Origin: Bilabrum cf. latius | Lineage: Eukaryota | DNA length: 64,000 bases | Direction: 5' to 3' | NCBI GenBank assembly: GCA_965178125.1 | Contig: OZ237773.1 | Location: 310,001-374,000, forward strand | Shown here: positions 1 to 64,000 of the stretch, one piece after another | Layout of the letters: the number at the start of each line of letters is the position of its first letter | How positions within the stretch are numbered: position 1 is the first letter of the stretch | Notes under the pieces: model-generated | What the model saw: only the letters and a program-made list of their open reading frames with translations | Database searches by the model: none | Told to the model about the DNA's origin: nothing | Position numbers and translations under genes: made by a program

Positions 1-2609
1 CCCTCCGGACCTGCCCGTGCCTCTTTTCCAGCTCGGCAAACACCAGCCACAGGGGCAGGGCGCTGGCGAGGCCTTGTTCCCCGCCCTCTCCCGCGGCAGC
101 CACGGCCTCCTCGCAGATTTCCCTGGCCCTCTCCAGCTTGTCCAGGCGACCCCCAGGAGCACCCAGCACGTCGATCGAGGCACCAGCCGCTGCGGCCACG
201 GCGGGCAACGACGACGAAGATGACGAAGATGATGATGAGGACGATGATGATGACGAAGCAGCACCGGTACCTGCCCCCCCGGCGCCCTTGGTGTGGCGCT
301 TCACGAACGCCCCGATGTAAGCCAGCCACAGGTCCCTCTGGTGCGGCCAGCCGAACGCCGCCACCCCCCTCTCATACACACGGAAGGACTCCTCGAACTC
401 GTTGTGCGCCTGCAGATACTCTGCGTGCTGCAGCACCATGGCCGCCGTGGCCACTCCCAGTCGAAGGCACAGCGCATGCGCCGCCTTGACCTCATCCACA
501 GTGCCCAGGGACTCCTCCAGGTCGAGGAACAGCGCCCACACGCGGGGGTTCAGGTGCAGCCGGTCTCGCGCCGAGGTTTTGCCACCCCCGTGCAGTCGCC
601 GGAGAACCGCCGCCGAAGGTTCCCTGACGGCCTCGGCGGCCACCGCCCGGGCCTCCTCCAGTCTCTCCTCCCTCACCTCCAGCTCTGCCAGGGAACAATG
701 CACGGCGGCCAACTGGTCCACCCTCCTGAACGATACCTCAATGGCGCGCCGGAGCACCACCCTCGCCGATTCCGAGTCCCCGTTCCGCTCGTAGAGCCCT
801 GCAAACGCGATCCACAGCTCTTCCAGCTTGCCAACCGCCTTGCCCGGGTCCACCGCCTGCGTGGCCTCCTGAAACGCAAGCACTGCCTGGTCCGGCCGTC
901 CCTGCTTCTCGTACAGCTGTGCCCTGTCCAGCCACTCCTACACGCTCTGGGGGTTCTGCCTCAGCCGCACGGAGGACAGCAGCAGCGGCCGCCTGGCCAC
1001 GAGGACCTCGAGCCGCTCCATCCTGAGGGCGAGGTCCTCCTTCCCGGCCTCCAGCTGGGCCAGCTCTTTGCCCTCGATGTCGCTGGCCCCGCGGTCACCA
1101 GGCGAGTCCCCGCCCGCTGATGCCGATGAGGACGATGCAGACGCACCAGCTGCCTTGTTGGAGCTGTCCTATTCGTCCTCGTCCTCGTCCTCGTCCTCGT
1201 CGTCATCGGACACCTCTCCCGCAGCGAGCAGCAGGGTCTCCTCAAACCGCACGTAACTATCGTACACGGTCGCGAAATCCCTCACCGTCATGACGGCTTC
1301 GATCCCCTCCTCGTACACGTCTCTCGCCCGCTCGAACCTGCCCTGCCTCGAGTGCCAGTCCGCCAGCGCGCACCACAGCCGGCCCACCTCGTCCGAGAAC
1401 CTCCGGATGCCCGAGCGGAGCACCTGCTCCACATTCAGCGAGCGAACCTTCCCCGCGTGCTCCGACACGGTCGCGCACAGCCGCAGCCACAGCTCGTGGT
1501 GGGACCGCCCCCGCTTGCTGACGAAGGAGGGGTCGTCCACAGCGCGCGCCAGCACGAGGGCGCCCTCGTCCACGCGGCCAAACCGGAAGTAGTACTCGGC
1601 CAGCCGCTCGAGCTGCTTGGGGGCGAACTCGACGAACCTTCGCAGCAGCAGGGCACCCGACCTTGGGGGGACAGCCGGCTGCCGCCTCCAGTCGATGCCC
1701 AGGTGCCTGCGGACCGCCCGCTCGTCCCGTCTCAGTTGTTCCCTGGCCTCGGTGTCTTGCGCGGAGGCGCCCTTGGCTGCGGCGGAGGAGGACGATGAAG
1801 TTCCGCTGGATCGCGCGGCGCCGGTGCCGAGAAGTTCGCCGCGCTCGTCGACAGCACCCTCATCCTCGTCGTGGTCGTCATCGCCGCGCTCCGGTGGCAG
1901 CTCAAGGGACGGTACCTCGTAGGAACCGTCCTCCAGCATGCGAGGGGGGTCGGATGTTTCTACGAAGCGCACGACCGCTGGCCAGACGTGGTCGTGCTGG
2001 GTGACCGGGAGGGCTGCGAGCGCCCTGTCGAGCGTCTTGCGGATTTGGGATACTTTCCGGCGGCGGCAGAGCAGAGCGATGTGATCCCTCCACACAACAG
2101 GCATTTTATGCATGTATACCAAGGCCCGCTCAAAGACGTCGGACAGGCGTGCGAGGCGCGGGGAGGAGGGATTGCAAGCACTTGTTTGCTTGCTGCGCTC
2201 CCGCAAGTATCGCTTCCATAGCTTGTACGATCCTGGCAGGCACCGCAAGGAACGCTCGTACAGGTAGTTTCTAACCTGCAAATAAAGTTGGGTGGAGCAC
2301 GATGGGCAACACCGTAACGGAGGCTGTTGCCGGGCTGCATCCCAATAGTGACAGTTGTCATGAGCCAAGCCTTCAAATAGGGAAACGATCCTGCACGACT
2401 ACTACATTTGTTCTCCATTAAAATTGATAGTATTATTATATTCTCACCGGAGGGGTTGCATCTCTTTTTGAGCCCAAATACTCCAGCCACAGCGACAGGT
2501 CCAATGGATTCCGCTTAAGCTGCTCCTCAAACGACACGTCGTCTTCGTTCAGCTCTAAGGTTCCAACTGCTGCAACGTCGATGTCGGTACCTCCGCGCAG
2601 TTGCGCCAT
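1..2609 (-). CDS. SYF1: Pre-mRNA splicing factor SYF1/XAB2 (HAT repeats); 3' end runs off the window start
   Basis: Exon 1 2609-2448 (EDDVSFEEQLKRNPLDLSLWLEYL), then GTGAG..GCAG intron 2447-2276. Exon 2 has YERSLRCLPGSYKLW, FSDEVGRLWCALAD, RRPLLLSSVRLRQNPQSV*EW, DLEESLGT and FEESFRVYERG, all recognisable XAB2/Syf1 motifs. In-frame TAGs at 1169 and 938. Confidence 0.93.
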
Positions 2610-2717
2610 CTCGCCAAATGTTGTGCTGGGCGGCAGCTTCTCGTCGCAACGGCTCCGATTGCCAATCATTTATGCCTCACCGATCCGTGCTGGTGGGTCT
2701 GGTCTATTTGTCGTGGC
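2610..2717. promoter_or_regulatory. Putative bidirectional promoter between SYF1 and the PhyH gene
   Basis: Only 108 bp separate the divergent ATGs; no specific motif identified. Confidence 0.45.
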
Positions 2718-4003
2718 ATGGCTGCTGTGTCCGACAAGTGTCACGATACGCTGTACTCTAAGTATACTAGCTCAACATCGATACCAGAGACAGATGGAGG
2801 CCCTGGCTGGCACCCCAGCGCTGACCAGGTAGAACAATTTCGCATGGCTGGTTGCATGATTGTGAGAAAGTTCATCACGACTGAGGAGCATAAGAGGCTC
2901 AGGTCGGAGTGCGATCGAGAGGATGGTGTGAAGCAATTCGCATTTGAACGAGATGATGGAGAGGGTCGGAAATCCAAGATGTGAGGAACGGCTCGATGTC
3001 AAAAACAGTTGCACTTGTGCGACTCGCGTCGTATCCGTACACTCGAGACATTCCACGTGCCAACAATTTACGTGCTTATTTTCGCCGCTTATTTTCACAC
3101 AGGTCGTTGTGGTATACTCCAGGCGAAGATCTAACAGGTGCATGCGGCCGCTCAGAGCGGGCCATGGCACCAGCCGATGCCTTCGTGGGGGGTCCTGTGT
3201 ATCACCACCACACAAAGCTGATCATGAAAGACGCGCGTACTGGAGGACGGTTTGCACCACACCAGGACAGAGGATACTGTGAGCTGATCGGTGCTCGTTG
3301 CCTTTGGCCTCCTGCGGACAAGACGTGGAGTCCACCATCCCGTTGTGCCACCAGCATCAGAAAGTATAGTCCCACATGCTAAACGCGACAAGATTAATAG
3401 CCCAAACCATGTTCATACTTGTCTCCAATCACCGCAGGGCACTCCACTGGTATGCTCAGGCCTCACGCATGCACGCTGATGGTGGCGCTGGATGACGCCG
3501 ATGCCGAGAACGGGTGCCTGCAGGTCTGGCCCGGGTCACACCAGTGCGGCGTTCTACCGCATGGGTCAGTGGGTGGCCAAACAGGACTGCTACCTAAGTT
3601 TGCCGAGGCGGTGGCCCGCGATTACGAGCGGCATAACGTGGTTCTACGGGCGGGAGACGCGTGCTACTTCCACTGCGATCTGGTGCATGTGAGCCAGAGG
3701 AACGGCAGCGACCGAAGGAGATGGTGCTTTCTGGTGGCATTCAATCGCAAGGACAACGAGGATAGGTGGAGGAGACACCCAGCTTCATCTCTCTCGATCG
3801 AGCGCTCCCCGGATGATGCCTTCATGAAGGTTCCCTGCGGGCTTCCAGTGAGCACGGCGGTGAAGGACTTTATGGATTTCGAGGGGAAAACCGAAAAGGA
3901 ACGGGGAAGTATCGATGGAGGAGAACGCAAAGGGCACGGTGAGGCCGATGTTGCTGCTGCCAGTGGCGGCAAGGCTGCTCCGAGCGAGCAAGTGAGCAAG
4001 TGA
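2718..4003 (+). CDS. PhyH-family Fe(II)/2-oxoglutarate dioxygenase (ectoine/proline hydroxylase-like)
   Basis: Exons 2718-2980, 3103-3278 and 3438-4003, joined by phase-compatible GT-AG introns. Motifs YHHHTKLIMK, HQD (HxD), ENGCLQVWPGSH and FHCDLVHVS..N.S.RRR. Ends TGA; no internal TAG. Confidence 0.88.
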
Positions 4004-4187
4004 GCAAGTGCTCCTCCGAGACTGAGGGCAGGTGAGCAATGCCCTAAAGCTTGGAGGCATGATGCGCTATGCACGATAATAATTATAATCATATCACAAT
4101 TTCCTGTGCCTACGGTCAGAGATATCATTCATCACTCAGATTTAGATAATTTAGCACTGCCAGCGTACGGGCAGTGCCAACCTTCGC

Positions 4188-5929
4188 TCAGTCCCCATCG
4201 TCCATTGGCTCGCTCCAACCGCAGTCACCTCCCCCATCTACGCGTGCTCCATCATAGTGTCGGCCAGTAGACTGGTTCCCCGCCGCGGCCCATCGACTCA
4301 TCGATTTCCTCTCTGCGATCCTCGCCGCCATGGCGGCCTGCAGCCGCACCTCCCTTGCCCTCCGGATCTCTTCCCGGGCCGCTGCCTCTCTGCGTCTAGC
4401 CATCTCTTTCAGCTGCCACTGTCTTTCCTCCAGTGCGTGCTGGGTCCTTCGGCGAGCCAAGTCGGCCTCCAGCTGCTCCACTTCCGCCCAGTGGGGAGAC
4501 GACCTGCCTGCATCGTCGTGCGGTGCACCCAGATGTAGCGTTGACTCCAGCAAGACAGCGTGCGGTTTTCCTACCTCGGGCGACTCGTTGCTCATCGTTT
4601 GAAAGCGAACAGGCCTGCATACAGCAGTCCTCTACCGCAAGGCCCAAGAGTCCCGCAGCACTCCCAGCATGCCACCATCCAGCGCACTGGCTCGAAGGTG
4701 GTGATGTGCATCCGATGCGGCGCCTCCACCCCATGTCGGTGCTGTGGCAGCAACAGAGATGATAGTGGGCCGTGCTGCTCCCTGGGCGGCGTGGGCAACA
4801 GAGCTGAGCTGCTTGGGGGCGGATGCAGCAGCTGCTGCTCGGGCTGCTTGCGATGCTGCGATGGATCCGCGTGAATTTCCGTGCGCGCCTTTCCTGAGAC
4901 TCTGGTCGCCTCTAAAAGCACCGCTGCTCCATACCTGCTGCCCTGCACCGCCACGATGAGGCCCCCAGGTCTGACGCAGGGGTTTCTGTGGGAAGGGAGC
5001 GCTGGGTGGCCCTTCGGCGTGCCAGTCTCTGCCGACTTGTTGGCCATTGCGGAGGGTCCACTGCCTGTTCTACGGGCCCCAGTTGTGTTTTAGTGAGCTT
5101 CCAGCCTCCGACGTAGTCTGCAGCTGCGAGGAGGCTGTCAGTTGGGAGGACGTTGTCGTGGCAAGCGACCTGCTCGACGTAGAGGCTGTCGTGATCGAGT
5201 CGTTTTTTCCGGGGGCACTACGGGGCATGGGAGCGATGGGCCCCGATCCAGTCCGACTGCTGAGGAATGCAACCCGCCCATTGGTAGGCGCTTCCGGTCC
5301 CTGCAGCTGCGGCCCGCTCCCGGTCTCTTCCCACTGGGCTGCTGGTTGCCCTGCCCCTCTCCCGGTCTCTTCCCACTGGGCTGCTGGTTGCCCCGCCCCG
5401 CTACTGGACGATGTGAGGGCCACGGGACTATAGTGGTCTCGCAGTTGGGTGGACACCATGGGCATGGGACCCGGGAAGGTGCAGTTTTGCATGACGCCTT
5501 CGTGCTGGAGTACCCCCCCATGCTGCCTGCTGCTAGTGGAGGCGGCGTCATCGGCCGGCGGATGCACCGGGCCGAGACCCAGCCCCTCGAGCCCGCTGCC
5601 CATGGAGGCGCCCGAGCCCGGGCGAATGGAGTGAGGGTCGTCCAGGCTGTCGCTGCTGATGCTTCCATTCGGGGAGAACGACCCCCGAGGGTAGGACATC
5701 GCCACCTGCGCGCCTGCGCGGCTCGTGTCGTCAAGCATGCTGTGGTCGTCCATGTCCCAAGCATTCCCGGTGCCTGCAAGTGAGACTCCGCAAAGAATTA
5801 ATTGGAAAATAGTATGCAAAATCTGATGCAAGTCAGTACCCTGCGTATTATTAGAGTGGAAGACTCACCTGGAGCGGCACCCGCCGTTGACGTCTGCTGC
5901 TGCTGAGGACCGACTGCTGGAGACCTCAT
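4188..5929 (-). CDS. Unknown low-complexity protein with C-terminal coiled coil (paralog A)
   Basis: ATG 5929, intron 5868-5774, then one frame to TGA 4188 with TAGs at 5070 and 4632. Long blocks are near-identical to 17575-20176. Confidence 0.7.
5317..5399. repeat. 42-bp tandem duplication (GAGQPAAQWEETG x2) inside paralog A
   Basis: ctcccggtctcttcccactgggctgctggttgccc occurs at 5317 and 5359. Confidence 0.9.
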
Positions 5930-6550
5930 TGTCTGCGAGATGCTTCAGGCTTAGCACATTTATTATAAGCATTAAATTTTGAAGGGGAAACAGTCGATGC
6001 GCTTTATGACAGGAAGAGAGAGCCTTGCTGCATCGCGGACATCAGTAGCTATCCTCGCCTGCCCAGTACTATGAGCCCATCCAAAGTCTACTTCAAGAAG
6101 CAAAGCAGACTAATCGTTACTAAAACTTCAAAATTAAGTAATTGTCACAGTGCATCTTGACTGTCTCTGATATTTGGGGCGATATAAGCGCATCCACCCA
6201 AGGCACCTATGCCCACTCCACAAGCTTGGCAAGCTGTGAATGCTATTGAAGCTACCCTCTAGGACATAGAATGCAACTCACAAAGAAGTTTGGTAACAGA
6301 TATAACTGCAGTGGGTTTTATGTGCTGGTATCAAGCGGATTAGGTGACAAATAGGGTGCGCACCAAAGGGTGTCACAACGTGATGGCAGTGGTGAAAGCT
6401 CCACTCGTCGGCTCCGAGTCGTTCAAATAGGTTCCTTCGGGTTCGCTGAAGCTTCGTTCTCAAAGAATTCTTTGGCATCTCCTGTGCATTCCCAGCAACG
6501 GATAGGATTGAGCACGCTCCGAATTCGCATAGTCATACTATATTGAGTAC

Positions 6551-9500
6551 ATGGCGGGGAGCAAGGCTGCTGAAGACAAGCCATTGCAGGACACTTAGCC
6601 GCTGAGCACAACAGTGGAATCAGCGGGGCCTGCTCCAGTTCCTCGACCACTGCCTGCTCCGGACAAGGTTCGCGGATGGAAGTATTTTAAGGATGTTCTG
6701 GGGTCCCCAAGGCTCTGGGTGGCACCGATGGTTGAGCAAAGCGATCTCGGGTTTCGAATGCTGTGCCTGCACTGGGGCGCTGACATGGCGTGTGTGCACA
6801 TGCTCGTCCCCAAGCACATTATGCAGGACACCCGGCACTCAGTTTTAAGAAATTGCTGGGCCGAACGGGACGAGAAGCGAGGTCACGGCCCGATGGTCGA
6901 CGGTTTAGGCGTAGTTCCAGTGGGGCCGATCACCGCTGAACTTGCTGCGGCAGAGGCCGAGAAAGCGAAAAAGCTCGGCGCAGCAGGTGCTAGTGCAAGA
7001 CCTTACAAGCCTGAGTAGCTCGATCCAGCGGGTTAGCCGAGCAAGGCCGCAGACCAGATCGCATCCATACGGAGGGAGGCTCTCGCGCGAGCAAGGGCCA
7101 GGATGTTCGCCCTCCCGGCACAAGAAGGCCCCATACACGAGCGAGCATCGCTTCGAGCACCGGGGAAATCGCCGACTGATCGCGATATTGACCTCACGTG
7201 GGGCCCCGGCAGATCCCCTCACCAGCTCGGGCTCCCGCTTCCGCCACCGCTGCCATCGTAGGTCGAAAGAACGGGTGCAAGCGCAGGCCCGTCGTCCTCG
7301 GCATCTCCAACCGGCGGCCCTACGGACTCCTTCGCACCAGCCCATGTCTCGTGCCTCTCAGAGATGCCACCCCTGCCGAGCCAGGCATGCACTCGTCACA
7401 CTGAGATGACCTCGTACCTGCAGCGGCACTGCGACAACAGGTACCTCCACGGCGCCCTCTCAACGTGCCCAGAAGAGGTCAACTGCTCCATCCAGGTGTG
7501 CGGGCACGACCCGAAGCTCGTGTGCCCCGCCGCCCAGCGGGCCGTGGCCCACGCCAGGAGGCTGGGTGCCAGGGTGGTCGCGGTGGACCTGAACCTGGGG
7601 TGTCCGCAAGGCATCGCCAGGAAGGGCAGGTACGGCTCTTTCCTGCTGCCAGAGTACCCTGTTGCCGCTGACGTGGTCCGGTGCCTGGATCGAGCGCTGC
7701 CTGACGTGGCAGTCACCGTCAAGATCAGGTGCCTGCCTACGATGGGAGAGACGCTCAAGGCTGTCAGGGCACTCGTCGACGCGGGGGCCGCGCTCGTCAC
7801 AGTGCACGGCCGGATCCAGCCGAACAAAGGCCCGCACATCGGGAACGCCGACTGGCGCGCCATCGCCGAGATCGTGCGCAGTTTCCCCGAAGTACCAGTG
7901 GTCGCAAACGGATCCATGGTCACTGGGGGTGACATCCTCAGGTGCCTGGCCGCCACGGGGGCAGCTGGGTGCATGCTCAGCGAGGGCTGCCTCGGTGACC
8001 CGGGTGTGTTTTACAGGGCCAAGGTACTCGCCAGGAAGCTGGGGTGGCCCAGCCTGGGAGCCTGCTCCCTCCATGAGCGAGCCGCAGGTGAAAGGGGAAG
8101 GGGGCCGCCTGGCTCCCGGGCGATGGGTGGGGAGGCATCTGATGGTGCTGGTGCTGGTGCTGGTGCTGGTGCTGGTGCTGGTGCTGGTGCTGGTGCTGAG
8201 GGCAGCAGCAGCGGAGCCGAGGCACTTTCACGCGCCCTGTTTGACATGGGAAACAACGACCTGGCCAAACTGGCGCCCAGCCGCCCCCACGAGGTGGATC
8301 TTCTGGAGGACTACGTGAGGCATGCCCGAAGGTACGGCACCGATCGGAGCGCGTTCACGAGCCACGTCAACAAGCTCGCCCACGCCCCCTTCCTGGCCTG
8401 GCCCAGACTCAGGTCCATGCAGTACAGCGCCTGGAGGCACGATGAGCTGCACTGGTACATCCTGGCTCGGCTGCAGGAGGATTCGGTCGCATGCGGGACC
8501 GGGGGGGACGGCGTCTCTGGGAATGATTCGTCCACGCCAAAGGTGGAGCGGAAGTTCGACGTGGACATGTCGCCCGAGGCCATCGCAGATCGCAAGAGGA
8601 GGGGCGTGGACAAACTCGGCAACCGGATTGTTCCCCGGGCACTGAAGAGCGAGAAGGAGAAGAACAAGCACAGGGCCGACACGTTCGTCTCCGGGAGGGG
8701 CCTCTTCGACGCGATGCAGGCATGCGTGGTGCAAGCTGGCATGACGATCAGCAGGAACCAGAGACTGTACGTGATCCGATCCGATGGGTCTCAGGCCAGG
8801 CATCTGGGGGAGGGCAGGGGGGTGTGTGCGGCAGCGCAGGCGGCCATCGCTGCTCTCAACAAAGAGAAGTCTGCAGCCATCGGCGCGCTGGCTATGGGTG
8901 CGACAGCGGACGAAGCTCCGCAATCTGACGGTCCTAGAACCGGTGCGGGAGCCCCGAGCGCAAGCTCAGCAGCTTCATCATCGTCCTCGTCCTCGTCATC
9001 TTGCTCATCATCGTCCTCGTCTCCTTCTGCCACCTCTAGTTCAAACCCGAGTCAGGCCAAGGCGCCCGAGATCCAGCGGCCAGAGGGGAAGGAGCCCTTC
9101 TGTCTCATCAGCGGGGTGCCAGTGTACGCTGGGGATCGCATCGTTGTTCCCTCGAAGCTGTACCACTCGATCGGCTCCGACTGGGCCACACAGCACCATG
9201 CGATGCAGATACCGCCCGCCTCGCTGAGTCTTGTGTACGAGACGATGGACGAGGTGGTGTAGATCATGCGGGCGAGGCTCAGGGAACACGGGGCGGGTTG
9301 CCTGACCATGCTGAGCAAGAGCAGGGCCAGAGAAATGGGGCTGCAGGTAAACGGCGCCAATCCGCCTAAGAAGAAAACCAAGGGGAAGCAGCAGCAGCAG
9401 AAGTAGCAGCAGCAGGCCGCACCGGGTGCAGCCCATGTTGGTAGTGCTCCATCCACGGAGCCACCGACAATGCCTGCTCTCGCGTCCACTGCAGGGCACA

Positions 9501-10009
9501 TGGATCCGCTGACTCGGGTGGGCGACTCGCAGTCCGGCGAGACCTCGGGGAACCTCGCGCGGTCGACCGACGCCGCCATCGTGCCGATTGCCATCGCGTG
9601 GCCGGAGGTGGGCGGGTGGTACTACAGGTACCGGCTGCACTCCCAGCCGCAGTGCTCAGGCGGTGCCAAGCTCGAATCCAAGCCGCCCAAGAAGAAGAAG
9701 CCAAGGGAGGAGAGGAGAGCTAGGGCGGTGGTGAGGAGGGAGGCCATGTATGGCGTGGGGGGCAGGGGGTCTCTTCACAGCGGTGGGATCCAGGAGCAGG
9801 AGAGGCTCAAGAGCATGGAGGCGGCCAGCGGGGCAGGCGCCGCAACGCACTCGGGTGATCTGCGATCTCACAGCATCGGGTCTGGAGCAATAAGCGCTGC
9901 ACCGGCAGTTGCTGGATCCACCCGATCGGCGCCAGATGCCATGGATGACGCGGCTGGAGCTGCGGGGGGTCAACCAGCCAGCAAGAAGCCGAGAGTAGAA
10001 ACTAAGTGA
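6551..10009 (+). CDS. DUS1: tRNA-dihydrouridine synthase, DUS1-like (about 1152 aa with long insertions)
   Basis: One frame from ATG 6551 to TGA 10007, with TAGs at 6596, 7016, 7034, 7259, 9260 and 9404. Motifs APMVEQSDLGFRMLC, DLNLGCPQGIARKGRYGSFL, VTVKIR, TVHGR and ANG. Confidence 0.88.
8144..8197. repeat. (GGTGCT)9 microsatellite encoding poly-Gly-Ala in DUS1
   Basis: Read directly from the sequence. Confidence 0.95.
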
Positions 10010-10164
10010 TGCAAGTGGCCAAAAAGCCGCTGCCTTTCCTGATCCGATTGGGGTACTTTCCCTGTCCAAATCATGATACCTCCTGGATTTGATTTTGTAA
10101 GTGCACAAAAAGCGGCCAAGAACAAATGCAAATACCCATGTTGGCGGCCATATCCCGCAGCACT

Positions 10165-11118
10165 TCACGAAGCCTGCTTCGGCCTATCGATTCCCTTGTC
10201 TCTTGCCAGCTGGCACACCTTCTTCAGTAACCGACACGACCCCTCCCACTCTTCCCCAGCAAATGCCTCAAACCTCTCGAACCAGTCGTTCACCCGTGGC
10301 ACCTCACGCATGCGCTCCTCGAAGTCGCCGAGGGCCTGCATGGAGGCAATCTCCGAGGCGAGGCTGACGTCAGCGATGCTCGCATACTGCGTACCTGCCA
10401 CCCATGGGCCAGACCATGACGAAGGAGGTGCTTCATCAGTGCTGGAATGCAAGTTGTGTGCAGTGGGGCCGTCTGCCAGGCGGTCCAGGCGGCCCTCGAG
10501 CTGGGCAAGTGCTCGGGCGAGCACGCGCTCTCCGCGCTCGATCGACTGCTCGCTCCTGGTAGGTAAGCCACCGAGCGGTCCCATTACCCTGCCAAAGGTT
10601 ACCGGTGCAGACCCAGGCCGCAGCGCGCAGTGCTACCAGTCAAGGTGGGCATCAATAGATGCCTTGCCCTGCAGATCGTATCCCGCGTACCAGTGGTGGC
10701 TCACTCCGAAGGCAGGCTCTGACGAGAGATACCTAAGAATTGCGTGGGATTCAGAAAGGACAAATGGCGCACTATTTGAACCATCTGCGCCGTTCCCGGC
10801 CTGTTCCTCGCTAATCACCTCAATAACTGGAACTTGTCCCATTGGAGAGAGCTCTGCGACAGTGTGCAAACCCCATCATGATATGAATGAAGCAGAAGTT
10901 TGGTTCCGACACAAAGATCTGCTCTACTACGACCTCCATAAACGAATCTTACTTCGAAACCATTCTGTTCTGACGTCTCCCTTGGCGATCCTAACAGTCT
11001 TGAAGTCAGCATGCATAGATTTCGTTGATTTCATCAGGAAGTACACTGCCCTGGCCGGCTGCGAAATCAAGTCAGCATACAACCTAACGATACGTTTGGG
11101 ACCATGATTTCGGAGCAT
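10165..11118 (-). CDS. Glutathione S-transferase, theta class
   Basis: Exon 1 11118-10953 (LYADLISQPARAV), intron 10952-10854 (GTAAG..GCAG), exon 2 LSPMGQVPVI..LSESHAILRYL..LDW*HCALRPG..SIADVSLASEI. One TAG at 10633; ends TGA 10165. Confidence 0.9.
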
Positions 11119-11238
11119 GTGTTTGTCTTACAATAGGACGTCAGGATCGCCGGAGTGCCATTGGCAGCGGGAGTGACGAGCGAGCCGTGCGGTTCAAATT
11201 CTTGCTGCAACTGAGGCTTTGTCACCATAACCTGAGCA
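11119..11238. promoter_or_regulatory. Putative bidirectional promoter between the GST and coiled-coil genes
   Basis: 120 bp between divergent ATGs. Confidence 0.45.
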
Positions 11239-12612
11239 ATGTCATCATATGTAGCTGCACTGCGAGATTCAACGAAGTTCTTGAATGAGTCTCTGGGGGT
11301 GCTAGATGGAGTTAAAGGAAGGGATCCTCCTACAGTGCACCCGCGCGACCTGCCTACGGTGCGGCATGCAACTGTTGCAGAGTAGGCCACATATATGTCG
11401 TGAGGTCAATATATAAGGCTGCCAAACTGATCAAACTTGCATTTCTATTTCATGTGCCGTGTCGAGTAGCTGCCCCGAGTCTGTGTTGCCCGCAGGTACG
11501 AGCAGAGCCGCCAAGCTGCAGAGGGATACCAGCAGATCCTTGCTGCCTCGGTCGGCCCCGCAGCGCACCAACTTGCGCAACCGCAACCACTGCCCGAAAT
11601 GCTCACGGATGTCCCCAAGACGGGCATCGTGTCGCGAGCGCTCACCCAGTCGCACGCGGTTCGACTGGGAGCGAGCCAGCTCGGCAGCTCGGCCGCCTCT
11701 GCGCTGCTCGCTTCGACGAGGCTCCCGACGGGCGCGCCAACAGAACCATCACAACTGGCTTCCTCATCATCTTCCTCCGCGTCATCCTCAGCCGCCTCGT
11801 CATCAGCCGCTGCCTCCGGGGGTGCACCCATGACAGATGGCGACGACGACGACGAGAGACCGGACTTGGCAACGAGCGCGCTGGGGGTGTCCAGCCTTGG
11901 TAGCAGCAGCAGCAGCACGAGCAGTAGCACGACCCCATCGGGCCAGCCATCCGGCCCGTCCTCCCAGTTCAGCCACATGTCGGTCACCGAGCACGTCAGT
12001 GCAGTGCAGGCGCTGCTCAACGCCGCCGAGGACAGGGTCGACGCCCACCCGGGCTTGGACGACCACAGGCTGCAGCTGAGGACGCTGAGATCGAAAGCGG
12101 CCGGCCTAGCCGCGGGGCTGCGGGCCGCCAACCAGAGGCTGCGCCCCTACTCAGAATCGAAAATCGACGAGACACGGGCGGCGCGGCTGTCAGCCGAGGA
12201 GGAGGACATGGGGCGGGAGCTGCGGGAGACGCAGGGCCGGGCGGGGGAGGCTAGGGAACAATTGGAGAGGGCGAGGGACCGGCTGGACGATGCCAGGGAA
12301 CAACTGAGAGTCGCGGAGGAGGACGCGGCTGACGGCCGGGACACGGAATCGAAAATCGCGGGCGCGCGTGCTCGCAGGGACGAGACCCAGAGGGAAGCCG
12401 AGGCGCTGAACGAGGCGATCGCGAGGGCAAGGCAGAGGCTGGAAGATGCCGAGGCGGCCGTGAGGAGCCTGGAGCAAGCGACTGGGGCTGCTGGGAGCGG
12501 GAATGATGCAGGCGCCGGGACGCGGGCCGGCAATGCGGCGATGGAGGGTGCTGGAGAGGGTGACGGTTCACCTGCGGTGTCCACGCCGACCGATGGTGGG
12601 TCTTCGTCATCA

Positions 12613-12663
<51 letters not shown>

Positions 12664-13230
12664 TCGGGGTCGGGGTCAGGCGGTGGGGCAGGTGCGGGCT
12701 CATGGGCTCCTCCTGCCGAATGGGGCCTGGAGGGGAGGCAGCTGGCGCAGGAGGAGGAGCGGCTGGCGGCCGAGCTGGGCCAGCTAGAGAGGAGGGCTAG
12801 AGTTGCGGATGCGCAGGCGCAGGCAGGAGCTGAATTCGCGAGGCAGAAAGCGGAGGAGGCGGTGCAGCAGGAGCTGGACGACCTCTAGAAGTAGACAGAG
12901 GCGGACAAGCAGGAAGCCAGCGCGGTGGCGGGCCAGGGCGCATTCCTGTAGCGGGCTGTGGGCATGGCGGCGAGGCAAGGGGCCGAGGAGGGCGAGCTGG
13001 CGGCTCGGCTGCTTCGGTCGCTGCTGGATGCCGGCGGGGAACAAACCGTCGATCAGCTGCGCGGCGCTGGCGGTGGGGAGGGCGATACAGGAGCAGGTGC
13101 AGGAGCGGCAAGGGCGGGTGCAATCGGGTCGGGTGACGTCATGCGCGGGGTGTACAAGCTGCTCGGCCGAAGACTTGTGCGGCTGGATCGGTCCTCTGGG
13201 GAACCGGTGGTGACAGCGCTTGTGGGCTGA
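11239..13230 (+). CDS. Unknown coiled-coil protein with Ser-rich linkers
   Basis: Exon 1 11239-11399, phase-2 intron 11400-11495 (GTGAG..GCAG), exon 2 to TGA 13228. TAGs at 11383, 12886, 12892 and 12949. E/R/A/L-rich heptad-like segments. Confidence 0.72.
12601..12666. repeat. (TCG)n microsatellite encoding poly-Ser
   Basis: Read directly; in frame with the coiled-coil gene. Confidence 0.9.
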
Positions 13231-13670
13231 ATGCATCACAGCTTAGTCCCGTGTAGAGAATAGATCTTGAGGGTGGGGGTGTGGCGACCAAACCCATTGC
13301 TTGCAGATGGAGATCGGCAGTTGATCAACCGGCGCTAGTCTAGATCCAACGTCATTAAGGGAGGGCTGCCAGTGGACCAGAACGGGCACTGCTGGCGGTT
13401 GAACGGACCGGGGGTGCCGGCGGCCGGCGCCCGGTTTGCGAGCACTGACGCACATCGGGTAAGGAGTGGCCCCAAGGTGGAGTTTACATGGTTTAGGCCA
13501 TAGCAGCCGAAGCGTGAAGTTGGTTGGTCCGGTCCTGGACGTGTTTTCGTGATAGCGTGCGCTTTTAACTTCAAGTTGATCTCACAAACGGCTAAAACTG
13601 TAGATCCCCCCAAACACCTGGTATACTTGAAGGCGAAGCTCTTAGTGGCCACCTCAGAACAAGTCAACGT

Positions 13671-14867
13671 ATGATGAAGAGGGGTATCACGGACTCGGCT
13701 CCAAGAGCGGAAAAGACATCATCCACGGACGCAAGTTTGGCCCGAGCCCGCAGCACTCCCGGTCCATCCGACGCAATATCTTAGCTAGTAGGGGATGACG
13801 ATCGCGAATCGATGGATCCCAAGTTGTAGTTGGAGGCTATGTTTGCGGCCCCCTAGAGTGCTGAATGTGTGTGTAGAGCTGCTGGCAGAGGTGTATTATC
13901 GGCCTCGGCATCGATCCCAACCACTTGTATTTGCTGCGGACACAAATTCTTCGATAGCGCCATGCAAGCGTTGAAAGATTTTGATAATAGGCTTGTTCGA
14001 GAAGGAAGGCATGTGGGTGATTTGTTGGATAGCGATGGTGCGACATGTGTGGCGGCCACCAGGCTGTTTGAGTCTTCAATCCGAATGCTCGGTCCGACTG
14101 GATTTCTGCATGAAATGATGATGGTGTCGGCCAAAACGCAAGATATTCCAGGCGTTATGAAAAGGTTGACTTTATTTGCTGGATAGTAGCTCCAAGTTAG
14201 GGCCCACGTCTTCCAAAATGTTGGCGAGACGTACGTCCACGATCATGGGCAAAGCTTCATATCCGTAGGACTGCTCGGCGAGTACATCAACCGAACGTGG
14301 AAGATTCTGGATGAATCAATAAAAGACCATGACGCCGTTGCATCTGTGGCCGCGATCTCTGCGAGTGCAGATCAAGCTGGCGAGGTAGCAGCGAGCGGAG
14401 CCGGGTGCGATTCCGCGCCTGCTGGGCACGCGCCGGCGGCTGGCGGGGAGGGGCCCAGTGCCAGTTCCAGTGCTAGTGTAATTCAGTCCCATTTCGCGTT
14501 TCATAGGGAACCAGGCGGCGAAATTACTGCTATAGGTAAGCGGGCAGGCAGACTGGTTTTGGACCGTGAGGAGCCCCACGGCAAAGGGAGGTGGCGGCTT
14601 GTGCATCGCACAGAATTTCATACGGTAGCGCCAAAGGCCAGCTTGGTGGTCACTCTAACATTCCGAGATATGAAGCGAAAACCAGAGCCAGTCACAATTC
14701 TGTCTCCGACTGGGGCGATTCATGCGCCTACACATCCGGTAGTCGAGCTTGATGCGGGTTCTGATGGACAGAGCACGATGCGTGGATTCTGCTTGGCATT
14801 GCTTGCGGATGCTGCAACAAAACTTGAGGAGGCAAAACCGGGTGGAAGCCACAAGCCAAGCGCATGA
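13671..14867 (+). CDS. Unknown protein, about 398 aa, apparently intronless
   Basis: One frame from ATG 13671 to TGA 14865, broken only by TAG (13782, 13827, 13854, 14184, 14187). No family recognised. Confidence 0.6.
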
Positions 14868-14983
14868 TCCTAGCCGATCCATTACACTCAGTCAGGCTGT
14901 TTCGTATGTTATAAAATGACACAAATGTGATTTGCTAGCCACCCTATATGGATCGGGGGAGGTCTACTTATTACCCTGCAGAT

Positions 14984-16818
<1,835 letters not shown>

Positions 16819-17135
16819 GATCCTCACCAAGTACATCGGCTAATTAAGTTTCGTTCTCAAGTGGCACATGGTGTGGACTCGACCTTTGCAGCCTGTTTCA
16901 AGGCATTACGAAGGATCCGTGCTACTCACCTGGCTACCATTCATACACTTGGAGTTCAGCTGTATGCACTTCCTAGGGGTCCTACTTGCTTGTTGCTGCT
17001 CTTCTAATATTTGGCCTGCCTCTGCAATGGCAATGAATCAGTACCGGAAGCGGGAATTCAAATGTACCGGCAGAAATCTAGCACGCCGCTGCTAGTGCGA
17101 ACAGAATGTGTGTCTGGTCGCTGTGTATTCGCTAG

Positions 17136-17282
17136 GATCGTCCCGAAATGTTTCAAGCTCAGGTCCATGATCACTGGATCGACGAAGGATCCAGCCCAGA
17201 TCCGATCCACTGTGCTTAGATCTAGATCGGATCGATTGCACGGATCCGGCTAGGACCCGGATCTTAGCGGTACCGCCGGATC
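17136..17282. other. Intergenic GATC cluster (12 sites in 147 bp)
   Basis: GATC at 17136, 17169, 17177, 17188, 17199, 17204, 17219, 17225, 17230, 17243, 17260 and 17279. Confidence 0.85.
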
Positions 17283-17574
17283 TCCGAGCATTGCGCCCTT
17301 CAAGTGCTTTTGGAGTCAGCCAGCAGCGCGGACCGTAAGTACCCATGCGACGCGAGTGCACTGGCTGCGTCGGGCGACTGCGCGCATGCCATCGCCGCAA
17401 CAGATCTCAGGAGAGTCTCCGGAGGTAGCACGCCACAACTTCGTCGTTTTATCTAGAACCTTTACAAGGGACGAACACAATACAACACAATAAAGTCTAT
17501 ACACAATAGCACAAAGTGTGCCACACACCAACAAATAAGATTATAACACAACACCCTGCGAATCGCAATAGCGC

Positions 17575-20176
17575 TCAGGCCTGCCTGCCTCTCTTCCTGT
17601 CAGGCTCCTCTGAGCCCGAATCTACTTTTAAGGCGTCCTCTTTGCGAGATCGCTTCGTGCCAATGCTACTAGGATCTTCTTTCGGATCCATATGTGCTCC
17701 GTATTCCATGCTCTGAATGCCAAAAGCAACGCTATTGGCGTTCGTTGGTGACCCTACGTGCACCCCGCGGGGCCTACGTGGCCTAACCGTTGAAGATCGC
17801 CCAGCCATTGTTAACTGCAGGCGCATGGGTTTCCCGCCATGATTGGATGTTCCACCCAGCCTGTCGGCACTCAGCAACCCGCGTGCCTGACCGCTGCCGC
17901 TAGCCCCGTCGCTGTCGCTGCGGTTAGAATCCGCGTCGCAGTCGCTCTCATGCGCATCTTGCTCTTCCTCGCCACAAGGACTGCTCGATCGATGTCCCTT
18001 CGGTGTCGTCGATTTCCTCTCTGCGATCCTCGCCGCCATGGCGGCCTGCAGCCGCACCTCCCTTGCCCTCCGGATCTCCTCCTGGGCCGCTGCCTCTCTG
18101 CGTCTAGCCATCTCTTTCAGCTGCCGCTACTGCTCCTCCAGCATATGCCTGGCCCTTAGTCGAGCCAAGCCGGCCTCCAGCTGCTCAAGTGCTTGGTTGT
18201 CCGGCAACGACCTGCCTGCACCATCGTGCGGTGCACCCAGATCCAGAGTAGACTCCAGCAAGACAGTGTGTGGTTCTCCTACCCCGGGCGTCTCGTTGCG
18301 CACCGTTTGAAAGCGGACAGGCCTGCACACAGCAGCCCTCTACCGCTAGCCCCAAGAGTCCTGCAGCACCCCCAGTGTGCTCCCATTCAGAGCACTGGCT
18401 CGAAGGTGATGATGCGCATCCCATGCGGCGCCTCCACCCAGCGCCGACTACACGGGACCCGCTCCCGCATCAGAGATCCCGGTATATTCCACGGAAGCAT
18501 TGGAGCTTGATGCACTTGCTGCTGCCGCAGCAGCTGCCATCGATGCAACACGGGCTGCAGCCCTGGCGGCAAAGGCAGCGCGTGCTACCGCTGCAGCAGC
18601 TTCGTTCGAATGCCCGCTCCTATGCCTGTCGGCACCATGCAGCCCGATGTACGCATTGCTGCTCTAATGCATTGGGTCCTGCTGCTGTGGAACGCGCTGT
18701 CCACCCTGACCCTGACTGTACACCCCTTGCGCTTCGTGAGTGCCCCACGACCTCATGGTAGTGTAGCTCGCGCTAGGGCCTGTCTGCAGCTGCGAGGGCT
18801 CTGCTGTCGAGTGGGAGGACGTTGTCGTGGCGAGTGACCTGCTCGACGTGGAGGCTGTCGTGATCGAGTCGCTGTACGAGAGGGCACTACGGGGCAGGGG
18901 AGCGATGGGCCCCGATTCAGTCCGACTGCCACCGCTCCGATCCGAATTGGCTTGCAGGTGCTGCGCTGTACTGTAGCTGTACCCGTAGGTCTCGCCGTAG
19001 GAGACAGAATCCGGCGGCTGCATGATTCCGAGGGTGGAGCGGGGACTTCTCCCTTCCCTGCCGCCCACTTGGATACATGCACCCTGCGATGGGTTGCTCT
19101 GTAGTGCTTGCGATGCATTCCTGCCTCCGTGCAGTCCATTCTCGCTGCTGCTGCTGCTGCTGCTGCTTATGCTTTCCATGTAAGGTGGCTGCCCATGAGG
19201 ATCTTGGTGCCCCTAGGGCTGCTGCTGATGCTAGGATACGTGGGGAGTCACCGGAGACAAGGCGCCACCCGGCCCAATCATCAGGCTGCGCGCGCTGCTG
19301 TACACAGATCCGATCATCAGGCCTGCAACGGGAGGGGGCACCTCCTCGGCGTACCTCGGCGGCAGGGAGCGGAGGGACTGCCCGCTGCCCGAGAAATTTG
19401 AGCTGATCTCGGACAGAGAAGGCGGGGGGGGCTCCGGGGGCCCGCCGGCCCACTTGCTGTCGGCGAACATGGGGCGGTTGGAGGAGGGGCCTGCCTGGCC
19501 AGTGAGTTGTTCCCCAGCTGCTAGCATGGAGGGAGGAGCCGGTTCCACCTGGCGTAGTGACCCGTACTGGTTCTCTACCCAGGGGACCGGTCCTTGCTGT
19601 TGCCCTTGCTGCTGCTCTTGCCATCGACCGGCCCCTCTCCCGGACGATGAAAGGGGCGTGGAGCCTTGGTGGTCTCGCAGTTGGGTGGACACCATGGGCA
19701 TGGGACCCGGGAAGCTGAGGCCCTACGTGGATCCATCCAGCTGAGGATACCCCCCATGCTGCCCGCTGCTGGTGGAGGCGTCGTCATCGGCCGGCGGATT
19801 CACCGGGCCGAGACCCAGCCCCTCGAGCCCGCTGCCCATGGAGGCGCCCGAGCCCGGGCGAGTGGAGTGAGGGTCGTCCAGGCTGCCGCTGACGATGCTT
19901 TCATTCGGGGAAAATGACCCTCTCATGTGGGACCGTGCGCTGTGCACTCCCCCGCTCGCGCCATCGAGCAAGCCGTCATTGTTGTAGTCCCAGCGGTCCT
20001 CGCTGCCAGCTCGAGCGGCTCGACCACCTGCGAACCAGTTCAACAAGCAGCTGAAACAATTATAATAATATAGGGCGAATGTGCTTCGATAGCATCTCAA
20101 AGAAGCTCTCGCGAATCTCACGGTGCGATGCCATCAGCTGCGGTGACTGTTCGGCGTCTTTGTGCGGAGAACTCAT
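17575..20176 (-). CDS. Unknown low-complexity protein (paralog B)
   Basis: ATG 20176, phase-1 intron 20121-20028, then one frame to TGA 17575 with TAGs at 19723, 19231, 19213, 18664, 18448, 18346, 18340 and 18127. Same exon layout as paralog A and shares sequence blocks with it. Confidence 0.72.
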
Positions 20177-21015
20177 TTTCTGCGAGAGAGCCCGAGACGC
20201 ATATACTCATGCAATGATATCACGATAGTTTGATGAATCATATCCTTGTTTTTAATCCTTGCCCGGCCGGACTTTGACCATCAAGAAGGCAAACCAAAAG
20301 GCACACCGGTATGCACCGCGTTAGGCACTAGAACCAGGCATGGCATGCAGTACTTATTCGACAGTATAAATACTGAAGCCGTTTTGAATAAATTAGCCCG
20401 AACTGATGCCGATTTCATTGGAAATCCCAGGCAGGGGTCAGTCGCTTGGAGTGGCCACCTTCACGCCAGGTGCCCAACTCCGAAATACCGACAGTAAGAA
20501 CGGGAGTCTAGTACATGTCAGGCAGCCAAACGGAAATAATGAAGTACCATCTCACCTGGATAATAGTACAAGAGATTTCGATCTTGGTTAGATGTGGAGG
20601 GGCGCTTGCGATGTGCGGCCGTCGGTTCTGATTATTGGTTCCGAACCATTTTGTAGTTTGCCACCATCGTTGGCTGTTGACGAAGGCTGCAAGAGAACGT
20701 GACCATCGGTGCCGGTATGGATCAGGATTTTTTTTATAAAACAAACATACATGGAGAAACTACCAATGTTGCTTGATGTATCGCAGCGCCCAAGCTGTGC
20801 TCCCAATCAAAACGAACGAGGGCTCTAACGAGAAAGCACCCGCGAAGGCCACCGTCACAGGGATGATGGCACGTGGGTCCGCTCGGGTAGCCGGGGCTGG
20901 ATGGGATGCATCTGGCCACCGCTGCTGGAATCGCAGCTGCTATAGCTGGCCTCTACCTCCTTCTATTTGTGCTTGGACACGTCCTGCTGGACGAGATCCA
21001 AGCGCTAATAGAACG

Positions 21016-21067
21016 GCGACTCGCCCTTCGCGATCGTCCGATCGGACGATCGCGAAGGGCGAGTCGC
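21016..21067. repeat. Perfect 52-bp palindrome with no loop
   Basis: gcgactcgcccttcgcgatcgtccga is followed immediately by its exact reverse complement tcggacgatcgcgaagggcgagtcgc. Confidence 0.95.
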
Positions 21068-21201
21068 AGAAGCTAGAAAACAGCAGCAGCGGCAAATGCG
21101 GCAGAGCAGACAAGTAGCCGAGAGTACCGCCCCCCCCTCCCCTCCCACCCGACTCGCCCGCGCATAGACACTGCAGCGCAGTGCACCCGGACGGCACGAA
21201 A

Positions 21202-22320
21202 TCAGCTTCCCCCACACCCGCTGCTGGCAGGCACCCATGACCGGGAACAGTGCTGTTCCGTCCAAGCCTCGGCTTGGTCCACCGGCAGCGACTGGACCTG
21301 GGCGATTCCCGCCCTGTAGGCCTCCTCCCACCTCTGCAGGCATACAAGCCGGCGCTTCCCGTCGTCCAGCCTCGACTTGTGGGTGCCCGCGCTCACCTCC
21401 TCGACTTCATCCTCGTCCGCGTCGCTTGAGATCGAACCGGGGCGCGAGTCAGCGGCGCAGCCATCGACTGGGGCAGATGGCGCACTCGTCACAGGCTTGG
21501 CTCCAGCGGAAGCATCCAGAGTGCTCTCGAGCACCACGGCATCACCGATGGAACTGTCGCGCGTTACCCTGGTCACCTGCATCGGCACGGGCAAAGAGTT
21601 CGCATGCCGATGCACTGGGTCTGCCCCGGGCTCCACGCGGCGGCGCTTCGCAGGCGGGGGGCCCTTCCCTCCCTCTGCCTCTGCCTCTGTCTCACCCTCA
21701 CGGCCAGCGCCTGAGCTTGAGCACTCCCCCGAGTCGCGCGGGCGCCGCTGCCCTGGGACGCTGCGGCAATCGGGCATGGGTCCAGGTATGCCTTGCGAGT
21801 CGGCGGAGGTGTCGGTGCCGATGCCTCTGTGGGCGACACCGCCAGCAACAGCGGGCTGTGGACCGGTGGCCAGCATACCCTCACCGAGGGAGTCAGAATC
21901 AGAGGAAATGCGGCTGCGACCTGAGACGTCGCTCCATTGGGACCTGGCTTCACCTCCGTCTTCCTCGTCGTCCAGCTCTTGCCCTTCCTGGCTTGCGCCG
22001 GACTCCGACTCCGTGGGAGCCTCGGGATCGCTCGAGGTTGATCCCTGATCGTCTCCTGCCGGGAGCCGTGCTTGAGGTACTTCGATACCTGCTTGCCCAT
22101 GTTGTGGGCCGGGATGAAAGACAGGAGGCTCGCCATGTCCACTTATGAACCCGCTGGTCTAATCGTCTCCAAGCTGGGACTCCGGCGTTAAGCAATCCCG
22201 CTCGATCCATTCGTCGAGGTTCGAAGACGGAGACAATGAAGGTGATAGACCTAGAACAGCATCGGAATCCAATGATCCTACAGTTCCCTCCAAACTGTTC
22301 GGCATTGGTTCCTGGCCACC
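21202..22320 (-). CDS. Unknown acidic/disordered protein with NLS-like PPPAKRRRV (gene D); upstream exon unresolved
   Basis: GCAG acceptor at 22321, open frame to TGA 21202 with one TAG (22159). Contains AVVLESTLD, similar to paralogs A and B. Confidence 0.6.
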
Positions 22321-23347
22321 CTGCGAATATATGAATAAATTCAACGGTTGTGGTGCAGCATTTCATATCCCGACATACCACGTAGTCACGGCGAGGGGTA
22401 CAATACAGTCTGAGCCCATCACCCAATTCAATACACAAAGTTGCAAATGATGGAGCAACGCATTGCCCAAGCATCAGGATTACGGAGCACGCACAGCACG
22501 AAGTATCGAAAAAGTTGCATTAGCGCGACAGACACATAGCATCGCTCACGCTGCTGTTTCGCTCCGCGGTTGGTGATTGGCTGTACATTGAGTCTGTTTC
22601 AGAAGTACAGTCTGAAATCATCCACCAGGCTTGGTGGTTCATTTTTTCGTGGCTAGGTCATCGAGCCGCTGCGCGAGTTCGGTTTAATTTTTGTTGTAAC
22701 GTTATAGCTACAGTCGCAGTTGCAACCGCCCACTGAAAAGAATTGGTCGCACCGACACATCCGGATGGATCGCTTGCGTTGTGGGCTGCCTTGCGTACTG
22801 TTGCATGGCGTTACGTTGGTAGCTGGATTTGACATGCAGTATTGGCTTCAGGGACGAGCAAATCAACTGGCCTTGACCTCTCGTCTTGCCTCGTGCTCCA
22901 CTCCACACTTTCCCAACACTGCCCCTCCCCCGTGTCCAGCTTTCCCACCCCTTCACCTTCACTGATGGGAGCACTACCCTGCTCTTTTCAGGGACCATGC
23001 CGCCACCTCACCCCCACACTGCACGCACTCGACATTCGACTTTTTAAACACTTTATTTGGTGTAGTCAACTCGAAGTGCTACGAACAGCGCGGAAGCAAA
23101 GCTCTCGCCTTTGATGGGCCAGAGCGGTTCCCCTGCTACGCCTAACGGCTGCAGGAGGCTTTGTAGAAATAATATTTCCAAATGTATCGTTTTACTGCGG
23201 TGGGGAGAGGCATCGGTAGTAAAGGTGCGGTTGTGGGGTGCCTGGTGTCTGCAATCTGTCGAACTGCCATATCCTCCAGGGCTTCCGTGCCAGCTCACGG
23301 TAAGCCCTGCTTCACTGCCTTACCTATTAGATGAATCCTATCGATTA

Positions 23348-23435
23348 ATAATGGGCGCGGTGGAAAATCACCACCGCGCCGTTCCTTGATGATAATGGGC
23401 GCGGTGGTTAACAACCACCACGCCGATCCTTGATG
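23348..23435. repeat. Two tandem 44-bp units, each a GC-rich hairpin
   Basis: ataatgggcgcggtgg-N7-ccacc(g/a)cgccg(t/a)tccttgatg twice. The 10-bp stem ggcgcggtgg/ccaccgcgcc is perfect in unit 1 and has one mismatch in unit 2. Confidence 0.88.
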
Positions 23436-23498
23436 TATTTCATTCTTCCCTTGCTGGGTTTCTGGGTTTTGCTGCTTTCCGATGCAGCCCGCGCTCGC

Positions 23499-24734
23499 TC
23501 ACTGCCGTGCTCGCTTCATGCCGGCCACCAGCCTCTCGCGGCCCTCTCTAAGAGGCTGCAGCCGGGCCTCCTCGGCGGCACACCGGGCGCAGAGAGGGGG
23601 GTGGTATGGCTACTGACCGGCGCGAGCGGATGCAGATGACGAGGTAGAAGACGATGGTGATGACCCGGCGGTCAAGTCCATGCGGTCGACGAGCACGTCG
23701 GCCTCACCGGCGGCATTCACGACGCGCCAGTGGGCGTAGAAAGCTGCATTGGCTTGCAGTGCACCTGTTGGCGGCATGGCTGGCGGCACGGTTGGCTGCT
23801 TGAAAGCGCTCGATGAGGTGCTTGGATCGACCCGGAGGCGCTTCGCAGGCGGTTCTTCGCCGTCGTCGTTGTTGTCTGCCTCCTCGACCGAGGCCACTGG
23901 TTCAGCCCCAGCATCAGTATCAGCGCTGGGCTCACCATCCGCACCTGTGATGGGCTCACCGACCTCGCGCTCATCGATGACAGAGCCATCGTCAGCGTCA
24001 GCGTCGCACTCCGATGGCAGAACCACGGAGCCTCCAGAGGTCGACCGCCCGCGGGACGCACCCGCAAGCACTTCAGGCAGGTGCGACGACAGGGGGTTGG
24101 AATCGGAGTCGGAAACGCGCCTGTCCCTCTCCCTGTCCTGCAGCGAGCCCTCGCCATCCTCGTCCTCGTCCTCGTCCTCCTCCTCGTCCCCCCTTGCACA
24201 GTGGAGCAAAGTGAGAACGCTGGCGGGCCGGGTGGAGAACCCCGAAGTGTCGCCGTCCTCCTCGTCGCCCTTGCCAGCGTGACCACCCTTGGATGACGCA
24301 GTTGCGTACGCGTCTGGATTACCTTCGATTTGTTGCGCCGCAGTGACGGGGCTTCCCGAGCATGCATCGAGCTGGGATGCTCGTCCATCGACAGAAAGAC
24401 GAAACATATCACCGATTGCTTGCGGCTCAGCATCGTCGGCAGCAGGGCTGAAGCGATCACTTCCAGAGAAAAAATCCGCATTCTCAATAAGTGCGATCGA
24501 ATCACTGGCAGGGGAGAACCTGCCCACTGGCTGCTGGTACAGGAGTGAATCAGGACTGCTGGTACCGCCGGCCCGTACGGATGGGTTGCCGGCGACGCTG
24601 CTTCCACCGAAGCACTGCATTTCTGCGTCAGACACATCAAACGGACCACTAAAGTTGCAGTCGCGGCCACTACCAATTACCGCATCGTGGAAGTTGTCGG
24701 GTACCTCAGCGAAGGACTGCTCCCCCGAAATCAC
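23499..24734 (-). CDS. Unknown acidic/disordered protein with NLS-like PPAKRLRV (gene E); upstream exon unresolved
   Basis: CAG acceptor at 24735, open frame with one TAG (23610) to TGA 23499. Confidence 0.6.
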
Positions 24735-25413
24735 CTGAGGATCAAAATGACAGCTGGCACATTCAAAAACTGCTATTTCATATTACGCGGACGTAGCTAT
24801 ATCGAGCGATTGCTGACTGAAATGTAAAGCTTGACGCTGTCGGAAGCCCTACAGCTACTCAATTGTGATAGCCGAGATATGGTCAGGTTCAGCAACACAT
24901 AAGGTACGCGCAACACAATTGCATCCGCAGTATAACATTACATGCAATAAATCCGCTCTTTAATCCGCAGGGGTGGTGCTTCCATCAAAATTTCCCGGTT
25001 AAGTATACTCACTATTGCACCCGTGTTGTCGGCCTACACCACCCCTAGACGTACCTGTGCGAACATCTCAACTGTAGAGGATGGAATACATGGTATCTCC
25101 CGATCTTGGCTAGGAGGAATACGCGGCCGCTGCATGAATGCGCCAGGGGACGCAAAGAAATGTCTCGACGTCGCTTCTGCGAGAATCATCGGCGCCGCGC
25201 ATTTCTTCCCCACTAATGAGCGGTTCCGTTCTTGAGCCGGTTAGATCTAGTATTTGAGTGCCACAGAGCACGCCGTCGCGTGCATTCGCGTCCTCCTTAC
25301 ATTACGACCATTGGAAGCTTAGCAGTATTTCGAATGGGCTATCAACGCTGGCGAAGAAAGTGGGAATATCAGACGGGTGCCTTTCAAACAAAGAATTACG
25401 GCACCATTATACA

Positions 25414-27099
25414 TCAGGACCTCTCTCGCTTCTATCCAAGTGCTGACGTTCGCCCTATGTCGATGAAGGTCTCATCCTCATCTTCGCCGGAGGCGCTACC
25501 AGCACCGTTCACGCTAGCCACTGGGCCTTGCTGCACCCGCCGCCGCTTGCTTGCTCTCGCTTCACCGTCGCCACCGTCCGAGTCGTTGCGCTACCTATGA
25601 AGGTCACTGGTTCTATCAGCGATTGGCCTAGTGCCGCCGCCGCCCGGGCCGCGTGCACTGCCTGCACTGCCTGCACTTGCTGTGGGCCCGCTGCCTCTGC
25701 CGGTGGCACCCCTTCCTGCGTGGGGAGGCAGCGCGTCCACGCTCGGGAATCTAAAAACAGAATCCATTGCCTGAGCCATAGGGCTATTTGGGACGGACCC
25801 TGATCCCCAGGACAGCTGCCTGTGCATGCTAGCAGAGCCAGAGCCAGAGCCGCTGCCAGAGTGACAGCCAGTGCCAGAGCCAGTGCCCGAGCCAGTGCCA
25901 GTAAAGGATCTACTCCCCGAGTCCATCGACCCATACAACTGCCGCATGTAATTGGATGACCCCAGTGAGCTCAGAGATACGGGCGACTGGCACTCCGCGG
26001 CAGACTCAGTGGAGCCCAGCGAGGCACTGACCGGGCCTGCCTCCGCCCCGTCAAGTAGACCGGCTGCAGACATTGCTCCACCGGTTGCAACCAGCCTACT
26101 CCGACCGCTCTCGGCTCGTGGAGCACTTGGAGTAGCTCCCAATGCCATAGAATCGCCAGACCGGGCCATCCATACAGCTGCTTCCTCTGGCTCCAGTACC
26201 GACGGGGCCATGAGAGCAGCAGCACCCGCCGTTGCCATCAAAAATGATGGGAATGATGATAAAGAGGATGATGAGGACGAGGGTGGTGATGTTGAGGAGC
26301 CGCTAGACGATGACGTGCTGGAGGGCATCGGCTCCTCCTGCGCTTGCCGACTCTCACCGGTGAAGAAGCCAGACGCAGTAGCGGGGGTCGACTGTGGCCG
26401 AACCAAGGCAACTGTCCCGGCCCTTTCCCCTTTCCCTTCCCTTTCCCTTCCCTGCCCCGGCTCATGGCCTCGGCCTTGCTTGCTGCTTGTGCTGCTGGTG
26501 GCACTGCCGCCGCTGATACCTGTGCCGCTACCGCTGGTACCTGTGCTGCTGCTGCGCTGCATCACGGCGCGGACCCGCGCAGGCCGTGCAGCACGCGTGC
26601 CAAGGCGCGCAAGGGATGGTGGGTTGGCTTGGCGGCGGGTGTTCCCGGCGGAAGCTTGCCTCGCAAGTCTCTTGCTCAGCCTCAGGCTGGCACGACGCTA
26701 GTCGTGGCCCAGACTGCCCAACAGCACGTCCGTCCAATGCACCGGGCCACCTGCCCGGGAGCGGCCATGTGGGGGCTGGATGGACGTATCAAGTACTCGA
26801 GGTGTATGTGCCGGGTGCTCTATGCCCTCGTCCTCCTCGCCCTGTTCGATGCTCTCCTAGTACTACTAGTAGTCCGCGCTGCTGGCGTCGCTGTCCAGAT
26901 ATGCAGGCGCTGGTATCTCGTAATTCTCACCAAAGGAGGCGGTGTCTGCTCCAAGCGAGTTATAGCTGACACTTGAAGAATAATCTTGCTCCATGAAAGT
27001 TGCATCTCCTGCTGCAAACTGCTGCAATTGGTCGTTCTGCGTCGCGCGTCGAGGAATCCGTCCGTGGACTGCTGGGCTGGCTTCACCAAACCGATCCAT
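25414..27099 (-). CDS. Unknown Ser/Gly-rich protein, about 561 aa, with KRRRV motif (gene F)
   Basis: ATG 27099 to TGA 25414 in one frame, with TAGs at 26866, 26863, 26857, 26698, 25591 and 25432. Confidence 0.6.
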
Positions 27100-27639
27100 C
27101 CCAGCTGCTGATGTAGCAAAATTACAGTGTAACAACAATCTTGAATGCGATGAATGCACGCGTGCAATTGTAGGGGCTCTTTGACAAGTATATGCAAGCG
27201 AATTACAGCTACACAAGGCACTGTAGCGGTACAAATACGAATGCGAGCAGGTCGATAGGCAAGAATGTATTGAAATAGATAATTTCAATAATGCAGCGGT
27301 AATGCCGCGATTCACCGCGCTCACAGTCTCAACAGCCACCGGGAACGAGCAGCTTCGAACGCGCTGTAACAACGCTTTCCACCGTCTCAGTTAAGCGCCT
27401 ACACACAGTCTGTAACGATATTTAGTATGAATACGTGATGTTCCTTAGATACTATACGCCAGAGGTTCGCGAAATGTAATGTCCGCGATTGTGTCTAGAC
27501 CTATCCCTGGACCAATCCCCCCGTCACTGGCAGTGCGATCGTGCATTGCAATCACCGGTTTCCGGTTTCAGCACCACTGCCACATGACCCTTCAATTCCA
27601 ACTGGAATCGGGCTGCATGCATGGCACCACACAGTCGGT

Positions 27640-29880
27640 TCAGCAGTTCTGCGATTCGAGCCGCTCCAGGAACTGCACCAGCCCCTGCTCCTGCTCCTGC
27701 TCCTCTCGGGGCCGCTTGGATCCCAAGGAGCCCCTCCCCCCCCTGCGTCTAGCGCTAGTCGAAGCGTCACCGCTACTGGTCCGAGCGAGGCTGGAAGTGC
27801 TGCTGCTGCTGGCTCTCCTTCCCACCGCAGCCCTAGCCCCAGCACCAGTGCCAGACACACTGGCAGCACCTCGACCTATGCTGCTAGTGGTCGCGTCCGG
27901 CCCGAAGGGCAGCCCCCTCAATATCGGCTCCGATTCCACGCGGGGCCTTACTTCCTCCTCCTTCTCGCCGCCCCCCGGTTGACCCCATGGATTACTTGCA
28001 CGATCGGTGCTACCATGCAGAGGCAACCCATCGGCGAGTTCCTCCGAGCGGATCCCCACCCTAACCCTGCCCATGCTCGTGCCCGTGCCCGTGCCCATGC
28101 CCATAGATCGCCCAAAGCTGTCATCCCCCCAAGGGTCGCCCCCATCAGAACCCGCATACACCTACCAGTGGGTCTGCCGGCCACGGCCCACACCCACGCC
28201 GCCCATCCTGCGCACTCTCGAGGCTCTCTGTGCCCGGGAGGACGATGACGAGGAGGAGGAAGATGGCGTCGAGGAGGAGGAGGAGGAGGAGGAGGAGGCA
28301 GGCGAAGCGCACGCCGCGGGGCGGTTGCTGGGGGCGCTCCTGCTGGCTACCTCGGGCTCGTGTGACCAGTACGGCCCCCGGTTCAGGCTCATGCTTCGAC
28401 CCGTCTGGCTGTCATGCACCCGGATCCGCTTGGGACTCCTCCTGCTGCTTTCGCTGTTGCTGCTGCTGTCGCTGCGAGCCGTCTAGTGGCCTGCGTGCGA
28501 GCCTGGCGGTGTCGCCTCGCTAGATGATGATGGCGACGGTGAAAATGTGACGAGTGATGCGGCCATATCGGCTCGCCCACTCGTCGCAGCCTGGCCACGA
28601 GGCTTCTCAGGTGAGTCTGAAATATCCCTGCCAGTGGCGATGGAAGGCCCCCTCCGCCGAGGGCCCGTCCCCATCCCCTGGCCTGTGCTCGTCCTCGCCA
28701 CACCCCTTTTTCCTCCTCCTCCTCCTCCTCCTTCTCTTCCTTCACTCTGATGTCGCCAGCTCCGTAACCAGCAGGCCGACGTATCCGGGAACAAGCCCTT
28801 GGCTGTGCCATCTCCAGCCCCTACTGGGGTGCCTGCCCCCGCCCTCCGGCCCTTCCCGTCCTAGTCCTCATGTTCGTTGTTGCCCCACGCCGGTCCACCT
28901 CTGCGGCGCGTGGCCATGGGGCTGTACTAGGGAACCATTAAACCCCCGTCTGACATGCTAGTCTTGCTCCTCCTGCTATGATATGTGGAGGCCCGGTGCT
29001 TCGGGGTGGAGCGTGAAGCTGTTGTGGAGCGTTCCGCTGCGCCTGTACCCGTGCCAGTACCCGCTGCGAGACCTATGTTCGTTTCATCTTCCCAATCCGT
29101 TGTAGCGCTGGAAGCCTCCTGGCAGGACCGCGTGGAGGATGTGCCTCGCCTTCTGATGCGCTCCCGACTGCTCTTCTACGTGGGCCGCAGCTTCAGCCGG
29201 CTCAACCGCTCGGCAACTTCGTCTGTCCCCAATAAAATCTCGCGACCCGATGCATCCGGGTATATATCAGTGATAAGTCGTGGCAAACTTGAAGCAGGGC
29301 CATTTTGACCGCTCGACAGTGACGTCTGACTATCGTCGTCGCTTGCCGCTTCCGTTGCCTTGGCATCTTGGAACGGTCTCGCCATGGTTTTCTCCACAAC
29401 TCCTTCCGCTGCAATTATATCCAAGTTAGGTACATGCTCGTCCCGTTTGCTGCTCATTGGCAGCCTCGGAAGCTCATGTGAACCTCCAATGGAATCTACG
29501 ATCCTCGCGGCACTCGCTGGCTCATGCAAAGCATGCGCTGTCGCAATCTGGCCATGATGCTACCTTCCAGATTGATTTGCATGCATGGGCCCAACATATG
29601 GTTGTAGCATTGCACTCGTGCCGTCGCTATCCAAGTATACCTTGTCGGCGTGCGCTACCGATTGGAAAGAGGAAGCAGAGTGGTCGCGACGTTGAATCGA
29701 GTGGCCTCGAGCAAACGAGTCTGTACCCAATAAATCTCCATCGTCATCTGTCTCGCGAAAACTCTGCTGCTTCGCCATTCGCGAGGCACAGTTGGCTCGC
29801 GGACTAGCGCCCGACTGATGAAGGCGTTGCACACCGACCAATGCAGAGCTGGCTCCAAGCTAGTTTTGGACGTCAGGGTG
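27640..29880 (-). CDS. Unknown Ser/Arg/Gly-rich disordered protein (gene G); upstream exon(s) unresolved
   Basis: GCAG acceptor at 29881, then one frame of about 2.2 kb to TGA 27640 with TAGs at 29860, 29560, 29176, 28927, 28861, 28483 and 28162. Confidence 0.58.
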
Positions 29881-30561
29881 CTGCAATACACGATTAAATC
29901 GGATAGATGTGTCTTGCGGGAGCATGCGGTCGCTACATATCATCTGTGCCAGAGGTTGCGGTGTTAGTTCCGGGAGCAAGATCTAGGCCCACCGTCTGAT
30001 TCACAACCGGAACTCGCTTTGCAGAGCTGTTGACCATGCAAAGGACAAAAACTACAGCAAACTGCACCGGCCTTGTGGAGAGCATGGCGCGGTACCAGCT
30101 TCGAGAGAGGTATATAGCTCACCGTGTGGTCGCTGTCACCAGACCGCAGCGTGGCTGCGCCTGTCTCGAAGGCAGCCACCCGTCGCAAAGTGTTCTTATG
30201 ATTGCCGTGAATATCTGGAGCAATCTATACGAATCCGCACTGCATGCGACCTGAAACCGGCCGGGACTCGCCAGGCGGCCTCGCCACCTCGCACTGTTGG
30301 CAGACGACAGGCGCCGGACGTGGCACGCCGGCGGCGGGGTCAGTTCCGGTTCGGTTCCCGAGCAAAAGTGCACGGCACTGGAGAGCGATAGTATGGCTAG
30401 ACTCTACAGAATTTGAATGGACCCAGCACAAATTGCAATGCTTTAGGCTTGTTTGCAACGGGATGGTGTCATAAGGTGCCTTGATTCGCATAAGCTGGTG
30501 CGTCTTGCTGCTGCCTGCTGCTGCGCTGTTCTGATTTCCACCGCCGCTGCTGCGCTTGTTC

Positions 30562-33500
30562 TTACGTAGGCTCATTCACATCACCCTCCTCATCCTCATC
30601 GCCACCCATCATCTCTAGAATCTCCTATTTCCTGTCAGCCGCGCTCATGGAGCCATCATTCTTGCTTCCTGCCCCCGTGATGAGCTGCACGAGCCAACGA
30701 CCTGCTCTCCTGCGCCACGCATCGCTGGCCTCTTCCATCGATTTCGGAGGCTCCTCCCCGCTTCCGACAGTCATTTCATACTCGGTCGGAAGCTCGTCGT
30801 CGAGCTCATTTTCTATGCCCTAGCTCCCGCTCTCACCGGCACCGGCCTCCTCGCCGGAACCCAAGTCCTCTCCGTCCACGCCGGGCTGCTCGCCCTCCTC
30901 CTCGTCGCGTTCCTCTTCCCCCCCAGCGGACTGCCCCCAGAGGTCCTGCCCCTTCTCTTCATTATCCTCATCGTCGTCATCGTCCACGTCCGGCCATCGA
31001 TCGCTCCTGAGACCAAGGATGTTGGCGCGGTCCTGCGGCATGGGGGGGCGCTCGATCTCCAGCACGTCAGGGCAGGAGGCATCTGCGGCTGCTCCCTGGA
31101 CGGTGCTTCGCCCACCTTCGCTACCATTTCCAGTGGCCTGCCGGCTTCCGCTCTCTCCCGTGGCCCCTGTCCCTGCCCCCATCTTCGCCCAAGGTGGCAG
31201 CCCTGCACCCCTGAGTGTGTCCATGACCCGTCTGTCCCTTATCTCTTCCCGCCTGCGGTACAGCTTGATCCGATCCTCCAGTCCCGCTCCGATCCTCTCC
31301 GTGTCCTCTTTCTTGTCCCCCTCACCCACATTCCCATCCTCATCTTCATCCTCGTCGTCCTCCTGCTGCATCTCCCGCACCTCCGCCTCCCTTCGCTCGT
31401 GCACGATCTCGCGGGCGCCAAACCAGTAGTCGCGCTCTTCCAGTGCAGACAGCATCTCCGGGTCTTCACACTCGTTCACGCCGGCGCTGCGTACCCACGA
31501 ACCTTCGCCAAAGTTCGCCGAGCCCCGGCTCTTCCTGGTCGCGTGCCGCCGGCCCCCGCCCCGTCGCTGGTCCTCATCCTCATTTTCCCCCTCCCCCATC
31601 CCCTCCATGTCTCCGTCCTCCCCACGACCCCCGCCCACCACCCCCGCTTGTTCCCCGAGCTCGTCATCCCAGAGACCGTCGCCCTCCTCCTCCCCGGGCT
31701 CCAGCACGCGCCCCGACAGCCGATGCACTCTCTCCTGGGCGCACCACGCTACCCACTGGTTCAGGTCACGCGCATACACCCGCCTCTGCTCCTGTGTGGC
31801 CCACCACCGGGGCCTCTGATTCACGAGCAAGAGCCGATAGATCTCCGACACCTCGGCCGTGTCCCCGATCGCGCCCAGAGCAGGCTCCGTTCGCTCGAAG
31901 ATGCTGGGCCTCCGCCGGGGGTCCTCGTCCTCCAGGCCCAGGGCAGGGTCCCTCCGCGCCGGCTTCCTCTGCCGCCTGCTCTTGCGCTTGCTCCTGCCCC
32001 CGCTGCTGCTTGCACCGCGCTTGTCATCCTCACCTCCCCCCTCCTCCTCGAGATCCTCTTGCCCCTCGCGAACCAGCGGCCTGTACCTGCCCATTGACAG
32101 GTCGTGCTCCGTGTCCAGGGCCTCTTGTTCCTCAGGGAACAACGCGTCGTGCACGCGGGCGAACTCGTTGAGCAGCCCCCTCGTGTCCTGGGGCGCTGGG
32201 CCCCTCCACCTCATGTGCCAGTAGGGGGCGTTCCTCCACCCCGCCTGCTCCTCCTCCAGCGCAACTGCGGCTTCTCGCCGCGTGGGGCCCTCCAGGATCT
32301 CATCCGTCCTCAGCCGGGCAGCCACCCAGGCCGGCAGGACACCCGTCAGCAGGCTCACCCGCAGGCTGTCGCAGGCTCTCGGGTCCGCGCACAGGGCCGC
32401 CACCCACAGTGTGACGAGTGCGCGGTACCTCGCCGATGCGCTCCTGGCCTGCCGCACGTCCAGCGGCCTGTCTGGGGGAGGCCCCGTGCAGTGCTCGGGC
32501 AGGATCTTGCGGGCGCCCAGGGGCCGGAGCGGGTTGGTGGAAGGGACGATGGGCAGCGCCTGCAGCTCTTCTGGGCTCCTAACGGGAGCGTCGTCGTCTT
32601 CTTCTTCTTCTTCTTCTTCTTCATCATCCTGCTTTTGCTCCTTCTCGCTCTTGGCACCACTACCCTTGTCTTGCTCACCATCCCCACCCAGTGACCTCTT
32701 CTTTGACCACTGTCGGCTCTTGCCCCCATCCGCGCCCTCCTTGTTCCCTGGACCTCCCGTCAGCTAATCCGCCAGATCGGCCCGGCTCGTGATCGGCTTC
32801 CGCTTCCGGGTGGCGTGCCTCTTGCGGGGCACGGGCTCGGGGGCGGCGCCAGAACCAGCACCGTCGGGCGTTTTATTGCCATCGGGAGCTTTCTGTGAGG
32901 ATGCTCCCCCTTCGGAACTGGAGCCATGTTCCCCTGCCTTGTTCCCTGGCTGCTCGTCCACCTGAGCATCCTCGGACTCGCTGCCCTCCATCTGCTGCTG
33001 CTGCTGCTGCTGCTGCGGAGTGCTCTCCTTCCCTGCTGCTGACGCAGTCTCTTCTGCCTCGAAGCCGAGTATGCCCCTCTCATGCTCCTCCCAGACCGTG
33101 AGCTCCGTGTCATCCGCGCCCAGGGAGCGGTAGAACTCGATCGTTTCCTCGCACGCCCGCTCCATCGCAGATCCGGGCTAAAGCGCGCCCCCGGAGTTGC
33201 CCCACCTGTCCAACGCACGGACCTACTCGGCAGCGACAGAGTACCTCTGGTTGTCGAGCGACCGCTCCCGGGCCGTGTACGTGTCCGAGAACTCCCACGC
33301 TGGCGCGTGTCCCCTGGGCTCGTCCACGCCCGTCCTGGCCGCTGCCTGCTCGCAGCACGCCTCGTACAGCTCCAGCTCCAGGAGCCTGCCAACCTCGGCG
33401 CAGCGCGCGCTCACTGTCCCCGGCAAGCCCTCCGCCAGCATCCTATCACACCTCTCGCACAACCAGGCGAGGTCTGCAGTCGGGGGCACCTGGTTGGCGC

Positions 33501-36500
33501 TCCAGCCCCGCCCGTCCGCGCTCCTAAGCGGAGAGCCGCTGGCGCCATCCAGGGTCTCCATGGAGAGAGACTCGCGTTTGTCGGCGAGCCGTCGGCTGAG
33601 CCGCTTCGGGGATGACGCCTAGGCAGAGCCGCCTGCCTCTTCACCGTCACTGCCCTCACCGCGTGCAGCCGCTGCCTGCTTCGCCTCCGCCTCCTTGACC
33701 CTGGGGTCCTCCTGAGACAGGGACAGGGCGCGAGCCAGCGCCTCTGCCACCGCCCTGCGGGCCGATGCGGCGGCGCTGACGTCATACCCGTCAAACTTCC
33801 GCATCCTCCGCAGCCGCTCCTTCGGCCCCGCCAGCAGGTCATTCACAGGGAACAAATCGACCGCGCGAGGGTCCCCCAGGCAGAGAGGGGGCTCTGCCTA
33901 GCCGGCATCGAAGTCAGACAAGGGGCCCCCCAATTCGTCGGTCCCTGTGGCTTCGGTGCTGCTCTTGTTGGGCTTCTGATCCGAGGGGCCGTCAGCAGAC
34001 ATGGGTGCCTGGCCCGAGCCTGACCCACTGGCGCCGCCCCTGGTCCCAACACCACCGCGCCTCGCGTCTCCCTCGGGACGGCACACCCAGCCGAGCCGGT
34101 CAAGTGCATTACACTGCGGCACCCCATCCCCCAGCGCGGCCAGCACGTCCTAAGTCAGCCCCAGAGTCTCCAGCACAGGCAGCACTAACGTCTGGTAGGA
34201 GGGGGCACCTAAGGCCTTCGTGAGTGCCTCCTCGTCCTCCTCGTCCTCTTCCACGGCCAGCTCCTCCTATTTACCTCCTCCTCTTCTTCCTGCTGCCGCT
34301 GCTGCTGCTGCATTGGCCATCGCGCGGCGCTACTTCCTCACCGCCGCCATGACCCTCTGCCTCCTCCTCAGCCGATCCAGAGACACGGCCCCGGGCGCGT
34401 GCCTCCTCCTCCTCCTCTCCGCCCTCGCCTCCCTCCTCTTCGCCTTACGCTCCTGCCTCAGTCTCTGCGCCTCCAACCACGCCAGGTCCTCCTCCTCCAA
34501 GTCATGGCGGGACCGCTTCAGCAGGCGCTTTCTCTTGCGCCTGTCGTCTTCCTCATGAGCCCCAGCGCCCGCTGCCCCGCCCCCCACTGCGTCCCGCGCC
34601 GCTCGCCGTTCCGCCGCCCGCCGCATCGTGTCGGTGCTCATTGCACCTGCTCCGAACCCGATCACGGAGGAGTCATCGCTGTCAGATTCTGTGCTGGCGC
34701 CTCCCCCCAGCAGGCCGCCCACCCGCCCGGACTCGTCTGTGCTGCTCCCGGACATGTCTCCCTCCGACGTGTCGTCGTCGTCATCCTCTTCCTCTTCCTC
34801 GCTATGGATGCCGTCCGCTTCGTCCACACCGTCAGCATGGCCACCAGTGCCGCGCCCCGTCTTCAATGTGGGCATCGCGCTTGCCGCCCCGCCCCTGACC
34901 CCGGGCTTGCGCTTCCTGCGGCCGGGAGATGACGCGTCCCTTGCCCGTGGCCTACCCAAGCCCGCCCCTGCCACCATCCTCCTCCTCTTCTTGCGGAGGG
35001 GTCCGGAGGAAGACACGGCCAAAGCGGCGGAGAGCTTCTTCCTCTGCCTCCTGGCCAGCCGCTGAGCCTCCCTGTCCTTGCCCAAGCCCGCGGCAAACAC
35101 CGCTGCCCTGTGCATGTGCAGACCAGCCAGAGGCCCAGCGAGTCCCATCCCAAAGGAAGCGTCCGGCTGAGCCCTGATGGTCTTGATCTCTGCTCCTGAT
35201 TCCTTGGACATCGCAGCTGCTTTCCTCCGAGCCTCCTGCGCGGCAAACACAGACGGCTGCATCACAAGCTGGGACAGCCGCAGGAGGACGTCCTCCCCGG
35301 CCCCCGCACCGCTTAGCAGACCCTGGGCGCATGCCAGCGCCGTCATCCTGCCCGCGGCCGTGCCCCCCTGTCTCCCGCCCCCAGGGGATTTCACCCCCCC
35401 GCCCTGGGGTCCCCCCTTGGGCACCCCTAGTCTGAGCCTCCTCATCACCATCTGCTTCTCACGGATGTAGTCGCCCAGCTGCGTGCTCTGCGTGGCCAGC
35501 TGGGCCTCCCATGCCTAAGCAGCCTTCACGGCCATGGAACCAGACACGATCCCAGGCTCCGGCTTGGAGCCAAGCGTGCGGCCCCCCAGCTGCAGCAGCA
35601 GACGAGCCACCCCCGCGATGGCGTCCTTCCTCGAGGACGAGGCCGCCTTGCAGCCCATCACCGGCTGGGGGTCGTGGAGGGGCAGCGGGATCTGCGGCCC
35701 GGTGGGCTGCTTGGAAAAGGACCCGTAGGCTGAAGGGGCTGAGGAGGAGGATGAGGTTGAGGAAGACGAGGATCGAAGAGGTTGTCCCTGGCGGGCCCCC
35801 GACCCAGGACGGCCGGATGCACTCGTCACACCGAATGACGAATGCGGCGGGCGGATGCCCCTGGCAAGCGGCCTGTGGCTCAGGCCCCTGCCAGACCCCA
35901 GCTGCTGGTGCTGCGGCCCACCGATGCCCGCCCTATTAGCCATAAAGCTGCCCGGCCTCGCTCTGCGAAAGGACCCTACCTGCGCAGCGCTGGCCCTCTG
36001 CTTGGCCTGCGCCTGCGCCCTCTGCTGCCTCTGTCTCTGCAGTGCCATTGCTTGCTGCTGCTGGATGGCCTGCTACTTCCTGAGCTGCTCCTGCTTGACC
36101 CTCTGCTGCGCCGCCAGATCCCTCTTGGCGGTCTGCTGCAGGCTTTCCAACAAAGAGGGCCGCGGGGGCTGAGGCTTGTTCCCCGCTGTTCCCTGGGGGA
36201 ACACGGGCCTGGGTGCGGGCTTGGCTTTCTTCTTCGATTTTAGCAGCCGATCCCTGAACGCCCGGGCTTGCTTTGCCCTGGCCTCCTCTGCTGCCCTCTT
36301 CTTGGCTGCCTCCTGCCGGGCCCTCTGCAGGGCCGAGGGGAGGCGGGGGGCGGCGGGCGTGGAGGCTGACGGGGAGGAAGATGACGAGGAGGAGGAGGAC
36401 AGCAGAGACTTGGCGGAGATCCCGGCAGCAGCAGTGGTGGTGGTGATGCTGCTCAAGCCGGTGCTGGCCGCTGACAGTGCTGGTGCTGGTGCTGGTGCTG

Positions 36501-37353
36501 ATGTTAGTGCTGGTGCTGGTGCAGGGGTGACAGGTGTTACCACCGCTGTGACCGGCCCTGCCGCCGAACTTGCAATTGCCGCGCTGGTGCTGGTGCTGGT
36601 GCTGGTGCTGCCGGATGCGCCCTGGCCCGCCCGACCCGCCGCCAGCTTGCCCAGCCCGAAGCGGGAGAGGAGTCCCCCGCCTCCCTTCGATCCAGAGAGC
36701 TTGCCCAGCCTGCTCGAGATACTGCCCAGCAGCGAGGACCCGCTGCCTGCGGAACCGCCGGGAGGTGCCTGCGCGGCGCCGGTCGCGCCCGCACTAGGAG
36801 CCTGTGAGCCAACCGCGCTGCCTACTTGCGTTACATCATGCGACGGGCGCGGTTGCTATGTTCCGAACCCGCCTATTTTCGCCAACCGGCTCGCAACGCT
36901 CGATGCGAGGCTCGACTGGGAAACCGACGCAGGGGCAGCTGTGGCCGAAACGCTTGATGATGCGCTGCTCGGCGCAGACCATCGCGTGCTCTGCGCCACT
37001 GGGCCAAGTTGTGATGCCGCTGGTGGAACGTACGATCCAATTGGGCGACCAGGGAATCCAGAGCTTCCTTGCAGGCGGTACCCGCCGTAGCTACCTGGCA
37101 CGGATGGCGGACGAACAGCGCCAGCGACTGGGGGCGCATACCCCCCGCGAAACTGAGTGTAATTGGTATTACCATGTGGGCCTCCAGGTGGCGCGTAGCC
37201 TGGCTAGCCTGCGGGGCGCGGTTGGTACCCTCCTTGCTGGAACGGTTGCGGTGCCCCACGCCCTCGGGGTGGCCGGCCGTATCCTGAATACTGCGACGCA
37301 TTGGATCCTGAAGGAACATACCCACCACCCCAGTGAGGTGGCTAATTGTTCAT
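30562..37353 (-). CDS. Very large unknown protein (about 2263 aa, intronless) with a G/P/Y/Q-rich N-terminus and charged low-complexity blocks
   Basis: Nine ORF-track fragments share one frame. ATG 37353 to TAA 30562 with 15 internal TAGs (37342, 37204, 36856, 36073, 35515, 34330, 34267, 34150, 33898, 33619, 33223, 33178, 32764, 30820, 30625). Confidence 0.72.
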
Positions 37354-37502
37354 GATTCCTTCGCGCACGTGTTGGATATTATTGCTGGGCTTTTTTACTT
37401 TCTGTCATCCAAACAGTTCGCTACTGAATCAATAAACCAGACTACTTTTCCCCGCACTTGCAGGACTGATTGAATTCTGGTATCGCTACTGCCAGTGCGT
37501 CC
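37354..37502. promoter_or_regulatory. Putative bidirectional promoter between the giant ORF and the carboxypeptidase
   Basis: 149 bp AT-richer spacer between divergent ATGs. Confidence 0.45.
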
Positions 37503-40500
37503 ATGTTTGTATTGCTTGTTTCCATATTGCTAGTGCTGCTGGCAGATCGTGCTAGCGGCAGAAATGCTGTTGATGGCCACCCGCAAGAAGCGGATCCGGC
37601 GCCTGCAGTGGTGGAACATTCGACTGGAGCAGGAATCGAAGGCACGAAGGCCAGCACAAATAGCGTGCGATCCGGTGCACTTGTGATAAATACCACGGCC
37701 CGGTCCCTGGGTGGCGAGCTTGCACTTGGCAGAAGGCTAGGGACCGAGCCCCTCAGCTCTATGCCGGACGTGGAAGGCATTGGCAGCGAGCAGAACTCGT
37801 TAAACTCTCCAATCGGGACCCCTCTGTTGCTGTATGGATCTGCTGCGGGGTATCCGACCCGAATGGAATCGGAGAAATTCATGAAGCGCCTTGTATCGTC
37901 GGCGTACGGCACCCTGACGGGCCACACGGAGTTGGACAGAACGCAGGAATACGACCTCCCGATTCACATGTACTGCCTGGGTCGCTGTCCAGCCAAGCTG
38001 GATGCAGACCTGCAAGCGCCCGTCCGCCGGCCCGAAATAAAGGACGGCCTGGCACCCCGCGGCGTGCACGAGCTGCTCCTCAATGCCCTGCACCACGCCC
38101 GGGAGCCCATGACGCTGGAAGCTCTCCTCCTGTTCACGAGGAGACAGATCGAGGCCGTGCGGGCGGGCGTGCCCGAGGCACAGGCCCTGTGGTCCACCCG
38201 CGCAGCCTGGCTGGTGCCCATCGTCAACGTGGACGGGTACGAGTACAACGCAGGCCTGCTCGTCCAAGGGGAGCACTCAACGGCACTGCAGAGGAAGAAC
38301 AGGCACGTGGTGGGGAAGGATCGGTGCAAAGAGGAGACGTACAACGGGGTGGACATCAACCGGAACTATGCCCAGTTCTTCAAACAGGGTGACCCGCAGA
38401 TGGACACCCGCAAGGAGTGGGAGCAGCCATGCGGGGAGGTGTACAGGGGCGCGAGGGCATTCTCGGAGAGCGAGCCCAGGGCGTTGAGGGACTTTCTCAG
38501 CGACAGGTACGAGGCGGGGCAGGTTGCCCTGGAGGAGATGCTGGCGGCGGGGTCCCACGGGTTCGGGCCCGGGAGAACAACGAGAACGAGGGGGGGCAGG
38601 AGCAGGAGCAGGAGGAGAAGCGTCCTGAGGTCCGAAAACAAAGATGCAGCGGGCGGTGGTGCAGGTGCCGCCCCTCGCCGGCTGCAGGGTCTTGCGGAGC
38701 CATACCAGACGGGCGAGCTGTACACGGGTCTTTCAGTCGCTCTCAACCTGCACGCGTACGGTGAGAGCATAAACACCCCCCCGGGGCCGAAGGGGGTGCA
38801 CCTTCCGCCTGGGATCAAGGCGCACGTGCAGTCGCTCGCTGCGGGCCTGGCTCACTCGGGCGGGTCAGTGGCAGAGGGCAGGCAGGGCAAGGGGTGGGAG
38901 TGGGGCACGGCATACGAAATCGTCCAGTACTACGTGGGGGGGGAGGCCTCCGACCACATGCTCTACCAGCATGGCGTGCTGGCCTACAGCCCCGAGGTGG
39001 GGCCCCCTTTCAGGAGGGGCAGTGACCCCGACTTCAAGATCCGCAACGATTGCATGGATCTACCCCCCGCCGCCAAAGGGAACAAATCCGCAGTGCGCGC
39101 GGCGGCGAACTGCTTCATGCCCTACGGAAAAGAGGAGGAGGGGTGGAAAGTGGTCGCATCCATGGCACAAGACGTGCAGCCCGTGCTACAGCAGGCCGCG
39201 TGGGCCGCGGGGCCGCTGCTGCATGCAGTGCAGTGCGATGCATTCGACGGGCAGGGGTTCCAAGGGGACGCGCCGGCTGACGAGACTGGCCCGCTGACTC
39301 CGCTGTCTGCGGAACCGAGGCGCCGCGCGCTGGGGGCCGACAGCAAAGCCTCCCAGGACAATGATGACAGGGCAGATGATGATGCCGATGCCCCTTCTGC
39401 CCCGCCCTAGCCCTCGCCCTCCGACGAGACTGCAGCACCCCCACAGTCCTCTGCCAACTGGAGCGACAGCGTCCCGCAAGACGAGAGGAACCCTGTGAGC
39501 GGCCTGGCTCTGGGGCGGGCGGGGAACTGCACTGCAGTGCAGAAGAGAGCGGGCGGGCTGCAAGAGGCACGCGAAGCAGAAACACCCAAGGCGGACGCGC
39601 GGCTGGTGCACATCCCGGGCACACGAGGCCGGATCCCGGCAGACAGCACCCCGCCCATGGCGTGCCGGGACGTGGGCCTGGATCTCAGGATTAGAAATTC
39701 CGGGTCCATGCCCACCCAGGGCCAGGTGCGCGTCGGGCTGCTGGTGCTGCCCCCTGGCCAGCCGGACGCGGTGGGCGGCTAGCTGCAGTACAGGGACAGG
39801 CACTCGCTCGCCGATGGGTTTCGGTTCATGGAGGTGCCGTGGGCCGGTCAGTCCAGCGAACCAGGGAACGTTCGCTCGGACGACCCCACTTTGCTGGCCG
39901 CCGTGGACCGGGACCTCCTAGGGGAGGATGCGGCCGCAGGGCTGCAGTCCATGGATGATCGGCTGGCTGCCGACTGGAGCGCCTCAATGCAGCAGGTGGA
40001 GTCGGGCGCGCTGGCCGGTATCGCGCCCCAGCTCACCAAGGGCCGCAGGAGGGCGAGGGCGCTGCAGGCAGCGAGGGCAGCGGGGGCTCTGCTGCTACTG
40101 CTGGACCAGGAGCAGGCAACCGGATTGGATGCTCAAGGTGTGGTGGGAGCAGAACATGTCTCGGGGGGTGCATAGGATGGTCGGCTGCTATTGCGTGCGT
40201 GGGCATCGGAGCAGGCCGGGAGCAGGCTACGAGGGGCCGTGAAAAGCGGGGCTGGCAGGGGCAGGAAGCTCCGAGCAGGGAGTGATGCACTGCACGGTGG
40301 TGCTCTCGAAGGGCTTGCGCGGCAGCTGCACGACGTGCTGTAGGACCGCCCCGATAAGCGAGCCTCGCTGATGAGAGCCATGCTTCTGGGGTTCGAGTGG
40401 ACCGGGGCTGGTGATGGTGATGGTGCTGCTACTGGTGGTGATGGAGGTGACAGAGGAAGGATGCTGGGCCAGACCGGTGGTGAAGTTGCACTGGATGACA

Positions 40501-43103
40501 AGAGGGACGGTCTCCGCGGGATGTCAGATGGCAGTAGGCGTGCTGGAGGCGAGCGGGCAGGTGTGGGCGGAGGGTTGGACGGTATTGAGGCCAGATCGAA
40601 GTCCGTGGCGGGGGCCCTGCGTGTGTGGCTGGACGGCGACGGTCGGGAGGTGGTTGAGCTCGCGTGGAGGATGCACGAGAGTGAAGGGGATGGACGGGAT
40701 TCTGACAGGCTGATTGGCCAGCAGCAGCAGCAGCAACTTGGCGAGGTGGGGCAGGATAGCGAGAATGAGGCTCTCGATGAGAGCGAACCAACAGGGCAGG
40801 GCAGGCTGGTTGAGTCCATCAAAGGGGGTTGGTCGATTGCGAGAGGGAGGCAGCTGTCGGACCCGGGGGGCGCAGGGGATCCCTCGAATAGCACCAATGC
40901 TACGAGCAACGCAACAGCAACTGCATCGTCCCCCAGCGTATTCGGCAGCCCAAGCAACACCTCGACTCCAAGTATCAGCAGCAGCCCAAGCAACACCTCG
41001 ACTCCGAGTATCAGCAGCAGCCCAAGCAACACCTCGACTCCGAGTATCAGCAGCAGCCCAAGCAACACCTCGACTCCGAGTATCAGCAGCAGCCCAAGCA
41101 ACACCTCGACTCCGAGTATCAGCAGCAGCCCAAGCAACACCTCGACTCCAAGTATCAGCAGCAGCCCAAGCAACACCTCGACTCCGAGTAGCAGCAGCAG
41201 CCCAAGCAACACCTCAGCTCCGAGTAGCAGCAGCAGCCCAAGCAACACCTCAGCTCCGAGTATCAGCAGCAGCCCCAGTACCAGCCCGACTCCGAGTAGC
41301 AGCAGCAGCCCAAGCACCAGCCCGACTCCTAGCGTATCGGCCAGCACATCCCCCAACCTAACCAGCGTAACGCGCTCCCCGGCCCCGGCCTCACCGCCCC
41401 CCAGCGCCTCCCGAACGCCCGTGCCCGCTGTGGAGGAAGAGCCGTGCGAGGCACTGCGATGGGCGGGCGAGTCCACCGGTGGATTGCCACGGGGCGGCGG
41501 AGCGAGCACGGCGATGGCCCCCCTGCAAGGCGGGCCGCTCGCATTCGTGGGTGCCCACGCATTCGCCGGCTCACTGCTGAACATGACCCAGTACCGCGCG
41601 TGCGGGGCCGCTGCCAAGCATGGCAGGGATGGCCTCGCTGCAGAGGGTCTGCGGCTGGTGGCGCGGTCCTGCGCGGCCGTGAACGTGAGCAAGGCGATCG
41701 CCGACGAGTAGGCACCCGCTGTGGAGGGCAAGCCGGCGGTTGCACGACTGGCCATCGCCGACCGGGACACGTGCGTGCTGTACGACATCAAGCCCAGTGG
41801 GAGGCTGGCGGGCCCAAGGCGTCTGCTTCCAGAGCACCCCGCCTGCGTGGAGGTGCTGGGACCTTCCCCAGAGGAGGGCGGGAGCACCGATCTGCCTTTC
41901 CCTGCTGGGTCTTCCGGGGAGGGGGCTGGCGATGGCGATGGCGATGACGATGGTGGTAGCAGTGGCATTGGCGAGTCACCCATCCCGTCTCCCAGCGTGG
42001 CCCCCGTGGATCCCAGCAGCAGCACCCCGGCCAAGGCATCTCACTTGCCCGCCCCTTCGTCGTCGCCTTCAAACGACCCAGCGGCAGCTGTTTCGCCCGT
42101 GGCCTCCAGCAGCCCGGAGCCTGACGATTACGCCGAGAAGGATGACGACGGCACAGCTGCGCCCAGTCCCACGGGGCACGCAAGCACGGGGACTGGCAAT
42201 GGGGACGAGCCGACCGGCATGTCGGCCTCGAGCTGGCTTCTTTTGGTAGGCGCGGTGACCGTCGTGGGAGCCATCGGGTATCTAGCAAAGACCAGCGGCA
42301 TGTTGGGAGGTGGTGGTGGGGAGTGGGAGAGAGTGGGGGAAGGCCAGGGGGCCAGAGGGGTGGGCAGCGGAAGCGGCAATGGCCGAGGAGGCGGCGGGAG
42401 CAGGGGTGGTCAAAGGGGCGGCGGGAGCAGGGCCAGGGCACAGCTGGACGGAGACGGCATCGTGGCGGGTGAGCTGAGCGAGGGAGAGGCTGGGGATGTC
42501 GAGATGACGAGTGCGGGCGCTGGGTCTCGGGGGGGCGGTGAGGTCATGGTGAGGACAGCGGCTGTGGGTGAGGCCGACAGCGACGGATTCGAGTTCGACG
42601 ACTGGGGCACAGAGGAGGACGAGGAGGGCGGCGGCGGTGGTGGTGGAGGGGGTCAGGGTGTGACGAGCGCGAATGGTGGTGCTAGCAACGGTGTGGCGAG
42701 TGCACTTGCGGCGCCTGCGACCGGCCGCGCAGACCAGGAGGACGGTTACGACGTGTGGGACATGGAGATCGCCATGGGGGACGAGGAACGTTCGTCCATG
42801 GTTCGCTCGTCGGAGGGTGGCCGGGGCAGCACCTCCGGGGGCAGCGGGGCGCCGCGTGGGTCGGACTTTGACTACGCTCGCACGGCCATGGAGGCGGGCG
42901 GCACGCGGGAGACACCGAGGAACGGGCGCGGGGCCGGACATGCTACTAGTGTGGGCGGCAGGGGCGGTGCGGGTGCGGGTGCAGGATCAGGTGGCGGTAG
43001 GAGCGGCGGTGGCGCGGGCCGTGGCATCGTGCTGCCCATGGTAAGCTTCAAGGAGTCTTTCCCCAGGGATGGCTCGGAGCCTAGGCGCGGCAATGAGCTC
43101 TGA
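37503..43103 (+). CDS. M14 zinc carboxypeptidase, predicted type I membrane protein (about 1866 aa)
   Basis: Signal peptide MFVLLVSILLVLLA; motifs HARE, RKNR, GVDINRNY, LHAYG and YSPEVG; Ser/Thr/Pro repeats; TM segment WLLLVGAVTVVGAIGYLA. One frame with TAGs at 39408, 39780, 40173, 40341 and 41709; ends TGA followed by TAA. Confidence 0.87.
40947..41342. repeat. 36-bp coding tandem repeat, about 11 copies (SPSNTSTPSISS)
   Basis: Head-to-tail agcccaagcaacacctcgactccgagtatcagcagc units with no spacers; nine copies carry an N-T-S sequon. Confidence 0.93.
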
Positions 43104-43344
43104 TAAGAGCAGCGGCAGCGGTGCTTGGTTGGCAGCAGCGAAGCAGTCATTGCGGAGTTATGTTGGATCGTTGTATCCACGCTTGTAAAATAGAGTTTGT
43201 TCAGCTACAATTCCGCCAGCCACCACTGGCAGGCCCCGCGGGCAACTAGTCTGTATTTTGGTTTGTAGCGTTGTATTTACTAGTTCGTTCGTTCCCGTAT
43301 CCTGGAGCATATGAGGCCAACCCACAAGGTACACATTAAATAAA

Positions 43345-43781
43345 ATGGGCGTTGAGAAGACAATTACCGTGGAAGGTTCTGGAGCGGAGGTAAAGGTGGG
43401 ATTTCTCACACCGCTGGATCCATGCATTCATCAAGTTGTGCAGTTATGCTTATCACAAGTCCCCCAAATGTAGACAGTGTTTCGCCGCAGACTGGTCACA
43501 ATGTTACAGTCCACTGCACTGGTCAGGTTGTTAACGAGGACGGCAGCCTGAAGAAGTTCTGGTCTACGAGGGATCCAGACCAGACCACCTTCAAGTTCCA
43601 GATCGGACAAGGCGCTGTGATCAAGGCTTGGGATGAAGGTTGCCTCGGCATGAAGGTGGGAGAATCTGCAACACTGGTATGCACGCCTGACTACGGCTAT
43701 GGCGCGGGCGGCTTCCCTGCATGGGGCATCCCGCCGTCGGCCACGCTGCAGTTCGACGTTGAAGTCGTGAAGGTTGAGTGA
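43345..43781 (+). CDS. FKBP12: FKBP12-type peptidyl-prolyl isomerase (about 113 aa)
   Basis: Exon 1 MGVEKTITVEGSGAEVK, intron about 43396-43490 (an alternative in-frame donor lies at 43390), exon 2 VTVHCTG..FWST..IGQGAVIKAWDEG..YGYGAGGFPAWGIPPSATLQFDVEV. Ends TGA; no TAG. Confidence 0.95.
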
Positions 43782-44234
43782 ATATGTGGTCATTTTCTTC
43801 TTTTCTTTCATTCACATCACGATCTAGCTGCGCTCACGTCTACTATGTGTCATGACCAGTGCCGTTACAGCACAGAATCCTTCGGTACCTTCCGGTGTGC
43901 CGTCGAACCAAGATGCATCAGCTCCACTGGCAATGGCAGTCATTTGCCGCGCATTTCGCGATGCCATTGCGGCATCTCTTCGGTATAAGGTACTCAACCG
44001 AGCATTTCCAAGCAACCATGGGCTCAGCGCGTGGGTTGCAATCAGCGTAGGTCGTTGGCCCGACACTACCGAGTGGTCGGCCCATTGGGCCACTGCATGT
44101 TCTGGCACCCTGTGGTACATTTTTTTATAGAGTTGTACAGTTCATTGATGAAGCGAAGCAGCATGTTTGGACCATAAGCAGTCGTCAAAGTGTCAACCTC
44201 CGACGTGAATCTGCCAGTAGTCCTTGGCAACGAC

Positions 44235-46234
44235 TCATTCCTCCTGGTCTCCTGATGCAATTGATCCAGAGCTCAGGTCGGCAGCCCCCGACGCAGTCGA
44301 TTCCCTCGACCGGGATCGGGACCCTGATTGGTTAGGCTCGGAATCGATGTCAGTGTCGGAGTGGACCACGGCATCTTGACGCTGCAGCGGAATCCTTGGA
44401 GGCTGTGATGGCTATGCCTGCTGCCGTTGACCAGCGCCAGCAGCCTCCCAGGGGTCTGCGCCATCGCTCATGTCTGACGAGTCGGAATGTCTCCTTGGCC
44501 CACCTTGAGGCGGGTGGTGACGAGGCGCTGGGCCAGGTGCGGTGTTTTTCTTGGCCTTTGGGGGTCCTGCTTTCCCTCGGTGCGTTGCGCGTTCAGGCAG
44601 AATCCCTGTATACGGATACGGTCTCCGTTGCGGTTGTGCGACATCACGGGCACGCTGACCACCACTGCCACTGCCTCCATGCCTCTGGCGGCGAACCTGT
44701 TGTGTTGGCGTGACTGAGCCGGTTTGGGCACTTCCGGCATATCCTTGGCTTGGTAAAAGTGGTTGAAGTTCTTGCTGCGCCTGATCGGCATGCGAGATGG
44801 GAATCGGTGCGAACATGCTTGCACCTCCAGCCATGGATGGATCAGGTTGCAGCGGCTGCTGCGCTGGGGCAGATCTACGAGCCCCTCGGACTTTAGGGAC
44901 TCGATGGGGTTGCTTGTCCTGCGCGGGACTCTGGGCTGAGCTGGATGTTAGAGCTCTGATTGGACTGTTACGTCCAAGCACCAGTTCTTCGCTCCCAGAA
45001 CTGGACACGCTCTGTTCGTCCTCACTCGCAGTTGGGTCGGTATCGACGAGATGCCCCTTCACTACCGCTGCTTGGTCTTTTTGGGCGGCATCGGCACCAC
45101 CATCGACGGGACGGCCCTAAACGACCGCTGCTTCGCCGCTCTGTGTCCCGCCTCCGACGGCCCGAAGGGTGTCTTGGTCAACATCGCTGCTGGCATCGAG
45201 GCCTAGAGCAAGGGCAGGATCCAGGTCGGGTGCGCCTTCATCGGCAGGAGGAGCATACAGGGCTCTCGGCAAGGGGTGATCAATCAGACGGGGTGGAAGC
45301 TTTGATGTCGCGATCCTCTCGAGAAGCCACTCAGCAAGCGCCTGGAACTGCACAAAAGCTGCGTGTGCGGCTGGTCCCGACTCGATGCTCTGGGGGCCCA
45401 TGGCACCTCCTGCCGCACCTCCTGTCGCTGCACCTCCTGCTGTTGTACTGCTTGAAGATGCTCCGCCTGGAGCTGTGGCGACCACCGATCCGGATCTATC
45501 CAGCTTGGCAAGCGAGCTGGCTAGGACAGAACGCACAGCCGCCAGGACGCGCGATTGGTCGTCTTCGTCGACAGGGGAATGCTTCAGCGCCAGCAGGGTT
45601 GCGTACGGATCAAGATCAGTAACACCCACGACTTTTGCCCAGTCGATTGGAGCAGCGCCTGGCTCCCTCGCTAGCTAGTGGGAAAGATCCGCCGCGGCAT
45701 CGAGCTCTTCTGCAACGCGGCATAGTTTTGCGTGATCCTTGGACGCGTGGTTGTCGTCTTCGTCCGGCTTTGTCTTGAGAATAGATGCTGTGATAAATTG
45801 CAGGAAGTCTGCAGCATCTGACCACTCGATCTGGCTATTTGTCTCTGCGGCTTCAAAGTACAGCTGGTTGATGCGGATTGCAGCCGCAGCCGGCAAATCC
45901 CCAGATTTGGCTGTGAACGTATGCACAGGTGTAAATGTATATCTAATATTAGATCAAATGAATGAGTCCATGCATCATACTTCAATTCTTGGGGTAAAAC
46001 AGGCTCACGTTTGACAGGCGGTCCCGTGGTTCTCAGGAAGTTGAGCGCCTCGTTCAGCGATCCATGTCGCAGAAATCCGAGCTCCTTCTACCCATCAGGC
46101 TTTGTTAGCATGAACTGTGTATCGTCAACCATCTCAAGGCGAGGCTCAGATGCGGTGTTGGGTACCATCTACCCAGTTGTTGCCACGGGCGGGTCCATTC
46201 TGGAGCCGCGAAGGCTGCTTTCCTGCGTGTTCAT
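44235..46234 (-). CDS. Unknown protein; start uncertain
   Basis: Phase-1 intron 46008-45911 (GTGAG..ACAG); TAGs at 46169, 46088, 45675, 45117 and 44412; ends TGA 44235. Confidence 0.62.
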
Positions 46235-46450
46235 CTTAACGATGGAAGCTTCTGATACAGCACTATACACTACCAGCATGGTAGCAACCCCTTGCATTGG
46301 CAAACACGGCACTGCTGAGTATGTAAGAGCTGGATTGGCCGTTTCCAGGAACTCGACACGAACCTTCGTTTTCAACCGGTGGGTTCGTTCGGCATAGATA
46401 CGTCTGGCAGCATGAATGAGGAAAATTGTGATGTATTCACGTTAGGTCCT

Positions 46451-47782
46451 ATGAAATTGTTTCAGTGGATTGTAGATGGTTGGGTAAGCCATGTGGATGC
46501 TTCCAGGTTGTTTCGGAGGCCGATGGGGCGGCTCGTGGCCACTGTGGCGGTCTAGAAACCCTACGTACTGCCTGGAATAGCGAGGTACCCTAGAGGTCGT
46601 CTCGTATGGCCGCGACACTTTAAGTGCCGCGCAGACCCGAGACCTTGGACTGATTTTTTGGGACAGTACAGGGCGTACATCCTTGCAGAGAGGTTGACGG
46701 ACTGGTCGAGCGGCATAATTCTCGACTTACTGAAATCGGGAAGCCCCGCAGAATCTACTGACAAGCTAACCAGGTCGATGTTCTAGGAAGCACTTGTGCC
46801 GTCCGTAAGAGAACTTGACATCGCTGCTTATCGAATTCATGTCTTTTCTCGGCAATGGTCTGGCGTTTCCAATGTATCGCAACTGTACCGCAGCATATAA
46901 ATGACAAGTACTTCAAGTGTACTGTGCATCGATGCATTAAAAATGACTTGCCAGACCACCTGGAGAGTATCGTTTTCTACGCCAAAGCCCGACCCCGGTG
47001 CCAATTCATGGAAGTAAGCTCGATTACTAGTTGAATCTGCAGAAGTCACGCGTTCAACGAGCTTGACCGCTCAAAAATTCAAACACACTTTTGCGCAGAC
47101 AGGATTATTGACTGATATTCTCAACGAAATTGGGTATCGCATCAGTGTGACTAAAAATCAACTTTTGTGGAGACAAAGTTTTGTTGCCCTTCTTCACGCC
47201 GGCCTCCCAATTAACCCAGACTATTTCAAAGATTGGGATTACCGGAAATATGACAAGTCGTCTGTATTCCATCGGACTGGACTGCGATAGGAAGACCGGC
47301 CTCTTGGATTGCACCTCAACGCGGAAACCTGGCTGCGGGCTATGTTCGAGCGGCTGCCCGCAAGAAGACTCAAGGGGATGCAATACTACAACCCATTTCG
47401 TAGAAGAATGCGGCACATGGTCCATTGGCGCAGGGCAGTAGATACCCGTCGGGACGCTGGCATGGTGTTTCGAGCAGCGAGTGAGGGCAGGCCACTGGAG
47501 CTGGCCAGGCGGCTCAGGTTGGGCAAGCTGGCAGGCGGGCACCACCGGCCGGGCAGCCTCAGGGCAGGTGCAGGCTTCAATGCGCTCACTGCGGCGTGTG
47601 TAGGGGGGCACGGGGACTGCGTGCGAGTGCTCGCAAGAGGTTTGATCGATGCCGATGAGTACCTCAAGGGCAGGGACGCCGCAGGCAGGGGGTGCTGGGA
47701 GGTGGCAAAAGGGGACGCAGTGTGTGCTCTGCAGGAGATCAGGGAGGATCCTTGGATGCTGTGCGAGGACTTACCTGGTTGA
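46451..47782 (+). CDS. Unknown protein with a C-terminal ankyrin-like repeat; start uncertain
   Basis: Phase-0 introns 46805-46893 and 47014-47098 (GTAAG..GCAG); TAGs at 46553, 46784 and 47288; ankyrin-like GFNALTAACVGGHGDCVRVL; ends TGA. Confidence 0.6.
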
Positions 47783-47911
47783 CACCAACTACTCTTAATG
47801 TATAGAATGCACGTATCTCTGAACCATTGCTTAGGAAAGTTACTTGGCGTGGCACATATGGCTGCATCACCCGCAATGCCACCATCTCGGTGAATGTTGG
47901 AGCCTGGCGAC

Positions 47912-50900
47912 TCATTTGGGTGGTGGCCCAGGCGGCGGGCCTCGTGGCGGAGGCCCCCTGCCCCCTGCCCGTGGGGGACCAGGCGGGGGCGGCCCACCAC
48001 CCCCTGTCGCCCCTGGTGCCCCGGGCGGGGGTCTTGCCGCCCTTGGGGGACCGGGACCCGGCCGGCCCCCTGGCGGAGCCCCCCTGCCCCCTGCCCGTGG
48101 CGGCGGGACGAGTCCTGGTCCTGAGCTTGGAGGGGGGGGTGGGTGCGCCTCTGGCACGGGCGGTCCGGGGGGCGGACCCCTTGGCGGGGGTGCGTTTCCC
48201 GGGGGTGGACCACGGGGCGGATCCCTTGGCGGGGGCGCGTTTCCGGGGGGTGGACCACGGGGCGGATCCCTTGGCGGGGGCGCGTTTCCGGGGGGTGGAC
48301 CACGGGGCGGACCCCCGGGTGGGGGCAGCCGACCCCCAGGGGAGGGCCCTGGCGGGGGCGGCCTCGCTCCAACCAGGGCCTTGGGAGGCCCATTCGGCTA
48401 CCCAGCCCCAGCCCCAGGCCCGGCACCAGGACCAGGTGGAGGCGGAGGCGGCGATATGCTGGATTTGGCAGGGTTGGAGGCAGGGGCTGGTGGTGCACCC
48501 GGGGCACTGGGGGGTGGCGGTCTCCCGCGCCCCAGTCTGGCCCTACCCCTGCCAGCGGGTCTATTCGCTTCTGACTGCCCCACAACCGCCTGCTCCTTCC
48601 GCTTCTCCTGCTCTGCCTGTTTCTTGGCTTCCTGCTGCTCCCTCCACGCCTTCATCGCACCGCTGCCAGTCCGGCTCCGGGTCCGTCCCCTAGACCGGAT
48701 CCCCTCCATGGCGGCCTCTTCGTCCTACTAGCCGCCCTGTGGCTGTGGCTGTGCCAGGGGCTGGGGCTGTGCCGGCGGAGGCGGGGGTGATTTCAGTGCC
48801 TGCGAGGGTGGCTTCGCTGGCTGGCCCTTGCTCGGCGGGGGGGGCGGCGAGGGCGAGGACTTGGGCGGCTTGGGACCCTTGGCATGGGGCTTGGATCGCG
48901 GTGGGCCCATCCCGGGCGGGGCCTGTGCCAGTGCCGGTTGCTGCTCCCTTGCAGGCGGCGCGGGGCCCATACCTCTGCCCATGCCTCTGCCAGCCACTAC
49001 ATCCCCATCCCCATCCCCATCCCCCTCTTGTCCTCCCACTGCCGCCTGCTCGTCCTCGACCTAGTCGCCCGCATCCCCGCTCTTGCTCTCAGAGGCCCCT
49101 GCGCCCCTCGGAGCAGATGGCGGCTCCCTCGGTCTGAGCCTGGAGGCAGTCGGAGTCGGGGGCGGCGGCGCACCCTATCCCTATCCCTCGCCGGCATGAT
49201 CATCATCGGGAGCACGTGGTACACGGGGCTTGGGTGTTGCCATCCCTGGTGGCGGGGTGGCGCCCCCTCCTACTGCCCCACCGTAGTCGTCATCGTCGTT
49301 CTCCATGGCACCGCCGGTGTCGAGGCTGCCTGCCGCGCCGGGCCCAAGCGCTGCTCTGGCCCTCTTCTCCTCTTCCTTCTTCTTCTTGGCTGCGAGCTTG
49401 GCCGCTTTCCTGGCCTTCTTGGCTGCCTTTTCGGCTTTCTTGGCTGCCTTCTTCTCGGCCTCTTTCCTCTTGGTCTCTGCCTTCTTGCGCTCCTTCTCTG
49501 CTTTCTCCAGGTCCGCGTTGTACTTGCCTACCGTAGATTTCATCGTCTCCACGAAGTTGCACCACTGAGGGAAGAACTTCTCCGGTTTCTGGTCGTCCTC
49601 CTCCACCTCGCCCATGTACTTGCACGTCTTCTGAAACGCCCCGACCATGTTGTCGAACCGCTGCTGCACTGCGTCTGCCCGTCTCCTTGCGTCTTCGCAA
49701 AAGGCCCCCAGCGCCCGGATGAACGTCTCGTCACCCTTCTCTCTCGCCTTTTCCAGGGTCTTGTTGAGCGTGTCGGCGCTCTTCGCGATGGCCTTGACGC
49801 CCATCTCGGGCTTGTCCATGGTGGCTCCTTTGCAGTCGAAGGTCCTGGGGAACTTCGAGGTGATGTCCAGCAGGTGGGGCCGCTTGCGAGCCAGCGCCTC
49901 CACGATGTACCGCAGGGCGGTTTTCTTGGTGTCCTTGGCCGTCTTGGTGTCTGCGATGGCCTGCAGCCCGGATAGCTTGATCCCTTTGGCTCCCGCTTTC
50001 TTGGTGCCCTTGTGCAAGATCTCGCTGAAGGGCAGGATCACGCCCAGGAGAAGCTCCTTGAGCTCGGGGTTCTCGAACTCTTCGCACGCATCCGCGATCT
50101 GCTTGATGGCCGCTATGGCCTCGTCTTCCTGCTCCTCGAAGTTCTCGCTGATGAGCATGCACTGCAGTCTGTCGGCGAGCAGTGGCACGTCCTTGATCGC
50201 GTACACGAACTGCTCGGGCATATCCATGCGGTCGAACTCCTCCGGCTTGTGCTCGTTGGCCTTGGCCAGGTGCGCCGCCTCTGGCACGTTGGCGGCCAGC
50301 ACGGCGATGCCCTCGCCGCCTCCCAGGCCCTCCAGGTCCATGTCCTGGATCATCTCGGCCGTCTGCTTGAACCCGATCTTCTTGAACCCGTTGGCTGCGA
50401 ATGAGAGGGCCTGCTTGTACTTGCCGTCGAAGTCCAGGAACTTGACTACGCTCGGCTTGGCCTTCTTCTTCTTCTTTTTGTCACCCTTGCCTCCCTTGCC
50501 CCCCTTCTTGCCCTTCTTTTTCTTCTTCTTCTGCGGTGGCATGAACATGTCCTTGATGTCCGGGAACAGCTCCTTCATCGCCTTCCGGTCGTTCCTGATC
50601 TTCTTGGTGTCGTGCCAGATGGTACCCTCGGGGGACTTGATGGCGGCGAAGTGGATCTGGCGCATCTTGGGGCCGGCCTTCTTCTTCTTGGGCTTCTCCG
50701 GCTTGTACCCCTTGGGCTTGCCCTTGGTGCGGTGCTCCGTCACGAACACGCCCAGTGCGAACGCCTTGGTGACATGCCTGTCCTGGGCCTGGATGCGGGC
50801 AGCGCGCATCAGCAGCCCAAGCGCGAAGGTCTTGCAGGCCCGGTTCCTCCGGATGCGGTGCCTCCAGCACATGAGCGGCAGGCCCAGGGCCATGAGCTTG

Positions 50901-53900
50901 TTGGCCCGGATCCTGAGCGTCTATTTCCTGACCGCCATGAGGCCGGCACCCACCACCATGAGCTTGGCAGCCATTTTCCTCCTCTGCCTCGCGCGGATCT
51001 GCTGCGCCACCATCCCCAGGAACATGAACTTTGCGGCGGAGCGGCCCTGTCTGCGCTTGGAGCCCAACGATTTGAAGAGGCCCATGGCCAGCAGCTTACC
51101 CCGCAGCATACCGAAGATGTCGTTGGCATTCATCATCACGGCCTTCAGCCGCCTGTTATTGGGGTTATCGATGGCCCGCGCGAGACCGGGCTGCGCGACG
51201 GCCTGTTCCCGGTCGCCCTCAGGGAGTAGGTCACCGTAGAAGCTCTTGCCCCGCTGGATGCGGCCCCTCCCCCTCCCCGCACCGTCTCCGCCGGGCCCAC
51301 CCTCCTCGTACTCGCCCCCGCCCGCGCCCGCACCGCTCGCTGCCCCGGTACCCGCCCGATGGCCTCCGCCACCGGTCTGCTGCCCGAAATTCTCCGGGAT
51401 CGGCTTGTCGGAGAAATATTTCCTCCGCTCCACCTCCTCCCTGAGCGCCTGTTTGGCCGCCTCTGCGTCGTCCAGCTGCTTCTGGTAGTCCCCCGCCAGC
51501 GCCTCTGCCTCCTCCGCCCTCCCCTCCGCTTCCTCCACCATGGCCTGCAGCTCGTCCTGCTCCACCTGCTCCCCGATGTTCGTCACGTCCTCTTCGGATA
51601 TGCCCGACATGCCCAGGGCCGTGGACACGTCGTACTTGACCCGGCTCACCAGCTCGAACAGCGCTCTCCGGGCCACCTGCACCTCAGGGTGGTCAGAGGC
51701 CTCCCCCTCCTGGGACTTGGCGATCGTCCACACCGCGTCCCGCAGTCCGTCCCTCAGCTGTTTGAGGTCGGCCACGGGCATCTGGCTCGCCGCCTCGGCG
51801 CCTGGATCCACTGCCACCGGATTGCCCTCTCCGTCCACGCGACTCGCGCCCCCCGCCGCCTGGGCCGCCGCTCTGTTCTCCGCCAGGGTGGCCAGAGTGG
51901 CCATGGATCCGGCCAGCTCCGTGGCAACGTACTTGAGGGCCCCCATCGCCTCATCCGCTGTGTCGAAGTGCGTCGCGTGGCCCTCCAGCTCCTCCTCTTC
52001 CACGCCCAAATCGGGGTAGTCCAGGTCGCCCAGCACGGCCAGCTGCCCGCCCGCGCGGCTGGCACGGCCGGACCCAGACCGGGGAGTGCCTGGCCCTGCA
52101 TCCGTCCCCGTGCGGGACCGTCCTCTTGACCTCCGGCTTGGCATCCTGCGGAACGACATGGACCCCCGGGGGGTCCCCCCCGATCCCCCAGGGGTGTCCC
52201 CATCTCCTGCAGGGGTGCCCCACCCTTCCCCGTCGGGACCCCCTTCGGAGTCCTCTCCGCTCCAGGGGCTGCCGGGCCTGACCCCACGCACCCCTGGAGG
52301 GGGACCGCTGCCGTTACCCCCGTGTGGGGTATAATACCCTGGCCCCGGCCCCGCTCCGATCCCGTCACCTTCGGTGCCCCATTCTCGTCCCCCGCTGGCC
52401 GCACCACCAGGCCCATATCCCTCACCGCCTACCCCGTAACCTTCAGCGCCCCCAGGCCCGTACCCCAGGTCCCCCCCTACACCCGCACCACCACCACCGC
52501 CGCCCCCGCCGAACATGCTCTCCGCCGCCATCCGAGCGATGTCATACCCTGCAGCCTCCTGCTCCGCCCCAAGAGGAGCATCCATGCCCCCACCGAACCG
52601 CAAACCAGCTCTAGCACCATCGCCCCCGCCGGGTCCATACCCTCCCCCTGCAGCACCTCCATCATCGCCAGGCCCCCAGCCCGGCCCGTCCTGCACGCCC
52701 ATATCGGGACCACTGCCAGGCCCCATGCCTTGTCCTCTTCCTCCTTCTCTTCCTCTATCTTCACTTTCCCCTACTTCCTGATTCGCCCCCATAGGACCGT
52801 ACCCTTGCTCGTACCCCCCCGCGGTTGCTTGCCCTCGTCCTTGCCCCTGTACTTGCCATTGCTACCCCATGCCCTGATCCGACCAGCCTTGGCCTTCTTG
52901 ACCCCCCTGAGGCCCGCCCCGCACCCCACCATGCTGCGGGGAAACCCCGTATGGTGCATTGTCCCCGCTCCCATACTACCCACCGTCCTCACTTTCTCCA
53001 AGCCCCTCGGGACCGACACCCGGGCCGGGGCCAGCGCCGGCGCCTGCCGCTGCACGGCCCCCGTATGCTCCATCTGGGCCCCCAGGCCCGCCCACCACGT
53101 CGCTCTGCGAAGAATACTGGTCAAACCCGCCAAATCCACCGGTGGATTCGACCTGCCCTGCTCCGACGGCACCGCTGCCGGGCTCCCCACCGTCAGCAAC
53201 GTCTCTGCTACTGCCAGCCCCACTAGCCGATCCACCACCCGCCTGTGCCTATCTGAGCTTTGCGTGCAGCACCATTTCCCTCTGTTTGGCCTGTACCTGC
53301 ATGCGCTGCATGGCCTGTGCAGTGGCCATGTAATGCTGCTGCACATGCTGCAGCATAGCTGCCTGTTGCTGGGCGGCTGCTGCGTATGCCGCCATTTGCT
53401 GCTACATGGCGGCAGCACCCACGCCCCCGCCCATGCCACCCATGCCCATGCTTGCACCCATGGGCCCGGCACCCGTGTCGTCATCAAAATCACCGTCGTC
53501 GCCCATGGGACCCATGCCGCCCATCCCCCCATCATCGTCATCGTAATCCCCATCGATCTCACCAGTACCGTCCATGTCAGGTCCATACCCACCACCGGCC
53601 TCCCCAAACATCGCACCGCCCATCCCGCTCCCGCCGTTGCTTAGGTCAGGACCCATCCCACCCGCGTACATGCCCATTCCCATGTTCATGCCCCCGCCAC
53701 CACCTCGTCGCCTGCCCCGCCCTCGACCTCCTCCGCCTCCTCCGCCAGACGAGTCGGAGTCGTCGCTGTCATCTTCATCGCTGTCCGAGTCATACGACTC
53801 GTCATCGTCGCTGCTGACGTCTGACCCAGACCCGGACCCGGAATCGGAATCTCGCCCAGAGCTGTCTTCCTCCGGACCCTCCTGCTCCTCCGAGCCCGAG

Positions 53901-55327
53901 CCCCGCTTGGACTCCTGCCAGCCCCGTGCACCGCCCCTTGCCGCCCCTCTTGCGCCTGCGCGCCTCAAGGACCTGCTTCTTCCTCTACTTCTTCCGCCTG
54001 TCCCACTCCTGGTGCCACCGCCACCGCCACCGCCACGGTACCCTTCCTCTTCGTCGCTCGAGCCCTCCGCCCCTGTGCCAAAGACGATTCCACCACCACC
54101 ACCACTGTTCCCTGCATTGGGACCCCCGCCCCCCGCACGGGGACTGCCCGAGCCCATGGCCGCCGAGTCCCCAAGGGCCGCTGCAAGCCCACTCAGGGAA
54201 GACGACGATCCGGCGCCGCGCATTGCGGAACCGGTCGGTGTGCCAGAGGGCAGGGTGTGCTGGTGCTGGTCCTGGGCCGATGCAGATGCAGACGCCCCCG
54301 CGCTGCCGACCACCGGCGGGGGCAGGCTCGGGGGCCGCGGCGCGAACTTTTTCTTGCCGTCGGGACCTACGAGCCCCGCGTCACCGCTCGGCTGCCCCTG
54401 GTCATGCCCCTGGCCTAGATTTCGTCGCCCACCATCCTCTGGTTGGTCTGACCCAGGGGCCTGCGGCAGGGGTTTTAGGACGGGCTTCCTTCCTTCCGCC
54501 TTCGCCCTGGCCCCTTCCGCCATGCGGGCCGCTTGCACGGTCTGCATATGGTCCTCCCCGAGCTCAGCCCGCCTGATCCTGTATGCCGACTGGAACTTGG
54601 CCGCCGCATCTGCTGGCTGCTTGAGCCGCAGGAACAGCTTGCCTTGCTCGTAGTCCATGCTGGCAATTTCGGTTCTGGAGCCTGTTCCACTGCTCCTTAG
54701 GGAATCCCTAGCGTGCTCGAGCAGCTCGATCGCGACCTCCAGCCCCGCGCCAGGAGCCGCAGCCGCGAGGGTGCCTGCAAACCGGTAGGTCTCGGTGAGC
54801 GTGGGGTCCCCCTGCTAGAGGCACGCCTCTCGAATGTCCAGCGCCCGCCGCATGTATCCGAACGCCTCTCCCGCCCTGCCCATCTTTAGCTCGCAGCTGC
54901 ACGCCCGCACCCACAGCTCGGCTGCGTCTGGCTGGTCCCGGCCGAACTCGTCCTCGACGTGCTCTGCGTACGTACGGTACACTTCTAGCGCTTTCTAAAG
55001 CTGCGGAGGTTGCAGCTCTTCTTCGCAAGCGTATGCGCAGTGCCCGTACACTGCCGAGTTCTCGCGAAATCGAGGCGACGGGTCCTCGCGCACCAACCGG
55101 GCTGCCCTATGAAAGAACCACGCCGAGGCCGCTGCATCACCTTCCAGCTGCCATGCATGGGCAGCAAGAATCAATATTTGCAAGTGCCTTTTTCTCTGGA
55201 ATCCGCTGTACGTGATTAACGCGCTGCGAAGTGATGCCATGCCGTACGCCACCGCGCCGAACTCGTCGCCGTTGCGAAAGCTGCGGATTGCCTCTTTGCG
55301 CAGTTCTTTTTCTTCCATAGCAAGCAA
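47912..55327 (-). CDS. Formin (FH2 domain) with N-terminal TPR-like repeats and C-terminal Pro-rich region, about 2470 aa; a short extra 5' exon near 55430-55475 is possible
   Basis: Seven ORF-track fragments share one frame, with 13 TAGs (54995, 54815, 53402, 53249, 52976, 52862, 50921, 49181, 49175, 49061, 48728, 48725, 48398), ending TGA 47912. FH2 motifs KMRQIHF..GTIW, MPEQFV, GAKGIKLSGLQAIADTK and KYMGE..PEKFF. TPR-like RRALDIREACL and AYRIRRAELGEDHMQT. Confidence 0.85.
48171..48316. repeat. 45-bp tandem repeat x3 in the formin Pro-rich tail (PRGPPPGNAPPPRDP)
   Basis: Units start at 48171, 48216 and 48261, with a partial unit at 48306. Confidence 0.88.
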
Positions 55328-55956
55328 ATCTTGTGGGTCTGCGCGATGTGTAGCATTCAGAAAATTGGGACGTTGCGGACGTGCAAAGCTTTCTCAGTTT
55401 GGCAGGACATTTCGAGTCCAGCCACTCACTTCCGTCGAAAATGCCATACCGACACTCTTCTCGATGTGTTTGCATCCAGTCTTCAAACTAGGCGTCCGCA
55501 CTGCGGAAGAAACGTTGCAAGTCGTGCACAAAGAGGGGATACTTTCAAGCAGGGTGGCTTGCTGCACCGGAATCGATTGCCGGCATTCCAAATTGCTAAC
55601 CTCGCGTAGCCGACCGACTCGCAAAGCCTGCACAGTCGTGTGGCTGCCCGGCCTGTCACCGGGCAGACCATGCCAGGCGGCGCTGGGGCCACCATGTTTT
55701 GCGCAACACTCTGCCCCAACTGTCGAAACACTGAATTATGCCGGAATGGCACGCAACTTGCTTGCGGACGCCGCGACCGCGACAGGTCACAGTGCTAAAT
55801 ACGCGACCACATGGCGAAAAGGGATTAGACTGCTTGCATGATTAGACTGCTTGCACGATTCAATCGTGCCACTGCATCGAAACATGTTGTGCGCATCCAA
55901 GACTGCGAGTCTGGCGGGCGCGAGCCGCAGGCCCTGAACAGGCCCCGAGTCCAAGG

Positions 55957-58900
55957 TCAACCCACCGAGTCATGGTGAACTGCGCTGGCTCGAAACAGGG
56001 ACAGCCACTGCCTCCGTGCCCTGCCTTCTGCCTTCTAAAAGGCCCTCCAGCGCTTGATCACTCGCTCCCATGCCATCTTCCTGGTGAGAGCCGCTTCATA
56101 CGACCAGGTGAAATCCCGCAGGTCCTCAGAGATGCCCCACCTGCCCATGTTCAAGGCACCCAACTCGCCCTCTCCCGCCCCCTCACCTTCGCCATCACTC
56201 TCCAGATCCTCCCAACTAGCCATTGCGCCTCGCAGGATCTCATCCCAGTCCCCATCGCTGTCCGGCTCCCTGAAATCCGGATCTGCTGCCCCCTGCAAAC
56301 TAGTGTAGAAAAGCTATCCCTCCCCGTCCAGCCGCTCGCACTCACGCATCAATACCCTCAGTGCATCGTGCGCGCCCCCGCACACCATGGCGGCAATCGG
56401 ATACTCCCCATCCTTCCAGCGGCTGCCTGTCCATGCCCCGCCGTTCCTACCGGAGCCAACTTCCTCTGGACTCACGTTGCACCCGCTCTCCAGCCCAGTG
56501 GCCATGCCATCAATGAGGACGGCGAGGGGCAGCACTGCCACGGCCCCCTCTTGCGGTGCACCGTCATCCATCGTTGCAACGTCCAGGAGATCCGCTCTCG
56601 CCAGATCCTCGACACTACTCGCTGCGACCACCTCTCGCTTGAACCGATCCAGTGCATCGATGCAGAACTAAGCTGCATCCATCCCGGGGGTGTCTTCTGG
56701 AGCGCACAGAGAGGATGCATGATGGCTGGAAGGGGTGCCCCAAGCTGCTCGTGACAGTCTGGCGTGCCTCGGTGTGGCAACGCCCCGCTTTGCAAGGAGC
56801 TTGCCAAGCCACCACTGCCACTTCGGCACGCCCTCCACGACCTGCAGTGCCCTGCGCATGGCGATGGCAAGGTGCTCGGGTCCATCGGCGCCCTGCCTGA
56901 CCCAGTCCTGAAGAGGCTACAGCCTGTGCCACGCCTTGGTGCTGTATCTCTGGCCCTCGATCGGGCCACAGCTAGAGGATGCCCCTCCTTCAAACTACCT
57001 GTTGGACCCAGCCAGACTGTAGTCCACTATGGCTTTCACGAGGCATCGCCCGCCCGAGCTTGCTGCATCCTGCGTGCGCTTCTTGAGCATTTGGTGCTAG
57101 TCGGAGAATCGGCCCGTGAGTTCCAGGCTGAACGGCCGTGCGGGTCTCCCCATCGTCATATCCCGTTCTGCAAGTGCCTGCTCGTTGTCCCACTGCGATG
57201 CTAGCGTGCTCGTGTCGAACCACGCCTGGGCCATCTGAGGTGACTGGCTGCACGCGTGCGCGATGGTCGCAGATTCCAGCCATCCGCAGGTGCACTCCTT
57301 GGGCATCATTCTGTCGATGTCGGGGACCTGAATGCGACGGAGGTTCGGAGACAACCATATGGCCCCGAACACCGAGCCGTGCATCTGACCCTTCTTCCAG
57401 TCGCGGTCCAGATCCACCTCAGGCCTGGCGTCAGGCGAGTCGCCACGGCGGAATACAGGCGCGAAATCAACGTGCAGTTCTCGGAGGCGAGCATGCATGG
57501 GAATAGCACGGCATACAGCTTTGGCTAGGGATGAAAGCTTTCCCGAATACGGCCCCGGGTTGTGCTCCTAGATCCACAGGCTGATCAGGCTATCGTTCCA
57601 CTGGAGCATCGCGGACACGTCGGACTGCAGGCCCTTGGGAAGGTCCCGTAGCTCAATGTCGGTCACAGATTGGGTCAGCACCAACCCGCGAAGCATGGCT
57701 GCTGCGCAGTCCTTGCCCGCCTCGGGGTCCCTCAGGTGGAATACCTTGAGCCTCTTGGAGCGAGCGAGCGCCGCTCCCACTGCCTTGGCTGCTGCGAGGG
57801 GCCGCCGCGTTTTCGAGATCGTGTCGCGCAAGTAGAGTTTCTGCACGGGAAAGTTGTGCTCTATCATACCGAACAGCAGGTGAGCGAATGGGCTGTTCAT
57901 CTTCGTACTGTTTATGTTGAGCAGATGCCCGGCGCTCCCTTTGCTGCTCGGCTGCGGCGGAAGAATCGGCTCGCGGACTCGCGAAGGAAGCTCAAAGCTG
58001 CAGCCATCTATGAACACATCAAGGCGCTTGGTACCGCCCAATAGCGTTCCGAAAAAGTCAGCTAGGTGATTGCTTCGCCAAATGCACCGCACCATGTCAA
58101 TTTTTGCTACCGACTTGGACTGTGCAATTGCTCTTGCTAAGCCCTCCTCGGGATCCGCACAGACAATATCACAATTGAGCAGGTTCAGCTTGCTGACCCT
58201 GCGGCTCTTGGCGAGCAGGCTCGCAAATTGTGCCAGAACTTTTTGATCGTCGCGCTGTACTTGAATGGACAACGTACCAATTGAGACCCGCTTCCTTGCA
58301 GCCTAGCGCAGCATACGACATGCTGCTGTACATGATACTATACCCTGCGTGCACATAATCCTTGACGCGTTGGTGACAGTTCTGGCATCGATGGAGGCGG
58401 GGTTTTCAAGCAGCGGCATACCAATTGCAAGGTTTACGTGCTTACAACAACACCAGGCATACCAAGTGCAGACATAATGCTGGTATTGAGACGTTCGGGG
58501 CTTGAACGGCCCGAGGTTTCTATCCCAGGCTATCGAAAGCGTTTCAAAAAAGTGCCGCTCGCTTTCCCTTCAAGTTGGTTCCGGTTTACGGGGATCGGCG
58601 CAGCCTCTCGGCAATAACCGGATCTGTAGTCCGTTCCCAAAAGGTCAGCAGTGGTTCCACTAAATCTCTTGCCAATCGAAGCGAGCCTATGTCTATGGAC
58701 CACCACATCTCGTAGCCGTCCTCTGTGTCACTCCTGGGCATGAAGAACCTGTGCCGCCTGTTACATACACGGCGGTCTGTAGTGGCTGAACAGCCCGAAC
58801 GGGGCGGGCTCGTGGTTGCCAACCCTGGCCATGTAGAGCACTCGCACCACCACCGACTAGATGCGGCTCAGAAACGTGTCTACGTCGATGCCAACATAGT

Positions 58901-59156
58901 CGTGCAGGACGTCTGCGAGAGGAGGGGGCAAGGAGAGAAACAGGTCAGCAAGGGGCTTGCCAGTGGGAAGGTTCGATGGGTGCAGGGAACAAGTAGGTTG
59001 GGTAGCAGGGGGCTGGTAGCTAGGCAGGCACGAGCCATCCTGGATCTTGTCATCATTGATTACGATGAAAGCTACGTGCGGCACGGCATGGCCAGGTGGG
59101 GAGGAGTGCCACTGCCCTCCTCGAGGGGCAATGTGGGGAGGAGAGGTGCCAGTCAT
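55957..59156 (-). CDS. RNI-like leucine-rich-repeat protein, possible N-terminal F-box-like motif; 5' exon structure unresolved
   Basis: Frame open from about 58569 to TGA 55957 except for TAG (58303, 57568, 57097, 56995, 56917, 56668, 56314, 56035). LRR-like VSKLNLLNCDI, VQKLYLRD and LKVFHLRD. Upstream LFLSLPPPLADVLHDYV is only weakly F-box-like. Confidence 0.55.
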
Positions 59157-59543
59157 ACGCGAAACCTCCGACTTTTCTCGTCCACCTCTATTTTCTCTCT
59201 CTCACATATTATATTATCTCTCTCCCGCTGCACTGCGCGTAGACCAGGATCTCGCCACCCGTCTGCGCGTGCCGCCCCATGTCTCCTTTCCATTGAACAT
59301 TCGGCTCAAATTAGTAGTAATTTTTCAATTTCACTTTTTTTCTTCTTGATGGTTTTAACACGCAACAAAGCACCTCATTTGCTCCGCCGGAGCCGCCGTG
59401 CCGCTCGTGAAGCGCGTGTCGCCGGCAGCATCCAGCCCTTCTGCTTTGTATACAACAGAGTTTTGTAAGTTTGTCGACCACAGTCGCCAAATTCAACAGA
59501 AGCTGTTGTATTACCTATTTGAAACCTCGAACTTGTGATAAAC

Positions 59544-62321
59544 ATGCGTTCATTGGCCCTTGGCGTGGTTGTAGCAGCCTTGAGCGGCGGTTCGCTCGCT
59601 CATGGCGACGGCGGCACATGCCGCCACGACGAGTTCGTTGACAGGATATTAGACCACCATATCGAAGACATGAGGCTCAGGAAGGCAGGAGCATCCGCAG
59701 GAGGGTCTGCTGAATAGTTGCCGGTCGGAAAGGTTCCTCTGTCCAAGATTGGGAAACCGCTTGCAGGAGCACCGACTACGCACGCGCACGACATCCTCTC
59801 CTCCTCCGGAAAAGGTTTGCACATGCTCAACATGTACAGTCCCGCACGGGACGGGGCTTCTGGTCCCGGTGGCATCCGTTTGGCGTCCGAAGTAGACCAA
59901 ACGTCCGGGCAATGGCGGCCGCTTCGCCTCAAGCCAATCTTCTTGGATTCCCTAGATGCCCAGTCATCCAAGTTTTTGAACGAAGAAGTGCTGCCCACCG
60001 TGATTTCCCGAGTCGGTGAGATGCTGTCGGTCCCGGTGCGTAGCGAGCCGCTGTTCGCGCACCGTCGCTGCGAGCGCTTCTGGACCAACCAGCAGCCATG
60101 GAGGTGCAACGAGCTGGAAGACGCGAGCGAGAACACGTGCGGGAGCACCTCGGAAGATGCGACGCCGGTGCGCCTCAACGCCTCGTGGTTCGGCGCCGAC
60201 GAGTACTACGCGGCTCCCACTGGCTCGGCCACAACCATCCCAGCGGGCGTGGGCCTGGCCGACGCGGACGTTGGGCTGATCGTCACGGCGCGCACGGTGA
60301 GCCCCTGCCAGGCCTCGACCAGTGCCGCTGGAGGCACCCGCGCTTTCGCTTCTTTCTGCCAGAGCGACCCCGCCACCGACAGGCCTACGTTCGGGCGCGC
60401 CAACGTGTGCCCCGCCGAGCTCCCCGCCCCCGCCTCGGGGACGGGGGCCCAGGCCACGTGGCACCAGACGGACATCGATGGCTGGATCAAGACCCTCACG
60501 CACGAGACCTTCCACGTGCTGGGCCTCAGCTCCACCTCCTACGCGCTGTACAGGGACAGAGAGACGGGGAACCCCCTGACGCCCCGCAGCGAGGACCTGC
60601 CCTCCCGCCCTGCAGATTCGCAGGAGATCAAGTACCAGTGCCAGGGGTCGGAGAGGACCTTTTACGTGGCTTCCACCAACACCGTGAACCTGTACTCCGA
60701 GCGGGGCATGGATTGCACCCAGTTCTCCGAGGTCATCACCGAGGGCATGTTCAACTGCGTGCAGAGGGTCGTGGTCGAGCCAGCCCAGGAATCCGCCAAG
60801 TCCTTCTTCGGCTGTGAAAGCATCCCCGGAATCGAGCTCGAGAACCAGGACACCACCCCGTGCGTGATCCACCCCAGCCACACGGAATCAAGGGTGGCTC
60901 GCACGGACCTAATGAACGCGGTCAAGCGGGAGCACAGGGACGTCACCGCAGCGTCTCTGTCCATCCTAGACTCATCGGGCTGGTATACCGCCAACTACTC
61001 GGCGCTGAGCCCCATGCTCTACAACCGCGACTTCGGGTTCCAGGCGGGGTGCGACTTCGCCGTGGGGAACAAGTGCCTGCAGCCGGGCAACCCCCCCACG
61101 GTGGCCACCAGCACGGGGGCGGCGGGCAACCCCCTCACCCCGCACTACTGCACGGAAAACTCGGGCGATGGGCTCTTCTGCACGCTGGACCGCAAGTCCA
61201 TCGGCAAGTGCTTTCTAGAGCGCCAGTTCGGGTCAGACCTCCCCGAGCAGTACCGGTACTTCACCAGCAACGCCAGGCTGGGCGGCTACATCCCCGCCGA
61301 GGCTGACTACTGCCCCATCATCGAGTCGTTCACCCAGGCGGCGCAGGAGGAGGGTGGAGACACCACTACCACGTCGTGCACGGACCCCCGCAACCTGGAT
61401 TCTCTCGCCGGGTCAGAGAACGTCAGAGGCATGACCATGGGCGCGGGATCCGTGTGCCTGGACACGTCGCTCGAGAAGGACGGCTGGAGCGGGGGCCTGC
61501 CCTTGGGCTGCTACGAAGTAACGTGCACTTCAAGCCCCGTCAAGGTCGTGATCTCTGTGCCGAGCACGTCTGGGTCCGGGTTCGTGTCCGCTGAGTGCGA
61601 GCAAGAGGGCGACGACGTGACCTTCACGGGATACAGCGGGGGCGTTACGTGCCCCAGTCCATCGGAGGTGTGCCAGGAATAGCTGGGCGTGCGGCCAGGC
61701 CCGGGGGCCGGGACCGTTGCCGCTGTGACGAGTGACGTGGATGTGTTGTACTCGTCAGGCACGGCCACGGTGTCGGTGGAGAGGATCGGCGGTTCCACAG
61801 CCATCTCGATGCTGGTCCGCACTGTGGCTGCCGACTCGGCCCAGGCGGCCGCGGCGGGGATCCAGTCCACGTACACGGTGGGTGGACTGACCTCCGCAGT
61901 GGCTGTGGAGGGCACTGACTACAACAACGCCACGCAGGTGGTGACCTGGGCCGAGTCCGAGTCCGGCTCCAAGGAGGTGGATATCACCCTCCCGAGCGGC
62001 GGGGGCCCTGTGGCCGCTGGCGTGGACGTGCTTGTGCTGGGCGTGGTGCTGGAGCAGGCCCCCGGTGCACCCGAGGAGAACCAGCCCGAGGTCGCAGCTG
62101 GTCGCCAGGGCACTCGGGTGCTGCTCTTCAACGTGCTGCCGTCCCCCTCTCCCGTGCCCGTGCCGTCCGCTTCCCCAAGTCCCTCGTCAGCGGCTGGGGG
62201 CTCCGGGGAAGATGACGACAGCGGTGCACAGACTGGTGCGCTGGCGGTTGGCGCGGCCATGGCATGTGCCGTGGGGGCTGTAGCTGCCCTGATGGCTGGT
62301 GCACAGGCGGGTAGGGACTAA
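59544..62321 (+). CDS. Leishmanolysin/GP63-like M8 zinc metalloprotease with Calx-beta-like domain and GPI-type tail (about 925 aa)
   Basis: Signal peptide, propeptide CRHDE, RPTFGRANVCP, HETFHVLG (HExxH), SHTESR..DLM, DSSGWY.ANYS and ADYCP. TAGs at 59715 and 61680. Hydrophobic C-terminus, then TAA 62319. Confidence 0.9.
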
Positions 62322-62634
62322 GGATGCTAGGATTGGATTGAAGCTGGCTCGCTGGGGATGGAAGCTTGCAGTACCTTGAGCCGTTTTTTTGGTTTTCGGG
62401 GTGTGGCTTTGTTCTCTATTGTAGTGATGTGTTCGACGTTTTGCCAGGCGTGTTGGGTGGTTTGATTGGCTGTGGGTGCGCAGGCTTGTGCTGTGCCCGT
62501 TGCAGAGCAGTGCTCGAGCTCGAGCAGATTAGATCTATCCTATGGATTCATGTCACCCCGACTTGAAAAAAATGCAGTCAACCTATCGAGTGTGAAATTT
62601 ACCGGATGATTGACTCCGTTGTGCAGTGCACATT

Positions 62635-64000
62635 TCAAGTAGAGCTCGACCCCGTGCGCCACCCTCCCAAGGCAGCCTGCAATGCGACCACCCTGCAGAC
62701 ATCATGGTAGAGGCACATCCCACCCGTGGCATCATACACCACGCAGCACCCGCCGAGGGGAGGCGCTGCGAATCCTCCATGAACCTCTTGGTCTCCAGCC
62801 ACCTCCTCACCCTTACCTCCATCTCCAGAAGCTTCACCAGCAGCGGCTGCTCCCGATGCAACTTTACCCTCAACACTAGTAACCCGAAGGTCATCACCAT
62901 CGTCACTATCATCACCGTCGACCCCATCTCCCATCCACCCGATCGGTACCGCCCCCTGCAACCCCCTTGGAGCCACGAGTCCGTTGCACCCCTGCTGCCC
63001 GTGGTCAATGCGGAGCAGAGGCACACCGCAGTGCAATGCACCATCCGGGTCCGTGTCACGATACGCACCGAGCACTCCTCGCTGGCCAGCAACCCCCGCC
63101 GCCTGTTCGCCTTTAACTTTAACGCCAACAGGTGAGGCATCTTCGTGTTCTCCACTTTGGGCTGACGCATCGGCACCTCCACCTTGCTCGGTTCCATCCT
63201 TTGCAACAGCACCTCCACCTTGCTCGCTTCCATCCTTTGCACCGGCACCTGGCTCATCTCCCACCTGAACCTCCTCGCCACCTTCAAGCATTTCTTCTTC
63301 TACCGCCGCCTCGACTTCCCCCCTCACCACCAGCTTGCCGTCAATCCCGAGCGTGCACTGCGCCCGCACCACCTCCAACGGACTCTCCCGGCCGAGCGAT
63401 GCAAGGGCTTCCAGCGCCGAAACACCGCCGCCTGTGAGCTTAACTGCGTCGCTGCCTGGTTCGCCGCCTGTACCCTCCTCCGCCTCCTAGTCCTACAACG
63501 CAAGCTCCCCGGCACGTTCGCCCGCACCCACTGCACGCGCAGCAATCGCCCCAAAATCCACTGGGCCCAGGTACACCGCCCCGCAGCATGCTCCTGGGTG
63601 CCCCCCCGCGAGGCGACGGAGGGGCTCAACGGATACTTCCGGGCAGTAGGCCCCCACCTCCTCCTCTGCCCCCTCGCTTGTGCCCCCGCTGCCCCCTGCG
63701 CCCAGGGACACTGACAGTTCCGCGGCGGTGCCATCGCCGGCAGCCACGAGCACCGTGCACGCCTCCCTGCACTCGTCATCCTCCGCACCCCCTACGAGTG
63801 CCACCGAATGCGGAAGCGGCGGATTCAGCACGCTCGTGCCTGCGCACAGCTCCTCGGCGTGTCCAGTGGCTCGGCCGATGTCTGCACCCCCCAGCTTGCG
63901 AAGAGAACCCCCCGCCGCAGCAACTCGGAGCGGGTACTCGTGCGACGAGTGTTCCGCACCACCGTGCAGTGCAGCTCCCTTCAGACCCCAGCACTCGATC
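62635..64000 (-). CDS. 3' part of an unknown protein (possibly WD40-like) that starts beyond the window end
   Basis: Frame open from the window end to TGA 62635 with TAGs at 63493 and 63487. The GH-containing beta-rich segments are only suggestive of WD40. Confidence 0.55.

Follow-up and report, generated by a model that had tools for sequence, protein, structure and literature searches.

Gene content of the window

The window, that is, the whole stretch of 64,000 nucleotides that was analyzed, carries the genes, open reading frames (ORFs) and introns listed in Table 1. Judged by its content, which includes the spliceosomal gene SYF1 and two GT..AG introns, this DNA is eukaryotic and nuclear; with a G+C content of 56-68% per 4-kb bin (approximately 61% overall), it fits the intron-containing, GC-rich eukaryote of the preliminary description.

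Table 1. Genes, ORFs and introns of the window
Feature	Position	Strand	Remarks
SYF1/XAB2 splicing-factor gene, second exon	2..2273	-	runs past window start; in-frame TAG at 1169-1171 and 938-940
SYF1 intron	2274..2445	-	172 nt, GT..AG; contains two TAGs only seemingly in frame
PhyH-like dioxygenase gene, candidate exon	3398..4003	+	Pfam PF05721, E 1.9e-16
par1, lineage-specific family	4188..5864	-	2 in-frame TAG (5070-5072, 4632-4634); paralogue of par2
Dihydrouridine synthase (Dus) gene	6551..10009	+	long insertions and C-terminal extension; ends TGA; Pfam Dus E 1.6e-42
GST theta gene	10168..11118	-	exon 1 11118-10953, exon 2 10853-10168; ends TGA
GST theta intron	10952-10854	-	99 nt, GT..AG
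g5	11431-13230	+	length only, TAG read as sense
g6	13596-14867	+	length only, TAG read as sense
par3	14984-16723	-	length only, TAG read as sense
par2, paralogue of par1	17575..20133	-	8 in-frame TAG; ends TGA
g10	23499-24782	-	length only, TAG read as sense
g11	25414-27390	-	length only, TAG read as sense
g12	27640-30000	-	length only, TAG read as sense
P0001, low-complexity protein of 2280 residues, no known family	30562..37404	-	15 in-frame TAG; ends TAA
M14 carboxypeptidase-like membrane protein	37470..43103	+	5 in-frame TAG; ends TGA; Pfam Peptidase_M14 E 4.7e-22
g15	44235-45953	-	length only, TAG read as sense
Formin gene, 2493 codons	47912..55393	-	13 in-frame TAG; ends TGA
g17, no known family	55957..58569	-	8 in-frame TAG; ends TGA
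Leishmanolysin (M8) gene	59523..62321	+	2 in-frame TAG (residues 65, 720); ends TAA; Pfam Peptidase_M8 E 4.1e-32

The SYF1 product matched the N, M and C domains of Pfam HAT_Syf1 (E 1e-41 to 1e-64) and 212 homologues, the best of which were 43-45% identical; the nearest were environmental sequences. Its N-terminus is encoded by an upstream exon within 2446-2669, and two TAGs toward the ORF's 5' terminus were left uncounted because they lie in the intron. The Dus gene contains six in-frame TAG codons (6596, 7016, 7034, 7259, 9260 and 9404), three of which split the Dus domain, which starts upstream and resumes downstream of them. The single in-frame TAG of the GST theta gene (10633-10635) lies between the two GST domains and is spanned by the alignments to both GSTT2 (E 1.7e-11) and GSTT1 (E 7.6e-07) in the PDB, and termination at the TGA gives a protein of about the same length as these homologues. 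In the formin, seven TAGs lie upstream of the FH2 domain (residues 1569-1950, E 1.7e-47), and the first TAG of the leishmanolysin gene falls after the signal peptide and before the catalytic domain with its HExxH motif. The continuation of domains across TAG, claimed previously for SYF1, Dus, GST and leishmanolysin, was thus observed in all four and in the formin as well. The M14 gene carries a 36-nt tandem repeat at 40945-41329 which encodes a Ser/Thr/Pro-rich stretch. Identity between par1 and par2 was 77% over 139 aa and 51% over 191 aa. The seven ORFs listed by length only contain 33 in-frame TAGs in total; none had a Pfam match, and their codon-position G+C was less clear-cut than that of the supported genes.

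Reading frames interrupted by TAG alone

With the standard stop codons the longest frame in the window is 666 codons. When TAG was read as sense, the longest frames were 2493, 2280, 1877, 1165, 932, 899, 870, 852, 814 and 786 codons, while reading TAA as sense produced hardly any change, the longest frame still being 666 codons. Reading TGA as sense gave 94 frames of at least 300 codons (55 for TAG), with a longest frame of 1189. TGA is the commonest stop triplet on the two strands of the window (TGA 1464, TAG 821, TAA 417), which explains why its read-through opens so many frames. A gain in ORF length alone is therefore no proof, and frame-specific counts together with homology are required.

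Across the 16 long ORFs (approximately 16,800 codons), frame 0 contained 95 TAG, no TGA and no TAA, and frames +1 and +2 combined contained 200, 476 and 80, respectively. The frame-0 zeros for TGA and TAA are imposed by the definition of these ORFs, which end at TGA or TAA; what is informative is that the frames stay open over thousands of codons and that in-frame TAG, at 0.56%, is as common as off-frame TAG. The preliminary description had put the number at about 100 TAGs in 20 of about 22 genes; its figure of up to 13-15 per gene held, and the count itself was revised to 95 in the 16 ORFs plus one in the GST gene.

A core set was restricted to the ten genes with independent support, which excluded the remaining seven of the 16 ORFs. 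Support came from Pfam or PDB matches for SYF1, Dus, GST, M14, FH2 formin and M8, from protein fragments of a related organism for g17, P0001 and Dus, and from paralogy for par1 and par2. These genes comprise 12,007 codons with 62 in-frame TAG, no TGA and no TAA, as compared with approximately 199 TGA plus TAA expected at the off-frame rate, and a first in-frame ATG precedes every one of the 62 TAGs. TAGs were spread evenly along the ORFs (11, 10, 8, 8, 13, 8, 9, 7, 11 and 9 per decile). All 15 complete ORFs are closed by TGA (12) or TAA (3), neither of which occurs in frame; within the window, both triplets act as terminators and neither as a sense codon. In three ORFs the last TAG lies 6-21 codons before the terminator, and as the ORFs were delimited by TGA and TAA, an occasional role of TAG as a terminator would be compatible with these counts. 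In-frame TAG makes up approximately 0.5% of codons, roughly one tenth of the presumed Gln codons. It is nearly absent from the Pfam-matched stretches (one, at an edge, against approximately 7.7 expected), which leaves few sites informative about its meaning.

A further explanation would be that the TAGs are untranslated, whether as assembly or consensus errors, through pseudogene decay, in missed introns or by mRNA editing. Only TAG interrupts the frames, never TGA, TAA or a frameshift, as had been claimed from the first inspection; were in-frame stops to decay in off-frame proportions (TAG 200/756), the probability that all 62 would be TAG is approximately 10^-36. The earlier rejection of random decay, which, like error, would also yield TGA, TAA and indels, is upheld by these counts. 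Nothing specific speaks for untranslated TAGs beyond the lack of homology for seven of the 16 ORFs and the room which contig data leave for low-level editing, and we consider this explanation very improbable.

Sequencing runs and splicing

The SYF1 joint 2273->2446 was present in one contig each of the sequencing runs X5 and X6, with a depth of 0 in X1 and X8. As this joint corresponds exactly to removal of the GT..AG intron, X5 and X6 hold spliced copies, although the RNA nature of both runs is only a guess and X5 is marked 'probably DNA'. At the GST intron, an X5 contig breaks exactly at the predicted acceptor (10853) and continues with 161 letters not found there. Eleven TAGs were checked within positions 1-11200, of which X5 contigs covered nine and X6 contigs eight, with no other letter at any of them. 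Both SYF1 TAGs and all six Dus TAGs were covered by contigs of both runs and were unchanged, while the two par1 TAGs were covered by contigs of neither. The X5 and X6 contigs thus lack the true SYF1 intron yet retain the TAGs that were checked, which contradicts the proposal that these letters are spliced out or edited and led to its rejection. Four sequencing runs, each from a different study, also had contigs with the same letters. Since contigs lose rare variants, partial or low-level editing would be compatible with them.

Comparison with a related organism and between paralogues

Protein searches did not find an unbroken counterpart of these genes; a related organism was present as fragments only (P0127-P0132, P0134 and P0253). 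These were 81-97% identical to the window's proteins by BLASTP or phmmer, with 88% identity over 1968 aligned pairs. P0001 aligned with four of them (P0128-P0131, 82-97% by BLASTP) and Dus with P0132, P0134 and P0253. The fragments stop exactly at three TAGs (P0001 residues 1409 and 2260, and Dus residue 162), and conserved protein sequence runs on past both sides of these shared breaks, which also argues against untranslated TAGs. The relative therefore seems to share the UAG code. Alignment of g17 with P0127 was gapless (81% over 366 aa), with the TAG at residue 334 opposite Q and identical flanks.

Eleven TAGs are read as a residue in the relative, with Q opposite four, E opposite three, and K, D, A and S opposite one each. 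In the reverse direction, fragment ends of the relative that fell inside alignments faced Q, E and E in the window's proteins. Between par1 and par2 the partners were Q at three sites, H at one and L at one, with one TAG opposite TAG; in the BLAST-supported blocks par2 TAGs face TTG, CAG, CAA and TAG in par1. Over relative and paralogue together, seven of 16 partners were Q, three E and one Leu. TAG sites were kept far less well than ordinary Gln: seven of 14 faced Q or a shared stop, and three E, as compared with Q at 118 of 137 ordinary Gln sites (86%). The partners are mostly single-step neighbors of TAG (CAG, GAG, AAG, TCG and TTG), approximately the pattern that unconstrained sites would show under neutral mutation for any meaning of the codon, so that the partner comparison is a weaker test than the likelihoods given below would suggest.

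Meaning of UAG

With functionally required domains encoded downstream of TAGs, and TAG the only stop triplet found within the core genes, the earlier claim that UAG is read as sense is substantiated, and we conclude that it almost certainly is a sense codon in the nuclear genes of this organism. Given that it is, its meaning, on which the preliminary description was silent, is probably glutamine, based on the partners in the relative and paralogue, the Gln-like neighbor context and the residues at the GST site. Likelihoods were calculated using substitution frequencies drawn from these same alignments. For relative and paralogue together Q was the best of the 20 amino acids (log-likelihood -37.2, with H -53.4, E -55.8 and K -70.2), and for the relative alone Q gave -27.7 and E -31.2. 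Within three residues of TAG, Q was enriched 1.87-fold, E 1.12-fold and D 1.02-fold. The corresponding values near true Gln were 2.26, 1.05 and 0.88 and near true Glu 1.04, 1.84 and 1.43, and Q was the best match to the TAG context among 20 models. Among more distant homologues, GSTT1 has Q at the GST site and GSTT2 has H. At the deeply conserved SYF1 site H was found in 79 of 120 homologues, A in ten and E in five; Q was outside the eight commonest residues, the eighth having a count of 3.

We consider it unlikely that UAG specifies a single residue other than Gln. Glutamate is the main rival, Lys, His, Tyr and Leu being less probable, and a UAG-to-Glu code has precedents in peritrich ciliates and Blastocrithidia. 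In addition to the E partners in the relative and the E residues opposite two of its fragment ends, one E site, at which D is found in a more distant relative, lies in a well conserved Dus block (YETMDEVV_), and acidic runs adjoin several TAGs. Against Glu, the paralogue partners include no E, and the TAG context has neither the E/D enrichment of true Glu nor the K enrichment of true Lys. His is favored by its predominance at the SYF1 site and its presence at the GSTT2 site, and Leu by the one TTG opposite a paralogue TAG; the likelihoods of His, Glu and Lys were below that of Gln, as was that of Leu (-88.0 versus -31.6 for Q over 13 sites).

Less probable again is a codon without a dedicated tRNA or a single meaning. 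In such a system eRF1 would be blind to UAG and near-cognate tRNAs (Gln-CUG, Lys-CUU, Glu-CUC, Tyr) would insert mixed residues, or UAG would be sense or stop according to context. The varied partners (Q, E, K and others), the poor conservation of TAG sites relative to ordinary Q and the scarcity of TAG within conserved domains would fit mixed decoding, and the TAGs close to the terminator in three ORFs would permit a terminator role there. A pyrimidine immediately after a stop codon is a weak termination context, and C follows 25 of the 62 core TAGs as compared with 24% after any codon. This excess was no different from that after CAG, however, the base following TAG being distributed like the base following CAG. 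With as many as 15 TAGs in one gene, reading would have to be very efficient. TAG also occurs equally often in and out of frame, its distribution along the ORFs is even, and Q predominates in both partners and context. Taken as a whole, the data probably reflect a code that treats UAG like any other sense codon, with Gln as its most likely meaning, UGA as the main terminator and UAA as a minor one.

Proposed mechanism and significance

Under the Gln reading, a Gln-charged tRNA with the anticodon CUA would decode UAG; this anticodon is predicted because UAG is read and UAA is not. Most simply, one change to a duplicated tRNA-Gln(CUG) gene would have produced such a tRNA. Neither ARAGORN nor Rfam detected a tRNA, whatever its type, in the 64-kb window. 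Recognition of UAG by eRF1 would have been lost or weakened, with that of UGA and UAA retained. The eRF1 gene is not within the window. The main sources of TAG codons may then have been CAG, via C-to-T, and GAG and AAG, via point changes where constraint was weak.

The nuclear genetic code rarely changes, and codes which part UAG from UAA are rarer still. A GC-rich genome with UAG as sense and most of its genes ending in UGA would offer a test of whether such reassignments depend on prior rarity of UAG (codon capture) or can take place while UAG is mutationally favored. In practical terms, standard-code annotation would break most long genes of the assembly, each of the 17 genes and ORFs of this analysis being affected, and the assembly calls for translation with table 15 or an equivalent.

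Comparison with known variant codes

The reading of UAG as Gln equals NCBI table 15. As far as the available text of the sources goes, UAG-to-Gln codes with UAA and UGA as stops are described for the fornicate Iotanema spirale (PMC5304391) and the phyllopharyngean ciliates Hartmannula sinica and Trochilia petrani (PMC11687900). As in our window, UAG alone is reassigned in these organisms, UAA is still a stop, Gln is the probable meaning and a CUA tRNA is predicted. In the same portions of text UAA is their dominant or preferred stop, whereas in the window, with approximately 61% G+C, 12 of 15 ORFs end in TGA. The Gln assignment made here draws on approximately 16 close comparisons plus context and not on conserved columns by the hundred. 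The gene structure of the window, with multi-kb ORFs and GT..AG introns of 99 and 172 nt, also seems unlike that of ciliate macronuclear genes.

Reassignment of both UAA and UAG to Gln (NCBI table 6) occurs in many ciliates, hexamitid diplomonads and some green algae. According to the accessible part of PMC10553269, the ciliate PL0344 reads UAA as Lys and UAG as Glu. What these codes have in common with the one proposed here, so far as described, is that a suppressor-type tRNA turns a UAR stop into Gln (or Glu). Table 6 itself was rejected here, with no in-frame TAA in 12,007 codons, three ORFs closed by TAA and no length gained by TAA read-through.

[quoted passage not shown] In-frame stops in essential genes, retained in transcripts, are common to these organisms, as far as they are described, and to the window. 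An all-stop code was rejected for the window, which has no in-frame TGA or TAA, whereas those codes have in-frame UGA (Trp) and UAA.

UAG-to-Leu codes are reported, in the portions available, for the rhizarian exLh (PMC5304391) and an uncultivated phyllopharyngean lineage (PMC11687900). In exLh, too, UAG alone is reassigned, and it is rarer in ribosomal-protein genes, a pattern similar to the scarcity of TAG within conserved domains of the window; exLh ends its genes mostly in UAA (56/71), unlike the TGA of the window (PMC5304391, text as available). A Leu code was rejected for the window, as only one of 16 partners is Leu, its likelihood is the worst of 20 and neither the SYF1 nor the GST site is opposite Leu.

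The codes splitting UAG from UAA that are named in the available texts belong to a rhizarian, a fornicate, a few phyllopharyngean ciliates and one oligohymenophorean ciliate. It is conceivable, if somewhat short of probable, that the window represents an independent, undescribed UAG-only reassignment in a GC-rich, intron-poor, non-ciliate lineage that uses UGA as its main stop and has at least two members, this organism and its 81-97% identical relative. Were this true, the unusually poor conservation of TAG sites and the mixture of Q, E and K among their partners would be signs of a young reassignment or of unclean decoding, and the window would show a code change in progress. UAG-only codes as such are already known; what is unusual here is their combination with GC-rich DNA and genes ending mostly in UGA.

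Gene content and introns

The window, with a G+C content of 56-68%, is nuclear DNA from a GC-rich, intron-poor eukaryote, and the proteins encoded in it are typical of eukaryotic nuclear genes.

Genes and repeats located in the window
Feature	Position	Strand	Remarks
SYF1 spliceosomal factor	2-2273	minus	Pfam E 1e-41 to 1e-64
Dihydrouridine synthase (Dus)	6551-10009	plus	
Glutathione S-transferase (GST), theta class	10168-11118	minus	
M14 carboxypeptidase-like membrane protein	37470-43103	plus	
Formin	47912-55393	minus	2493 codons, with FH2 domain
Leishmanolysin (M8)	59523-62321	plus	
PhyH-like exon and several long lineage-specific genes	within window		
Lineage-specific family, copy	4188-5864	minus	
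Lineage-specific family, copy	17575-20133	minus	
Lineage-specific family, possible copy	14984-16723	minus	
36-nt tandem repeat	40945-41329		10.7 copies, 95% matches
(CTG)56 trinucleotide array	16083-16250		perfect-looking, 98% matches

Two introns, both GT..AG, were supported by contigs from other sequencing runs. Positions 2274-2445 of SYF1 were skipped by one contig each of runs X5 and X6, the joint being absent in runs X1 and X8, while at the 99-nt intron of GST an X5 contig stopped exactly at the predicted acceptor and was followed by 161 letters located elsewhere.

The layout of the formin is unusual: a TPR-like region is found at the N-terminus, a low-complexity part rich in Gly, Asp and Ser extends over approximately 1500 residues, FH2 occupies residues 1569-1950, and proline-rich FH1-like repeats are placed C-terminally, after FH2. 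In the M14 protein the 36-nt repeat codes for a mucin-like stalk, rich in Ser, Thr and Pro, that separates the M14 domain from a membrane anchor at the C-terminus. The lineage-specific family is present in several copies within 16 kb; its members par1 and par2 are 51-77% identical in blocks, among them a conserved stretch at the C-terminus that is coiled-coil-like and rich in R, E and A, and the resemblance of par3 to either is weak. The (CTG)56 array is read by the minus-strand par3 ORF as a run of approximately 56 serines.

In-frame TAG codons

With standard stop codons the longest open frame was 666 codons, and when TAG was read through frames of 2493, 2280, 1877 and 1165 codons were obtained. 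Reading through TAA had almost no effect, the longest frame being still 666 codons. Many frames also opened when TGA was read through (longest 1189 codons), but this reflects the high frequency of TGA, the most abundant stop triplet, and ORF length alone is therefore not decisive; TGA as a sense codon was rejected, there being no in-frame TGA in any homology-supported gene. Counts by frame were decisive: the 16 long ORFs delimited by TGA or TAA contained 95 TAG in frame 0, with no TGA or TAA as follows from their definition, and 200 TAG, 476 TGA and 80 TAA in the other two frames.

The core set consisted of the ten genes (12,007 codons) with support independent of ORF length. These genes carried 62 TAG in frame, every one of them 3' of the first ATG, and no TGA or TAA, against approximately 199 of these predicted from the off-frame rate. 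The probability under decay that all 62 in-frame stops would be TAG is approximately 10^-36. TAG was evenly distributed along the ORFs, which terminated in UGA (12 of 15) or UAA (3 of 15). The preliminary description had given about 100 TAGs, with up to 13-15 per gene, and these figures were right within counting. Two TAGs that appear to be in frame near the beginning of the SYF1 ORF fall within its intron.

Long antisense ORFs at 60662-62701 (minus), 11406-13052 (minus) and 10043-11107 (plus) overlap M8, g5 (an ORF with no Pfam match) and GST, respectively, and reach 679 codons with 10 TAG. They are probably spurious, the DNA being GC-rich, and as they lie over real genes, the length of TAG-read ORFs alone over-calls genes.

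Domain order was retained across TAGs. The Dus domain begins before TAGs 156, 162 and 237 and resumes after them, two TAGs of SYF1 separate the middle HAT domain from the C-terminal one, and the GST TAG lies between the two domains, with PDB alignments spanning it. Seven TAGs of the formin are upstream of FH2, and one TAG of M8 follows the signal peptide and precedes the catalytic domain.

Of 11 TAGs checked in positions 1-11200, nine were covered by X5 contigs and eight by X6 contigs with no differing letters, where the RNA nature of both runs is a guess (X5 is marked 'probably DNA') and contigs drop rare variants; the two par1 TAGs were covered by neither. As these contigs carry the TAGs unchanged, removal of the TAGs by splicing and their complete editing are both contradicted. 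The observation of in-frame TAGs is confirmed, and the earlier reading of UAG as a sense codon in a variant code is supported by the frame counts, the domain order and the X5 and X6 contigs.

Breaks shared with a relative

A search among shorter proteins returned fragments, all from public read assemblies, which were 81-97% identical to Dus and to g17 and P0001, two genes of no known family; overall, identity to this relative was 88% over 1968 aligned pairs. Three fragments ended exactly at window TAGs, at residues 1409 and 2260 of P0001 and at residue 162 of Dus, where one fragment stopped and the next started one codon on, within conserved sequence. The simplest reading of these sequences is that in-frame stops are also present in the relative and are read through, and the stops at its breaks would presumably be TAG. 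Scans of metagenome, genome and viral contigs found neither DNA of the relative nor more contigs of the window organism.

A more distant Dus relative (P0287, P0288, P0145; 46-59% identical) was represented by a 661-residue fragment with no break, which may reflect use of the standard code in its lineage or simply a lack of TAG in that stretch. Against the distant sequences P0287 and P0145/P0289 (46-59% identical) five Dus TAG sites were uninformative because they are located in unconserved stretches.

With respect to lineage, the best named matches to SYF1 were scattered among a pelagophyte, green algae and animals (37-45% identity), and the best identity overall was 43-47%. A quick single-gene tree placed the query on a long branch (1.4) within a starred group of 10 environmental sequences. 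One of the two sequences nearest to the window SYF1, P0096, is an intron-free ORF of 769 aa with no interruption, located on metagenome contigs; its 90% identity cluster includes a member filed as Symbiodinium sp. KB8 ('fand, partial'), the sole taxon name obtained from cluster look-ups. Symbiodinium was not accepted as the lineage because P0096 is uninterrupted on metagenome contigs and because the label may reflect a contaminant in that assembly.

Amino acid assigned to UAG

Sequence comparisons make it likely that UAG encodes glutamine. At 11 window TAGs the relative had Q (4), E (3), K, D, A and S (1 each). In the alignment of par1 with par2, TAG was opposite CAA, CAG, CAG, CAC, TTG and TAG, of which CAA, CAG, TTG and TAG remained when only BLAST-supported blocks were used; par3 partners were left out as the alignment was too weak (score approximately 105-127). 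Log-likelihoods of the partners, for which the substitution frequencies were estimated from these very alignments, were best for Gln (-37.2), followed by His (-53.4) and Glu (-55.8).

The main rival is glutamate, which was found at three of the 11 window TAGs in the relative and at two of the three window residues (Q, E, E) opposite its other fragment ends. With the relative alone the margin was small (Q -27.7, E -31.2). The full log-likelihoods, however, did not favour glutamate, nor did the context of TAG have the true-Glu profile. Within three positions of TAG, Q, E and D were found at 1.87-, 1.12- and 1.02-fold, compared with 2.26, 1.05 and 0.88 around true Gln and 1.04, 1.84 and 1.43 around Glu, so that the TAG profile is of the true Gln type, unlike Glu or Lys. 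Context models (n=20) likewise ranked Gln best, whether applied to all 16 ORFs or to the supported genes only.

The base following TAG was distributed as after CAG. C directly followed TAG in 25 of the 62 cases in supported genes.

At individual sites, the GST TAG was opposite Q in GSTT1 and H in GSTT2, and a SYF1 TAG was opposite H in 79/120 homologues; three residues before it the window organism has Q where 115/120 homologues have H. M8 had no match in the PDB at E 0.001, and its two TAG sites were therefore uninformative. Several results weigh against an unambiguous Gln assignment, among them the window residues (Q, E, E) opposite other fragment ends of the relative. TAG sites were far less well conserved than ordinary Q, which was kept between the organism and the relative at 86% of sites, as against 7/14 for TAG, shared breaks included. 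TAG partners were mostly single-step neighbours of TAG, near the neutral-mutation expectation at loose sites, and Pfam-matched stretches contained one TAG, at an edge, versus approximately 7.7 expected (Poisson P of <=2 = 0.017). Mixed decoding of UAG has a small chance.

Proposed decoding and comparison with known codes

Under the glutamine assignment, a tRNA with a CUA anticodon, probably derived from tRNA-Gln(CUG), would decode UAG but leave UAA unread, as is argued for known UAG-only codes in PMC5304391 and PMC11687900. eRF1 would spare UAG, with UGA and UAA still terminating. No tRNA or other RNA genes were found in the 64-kb window. The supported genes contain 412 CAG, 93 CAA and 62 TAG, and TAG would make up approximately 11% of Gln codons if it encodes Gln.

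Among the codes described in the main texts consulted, UAG alone is reassigned to Leu in the rhizarian exLh and to Gln in Iotanema spirale (PMC5304391), and likewise to Leu in a phyllopharyngean lineage and to Gln in Hartmannula and Trochilia (PMC11687900). The ciliate PL0344 has UAG=Glu with UAA=Lys (PMC10553269), and the AT-rich Amoebophrya sp. Kv reads all three stops (PMC12005148). A UAG = Leu code, a UAR=Gln code and all-stop ambiguous codes such as that of Amoebophrya sp. Kv were tested and did not fit the window. In the incomplete set of main texts covered, no description was found of a GC-rich eukaryote outside the ciliates in which UAG alone is reassigned. These texts give UAA as the dominant or preferred stop of exLh, Iotanema and the phyllopharyngeans, whereas UGA is dominant in the window. 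The reading of the window equals NCBI table 15, yet the genome is GC-rich. With an amino acid that is probable and not proven, the window organism adds a case to the known UAG-only code variants.

Follow-up and report, generated by a model that had tools for sequence, protein, structure and literature searches.

The theta-class glutathione S-transferase (GST) gene on the minus strand of the Bilabrum cf. latius window (the whole 64-kb stretch of DNA that was analysed) carries a TAG triplet within its coding frame, which raises the question of whether this triplet ends the protein, is removed before translation, or is read as an amino acid and, if so, as which one. The analysis favored the last of these. 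UAG appears to have been reassigned from stop to an ordinary sense codon, most probably for Gln, with UGA as the main terminator and UAA as the other, a reading to which we assign a probability of about 0.8. The features on which the argument draws are collected in Table 1.

Table 1. Positions of the GST gene elements and of the TAG codons compared with a relative or a paralog.
Feature	Position	Strand	Basis or observation
GST exon 1	10953..11118	-	ATG 11118..11116; ends in codon phase 1; in-frame gene model
Spliceosomal intron, 99 nt, GTAAGA...TCGCAG	10854..10952	-	Predicted from sequence; removed in X1 contig
GST exon 2, in-frame TAG inside, TGA terminator 10167..10165	10165..10853	-	Translation, PDB matches
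In-frame TAG, codon 128 of 284, LDW-TAG-HCALR	10633..10635	-	Unchanged in spliced X1 contig
In-frame stretch of 48 nt, GTAGCA...TTGGCAG, a mini-intron in principle	10589..10636	-	Collinear in X1 contig, unused
TAG in ORF 17578-20133	18127..18129	-	Opposite CAG (4419-4421) in paralog 4191-5864; best-aligned case
TAG, aa 1409 of ORF 30565-37404	33178..33180	-	Stop in relative at same place
TAG, aa 1394 of ORF 30565-37404	33223..33225	-	Gln in P0153; 11 of 12 flanking columns identical
TAG, aa 1169 of ORF 30565-37404	33898..33900	-	Lys in P0153; 11 of 12 flanking columns identical
TAG, aa 1085 of ORF 30565-37404	34150..34152	-	Gln in P0153 (87% identical); 12 of 12 flanking columns identical
TAG, aa 1046 of ORF 30565-37404	34267..34269	-	Glu in P0153; 9 of 12 flanking columns identical; acidic low-complexity context
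TAG in ORF 55960-58569	57568..57570	-	Gln in P0152; 12 of 12 flanking columns identical

The GST gene and its transcript

The plus strand of positions 10612-10662 reads PRPQRAVLPVKVGINRC and its translation is an unrelated peptide; the reverse complement encodes ASIDAHLDW*HCALRPG, with the stop at the minus-strand TAG (CTA on the plus strand). A preliminary description of this locus had given the peptide and the position of the TAG correctly, without mention of the minus strand. The two-exon coding sequence comprises 855 nt (284 codons), is in frame and ends at TGA. When the frame was read through the TAG (10165-10875, minus strand), its PDB matches were solely theta-class GSTs (four sequences, GSTT2 or GSTT1). 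The exon-2 product matched human GSTT2 (1ljr, E 1.9e-11; 4mpf, E 5e-11) and GSTT1 (2c3q and 2c3n, E 1.7e-7), and the aligned stretches flanked the TAG on both sides. All four PDB matches of the 55-residue exon-1 product were likewise GSTT2 or GSTT1 (E 0.006-0.03), with DLISQPARAVY aligned to DLVSQPSRAVY in GSTT2 and to DLLSQPCRAVY in GSTT1. The matched residues included the Ser of the SQP motif, which we take to be the N-terminal catalytic residue of theta-class GSTs and which is predicted to have that role here. A Pfam scan of the exon-2 product only, that is, without the first 55 residues, gave GST_N_2 (21.4 bits, cut-off 25), GST_C_2 (19.1, cut-off 24.9) and GST_C (14.7, cut-off 20.7), all under the curated cut-offs. 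The assignment to the theta class comes from similarity to solved structures over both the N- and C-terminal domains. The gene product shares the SQP-x-RAVY motif and the W-x-H-x-x-L-R segment with human GSTT1 and GSTT2, to which it is about 35-40% identical over the aligned parts, and differs from them by insertions such as EEQAGNGADGSNS and, ahead of the last helices, a loop of 25 residues.

Sequencing runs were aligned to positions 6000-13000 of the window; five contained the GST stretch, with RNA on record for none of them (the kinds of X1 and X6 were guessed). An 823-nt contig of run X1 covered 10192-10853 and then 10953-11113, joining 10853 to 10953 and skipping exactly the 99 nt that had been predicted as an intron. 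The junction, CT..AC on the plus strand, is GT..AG on the strand of the gene. From a second X1 contig a 96-nt GT..AG intron (11400-11495) of the neighbouring plus-strand gene had been removed, and the depth of X1 was zero in 6000-6467 and differed gene by gene elsewhere. Because two introns were removed and the depth followed the genes, the X1 contigs were taken as spliced RNA; we infer that the GST contig is cDNA-like, although the type of the run had been guessed as 'RNA? (probably DNA)'. The 4466-nt contig of run X2 was collinear with the window across the GST intron. Run X6 had no depth over the GST.

Over 10192-10853, the TAG included, the X1 contig had no letter that differed from the window and no gap. 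The TAG lies inside this spliced contig with its letters identical and is therefore a codon of the mature mRNA that has not been edited, at least in the isoform represented, since contigs can miss rare isoforms. No differing letters were listed in any of three runs, and the GST letters were identical in X1 and X2, runs of two separate studies. The transcript bears on whether the TAG reaches the ribosome at all, as it would not if it were spliced out with the 48-nt stretch in Table 1 or altered by RNA editing. That stretch begins with GT, on the final G of the Trp codon, ends with AG and is a multiple of three nucleotides long, but the X1 contig runs through it without a break or a changed letter, its 16 encoded residues include the conserved HxxLR motif, and the real introns seen measured 96 and 99 nt. 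Both the mini-intron and RNA editing were rejected on the evidence of the spliced contig and have next to no chance of being the explanation.

A GST pseudogene, or an assembly error at the TAG, with a product truncated after Trp 127, is also highly improbable. Under the standard code the frame does stop at the TAG, and the Pfam scores of exon 2 fall short of their cut-offs, but 156 codons follow in frame 3' of the TAG and align with GST C-terminal domains, the gene is present in spliced form with the same letters in the contigs of two studies, and the same pattern of TAG codons recurs in many other genes of the window. The preliminary description had argued that a stop here would delete the C-terminal helical domain; it would indeed cut off the residues matched to Pfam GST_C_2 and to the GSTT2 C-terminal domain.

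Relatives of the window's genes provide a further line of evidence. A HMMER homolog search with the GST gave 202 matches at E <= 0.001, of which the best 150 are considered here. Three of them (P0003, P0004, and P0006) align along the entire exon 2. The five nearest GST relatives are environmental or Logan sequences, and the GSTs of Spirogloea, Cafeteria, and Prasinoderma are distant; placement with the Atlas went no further than Eukaryota, with mixed phyla. The last residue of one 75-aa protein (P0005, 81-84% identical) is the very Trp that precedes the GST TAG, and a second protein, of 141 aa (P0002, 84-85% identical), begins with the first Met downstream of the TAG. The split into these two entries is what standard-code gene calling yields when a stop stands at the same column in the relative, yet the relative is 84% identical on both sides of it. 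Likewise, P0153 ends in ...SGGAL just before aa 1409 of ORF 30565-37404, and P0154, whose longest contig is given the same length as that of P0153 (8170), restarts at Met 1414. The same-column stops in the relative, together with the identical letters in the runs of two studies, exclude a recent nonsense mutation as well as an error of assembly.

Two further protein ends were noted. P0154 ends level with the first Gln of a poly-Q tract of the window, which was taken as a hint only and was not counted, and the C-terminus of P0152, which may simply mark where a contig stops, faces an Asp of the window. Metagenome scans gave no confirmed locus for the relatives' DNA corresponding to part of ORF 30565-37404 or for P0004. 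A practical consequence is that standard-code gene calling splits the genes of Bilabrum cf. latius at every TAG. Database entries are already fragmented in this way, the GST of the relative being represented by P0005 and P0002 and a protein of about 2300 residues by P0153 and P0154.

TAG codons and terminators across the window

The longest frame in the window was 666 aa under the standard code; with TAG as a sense codon, frames of 2493, 2280, 1877, and 1165 aa were found, and with TAA as a sense codon frame lengths were almost unchanged. Pfam families were detected in 5 of the 19 long TAG-sense frames, namely FH2 (formin, E 1.7e-47), M14 peptidase, Dus, M8 leishmanolysin, and SYF1, and the other 14 contained no Pfam family. 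In-frame UAG occurs within conserved, expressed genes, as seen in the GST contig and in the SYF1, Dus, FH2, M14, and M8 frames; the TAGs of the last four frames fall outside the stretches matched by Pfam. Ninety-seven TAGs were in frame in 16 long frames, about the same frequency as out of frame, where the counts of TAG in these frames were 85 and 116. The corresponding off-frame counts were 193 and 285 for TGA and 44 and 39 for TAA, neither of which occurs in frame by construction of the frames.

Both remaining stop codons still terminate. All 16 frames examined ended at TGA (13) or TAA (3), and reading on past the terminators added 0-147 further codons (24-47 past the three TAA ends). The window has a G+C content of about 54-69%, and its two strands together contain 417 TAA and 821 TAG triplets. 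The base composition after in-frame TAG resembles that after CAG, with no dominant next codon. No downstream nucleotide motif was found after the 98 in-frame TAG sites inspected, some of which sit in parts of frames that are possibly UTR or intron, and this absence argues against motif-dependent readthrough. Taken with the frame lengths and the terminators, TAG is almost certainly a sense codon in this window of Bilabrum cf. latius.

The residue encoded by TAG

The preliminary description had read UAG as Gln on the grounds that the W-x-H motif of theta-class GSTs identifies the residue. Its statement that GSTT1 carries Gln in this segment was borne out by the PDB alignment (...LAWQHTTLR), and the TAG column holds Gln in human GSTT1 and His in human GSTT2. 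The motif itself does not identify the residue. In the best 150 of the 202 homologs, the TAG column contained His in 110, Gln in 14, Tyr in eight and Lys in three; Glu, Pro, Ser, and Trp occurred twice each, Phe, Asn, Thr, Ala, and Asp once each, and two rows (P0002 and P0005) did not cover the column. The query had been entered with Gln at this column, and any bias would favor Gln. The picture was the same in those 131 of the best 150 homologs that have Trp in the preceding column (His 97, Gln 12, Tyr 6). Among the nearest full-length relatives, P0003 (52% identical), P0006, and P0009 have His, P0004 (44% identical) has Gln, and P0008 has Tyr. Tabulating the column over theta-class GSTs was the check that the preliminary description had itself proposed. 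It had named dominance of the column by another residue as the outcome that would refute it, and the motif argument fails on that rule, although the dominant residue, His, was absent from its list of contrary outcomes. That Gln is tolerated at this position is shown by the 14 natural homologs among the best 150 of 202 that carry it. Taken alone, the GST column would point to His, yet it is compatible with Gln, the residue of human GSTT1, P0004 and 12 others. Reliance on one conserved motif can be misleading when the meaning of a reassigned codon is sought: in this gene the column says His, and the comparison of sites with a close relative says Gln.

The evidence for Gln comes from sites elsewhere in the window at which a relative or a paralog can be aligned through the TAG. 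Only 12 or 13 TAG sites could be scored against homologs. The window and the relative were 86.5% identical over 1282 aligned non-TAG columns. With unambiguous sites defined as those with no gap within six columns of the TAG, the five such sites in the relative held Q, Q, Q, E, and K (Table 1). P0152 matches without gaps over 366 columns at 81% identity, with SLISLWI-TAG-EHNPGPY aligned to SLISLWIQEHNPGPY. The pairing with Lys at 33898..33900 counts against a simple Gln-only picture. Two more sites of ORF 30565-37404 were left out of the five-site count and kept in a seven-site count: aa 1262 falls within low-complexity sequence with gaps, where its partner is S, or H if the alignment is shifted by one column, and aa 1025 pairs with A with one gap within six columns. 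Only one other TAG occupies a well conserved domain, that of SYF1, and its column, with H, A, G, and D in four solved homologs, varies too much to bear on identity.

Likelihoods were calculated with a substitution table scaled to the same window-relative alignments. With five sites, Gln had a log10 likelihood of -4.03, ahead of Lys (-7.46), Glu (-7.90), and His (-9.08), which favors Gln by about 10^3.4 over Lys, 10^3.9 over Glu, and 10^5 over His. With seven sites, Gln again came first (-7.94), ahead of Lys (-10.72), with Ser at -12.04.

Paralogous genes pointed in the same direction. ORFs 17578-20133 and 4191-5864, both on the minus strand, are about 73% identical over their conserved parts, and the codons opposite TAG were CAA, CAG, CAG, CAC, TGG, and TTG, with TAG once; CAG or CAA stood opposite TAG at three of six sites. 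The TAG at 18127..18129 has a well conserved context (EEQ-TAG-RQLKEMARR against EERQWQLKEMARR). The surroundings of TAG also resembled those of Gln. Within three residues of the 98 TAG sites (17 frames, 16,113 codons) there were 42 Gln neighbours, compared with 23.7 +/- 5.1 at matched non-Gln sites and 47.7 +/- 8.0 at true Gln sites, and only 4 of 5000 permutations of matched non-Gln sites reached 42. If TAG is Gln, it would account for 98 of 783 Gln codons.

Gln is the plurality residue and the likelihood winner over the relative and paralog sites, and TAG probably encodes Gln. We infer its identity from the ortholog and paralog pairings and from the sequence context, not from the GST column. 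The earlier reading of UAG as Gln is retained as the best-supported meaning on these grounds, with the W-x-H motif dropped as its basis.

We consider it unlikely that TAG is a sense codon for another residue, whether His or one of those known from other variant codes (Lys, Glu, Leu, Ser, or Tyr). Such a meaning would find support in the prevalence of His in the GST column and in the nearest full-length relative, in the K, E, A, and S opposite TAG at four of seven sites in the relative, in the TTG, TGG, and CAC codons of the paralog, and in UAG-only changes to Leu and Ser recorded in other eukaryotes (PMC11687900, PMC8271138). The five-site likelihoods given above weigh against Lys, Glu, and His, and no unambiguous site pairs with His. 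Ser lies about 10^4 below Gln with seven sites and is depleted near TAG (ratio 0.61). TAG is also one transition away from CAG and two changes away from the His codons.

Agreement with Gln was lower at TAG than at ordinary Gln codons: within these alignments 36 of 40 ordinary Gln codons were conserved, and TAG faced Gln at 3 of 5 (or 3 of 7) sites. The difference may reflect less constrained sites, an origin of some TAGs from GAG or AAG, or decoding that is not purely as Gln. It would also fit a dual or ambiguous TAG that is sense internally and a terminator in some genes or contexts, or that is decoded by more than one tRNA. Two further points lend this idea some support: a TAG lies within the last 20 codons in 3 of the 16 frames, where a terminal TAG is possible, and context-dependent codes exist in other protists. 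However, every one of the 16 frames ends at TGA or TAA with short extensions beyond, the three frames with a TAG near the end are about what is expected at 0.6% TAG per codon (an estimate), no nucleotide context follows TAG, and TAG-TAG doublets occur in frame. A dual meaning is improbable on this balance, slightly more so than a different residue.

Decoding of UAG and comparison with known variant codes

The reassignment of UAG to Gln can be set out as follows. The window would be nuclear DNA of a eukaryote that is GC-rich, has introns and uses UAG as sense, and the TAG of the GST would be codon 128 of a complete, expressed protein of 284 residues. The ribosome would insert Gln between the Trp and the His of LDW-x-HCALR. 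By analogy with other UAG-reassigned eukaryotes, decoding would take place via a tRNA-Gln with a CUA anticodon, and eRF1 would be expected to have given up recognition of UAG while still recognising UAA and UGA. ARAGORN and Rfam found no tRNA genes in the 64-kb window, Rfam found no RNA families there, and eRF1 was not among the Pfam families found in the window's long frames.

If the lineage of the window made this change independently, a possibility taken up below, the rare separation of UAG from UAA would have one more origin of its own, under a base composition opposite to that of AT-rich genomes. Codon-capture arguments are usually made for AT-rich genomes. A GC-rich case with TGA as the main stop would test mutation pressure as a cause of such changes, and each UAG-only case bears on how eRF1 separates UAG from UAA. 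Few cases of UAG changed without UAA are known (PMC11687900).

A code in which UAG is Gln and UAA and UGA are stops corresponds to NCBI table 15. In ulvophycean green algae, hexamitid diplomonads, Streblomastix, Amoeboaphelidium, and many ciliates, both UAR codons (UAA and UAG) are read as Gln (PMC8271138, PMC11687900, PMC5304391). These codes share with that of the window the use of a stop codon for Gln and of TGA as the functional stop. They differ in that both TAA and TAG are sense, whereas in the window reading TAA as sense hardly lengthens the frames and TAA ends 3 of 16. Because TAA is scarce in this GC-rich DNA, it could in principle still serve as a rare sense codon in the window. UAG-only changes to other residues have also been described, to Ser in Scotinosphaera and to Leu in the rhizarian exLh and some ciliates (PMC8271138, PMC11687900, PMC5304391). 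These codes share with the window the decoupling of UAG from UAA; in the window, however, no unambiguous relative site is Ser or Leu, a single paralog site is TTG, and the likelihood favors Gln.

The closest counterparts are UAG-only changes to Gln. One is described in the fornicate Iotanema spirale, with UAA and UGA as stops and UAA as the primary terminator (PMC5304391), and others in Protocruzia tuzeti and two phyllopharyngean ciliate lineages (PMC11687900). The literature searched, which was covered by titles and the openings of abstracts and mostly outside subscription journals, mentioned no UAG-only change to Gln in any lineage that is both GC-rich and outside the ciliates. Such a change may have come about independently in a little-sampled lineage of GC-rich eukaryotes with introns that are not ciliates, with TGA as the main stop and with both the change and individual TAG positions common to two or more genomes whose proteins are about 81-87% identical; we put this forward tentatively, as a possibility that falls short of being the expected one. 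The outcome as such, a UAG-only change to Gln of the Iotanema type, is already known, UAG being apparently Gln and UAA and UGA stops there as in the window, and it is the setting that differs: the main stop is TGA (13 of 16) in the window and UAA in Iotanema spirale, the G+C content is about 54-69% against 27-54% in phyllopharyngeans (PMC11687900), and the window combines GT-AG introns of 96-99 nt with long low-complexity proteins.

Splicing and read depth around the glutathione transferase gene

The plus-strand gene adjoining the two-exon theta-class glutathione transferase (GST) gene contains an intron that was removed in a contig of sequencing run X1 (Table), and the GST gene and this neighbor are therefore a divergently arranged pair of spliced genes, separated by about 130-280 bp.

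Toward the C terminus of the Dus frame, where the sequence is of low complexity (plus strand, region about 8997-9510), depth spikes were observed: the bin at 9276-9509 reached 757 in X1 and 573 in run X6. A contig of run X2 skipped 392 nt in the same part, jumping from 8997 to 9390 with AT..GC ends. The spikes and the skip probably reflect either a simple repeat common to many loci or a length variant.

Table. Positions of selected features in the window
Feature	Position	Strand	Observation
Intron, 96 nt	11400-11495	+	GTGAGG...CCGCAG; joint 11399/11496 in X1 contig
Paralog 1	4191-5864	-	Shared TAG at 4632-4634
Paralog 2	17578-20133	-	Shared TAG at 18340-18342
Frame with Ser run	14987-16723	-	
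Ser run	about 16050-16230	-	About 60 Ser codons, unbroken
Tandem repeat	about 41000-41350	+	About 10 copies of a 12-residue unit, SPSNTSTPSISS
Tandem stop	43101-43106	+	TGA then directly TAA
TAG cluster	26857-26868	-	TAG-TAG-TAC/T-TAG

In-frame TAG codons and frame architecture

A tight in-frame TAG cluster is listed in the Table. TAG-TAG doublets were also present, in frame 47915-55393 (-) at aa 2222-2223 and in frame 13596-14864 (+) at aa 197-198. If TAG retained any stop activity, such clusters would be strongly disfavored, assuming that the stretches in which they lie are genuine coding sequence.

The M14 peptidase frame carries the tandem repeat and is closed by the tandem stop. The Ser run lies within frame 14987-16723 (-).

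Conservation of TAG positions

The two paralogous genes, which belong to no known family, were about 73% identical across their conserved parts and have one TAG in the same column. By eye, frame 14987-16723 (-) bears a weaker resemblance to their C-terminal coiled-coil-like segment.

In alignments with protein fragments of a relative (P0152, P0153, P0154, P0002, and P0005), Gln was opposite TAG at three of five sites, whereas it was opposite 36 of 40 ordinary Gln codons; the remaining partners of TAG were Glu and Lys, each one first-position change away from TAG.

Follow-up and report, generated by a model that had tools for sequence, protein, structure and literature searches.

TAG as a sense codon, most probably for glutamine, in two paralogous genes and their neighbours in GC-rich eukaryotic DNA

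Introduction

Genes A and B lie in one stretch of 64,000 nucleotides, referred to here as the window, and both contain TAG codons within their reading frames. The locus raises the question of whether TAG is a stop or a sense codon in this DNA and, if it is a sense codon, which residue it encodes. The initial annotation had proposed that A and B exchange TAG with glutamine codons and that TAG mostly behaves as a synonym of CAR, and had considered this evidence to be independent of any database.

Only rarely do nuclear codes treat UAG differently from UAA. About eight cases in which UAG but not UAA took on the new meaning are described in PMC11687900: Iotanema, exLh, Scotinosphaera, three phyllopharyngean lineages, Protocruzia and one ciliate with different residues for UAA and UAG. 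A change of UAG only to glutamine, with UAA and UGA as stops, is a nuclear code type that is already known but rare, and it is described for Iotanema spirale, Hartmannula sinica, Trochilia petrani and Protocruzia tuzeti (PMC5304391, PMC11687900).

Results

The window has a GC content of about 61 % and few introns, and a CTG repeat is found at 16089-16250. When all three stops were applied the longest open reading frames (ORFs) were 666, 654 and 647 aa, and when TAG was dropped they were 2493, 2280 and 1877 aa. As a control TGA, which is commoner than TAG, was dropped instead, yielding ORFs of 1189 aa at most. Reading through TAA in addition to TAG gave only a small gain (from 2280 to 2311). 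All 16 of the 16 long ORFs contained TAG in frame, 97 times in total, and the TAG-bearing ORFs included those of formin FH2, Syf1, Dus, leishmanolysin and M14 carboxypeptidase as well as GST, FKBP and PhyH exons. The TAGs were spread evenly along the ORFs (24, 27, 19 and 25 in successive quartiles) and the base following them showed no bias. TAG made up 95 of 15,763 in-frame codons and 12.5 % of the sum of TAG, CAG and CAA.

The two other stops were used differently. Fifteen ORFs ended inside the window, 12 with TGA and three with TAA, and at two of the three TAA ends the GC content dropped past the stop, from 0.70 to 0.50 in M8 and from 0.58 to 0.47 in o579. In about 15,800 codons there was no in-frame TAA as against 95-97 TAGs, whereas about 29 would be expected from the CAA:CAG ratio of 156:513 if TAA also encoded glutamine. 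Neither TAA nor TGA occurred inside the ORFs of 2493, 2280 and 1877 codons, which is partly circular as the ORFs are defined by these stops. No gene end in the window could be assigned to TAG; a TAG stands 6-26 codons before the predicted ends of the ORFs o658, o579, big2280 and o870. The positions of the features discussed are collected in Table 1.

Table 1 Location of the genes, alignment blocks and TAG codons discussed in the text
Feature	Position	Strand	Remarks
TAG in Syf1 splicing-factor gene	938..940	minus	aa 502
Gene A	4188..5929	minus	paralog of B; predicted two-exon model
A exon 1	5929-5869	minus	predicted splice sites
A intron	5868-5774	minus	predicted splice sites
A exon 2	5773-4188	minus	predicted splice sites
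TAG in theta-class GST exon	10633..10635	minus	aa 81; alignment spans TAG
Gene B	17575..20176	minus	predicted two-exon model
B exon 1	20176-20122	minus	predicted splice sites
B intron	20121-20028	minus	predicted splice sites
B exon 2	20027-17575	minus	predicted splice sites
B C-terminal block	18006..18439	minus	versus A 4298-4731; 434 nt, ungapped, 86 % identity; contains TAGs 18346-18348, 18340-18342 and 18127-18129
B TAG	18127..18129	minus	aa 669 of the 852-aa stop-to-stop frame
B middle block	18782..18929	minus	versus A 5116-5260; 86 % identity, single 3-nt gap
B TAG	19231..19233	minus	aa 301; the database piece P0003 (about 85-86 % identical, from a relative or paralog) stops exactly before it
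B N-terminal block	19628..19920	minus	versus A 5392-5684; 293 nt, ungapped, 85 % identity; contains TAG 19723-19725
Big ORF	30562..37404	minus	2280 codons; 15 in-frame TAGs; TAA end
Formin gene, FH2 domain	47912..55393	minus	2493 codons; 13 in-frame TAGs; TGA end; longest ORF with TAG read through

Conserved genes continue through TAG. Residues 460-717 of the Syf1 protein aligned with human Syf1 without a gap across the TAG at residue 502, and Syf1 from Chlamydomonas and other Syf1 proteins aligned likewise; the homologs are variable in this column (H, A, G). About three TAGs of the window fall in conserved Pfam or ortholog columns, and the only one in a widely conserved enzyme column is that of the GST exon. 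This GST column holds Q in human GSTT1 and H in GSTT2, P0007 and the Typha protein, i.e. one Q and three H. A PDB search with the TAG-holding C-terminal part of leishmanolysin gave no match, and a JGI metagenome scan with Syf1 gave 596 pattern matches, none of which was confirmed as a relative.

Contigs of sequencing runs were mapped to the region 16300-36200, in which B lies. None of the runs is on record as RNA. Contigs of the runs X5 and X7 showed spliced joints from 23194 to 23324 and from 24730 to 25009, both flanked by GT..AG when read on the minus strand, whereas a contig of the DNA run X2 (21038-24143) was unbroken through at least the first of these joints. Among the contigs listed, none from X5 or X7 covered B. 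The X5 contigs covered at least 20 in-frame TAGs with no differences and no gaps, and over 33026-35367, a part of the 2280-codon ORF with seven TAGs, they likewise had no differences. TAG is read through in this DNA, unlike TAA and TGA, and is removed neither by editing nor by splicing.

Genes A and B share sequence, reading frame and predicted gene structure and, judged from their sequences, are paralogous two-exon coding genes. The predicted B intron (94 nt, GC 0.43) and A intron (95 nt, GC 0.40) both have GT..AG ends, and their position and phase (phase 1) are identical in the two genes. B has 835 codons and a TGA stop with eight in-frame TAGs, A has 548 codons and a TGA stop with two (5070-5072 and 4632-4634). 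The TAG density of B, 8 in 852 codons, matches that of the neighbouring ORFs o870, o786 and o658. All in-frame stops were TAG in both B (8/8) and A (2/2), although TGA and TAA trinucleotides are jointly 2.3 times as frequent as TAG; for B the chance of this is 0.30^8 = 7e-5.

The DNA common to A and B consists of three blocks of 434, 293 and 148 nt with 86, 85 and 86 % identity, respectively (Table 1), and from block to block the offset shifts by 39/42 and 567 nt, in each case a multiple of 3. The pairs of codons described in the initial annotation were all found on the minus strand where it had placed them: B TAG 19723-19725 is opposite A CAA 5487-5489, B TAG 18127-18129 opposite A CAG 4419-4421 and B TAG 18346-18348 opposite A TTG 4638-4640, and the TAG common to both genes (A 4632-4634, B 18340-18342) has 16 of 20 flanking residues identical. 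There are further TAG sites that the initial annotation did not list. B TAG 18448-18450 pairs with TGG in A where a block adjoins a 3-codon indel. Two pairs are poorly aligned with only 5 of 20 flanking residues identical in each: B TAG 18664-18666 with CAG in A, and CAC in B with A TAG 5070-5072. The B TAGs at 19231-19233 and 19213-19215 sit in an insert present in B only. The four differing sites that are reasonably aligned had as partners CAA, CAG, TTG and TGG, i.e. two of four encode glutamine. The 30-nt stretch that holds the TAG/CAA pair is more divergent than any other in its block, with 14 nt differing, and near 18127 three adjacent codons differ (CAG TAG CGG in B, AGA CAG TGG in A). 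An alternative alignment near 18127 with two compensating 3-nt gaps would set the TAG opposite TGG. Apparent variants at 19862 and 19886 were considered as alleles and rejected: the bases equal those of A at the homologous places, indicating paralog cross-mapping.

The initial annotation had named neutral evolution with frameshifts downstream of TAG as a pattern that would speak against its reading. The neutral part of this was nearly what was seen: in the C-terminal block dN/dS was 0.50, lower than in any of the other five frames, the N-terminal block had a value of 0.96 and no frame signal, and the differences were distributed almost evenly over the codon positions (15/14/15 and 19/18/24). 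Frameshifts between A and B were nevertheless absent and the anchored indels were all multiples of 3. Divergence was patchy, stretches with no differences in 60 nt adjoining stretches with 14 differences in 30, and this may reflect gene conversion. From these comparisons, amino-acid constraint on A and B appears to be low and their evolution almost neutral.

A search of 1.84 billion protein representatives with the A/B family gave only four matches and no homologs outside its own lineage. Two of the four were fragments about 99 % identical, and the other two (about 85-86 % and 66 %) came from a relative or a paralog; the latter, P0004, is 66 % identical to the C-terminal tail of B, and both finish in ...KRGRQA. 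No Pfam family was found for A or B, a PDB search with the B C-terminal block gave nothing at E below 0.8, and BLAST comparison of A and B with the other Ser-rich ORFs of the window found no relationship. The products of A and B would be lineage-specific, fast-evolving proteins that are rich in Ser, Gln and Ala and probably disordered; both would contain two conserved blocks and a putative basic helical C-terminal motif.

Database relatives gave more information on the residue encoded by TAG. A third member of the A/B family, P0005, has Q opposite the B TAG at 18127. In a close relative, pieces of the ortholog of the 2280-codon ORF aligned with it over 1300 residues at 91.5 % identity and covered seven window TAGs, at which the relative has Q in three and E, K, A and S in the others. 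Two of the pieces end opposite a window CAG and one opposite a window TAG; these are protein ends only. Ordinary glutamine codons were kept by the relative at 39 of 42 sites, compared to Q at 3 of 7 TAG sites (Fisher p = 0.005). In a likelihood calculation with the substitution counts of the same alignment Q ranked first, His was 1.8-2.3 log10 units behind and all other residues at least 4.5. When glutamine enrichment opposite TAG was checked over the pooled partners (3/7 from the ortholog, 2/2 in the reverse direction and 2/4 from the paralogs), Q was found in 7 of 13, which is far above the Gln codon background of 4.2 % (p = 3e-7) but only marginal over a null of one-step mutational neighbours with an expected CAG share of 0.21-0.40 (p = 0.02-0.23, by transition weight). 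Q was weakly enriched near TAG, being present within two residues of 21.6 % of TAGs and 15.1 % of all codons, and TAGs are found within Q-rich runs such as KGKQQQQK[TAG]QQQ in Dus. No tRNA genes and no Rfam families were found in the 64-kb window. Glutamine is most likely the reading of TAG, being the best fit to these alignments, although this is less firmly shown than the status of TAG as a sense codon.

Discussion

We consider it probable that the window is GC-rich nuclear DNA of a eukaryote with few introns, in which TAG is a sense codon, most probably for glutamine, TGA and TAA are stops, and A and B are real paralogs. The pattern would correspond to NCBI table 15. The TAG/CAG and TAG/CAA differences between A and B would then be silent changes within three glutamine codons, and TAG opposite TTG or TGG would be an ordinary replacement. 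Decoding would require a tRNA-Gln with the anticodon CUA and an altered eRF1 release factor that does not stop at UAG; neither the tRNA gene nor the eRF1 gene lies in the window.

The exchanges between A and B, from which the question arose, are weak evidence alone because a single transition separates CAG from TAG and CAG is among the commonest neighbour codons of TAG (GAG being commoner), so that nonsense mutation or any tolerated meaning of TAG would also often place CAG opposite TAG. Of the view that TAG is mostly a synonym of CAR, what held was that TAG is a sense codon and most Gln-like, as seen from the ORFs, homologs and likelihood, and not that the exchanges demonstrate it. Similarly, independence of any database applies only to the A/B exchanges, the weak part of the evidence. 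The case rests on the ORF structure, the conserved genes, the unchanged TAGs in the runs that show splicing and the database relatives.

That TAG is a sense codon but not glutamine, or not only glutamine, is unlikely but the most serious of the alternatives. TAG could encode His, Glu or Lys, or mixed near-cognate reading could be tolerated at unconstrained sites. The TAG sites are much less conserved than the glutamine codons in the relative (3/7 compared to 39/42), E, K, A, S, L, W and H are also found opposite TAG, three of four homologs have H in the GST column, and nuclear codes with UAG as Leu, Ser or Glu are described (PMC11687900, PMC8271138). Low conservation would, however, be equally expected of young TAGs that arose in single steps from CAG, GAG, AAG and the like at tolerant sites. 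Q is the commonest partner (7/13, and in addition P0005), whereas each other residue occurs at most once among the orthologous and paralogous partners and Y is never a partner, and the likelihood places Q 1.8-2.3 log10 units over H and at least 4.5 over the rest. A Scotinosphaera-type code with UAG as Ser was rejected, as the likelihood of Q exceeds that of Ser, and also that of Leu, by 4.5 log10 units or more.

It is very improbable that B (and possibly also A) is a duplicated gene in decay, in which the TAGs are nonsense mutations, mostly of CAG, and uninformative on decoding. Such decay would be in line with the dN/dS of 0.96 in the N-terminal block and the even distribution of differences over codon positions, with the absence of homologs outside the lineage (four matches in 1.84 billion representatives), and with the reliably aligned differing partners, all of which, CAA excepted, are one-step neighbours of TAG. 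A decaying gene would not be expected to have TAG as all eight of its in-frame stops when TGA and TAA together are 2.3 times as frequent, nor a TAG density like that of o870, o786 and o658. There are also no frameshifts, anchored indels are multiples of 3, both copies retain the intron and the reading frame, the common TAG has conserved sequence on either side, P0004 conserves the C-terminus past every TAG to the same end, and essential genes such as Syf1 contain TAG as well. Still less credible is that the TAGs never meet the ribosome, being removed in unrecognised introns or edited to CAG. The genome does have short introns (94-278 nt), but the 97 TAGs in 16 ORFs would need equally many in-frame mini-introns, protein alignments run ungapped over TAGs (Syf1, A compared to B, and the ortholog of the relative), and in the X5 contigs, from a run with spliced joints, at least 20 TAGs showed no other letters and no gaps.

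With TAG as a probable glutamine codon, the window resembles the table 15 organisms in having TAG in frame in most genes, glutamine as the best fit and no bias of position or context, and TAA is still a terminator (3 of 15 ends). As in two table 15 ciliates, TAG is a minority glutamine codon, 12.5 % here compared to 18.5 % and 31.8 % (PMC11687900). The main stop here is TGA (12/15), whereas it is UAA in those ciliates and in Iotanema according to PMC5304391 and PMC11687900. Other differences from the table 15 organisms are the GC content of about 61 %, the long ORFs with few introns and the many low-complexity inserts. Enzymes of the PhyH dioxygenase family require oxygen, and the PhyH exon in the window would thus not be expected in the anaerobe Iotanema.

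Reassignment of both UAA and UAG to glutamine (NCBI table 6) is described for many ciliates, hexamitid diplomonads and some Ulvophyceae (Dasycladales, Cladophorales and Trentepohliales), and also for Streblomastix and Amoeboaphelidium protococcarum (PMC11687900, PMC8271138, PMC6299283). The change from stop to glutamine is the same, likely by the same route of a tRNA-Gln with a changed anticodon, but here there is no in-frame TAA where about 29 would be expected, and TAA ends three genes. Amoeboaphelidium, the genomes of which are given as about 40 % GC in Table 1 of PMC10608142, was considered and rejected as the source, given the 61 % GC here and its UAR rather than UAG-only change (PMC6299283, PMC10608142). 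UAG has been uncoupled from UAA, which remains a stop, also in nuclear genomes in which it encodes Leu, i.e. the rhizarian exLh and a phyllopharyngean lineage, or Ser, i.e. Scotinosphaera (PMC5304391, PMC11687900, PMC8271138), but in our comparisons L and S were each found once opposite TAG and Q seven times.

More speculatively, and with considerable doubt, the window could represent a case, so far undescribed, in which UAG alone changed to glutamine independently, outside ciliates and fornicates, in a GC-rich host with few introns and mostly UGA-ending genes, where the reassigned codon has an unusually fast turnover. Fast turnover is proposed because Q was present at 3 of 7 TAG sites in the 91.5 % identical relative, compared to 39 of 42 CAG and CAA sites. 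This would suggest that the TAG codons are young, mildly costly or uncleanly decoded, and capture of the stop codon would then be seen in progress.

Annotation of this genome with the standard code cuts most genes at TAG, and the database proteins recovered, such as P0003, are exactly such TAG-split fragments. A GC-rich organism that stops mainly at UGA would broaden the conditions known for UAG capture, and the 91.5 % identical relative would allow a site-by-site count of where the new codon was gained or lost.

Results

Independently of A and B, two minus-strand paralogs with in-frame TAGs, TAG is almost certainly a sense codon in the window. With the standard stops the longest ORF was 666 aa, and when TAG was read through, ORFs of 2493, 2280, 1877 and 1165 aa were obtained. 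Reading through TGA instead, the commoner trinucleotide, gave a longest ORF of 1189 aa. Pfam matches identify the long ORFs as eukaryotic genes, among them Syf1, a splicing factor, with three HAT-repeat families (E = 1e-64 to 1e-41), a formin with its FH2 domain (E = 2e-47), and genes for a leishmanolysin-type peptidase, an M14 carboxypeptidase and a dihydrouridine synthase. The window further contains exons of a theta-class GST, an FKBP and a PhyH dioxygenase. There are 97 in-frame TAGs over 16 ORFs, of which 12 end with TGA and three with TAA, while Syf1 extends past the window. The human Syf1 alignment (residues 460-717) spans the TAG at residue 502 without a gap. TAG accounts for 95 of 15,763 in-frame codons, evenly along the ORFs and with no special base following it, which sets it apart from programmed readthrough. 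The sequencing run X5, which has spliced joints, gave contigs spanning at least 20 in-frame TAGs with no differing letters and no gaps; this speaks against editing as well as hidden introns.

TAA does not act as a sense codon. No in-frame TAA was found in the ORFs, with ~29 expected from the CAA:CAG ratio, and GC falls past two of the three TAAs that end ORFs. Past the TAA of the 2280-codon ORF there is no GC drop and the frame remains open over another 31 codons, so the true end of this ORF is uncertain.

Short introns of the GT..AG type occur in the window. Two introns in the gene of the 427-codon ORF are directly supported by contigs of the X5 and X7 runs, and a listed contig of the DNA-like run X2 is continuous through at least the shorter one. 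The deepest X5 and X7 contigs (word depth ~417 and ~26, contig depth being no means of ranking expression) lie over an unannotated, acidic, Ser-rich ORF without a Pfam family.

A perfect (CTG)n run encodes, on the minus strand, a poly-Ser tract, and the 36-nt units of the M14 carboxypeptidase ORF encode the Ser/Pro/Thr-rich 12-residue repeat SSSPSNTSTPSI. The proline-rich tract of the formin is C-terminal to its FH2 domain; typical formins have a proline-rich FH1 region N-terminal to FH2. The Pfam match of the dihydrouridine synthase begins at residue 297 (profile position 28), and an insert of ~190 residues, with three TAGs inside, separates it from an upstream stretch resembling the start of the domain.

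Features of the window, with coordinates and strand
Feature	Position	Strand	Details
A/B block	A 4298-4731 / B 18006-18439	-	434 nt, 86 % identity, ungapped
A/B block	A 5392-5684 / B 19628-19920	-	293 nt, 85 % identity, ungapped
A/B block	A 5116-5260 / B 18782-18929	-	86 % identity, one 3-nt gap
Mosaic stretches in B (and A counterparts)	18006-18109, 19801-19860, 19681-19710	-	
TAA gene ends	30562-30564, 62319-62321, 14984-14986		
2280-codon ORF	30562-37404	-	
Intron, 427-codon ORF gene	23195-23323	-	129 nt, GT..AG; X5 and X7 contigs join 23194 to 23324
Intron, 427-codon ORF gene	24731-25008	-	278 nt, GT..AG; X5 and X7 contigs join 24730 to 25009
X2 contig	21038-24143		
Deepest X5 and X7 contigs	21148-22308		
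ORF under deepest contigs	21205-22362	-	
579-codon ORF	14984-16723		poly-Ser tract
(CTG)n run	16080-16250		~57 units
36-nt repeats in the M14 carboxypeptidase ORF	40854-41404		11 or more units in tandem
Formin proline-rich tract	47912-48400	-	45-nt repeats at 48138-48317
Dihydrouridine synthase ORF	6512-10009		

BLASTN aligned A and B in three blocks. For each gene a short first exon is predicted, followed by a phase-1 intron whose position A and B share (A, 95 nt, GC 0.40; B, 94 nt, GC 0.43), giving predicted coding sequences of 548 (A) and 835 (B) codons, both ended by TGA. In favour of coding, all in-frame stops are TAG (8/8 in B, 2/2 in A); since TAG makes up just 30 % of the stop trinucleotides of the window, the chance of this in B is 7e-5. 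The two ungapped blocks (434 + 293 nt) have no indels at ~15 % divergence, and from block to block the offset changes by 39/42 and 567 nt, in each case divisible by 3. The tail of B lies 3' of every TAG in the gene and shares 66 % identity with the database protein P0004, including an identical KRGRQA ending. Another piece, P0003, terminates exactly at B TAG 19231. Against coding, dN/dS in the C-terminal block was 0.50, although lower than in the other five frames, and in the N-terminal block it was 0.96, with no distinct frame. No relatives outside the lineage were detected, the four hits among 1.84 billion representatives all being B fragments or close copies, and the family had no match in Pfam or PDB. 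A and B are taken to be real though fast-evolving proteins that are probably disordered.

Also counted against coding, identity between A and B is a mosaic, in which 60 nt with 0 differences adjoin 30 nt with 14, suggesting gene conversion plus hypervariable segments. The low-difference stretches (0-3 DNA differences) also lack silent changes, next to neighbours differing at 14 of 30 bases; they resemble tracts of gene conversion between A and B or, alternatively, sites of nucleotide-level constraint.

Discussion

The initial annotation had taken TAG as mostly a synonym of CAR from four B/A pairings, TAG/CAA, TAG/CAG, TAG/TAG and TAG/TTG, and codon alignment recovered them all. A further pairing, TAG/TGG, lies at the edge of a block, two more (B TAG/A CAG and A TAG/B CAC) lie in poorly aligned sequence, and two B TAGs fall within a B-only insert. 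The TAG/CAA pair falls within the 30 nt where its block diverges most. At the TAG/CAG pair (B 18127) three adjoining codons differ and an alternative gapped alignment pairs TAG with TGG; the site is rescued by P0005, a third family member (82 % identical), which has Q there. The TAG common to A and B, where 16 of the 20 residues flanking it are identical, is the strongest paralog evidence for read-through. The pairings are real and their direction is right, but alone they do not distinguish TAG as a synonym of CAR from TAG as a codon a single transition from CAG. The interpretation holds in part: its conclusion is right, but the paralog argument taken alone is weak.

The window fits the pattern of translation table 15, with UAG as Gln and UAA and UGA as stops. 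UAG alone is reported to encode Gln, with UAA still a stop, in Iotanema spirale (PMC5304391) and in Hartmannula sinica, Trochilia petrani and Protocruzia tuzeti (PMC11687900), although as these cases are described UAA is the main stop, compared with TGA in the window. Other reported meanings are Leu, in the rhizarian exLh and a ciliate lineage (PMC5304391; PMC11687900), and Ser, in Scotinosphaera (PMC8271138). Both UAA and UAG are reported to encode Gln in several groups, among them Amoeboaphelidium (PMC6299283), whose genomes, at ~40 % GC (Table 1 of PMC10608142), differ from the window at ~61 %.

The amino acid is a weaker step than TAG as sense, and Gln is its likely meaning. The most informative comparison is with a close relative, in which four protein pieces (P0009-P0012) from a single 8170-nt contig are orthologous to the 2280-codon ORF (91.5 % identity over 1300 aligned residues). 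Opposite seven window TAGs the residues of the relative are Q, Q, Q, E, K, A and S; two piece ends lie opposite window CAG and one opposite window TAG. With a likelihood based on substitution counts from this alignment, Q ranked first, by 1.8-2.3 log10 units over His and at least 4.5 over all others. Pooled, 7 of 13 partners were Q against a Gln background of 4.2 % (p = 3e-7). However, this is just marginally above the CAG share expected if partners are one-step neighbours of TAG (0.21-0.40; p = 0.02-0.23), and the relative keeps Q at 39 of 42 CAG/CAA sites compared with three of seven TAG sites (Fisher p = 0.005). Also counted against Gln are the GST column, with H in three homologs and Q in one, and the Syf1 TAG column, which is variable among homologs.

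Judged from the 2280-codon ORF, TAG may be a young or mildly costly codon. The simplest reconciliation would be that TAG means Gln and that many TAG codons are young, having arisen by single steps from CAG, silently, or, where a site is tolerant, from GAG, AAG, TCG, TTG or TGG; relatives would then often still carry the older codon.

Follow-up and report, generated by a model that had tools for sequence, protein, structure and literature searches.

To our knowledge, UAA and UAG are almost always reassigned as a pair. The best match among the described exceptions is the fornicate Iotanema spirale, in which UAG encodes glutamine (Gln), UAA and UGA are stops that never occur internally, and genes do not end on UAG; the accessible part of that account also gives UAA as the predominant terminator and describes a T32G change in eRF1 (Panek et al. 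2017; PMC5304391). According to the accessible part of a second article, UAG alone has become Gln in Protocruzia tuzeti and in two phyllopharyngean ciliate lineages, leucine (Leu) in the rhizarian exLh, and serine (Ser) in Scotinosphaera, the last two keeping UAA as a stop; the code in which both UAR codons mean Gln (NCBI table 6) is also found in Hexamita, Streblomastix, ulvophytes, and an aphelid (McGowan et al. 2024; PMC11687900).

Here we describe a 64-kb stretch of DNA (the window) in which UAG specifies an amino acid, most probably Gln, and UAA and UGA are the sole terminators, with UGA preferred. This corresponds to NCBI table 15, the Iotanema-type code, and we give the reading a probability of about 0.8. 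An earlier, sequence-only reading of the same DNA had proposed that UAG and UAA differ in meaning. Two results support that proposal: TAA is absent from the interior of genes, and an orthologue of a leishmanolysin-like protease ends in a TGA that matches the TAA at the end of the window gene. The sequence-only reading had also listed known UAG-only codes. Set against the accessible part of McGowan et al. (2024), the list was incomplete in that P. tuzeti, the phyllopharyngeans, and Scotinosphaera were missing.

A GC-rich nuclear window with TAG inside its genes

The window has a GC content of ∼61%. Read with the standard code, it yields only broken open reading frames (ORFs); once TAG is treated as sense, these fuse into ORFs that reach 2468 codons, and Pfam domains are united across in-frame TAG codons. 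The set of genes recognized by Pfam (Syf1, formin, and others) (Table 1) identifies the window as eukaryotic, nuclear DNA, and the host genome is compact, GC-rich, and intron-poor. Genes are both divergent and convergent and reach 7.5 kb in length, with introns of 85–101 nt. The formin gene carries 14 in-frame TAG codons and no TAA, and the exon of a glutathione S-transferase (GST)-like gene has a single TAG, within LDW-TAG-H. A protein search with the gene at 55957–58341 returned no homologues.

Our focal gene is the leishmanolysin-like protease near the right end of the window. Its translation matches PF01457 (E = 3.7 × 10−32, residues 414–713), contains the zinc motif HETFH (HExxH), and has a signal-like stretch at its N terminus and a hydrophobic tail at its C terminus; a PDB sequence search with the protein matched no chain. 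The TAG at codon 713 sits between the M8 domain and 212 more conserved codons. Positions 62220–62321, which are codons 893–926 of this plus-strand ORF, read SGAQTGALAVGAAMACAVGAVAALMAGAQAGRD and then TAA at 62319–62321. The encoded tail looks like a putative GPI signal or tail anchor, and it is kept at the extreme end of the protein in two relatives described below (L001 and P0140).

Table 1. Coordinates of genes and features discussed in the text, in positions of the window
Feature	Position	Strand	Evidence and remarks
Syf1	2–2407	−	Pfam
Dihydrouridine synthase	6551–10009	+	Pfam
Theta-class GST-like gene, last exon	10165–10875	−	GST_N_2 and GST_C_2, each under the Pfam cut-off
Paralog C (parC)	14984–16711	−	TAA end at 14984–14986
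Small genes: PhyH, GST, FKBP, and 21202–22362			All with TGA end
2263-codon gene	30562–37353	−	TAA end at 30562–30564, ambiguous
M14 carboxypeptidase-like gene	37503–43103	+	Pfam; ends in tandem TGA-TAA, 43101–43106
Formin (FH2)	47912–55800 (FH2 ORF 47912–55318)	−	Pfam; two 5′ introns; TGA end
Leishmanolysin-like (Peptidase_M8) gene	59544–62321	+	PF01457; 925 codons, TAA end
In-frame TAG, codon 58	59715–59717	+	L001 partner codon ATG; unchanged in transcript contigs
In-frame TAG, codon 713	61680–61682	+	L001 partner CAG, 11/12 flanking residues identical; P0129 has Q
C-terminal tail coding region	62220–62318	+	Small residues, ∼22 hydrophobic residues, then QAGRD
TAA stop	62319–62321	+	L001 TGA at same alignment column; P0140 has same end point
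3′ UTR, about 270 nt	62322–62590	+	Transcript contigs (X6, X7, X8) reach 62589–62591

Codon census

We counted 96 TAG, 513 CAG, and 152 CAA codons in 17 unspliced gene models (15,708 codons), and no TAA or TGA. With introns taken from RNA contigs added, 18 models (16,385 codons) contained 103 TAG, 519 CAG, and 160 CAA, with TAA and TGA again at zero. The scope of the census is the 64-kb window together with one 5.2-kb contig from a relative; in other parts of the genome TAA could be internal, or TAG terminal. These counts reproduce two claims of the sequence-only reading: that about 100 internal TAG codons stand against no internal TAA, and that CAA is in free use. Depletion of TAG in segments covered by Pfam domains was not significant (P = 0.13).

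The initial ORFs had been cut at TAA, so the scan was redone with TGA as the sole stop. TAA was then confined to the last 31–48 codons of three genes (at 62319, 14984, and 30562, the same gene ends at which in-frame TAA had been noted before) and to sequence 5′ of the first ATG. Such upstream TAA codons were found in g6, parC, g11, and g12, where the upstream stretches score as non-coding. The rescan thus shows that the absence of internal TAA is not an artefact of the way in which ORFs were delimited.

A ciliate-type code, with both UAR codons as Gln, would hold that UAA is merely rare under GC bias and that the three TAA-ended proteins continue to the next TGA. The GC bias that it invokes is present (GC3 of 0.6–0.8 in the gene models), but it does not account for the counts. 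The A-ending codon makes up 24%–26% of the CAA, GAA, and AAA pairs and 15% for TTA, and these rates predict 18–36 internal TAA codons, against the zero that were found (P of zero between 7 × 10−8 and 3 × 10−14). Moreover, TAA makes up ∼1.5% of in-frame codons in the flanks just beyond the coding regions (8/545 upstream of starts and, by hand count, 13/800 downstream from stops). The two off frames within genes hold 38 and 33 TAA codons; for TGA the numbers are 184 and 287, compared with none in frame. Together with the gene ends and the orthologue described below, we consider it very unlikely that UAA is read as Gln here.

Gene ends in the window

Across 21 genes, 18 end in TGA (14 modeled genes and the four smaller ones: PhyH, GST, FKBP, and 21202–22362) and three in TAA. 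The count of 18 TGA ends agrees with the sequence-only reading, and the tandem TGA-TAA that it had pointed out at 43101–43106 is real. No gene end needs a TAG (0/21), and within this sample of 21 ends no C terminus defined by an orthologue falls on one.

We scored the sequence that follows each TAA end, using in-gene windows as the reference (5% quantile −0.12, median 0.32). Beyond the focal TAA at 62319, the 47 codons that lead to the next in-frame TGA (62463) score −0.25, under the in-gene 5% quantile. The 31-codon stretch between the parC TAA at 14984 and its next in-frame TGA contains two more TAA codons and scores −0.98; it is clearly non-coding. The 30 codons that follow the TAA at 30562 are Gln-rich and score −0.05, on the border between coding and non-coding. 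This last stretch is a point in favor of UAR as Gln; the caveat that the sequence-only reading had attached to it holds, and the 30562 end is ambiguous. Outside support from an orthologue covers one TAA end in three, the one at 62319.

Gene ends also bear on a context-dependent code, as in Condylostoma or Blastocrithidia, in which UAG would be sense internally and a stop near some 3′ ends. Two genes (g12 and parC) do have a TAG within their final 10 codons, and the sample of gene ends is 21. By hand arithmetic, however, the density of TAG predicts ∼1.1 such genes by chance. Every one of the 21 genes ends in TGA or TAA, and neither codon occurs in frame inside a gene. Very short 3′ UTRs are typical of ambiguous stop codes; the focal gene has one of ∼270 nt, which is not very short. 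A stop function for UAG that depends on context is, in our assessment, quite improbable.

An orthologue in a second species

A HMMER search with the protease returned 1535 proteins at E ≤ 0.001. Three were close fragments: P0129 (58% identical, spanning codon 713), P0130 (66%), and P0140 (88%). P0129 and P0130 come from the same contigs, and the last residues of P0140 align with the last residues of the protease. A metagenome scan with the window protease itself gave no confirmed locus. The same scan with P0129 led to two DNA contigs, L001 (5210 nt) and L002, which are identical over their shared part. Scans of genome contigs and viral contigs with alignment A2 gave no match.

The orthologue on L001 occupies one frame (1529–4261; 910 codons, 56.4% identity) with four TAG codons and no TAA. 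Its TGA stop falls in the alignment column of the window TAA. This match is the strongest support for taking the 62319 TAA as a probable true stop, and it also speaks directly against UAR as Gln, as does the lack of TAA among the 910 codons of the orthologue. L001 also carries the C terminus of an M14 orthologue, in which a single TAG lies in frame and TGA is the stop. As the same pattern recurs in this second, fairly distant species, the code is a trait of a lineage and not of a single strain.

Entries for the orthologue in public protein sets are broken exactly at TAG codons. Gene calling with the standard code fragments the genes of a lineage in which UAG is sense.

Transcript evidence

Several studies appear to provide DNA and transcript data for this organism. 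Six short GT..AG introns are missing from the contigs of X6, X7, and X8, which represent three runs and two studies, and so these contigs derive from spliced RNA; their status as RNA is taken from this intron skipping, since the automatic label is only a guess and flags X6 as “probably DNA.” The three sets of contigs span the protease gene (∼59439–62591) with zero differing letters, and 27 of the 32 TAG codons between 44001 and 64000 lie within them, all unchanged. Contigs from four runs and three studies carry identical letters, and within the mapped stretch contig depth peaks at the leishmanolysin-like gene.

These contigs bear on whether the TAG codons are translated at all, or whether they reflect pseudogenes, assembly errors, or mRNA editing. 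We found nothing that supports an untranslated TAG. TAG codons that stay intact in spliced contigs exclude RNA editing, assembly error, and pseudogenes. The same letters recur in independent runs and studies, the long ORFs are free of TGA and TAA up to the maximum of 2468 codons, the protease stands at the top of contig depth, and a second species has the same pattern. The idea is already contradicted, and the chance that it is right is negligible. On the separate matter of termination the transcripts are silent: their 3′ end at ∼62590 lies beyond the in-frame TGA at 62463, and they therefore cannot tell whether the TAA terminates.

What UAG encodes

We then compared TAG codons with their partners in close relatives. 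The two protease orthologues show one site at which the window has TAG and L001 has CAG, and one with the roles exchanged; at these sites 12/12 and 11/12 flanking residues are identical. The remaining TAG codons of the protease lie at less conserved sites and pair with ATG, GAA, TCC, and GCC. The TAG of the M14 orthologue pairs with GAG, and in the comparison of paralogs A and B the partners are CAA, CAG, CAG, CAC, and TTG. Gln thus accounts for five of 12 close partners, against a Gln background of 4.1% (P = 8 × 10−5), and the other seven are Glu (two), Met, Ser, Ala, His, and Leu (one each). Summed BLOSUM62 scores over the 12 close partners favor Gln (Q 26, E 14, all others at most 2, with Ser at 1 and H at 0); with two distant comparisons included, the sums are Q 31, E 16, and H 16.

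Other observations point the same way or are neutral. TAG is embedded in Gln runs (e.g., KQQQQK-TAG-QQQ), and Gln ranks first, if weakly, among residues adjoining TAG. The spectrum of bases that follow TAG is the same as that after CAG (P = 0.70). The TAG of the GST-like exon aligns with the Q of “LAWQH” in human GSTT1, and with H in GSTT2.

UAG might instead encode an amino acid other than Gln, with Glu, His, and Leu as the next candidates and UAA and UGA as stops. The partner codons GAA and GAG (Glu), CAC (His), and TTG (Leu) would fit such a code, as would the His at the aligned GSTT2 site and the column of the TAG at Syf1 codon 490, where 41 of 60 homologues have His and none (0/60) has Gln. 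Codes with UAG as Leu or as Ser also exist in other lineages. Against this stand the pairing of TAG with CAG at both sites with fully conserved flanks, the BLOSUM62 sums, and the Gln runs around TAG, with no enrichment of Ser nearby. We regard a non-Gln assignment as unlikely. From these alignments, few as they are, Gln is well favored and most likely the residue encoded, with His and Glu keeping a small probability.

Two specific assignments were rejected. A Scotinosphaera-like code (UAG as Ser) disagrees with the CAG partners at both conserved sites, with the Ser sum of 1, and with the lack of Ser enrichment near TAG in genes in which Ser runs are abundant. A rhizarian-like code (UAG as Leu) disagrees with the same two CAG sites and with a Leu sum of −16 over the same 12 partners (hand arithmetic).

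Phylogenetic placement

The best matches to the window Syf1 protein in public collections were 43%–45% identical. In an IQ-TREE phylogeny of 48 rows, hand-picked among the 120 matches listed, the window Syf1 fell into a group of eight sequences without taxon names (100% support). That group was nested in a larger one (98% support) whose other branch consisted of Phytophthora, a pelagophyte, and Mallomonas. FastTree, run on the 120 matches listed, gave a 25-member clade (support 0.999) in which those three stramenopiles were the only named taxa. The window branch is long (1.05), and the sequences in the Syf1 trees include no rhizarian, bigyran, or metamonad names; for these two reasons we describe the placement as beside named stramenopiles and make no firm assignment. 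Protein Atlas clusters for Syf1 were generic to eukaryotes. A protein search with a Syf1 fragment for relatives that share the code gave three distant matches, and poly-Ser words probably swamped candidates.

An independent origin of the UAG-only reassignment is plausible. For the fuller claim, that UAG alone became Gln independently in a GC-rich, intron-poor lineage beside named stramenopiles and is common to at least two species (∼56% identical in one orthologue), we judge the odds to be even. Should the lineage prove to belong to the stramenopiles, we know of no earlier report of a changed nuclear code in that group, as far as the accessible parts of the literature extend.

Comparison with known codes

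By analogy with other stop-to-sense codes, a code of this kind could be implemented by a tRNA-Gln with anticodon CUA that would decode UAG, by the lack of any tRNA that reads UAA, and by an eRF1 that would have lost its affinity for UAG and kept those for UAA and UGA. tRNA and Rfam scans of the 64-kb window and of L001 gave no match, and no eRF1 gene is encoded within the window. Each lineage that splits UAA from UAG tests how eRF1 can drop UAG yet keep UAA, and whether a tRNA with a CUA anticodon is enough by itself.

The code itself is already known; it is the lineage that appears to be new for a UAG=Gln-only code. In the accessible parts of the sources, our literature search turned up neither a stramenopile nor a comparable GC-rich protist for which such a code has been described. 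The code that makes both UAR codons Gln (table 6) shares UAG=Gln with the window and differs in UAA, which is sense there and a terminator here (0/16,385 internal). Ciliate macronuclear DNA is AT-rich, and phyllopharyngeans have gene-sized chromosomes. The window, in contrast, comes from a long contig rich in GC, where genes as long as 7.5 kb lie in divergent and convergent orientation and introns measure 85–101 nt, although P. tuzeti and the phyllopharyngeans use, as described in the accessible source, the same codon table (15). The rhizarian exLh and Scotinosphaera have, in the same source, uncoupled UAG from UAA as the window has, and they differ in the amino acid, which is Leu and Ser, respectively.

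The closest parallel is I. spirale, whose codon assignments, in the accessible part of its description, are identical to those of the window. The two differ in stop usage: Iotanema prefers UAA, whereas in the window 18 of 21 genes close with TGA. They also differ in setting, the window being 61% GC with a Syf1 protein that sits beside stramenopiles, in a tree without a metamonad sequence. The case described here therefore offers useful contrasts, a GC-rich genome and a preference for UGA set against the UAA-preferring Iotanema.

TAG usage within and outside domains

We compared codon usage across five genes of the window. Inside Pfam-domain segments there were two TAG versus 50 CAG and CAA codons, compared with 28 versus 220 outside them. 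The lower TAG share relative to CAG and CAA inside domain segments of these five genes was not significant (Fisher test, P = 0.13). Should such a scarcity of TAG in domains extend to the whole genome, it would point to UAG as a Gln codon that is young or carries a slight cost.

Introns and gene starts

Stretches skipped in contigs from sequencing runs X6–X8 revealed six introns in the window, each 85–101 nt long with GT..AG ends (listed in the table below). All six lie near 5′ ends, and their host genes are otherwise single-exon. With these short 5′ introns, the true starts of the formin and of the genes at 55957–58700 and 44235–46310 lie farther upstream than the first ATG in the large exon.

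Positions of introns and selected genes in the window and in L001, a metagenome contig from a relative
Feature	Sequence	Positions	Strand	Remark
Intron	window	45911–46008	−	skipped in X6–X8
Intron	window	46805–46893	+	skipped in X6–X8
Intron	window	47014–47098	+	skipped in X6–X8
Intron	window	55339–55429	−	skipped in X6–X8
Intron	window	55501–55600	−	skipped in X6–X8
Intron	window	58344–58444	−	skipped in X6–X8
Family paralog	window	4188–5753	−	motif, coiled-coil-like region
Paralog C	window	14984–16711	−	motif, coiled-coil-like region
Family paralog	window	17575–19926	−	motif, coiled-coil-like region
Possible further paralog	window	21202–22362	−	membership possible
M14 carboxypeptidase protein	window	37503–43103	+	1866 residues
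Formin	window	47912–55800	−
M14 carboxypeptidase orthologue	L001	4658–5209	−	convergent, adjoins protease orthologue
Multi-pass membrane protein	L001	3–578	−	opposite end; one in-frame TAG

Gene order and gene content

The transcripts of the leishmanolysin-like protease and of the neighboring minus-strand gene are convergent, with ends a few bases apart (62589–62645); contigs stop at 62589–62591 and start at 62592 or 62645. Gene order differs between the window and L001, because the protease and M14 carboxypeptidase genes, adjoining in L001, are separated by 16 kb in the window. In the window's M14 carboxypeptidase protein, the M14 domain is joined to a long region of Ser/Thr/Pro repeats with units like SSSPSNTSTPSI, to a hydrophobic segment and to a tail rich in Gly.

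The window further holds a lineage-specific paralog family whose members have in common a motif at the N-terminus and a coiled-coil-like region at the C-terminus. Paralog C contains a poly-Ser run of ∼60 residues. A Pfam search of the window proteins gave no match for any member.

In the 90% protein cluster of P0099, a Syf1 relative, one member has an NCBI label that derives from the assembly of a dinoflagellate culture, and the remaining members are from environmental contigs. The label looks like that of a contaminant and was left out of the placement.

Finally, the formin has TPR-like repeats at its N-terminus and a long proline-rich, FH1-like tract C-terminal to its FH2 domain (Pfam; residues 1544–1925); the usual formin order is FH1 before FH2.
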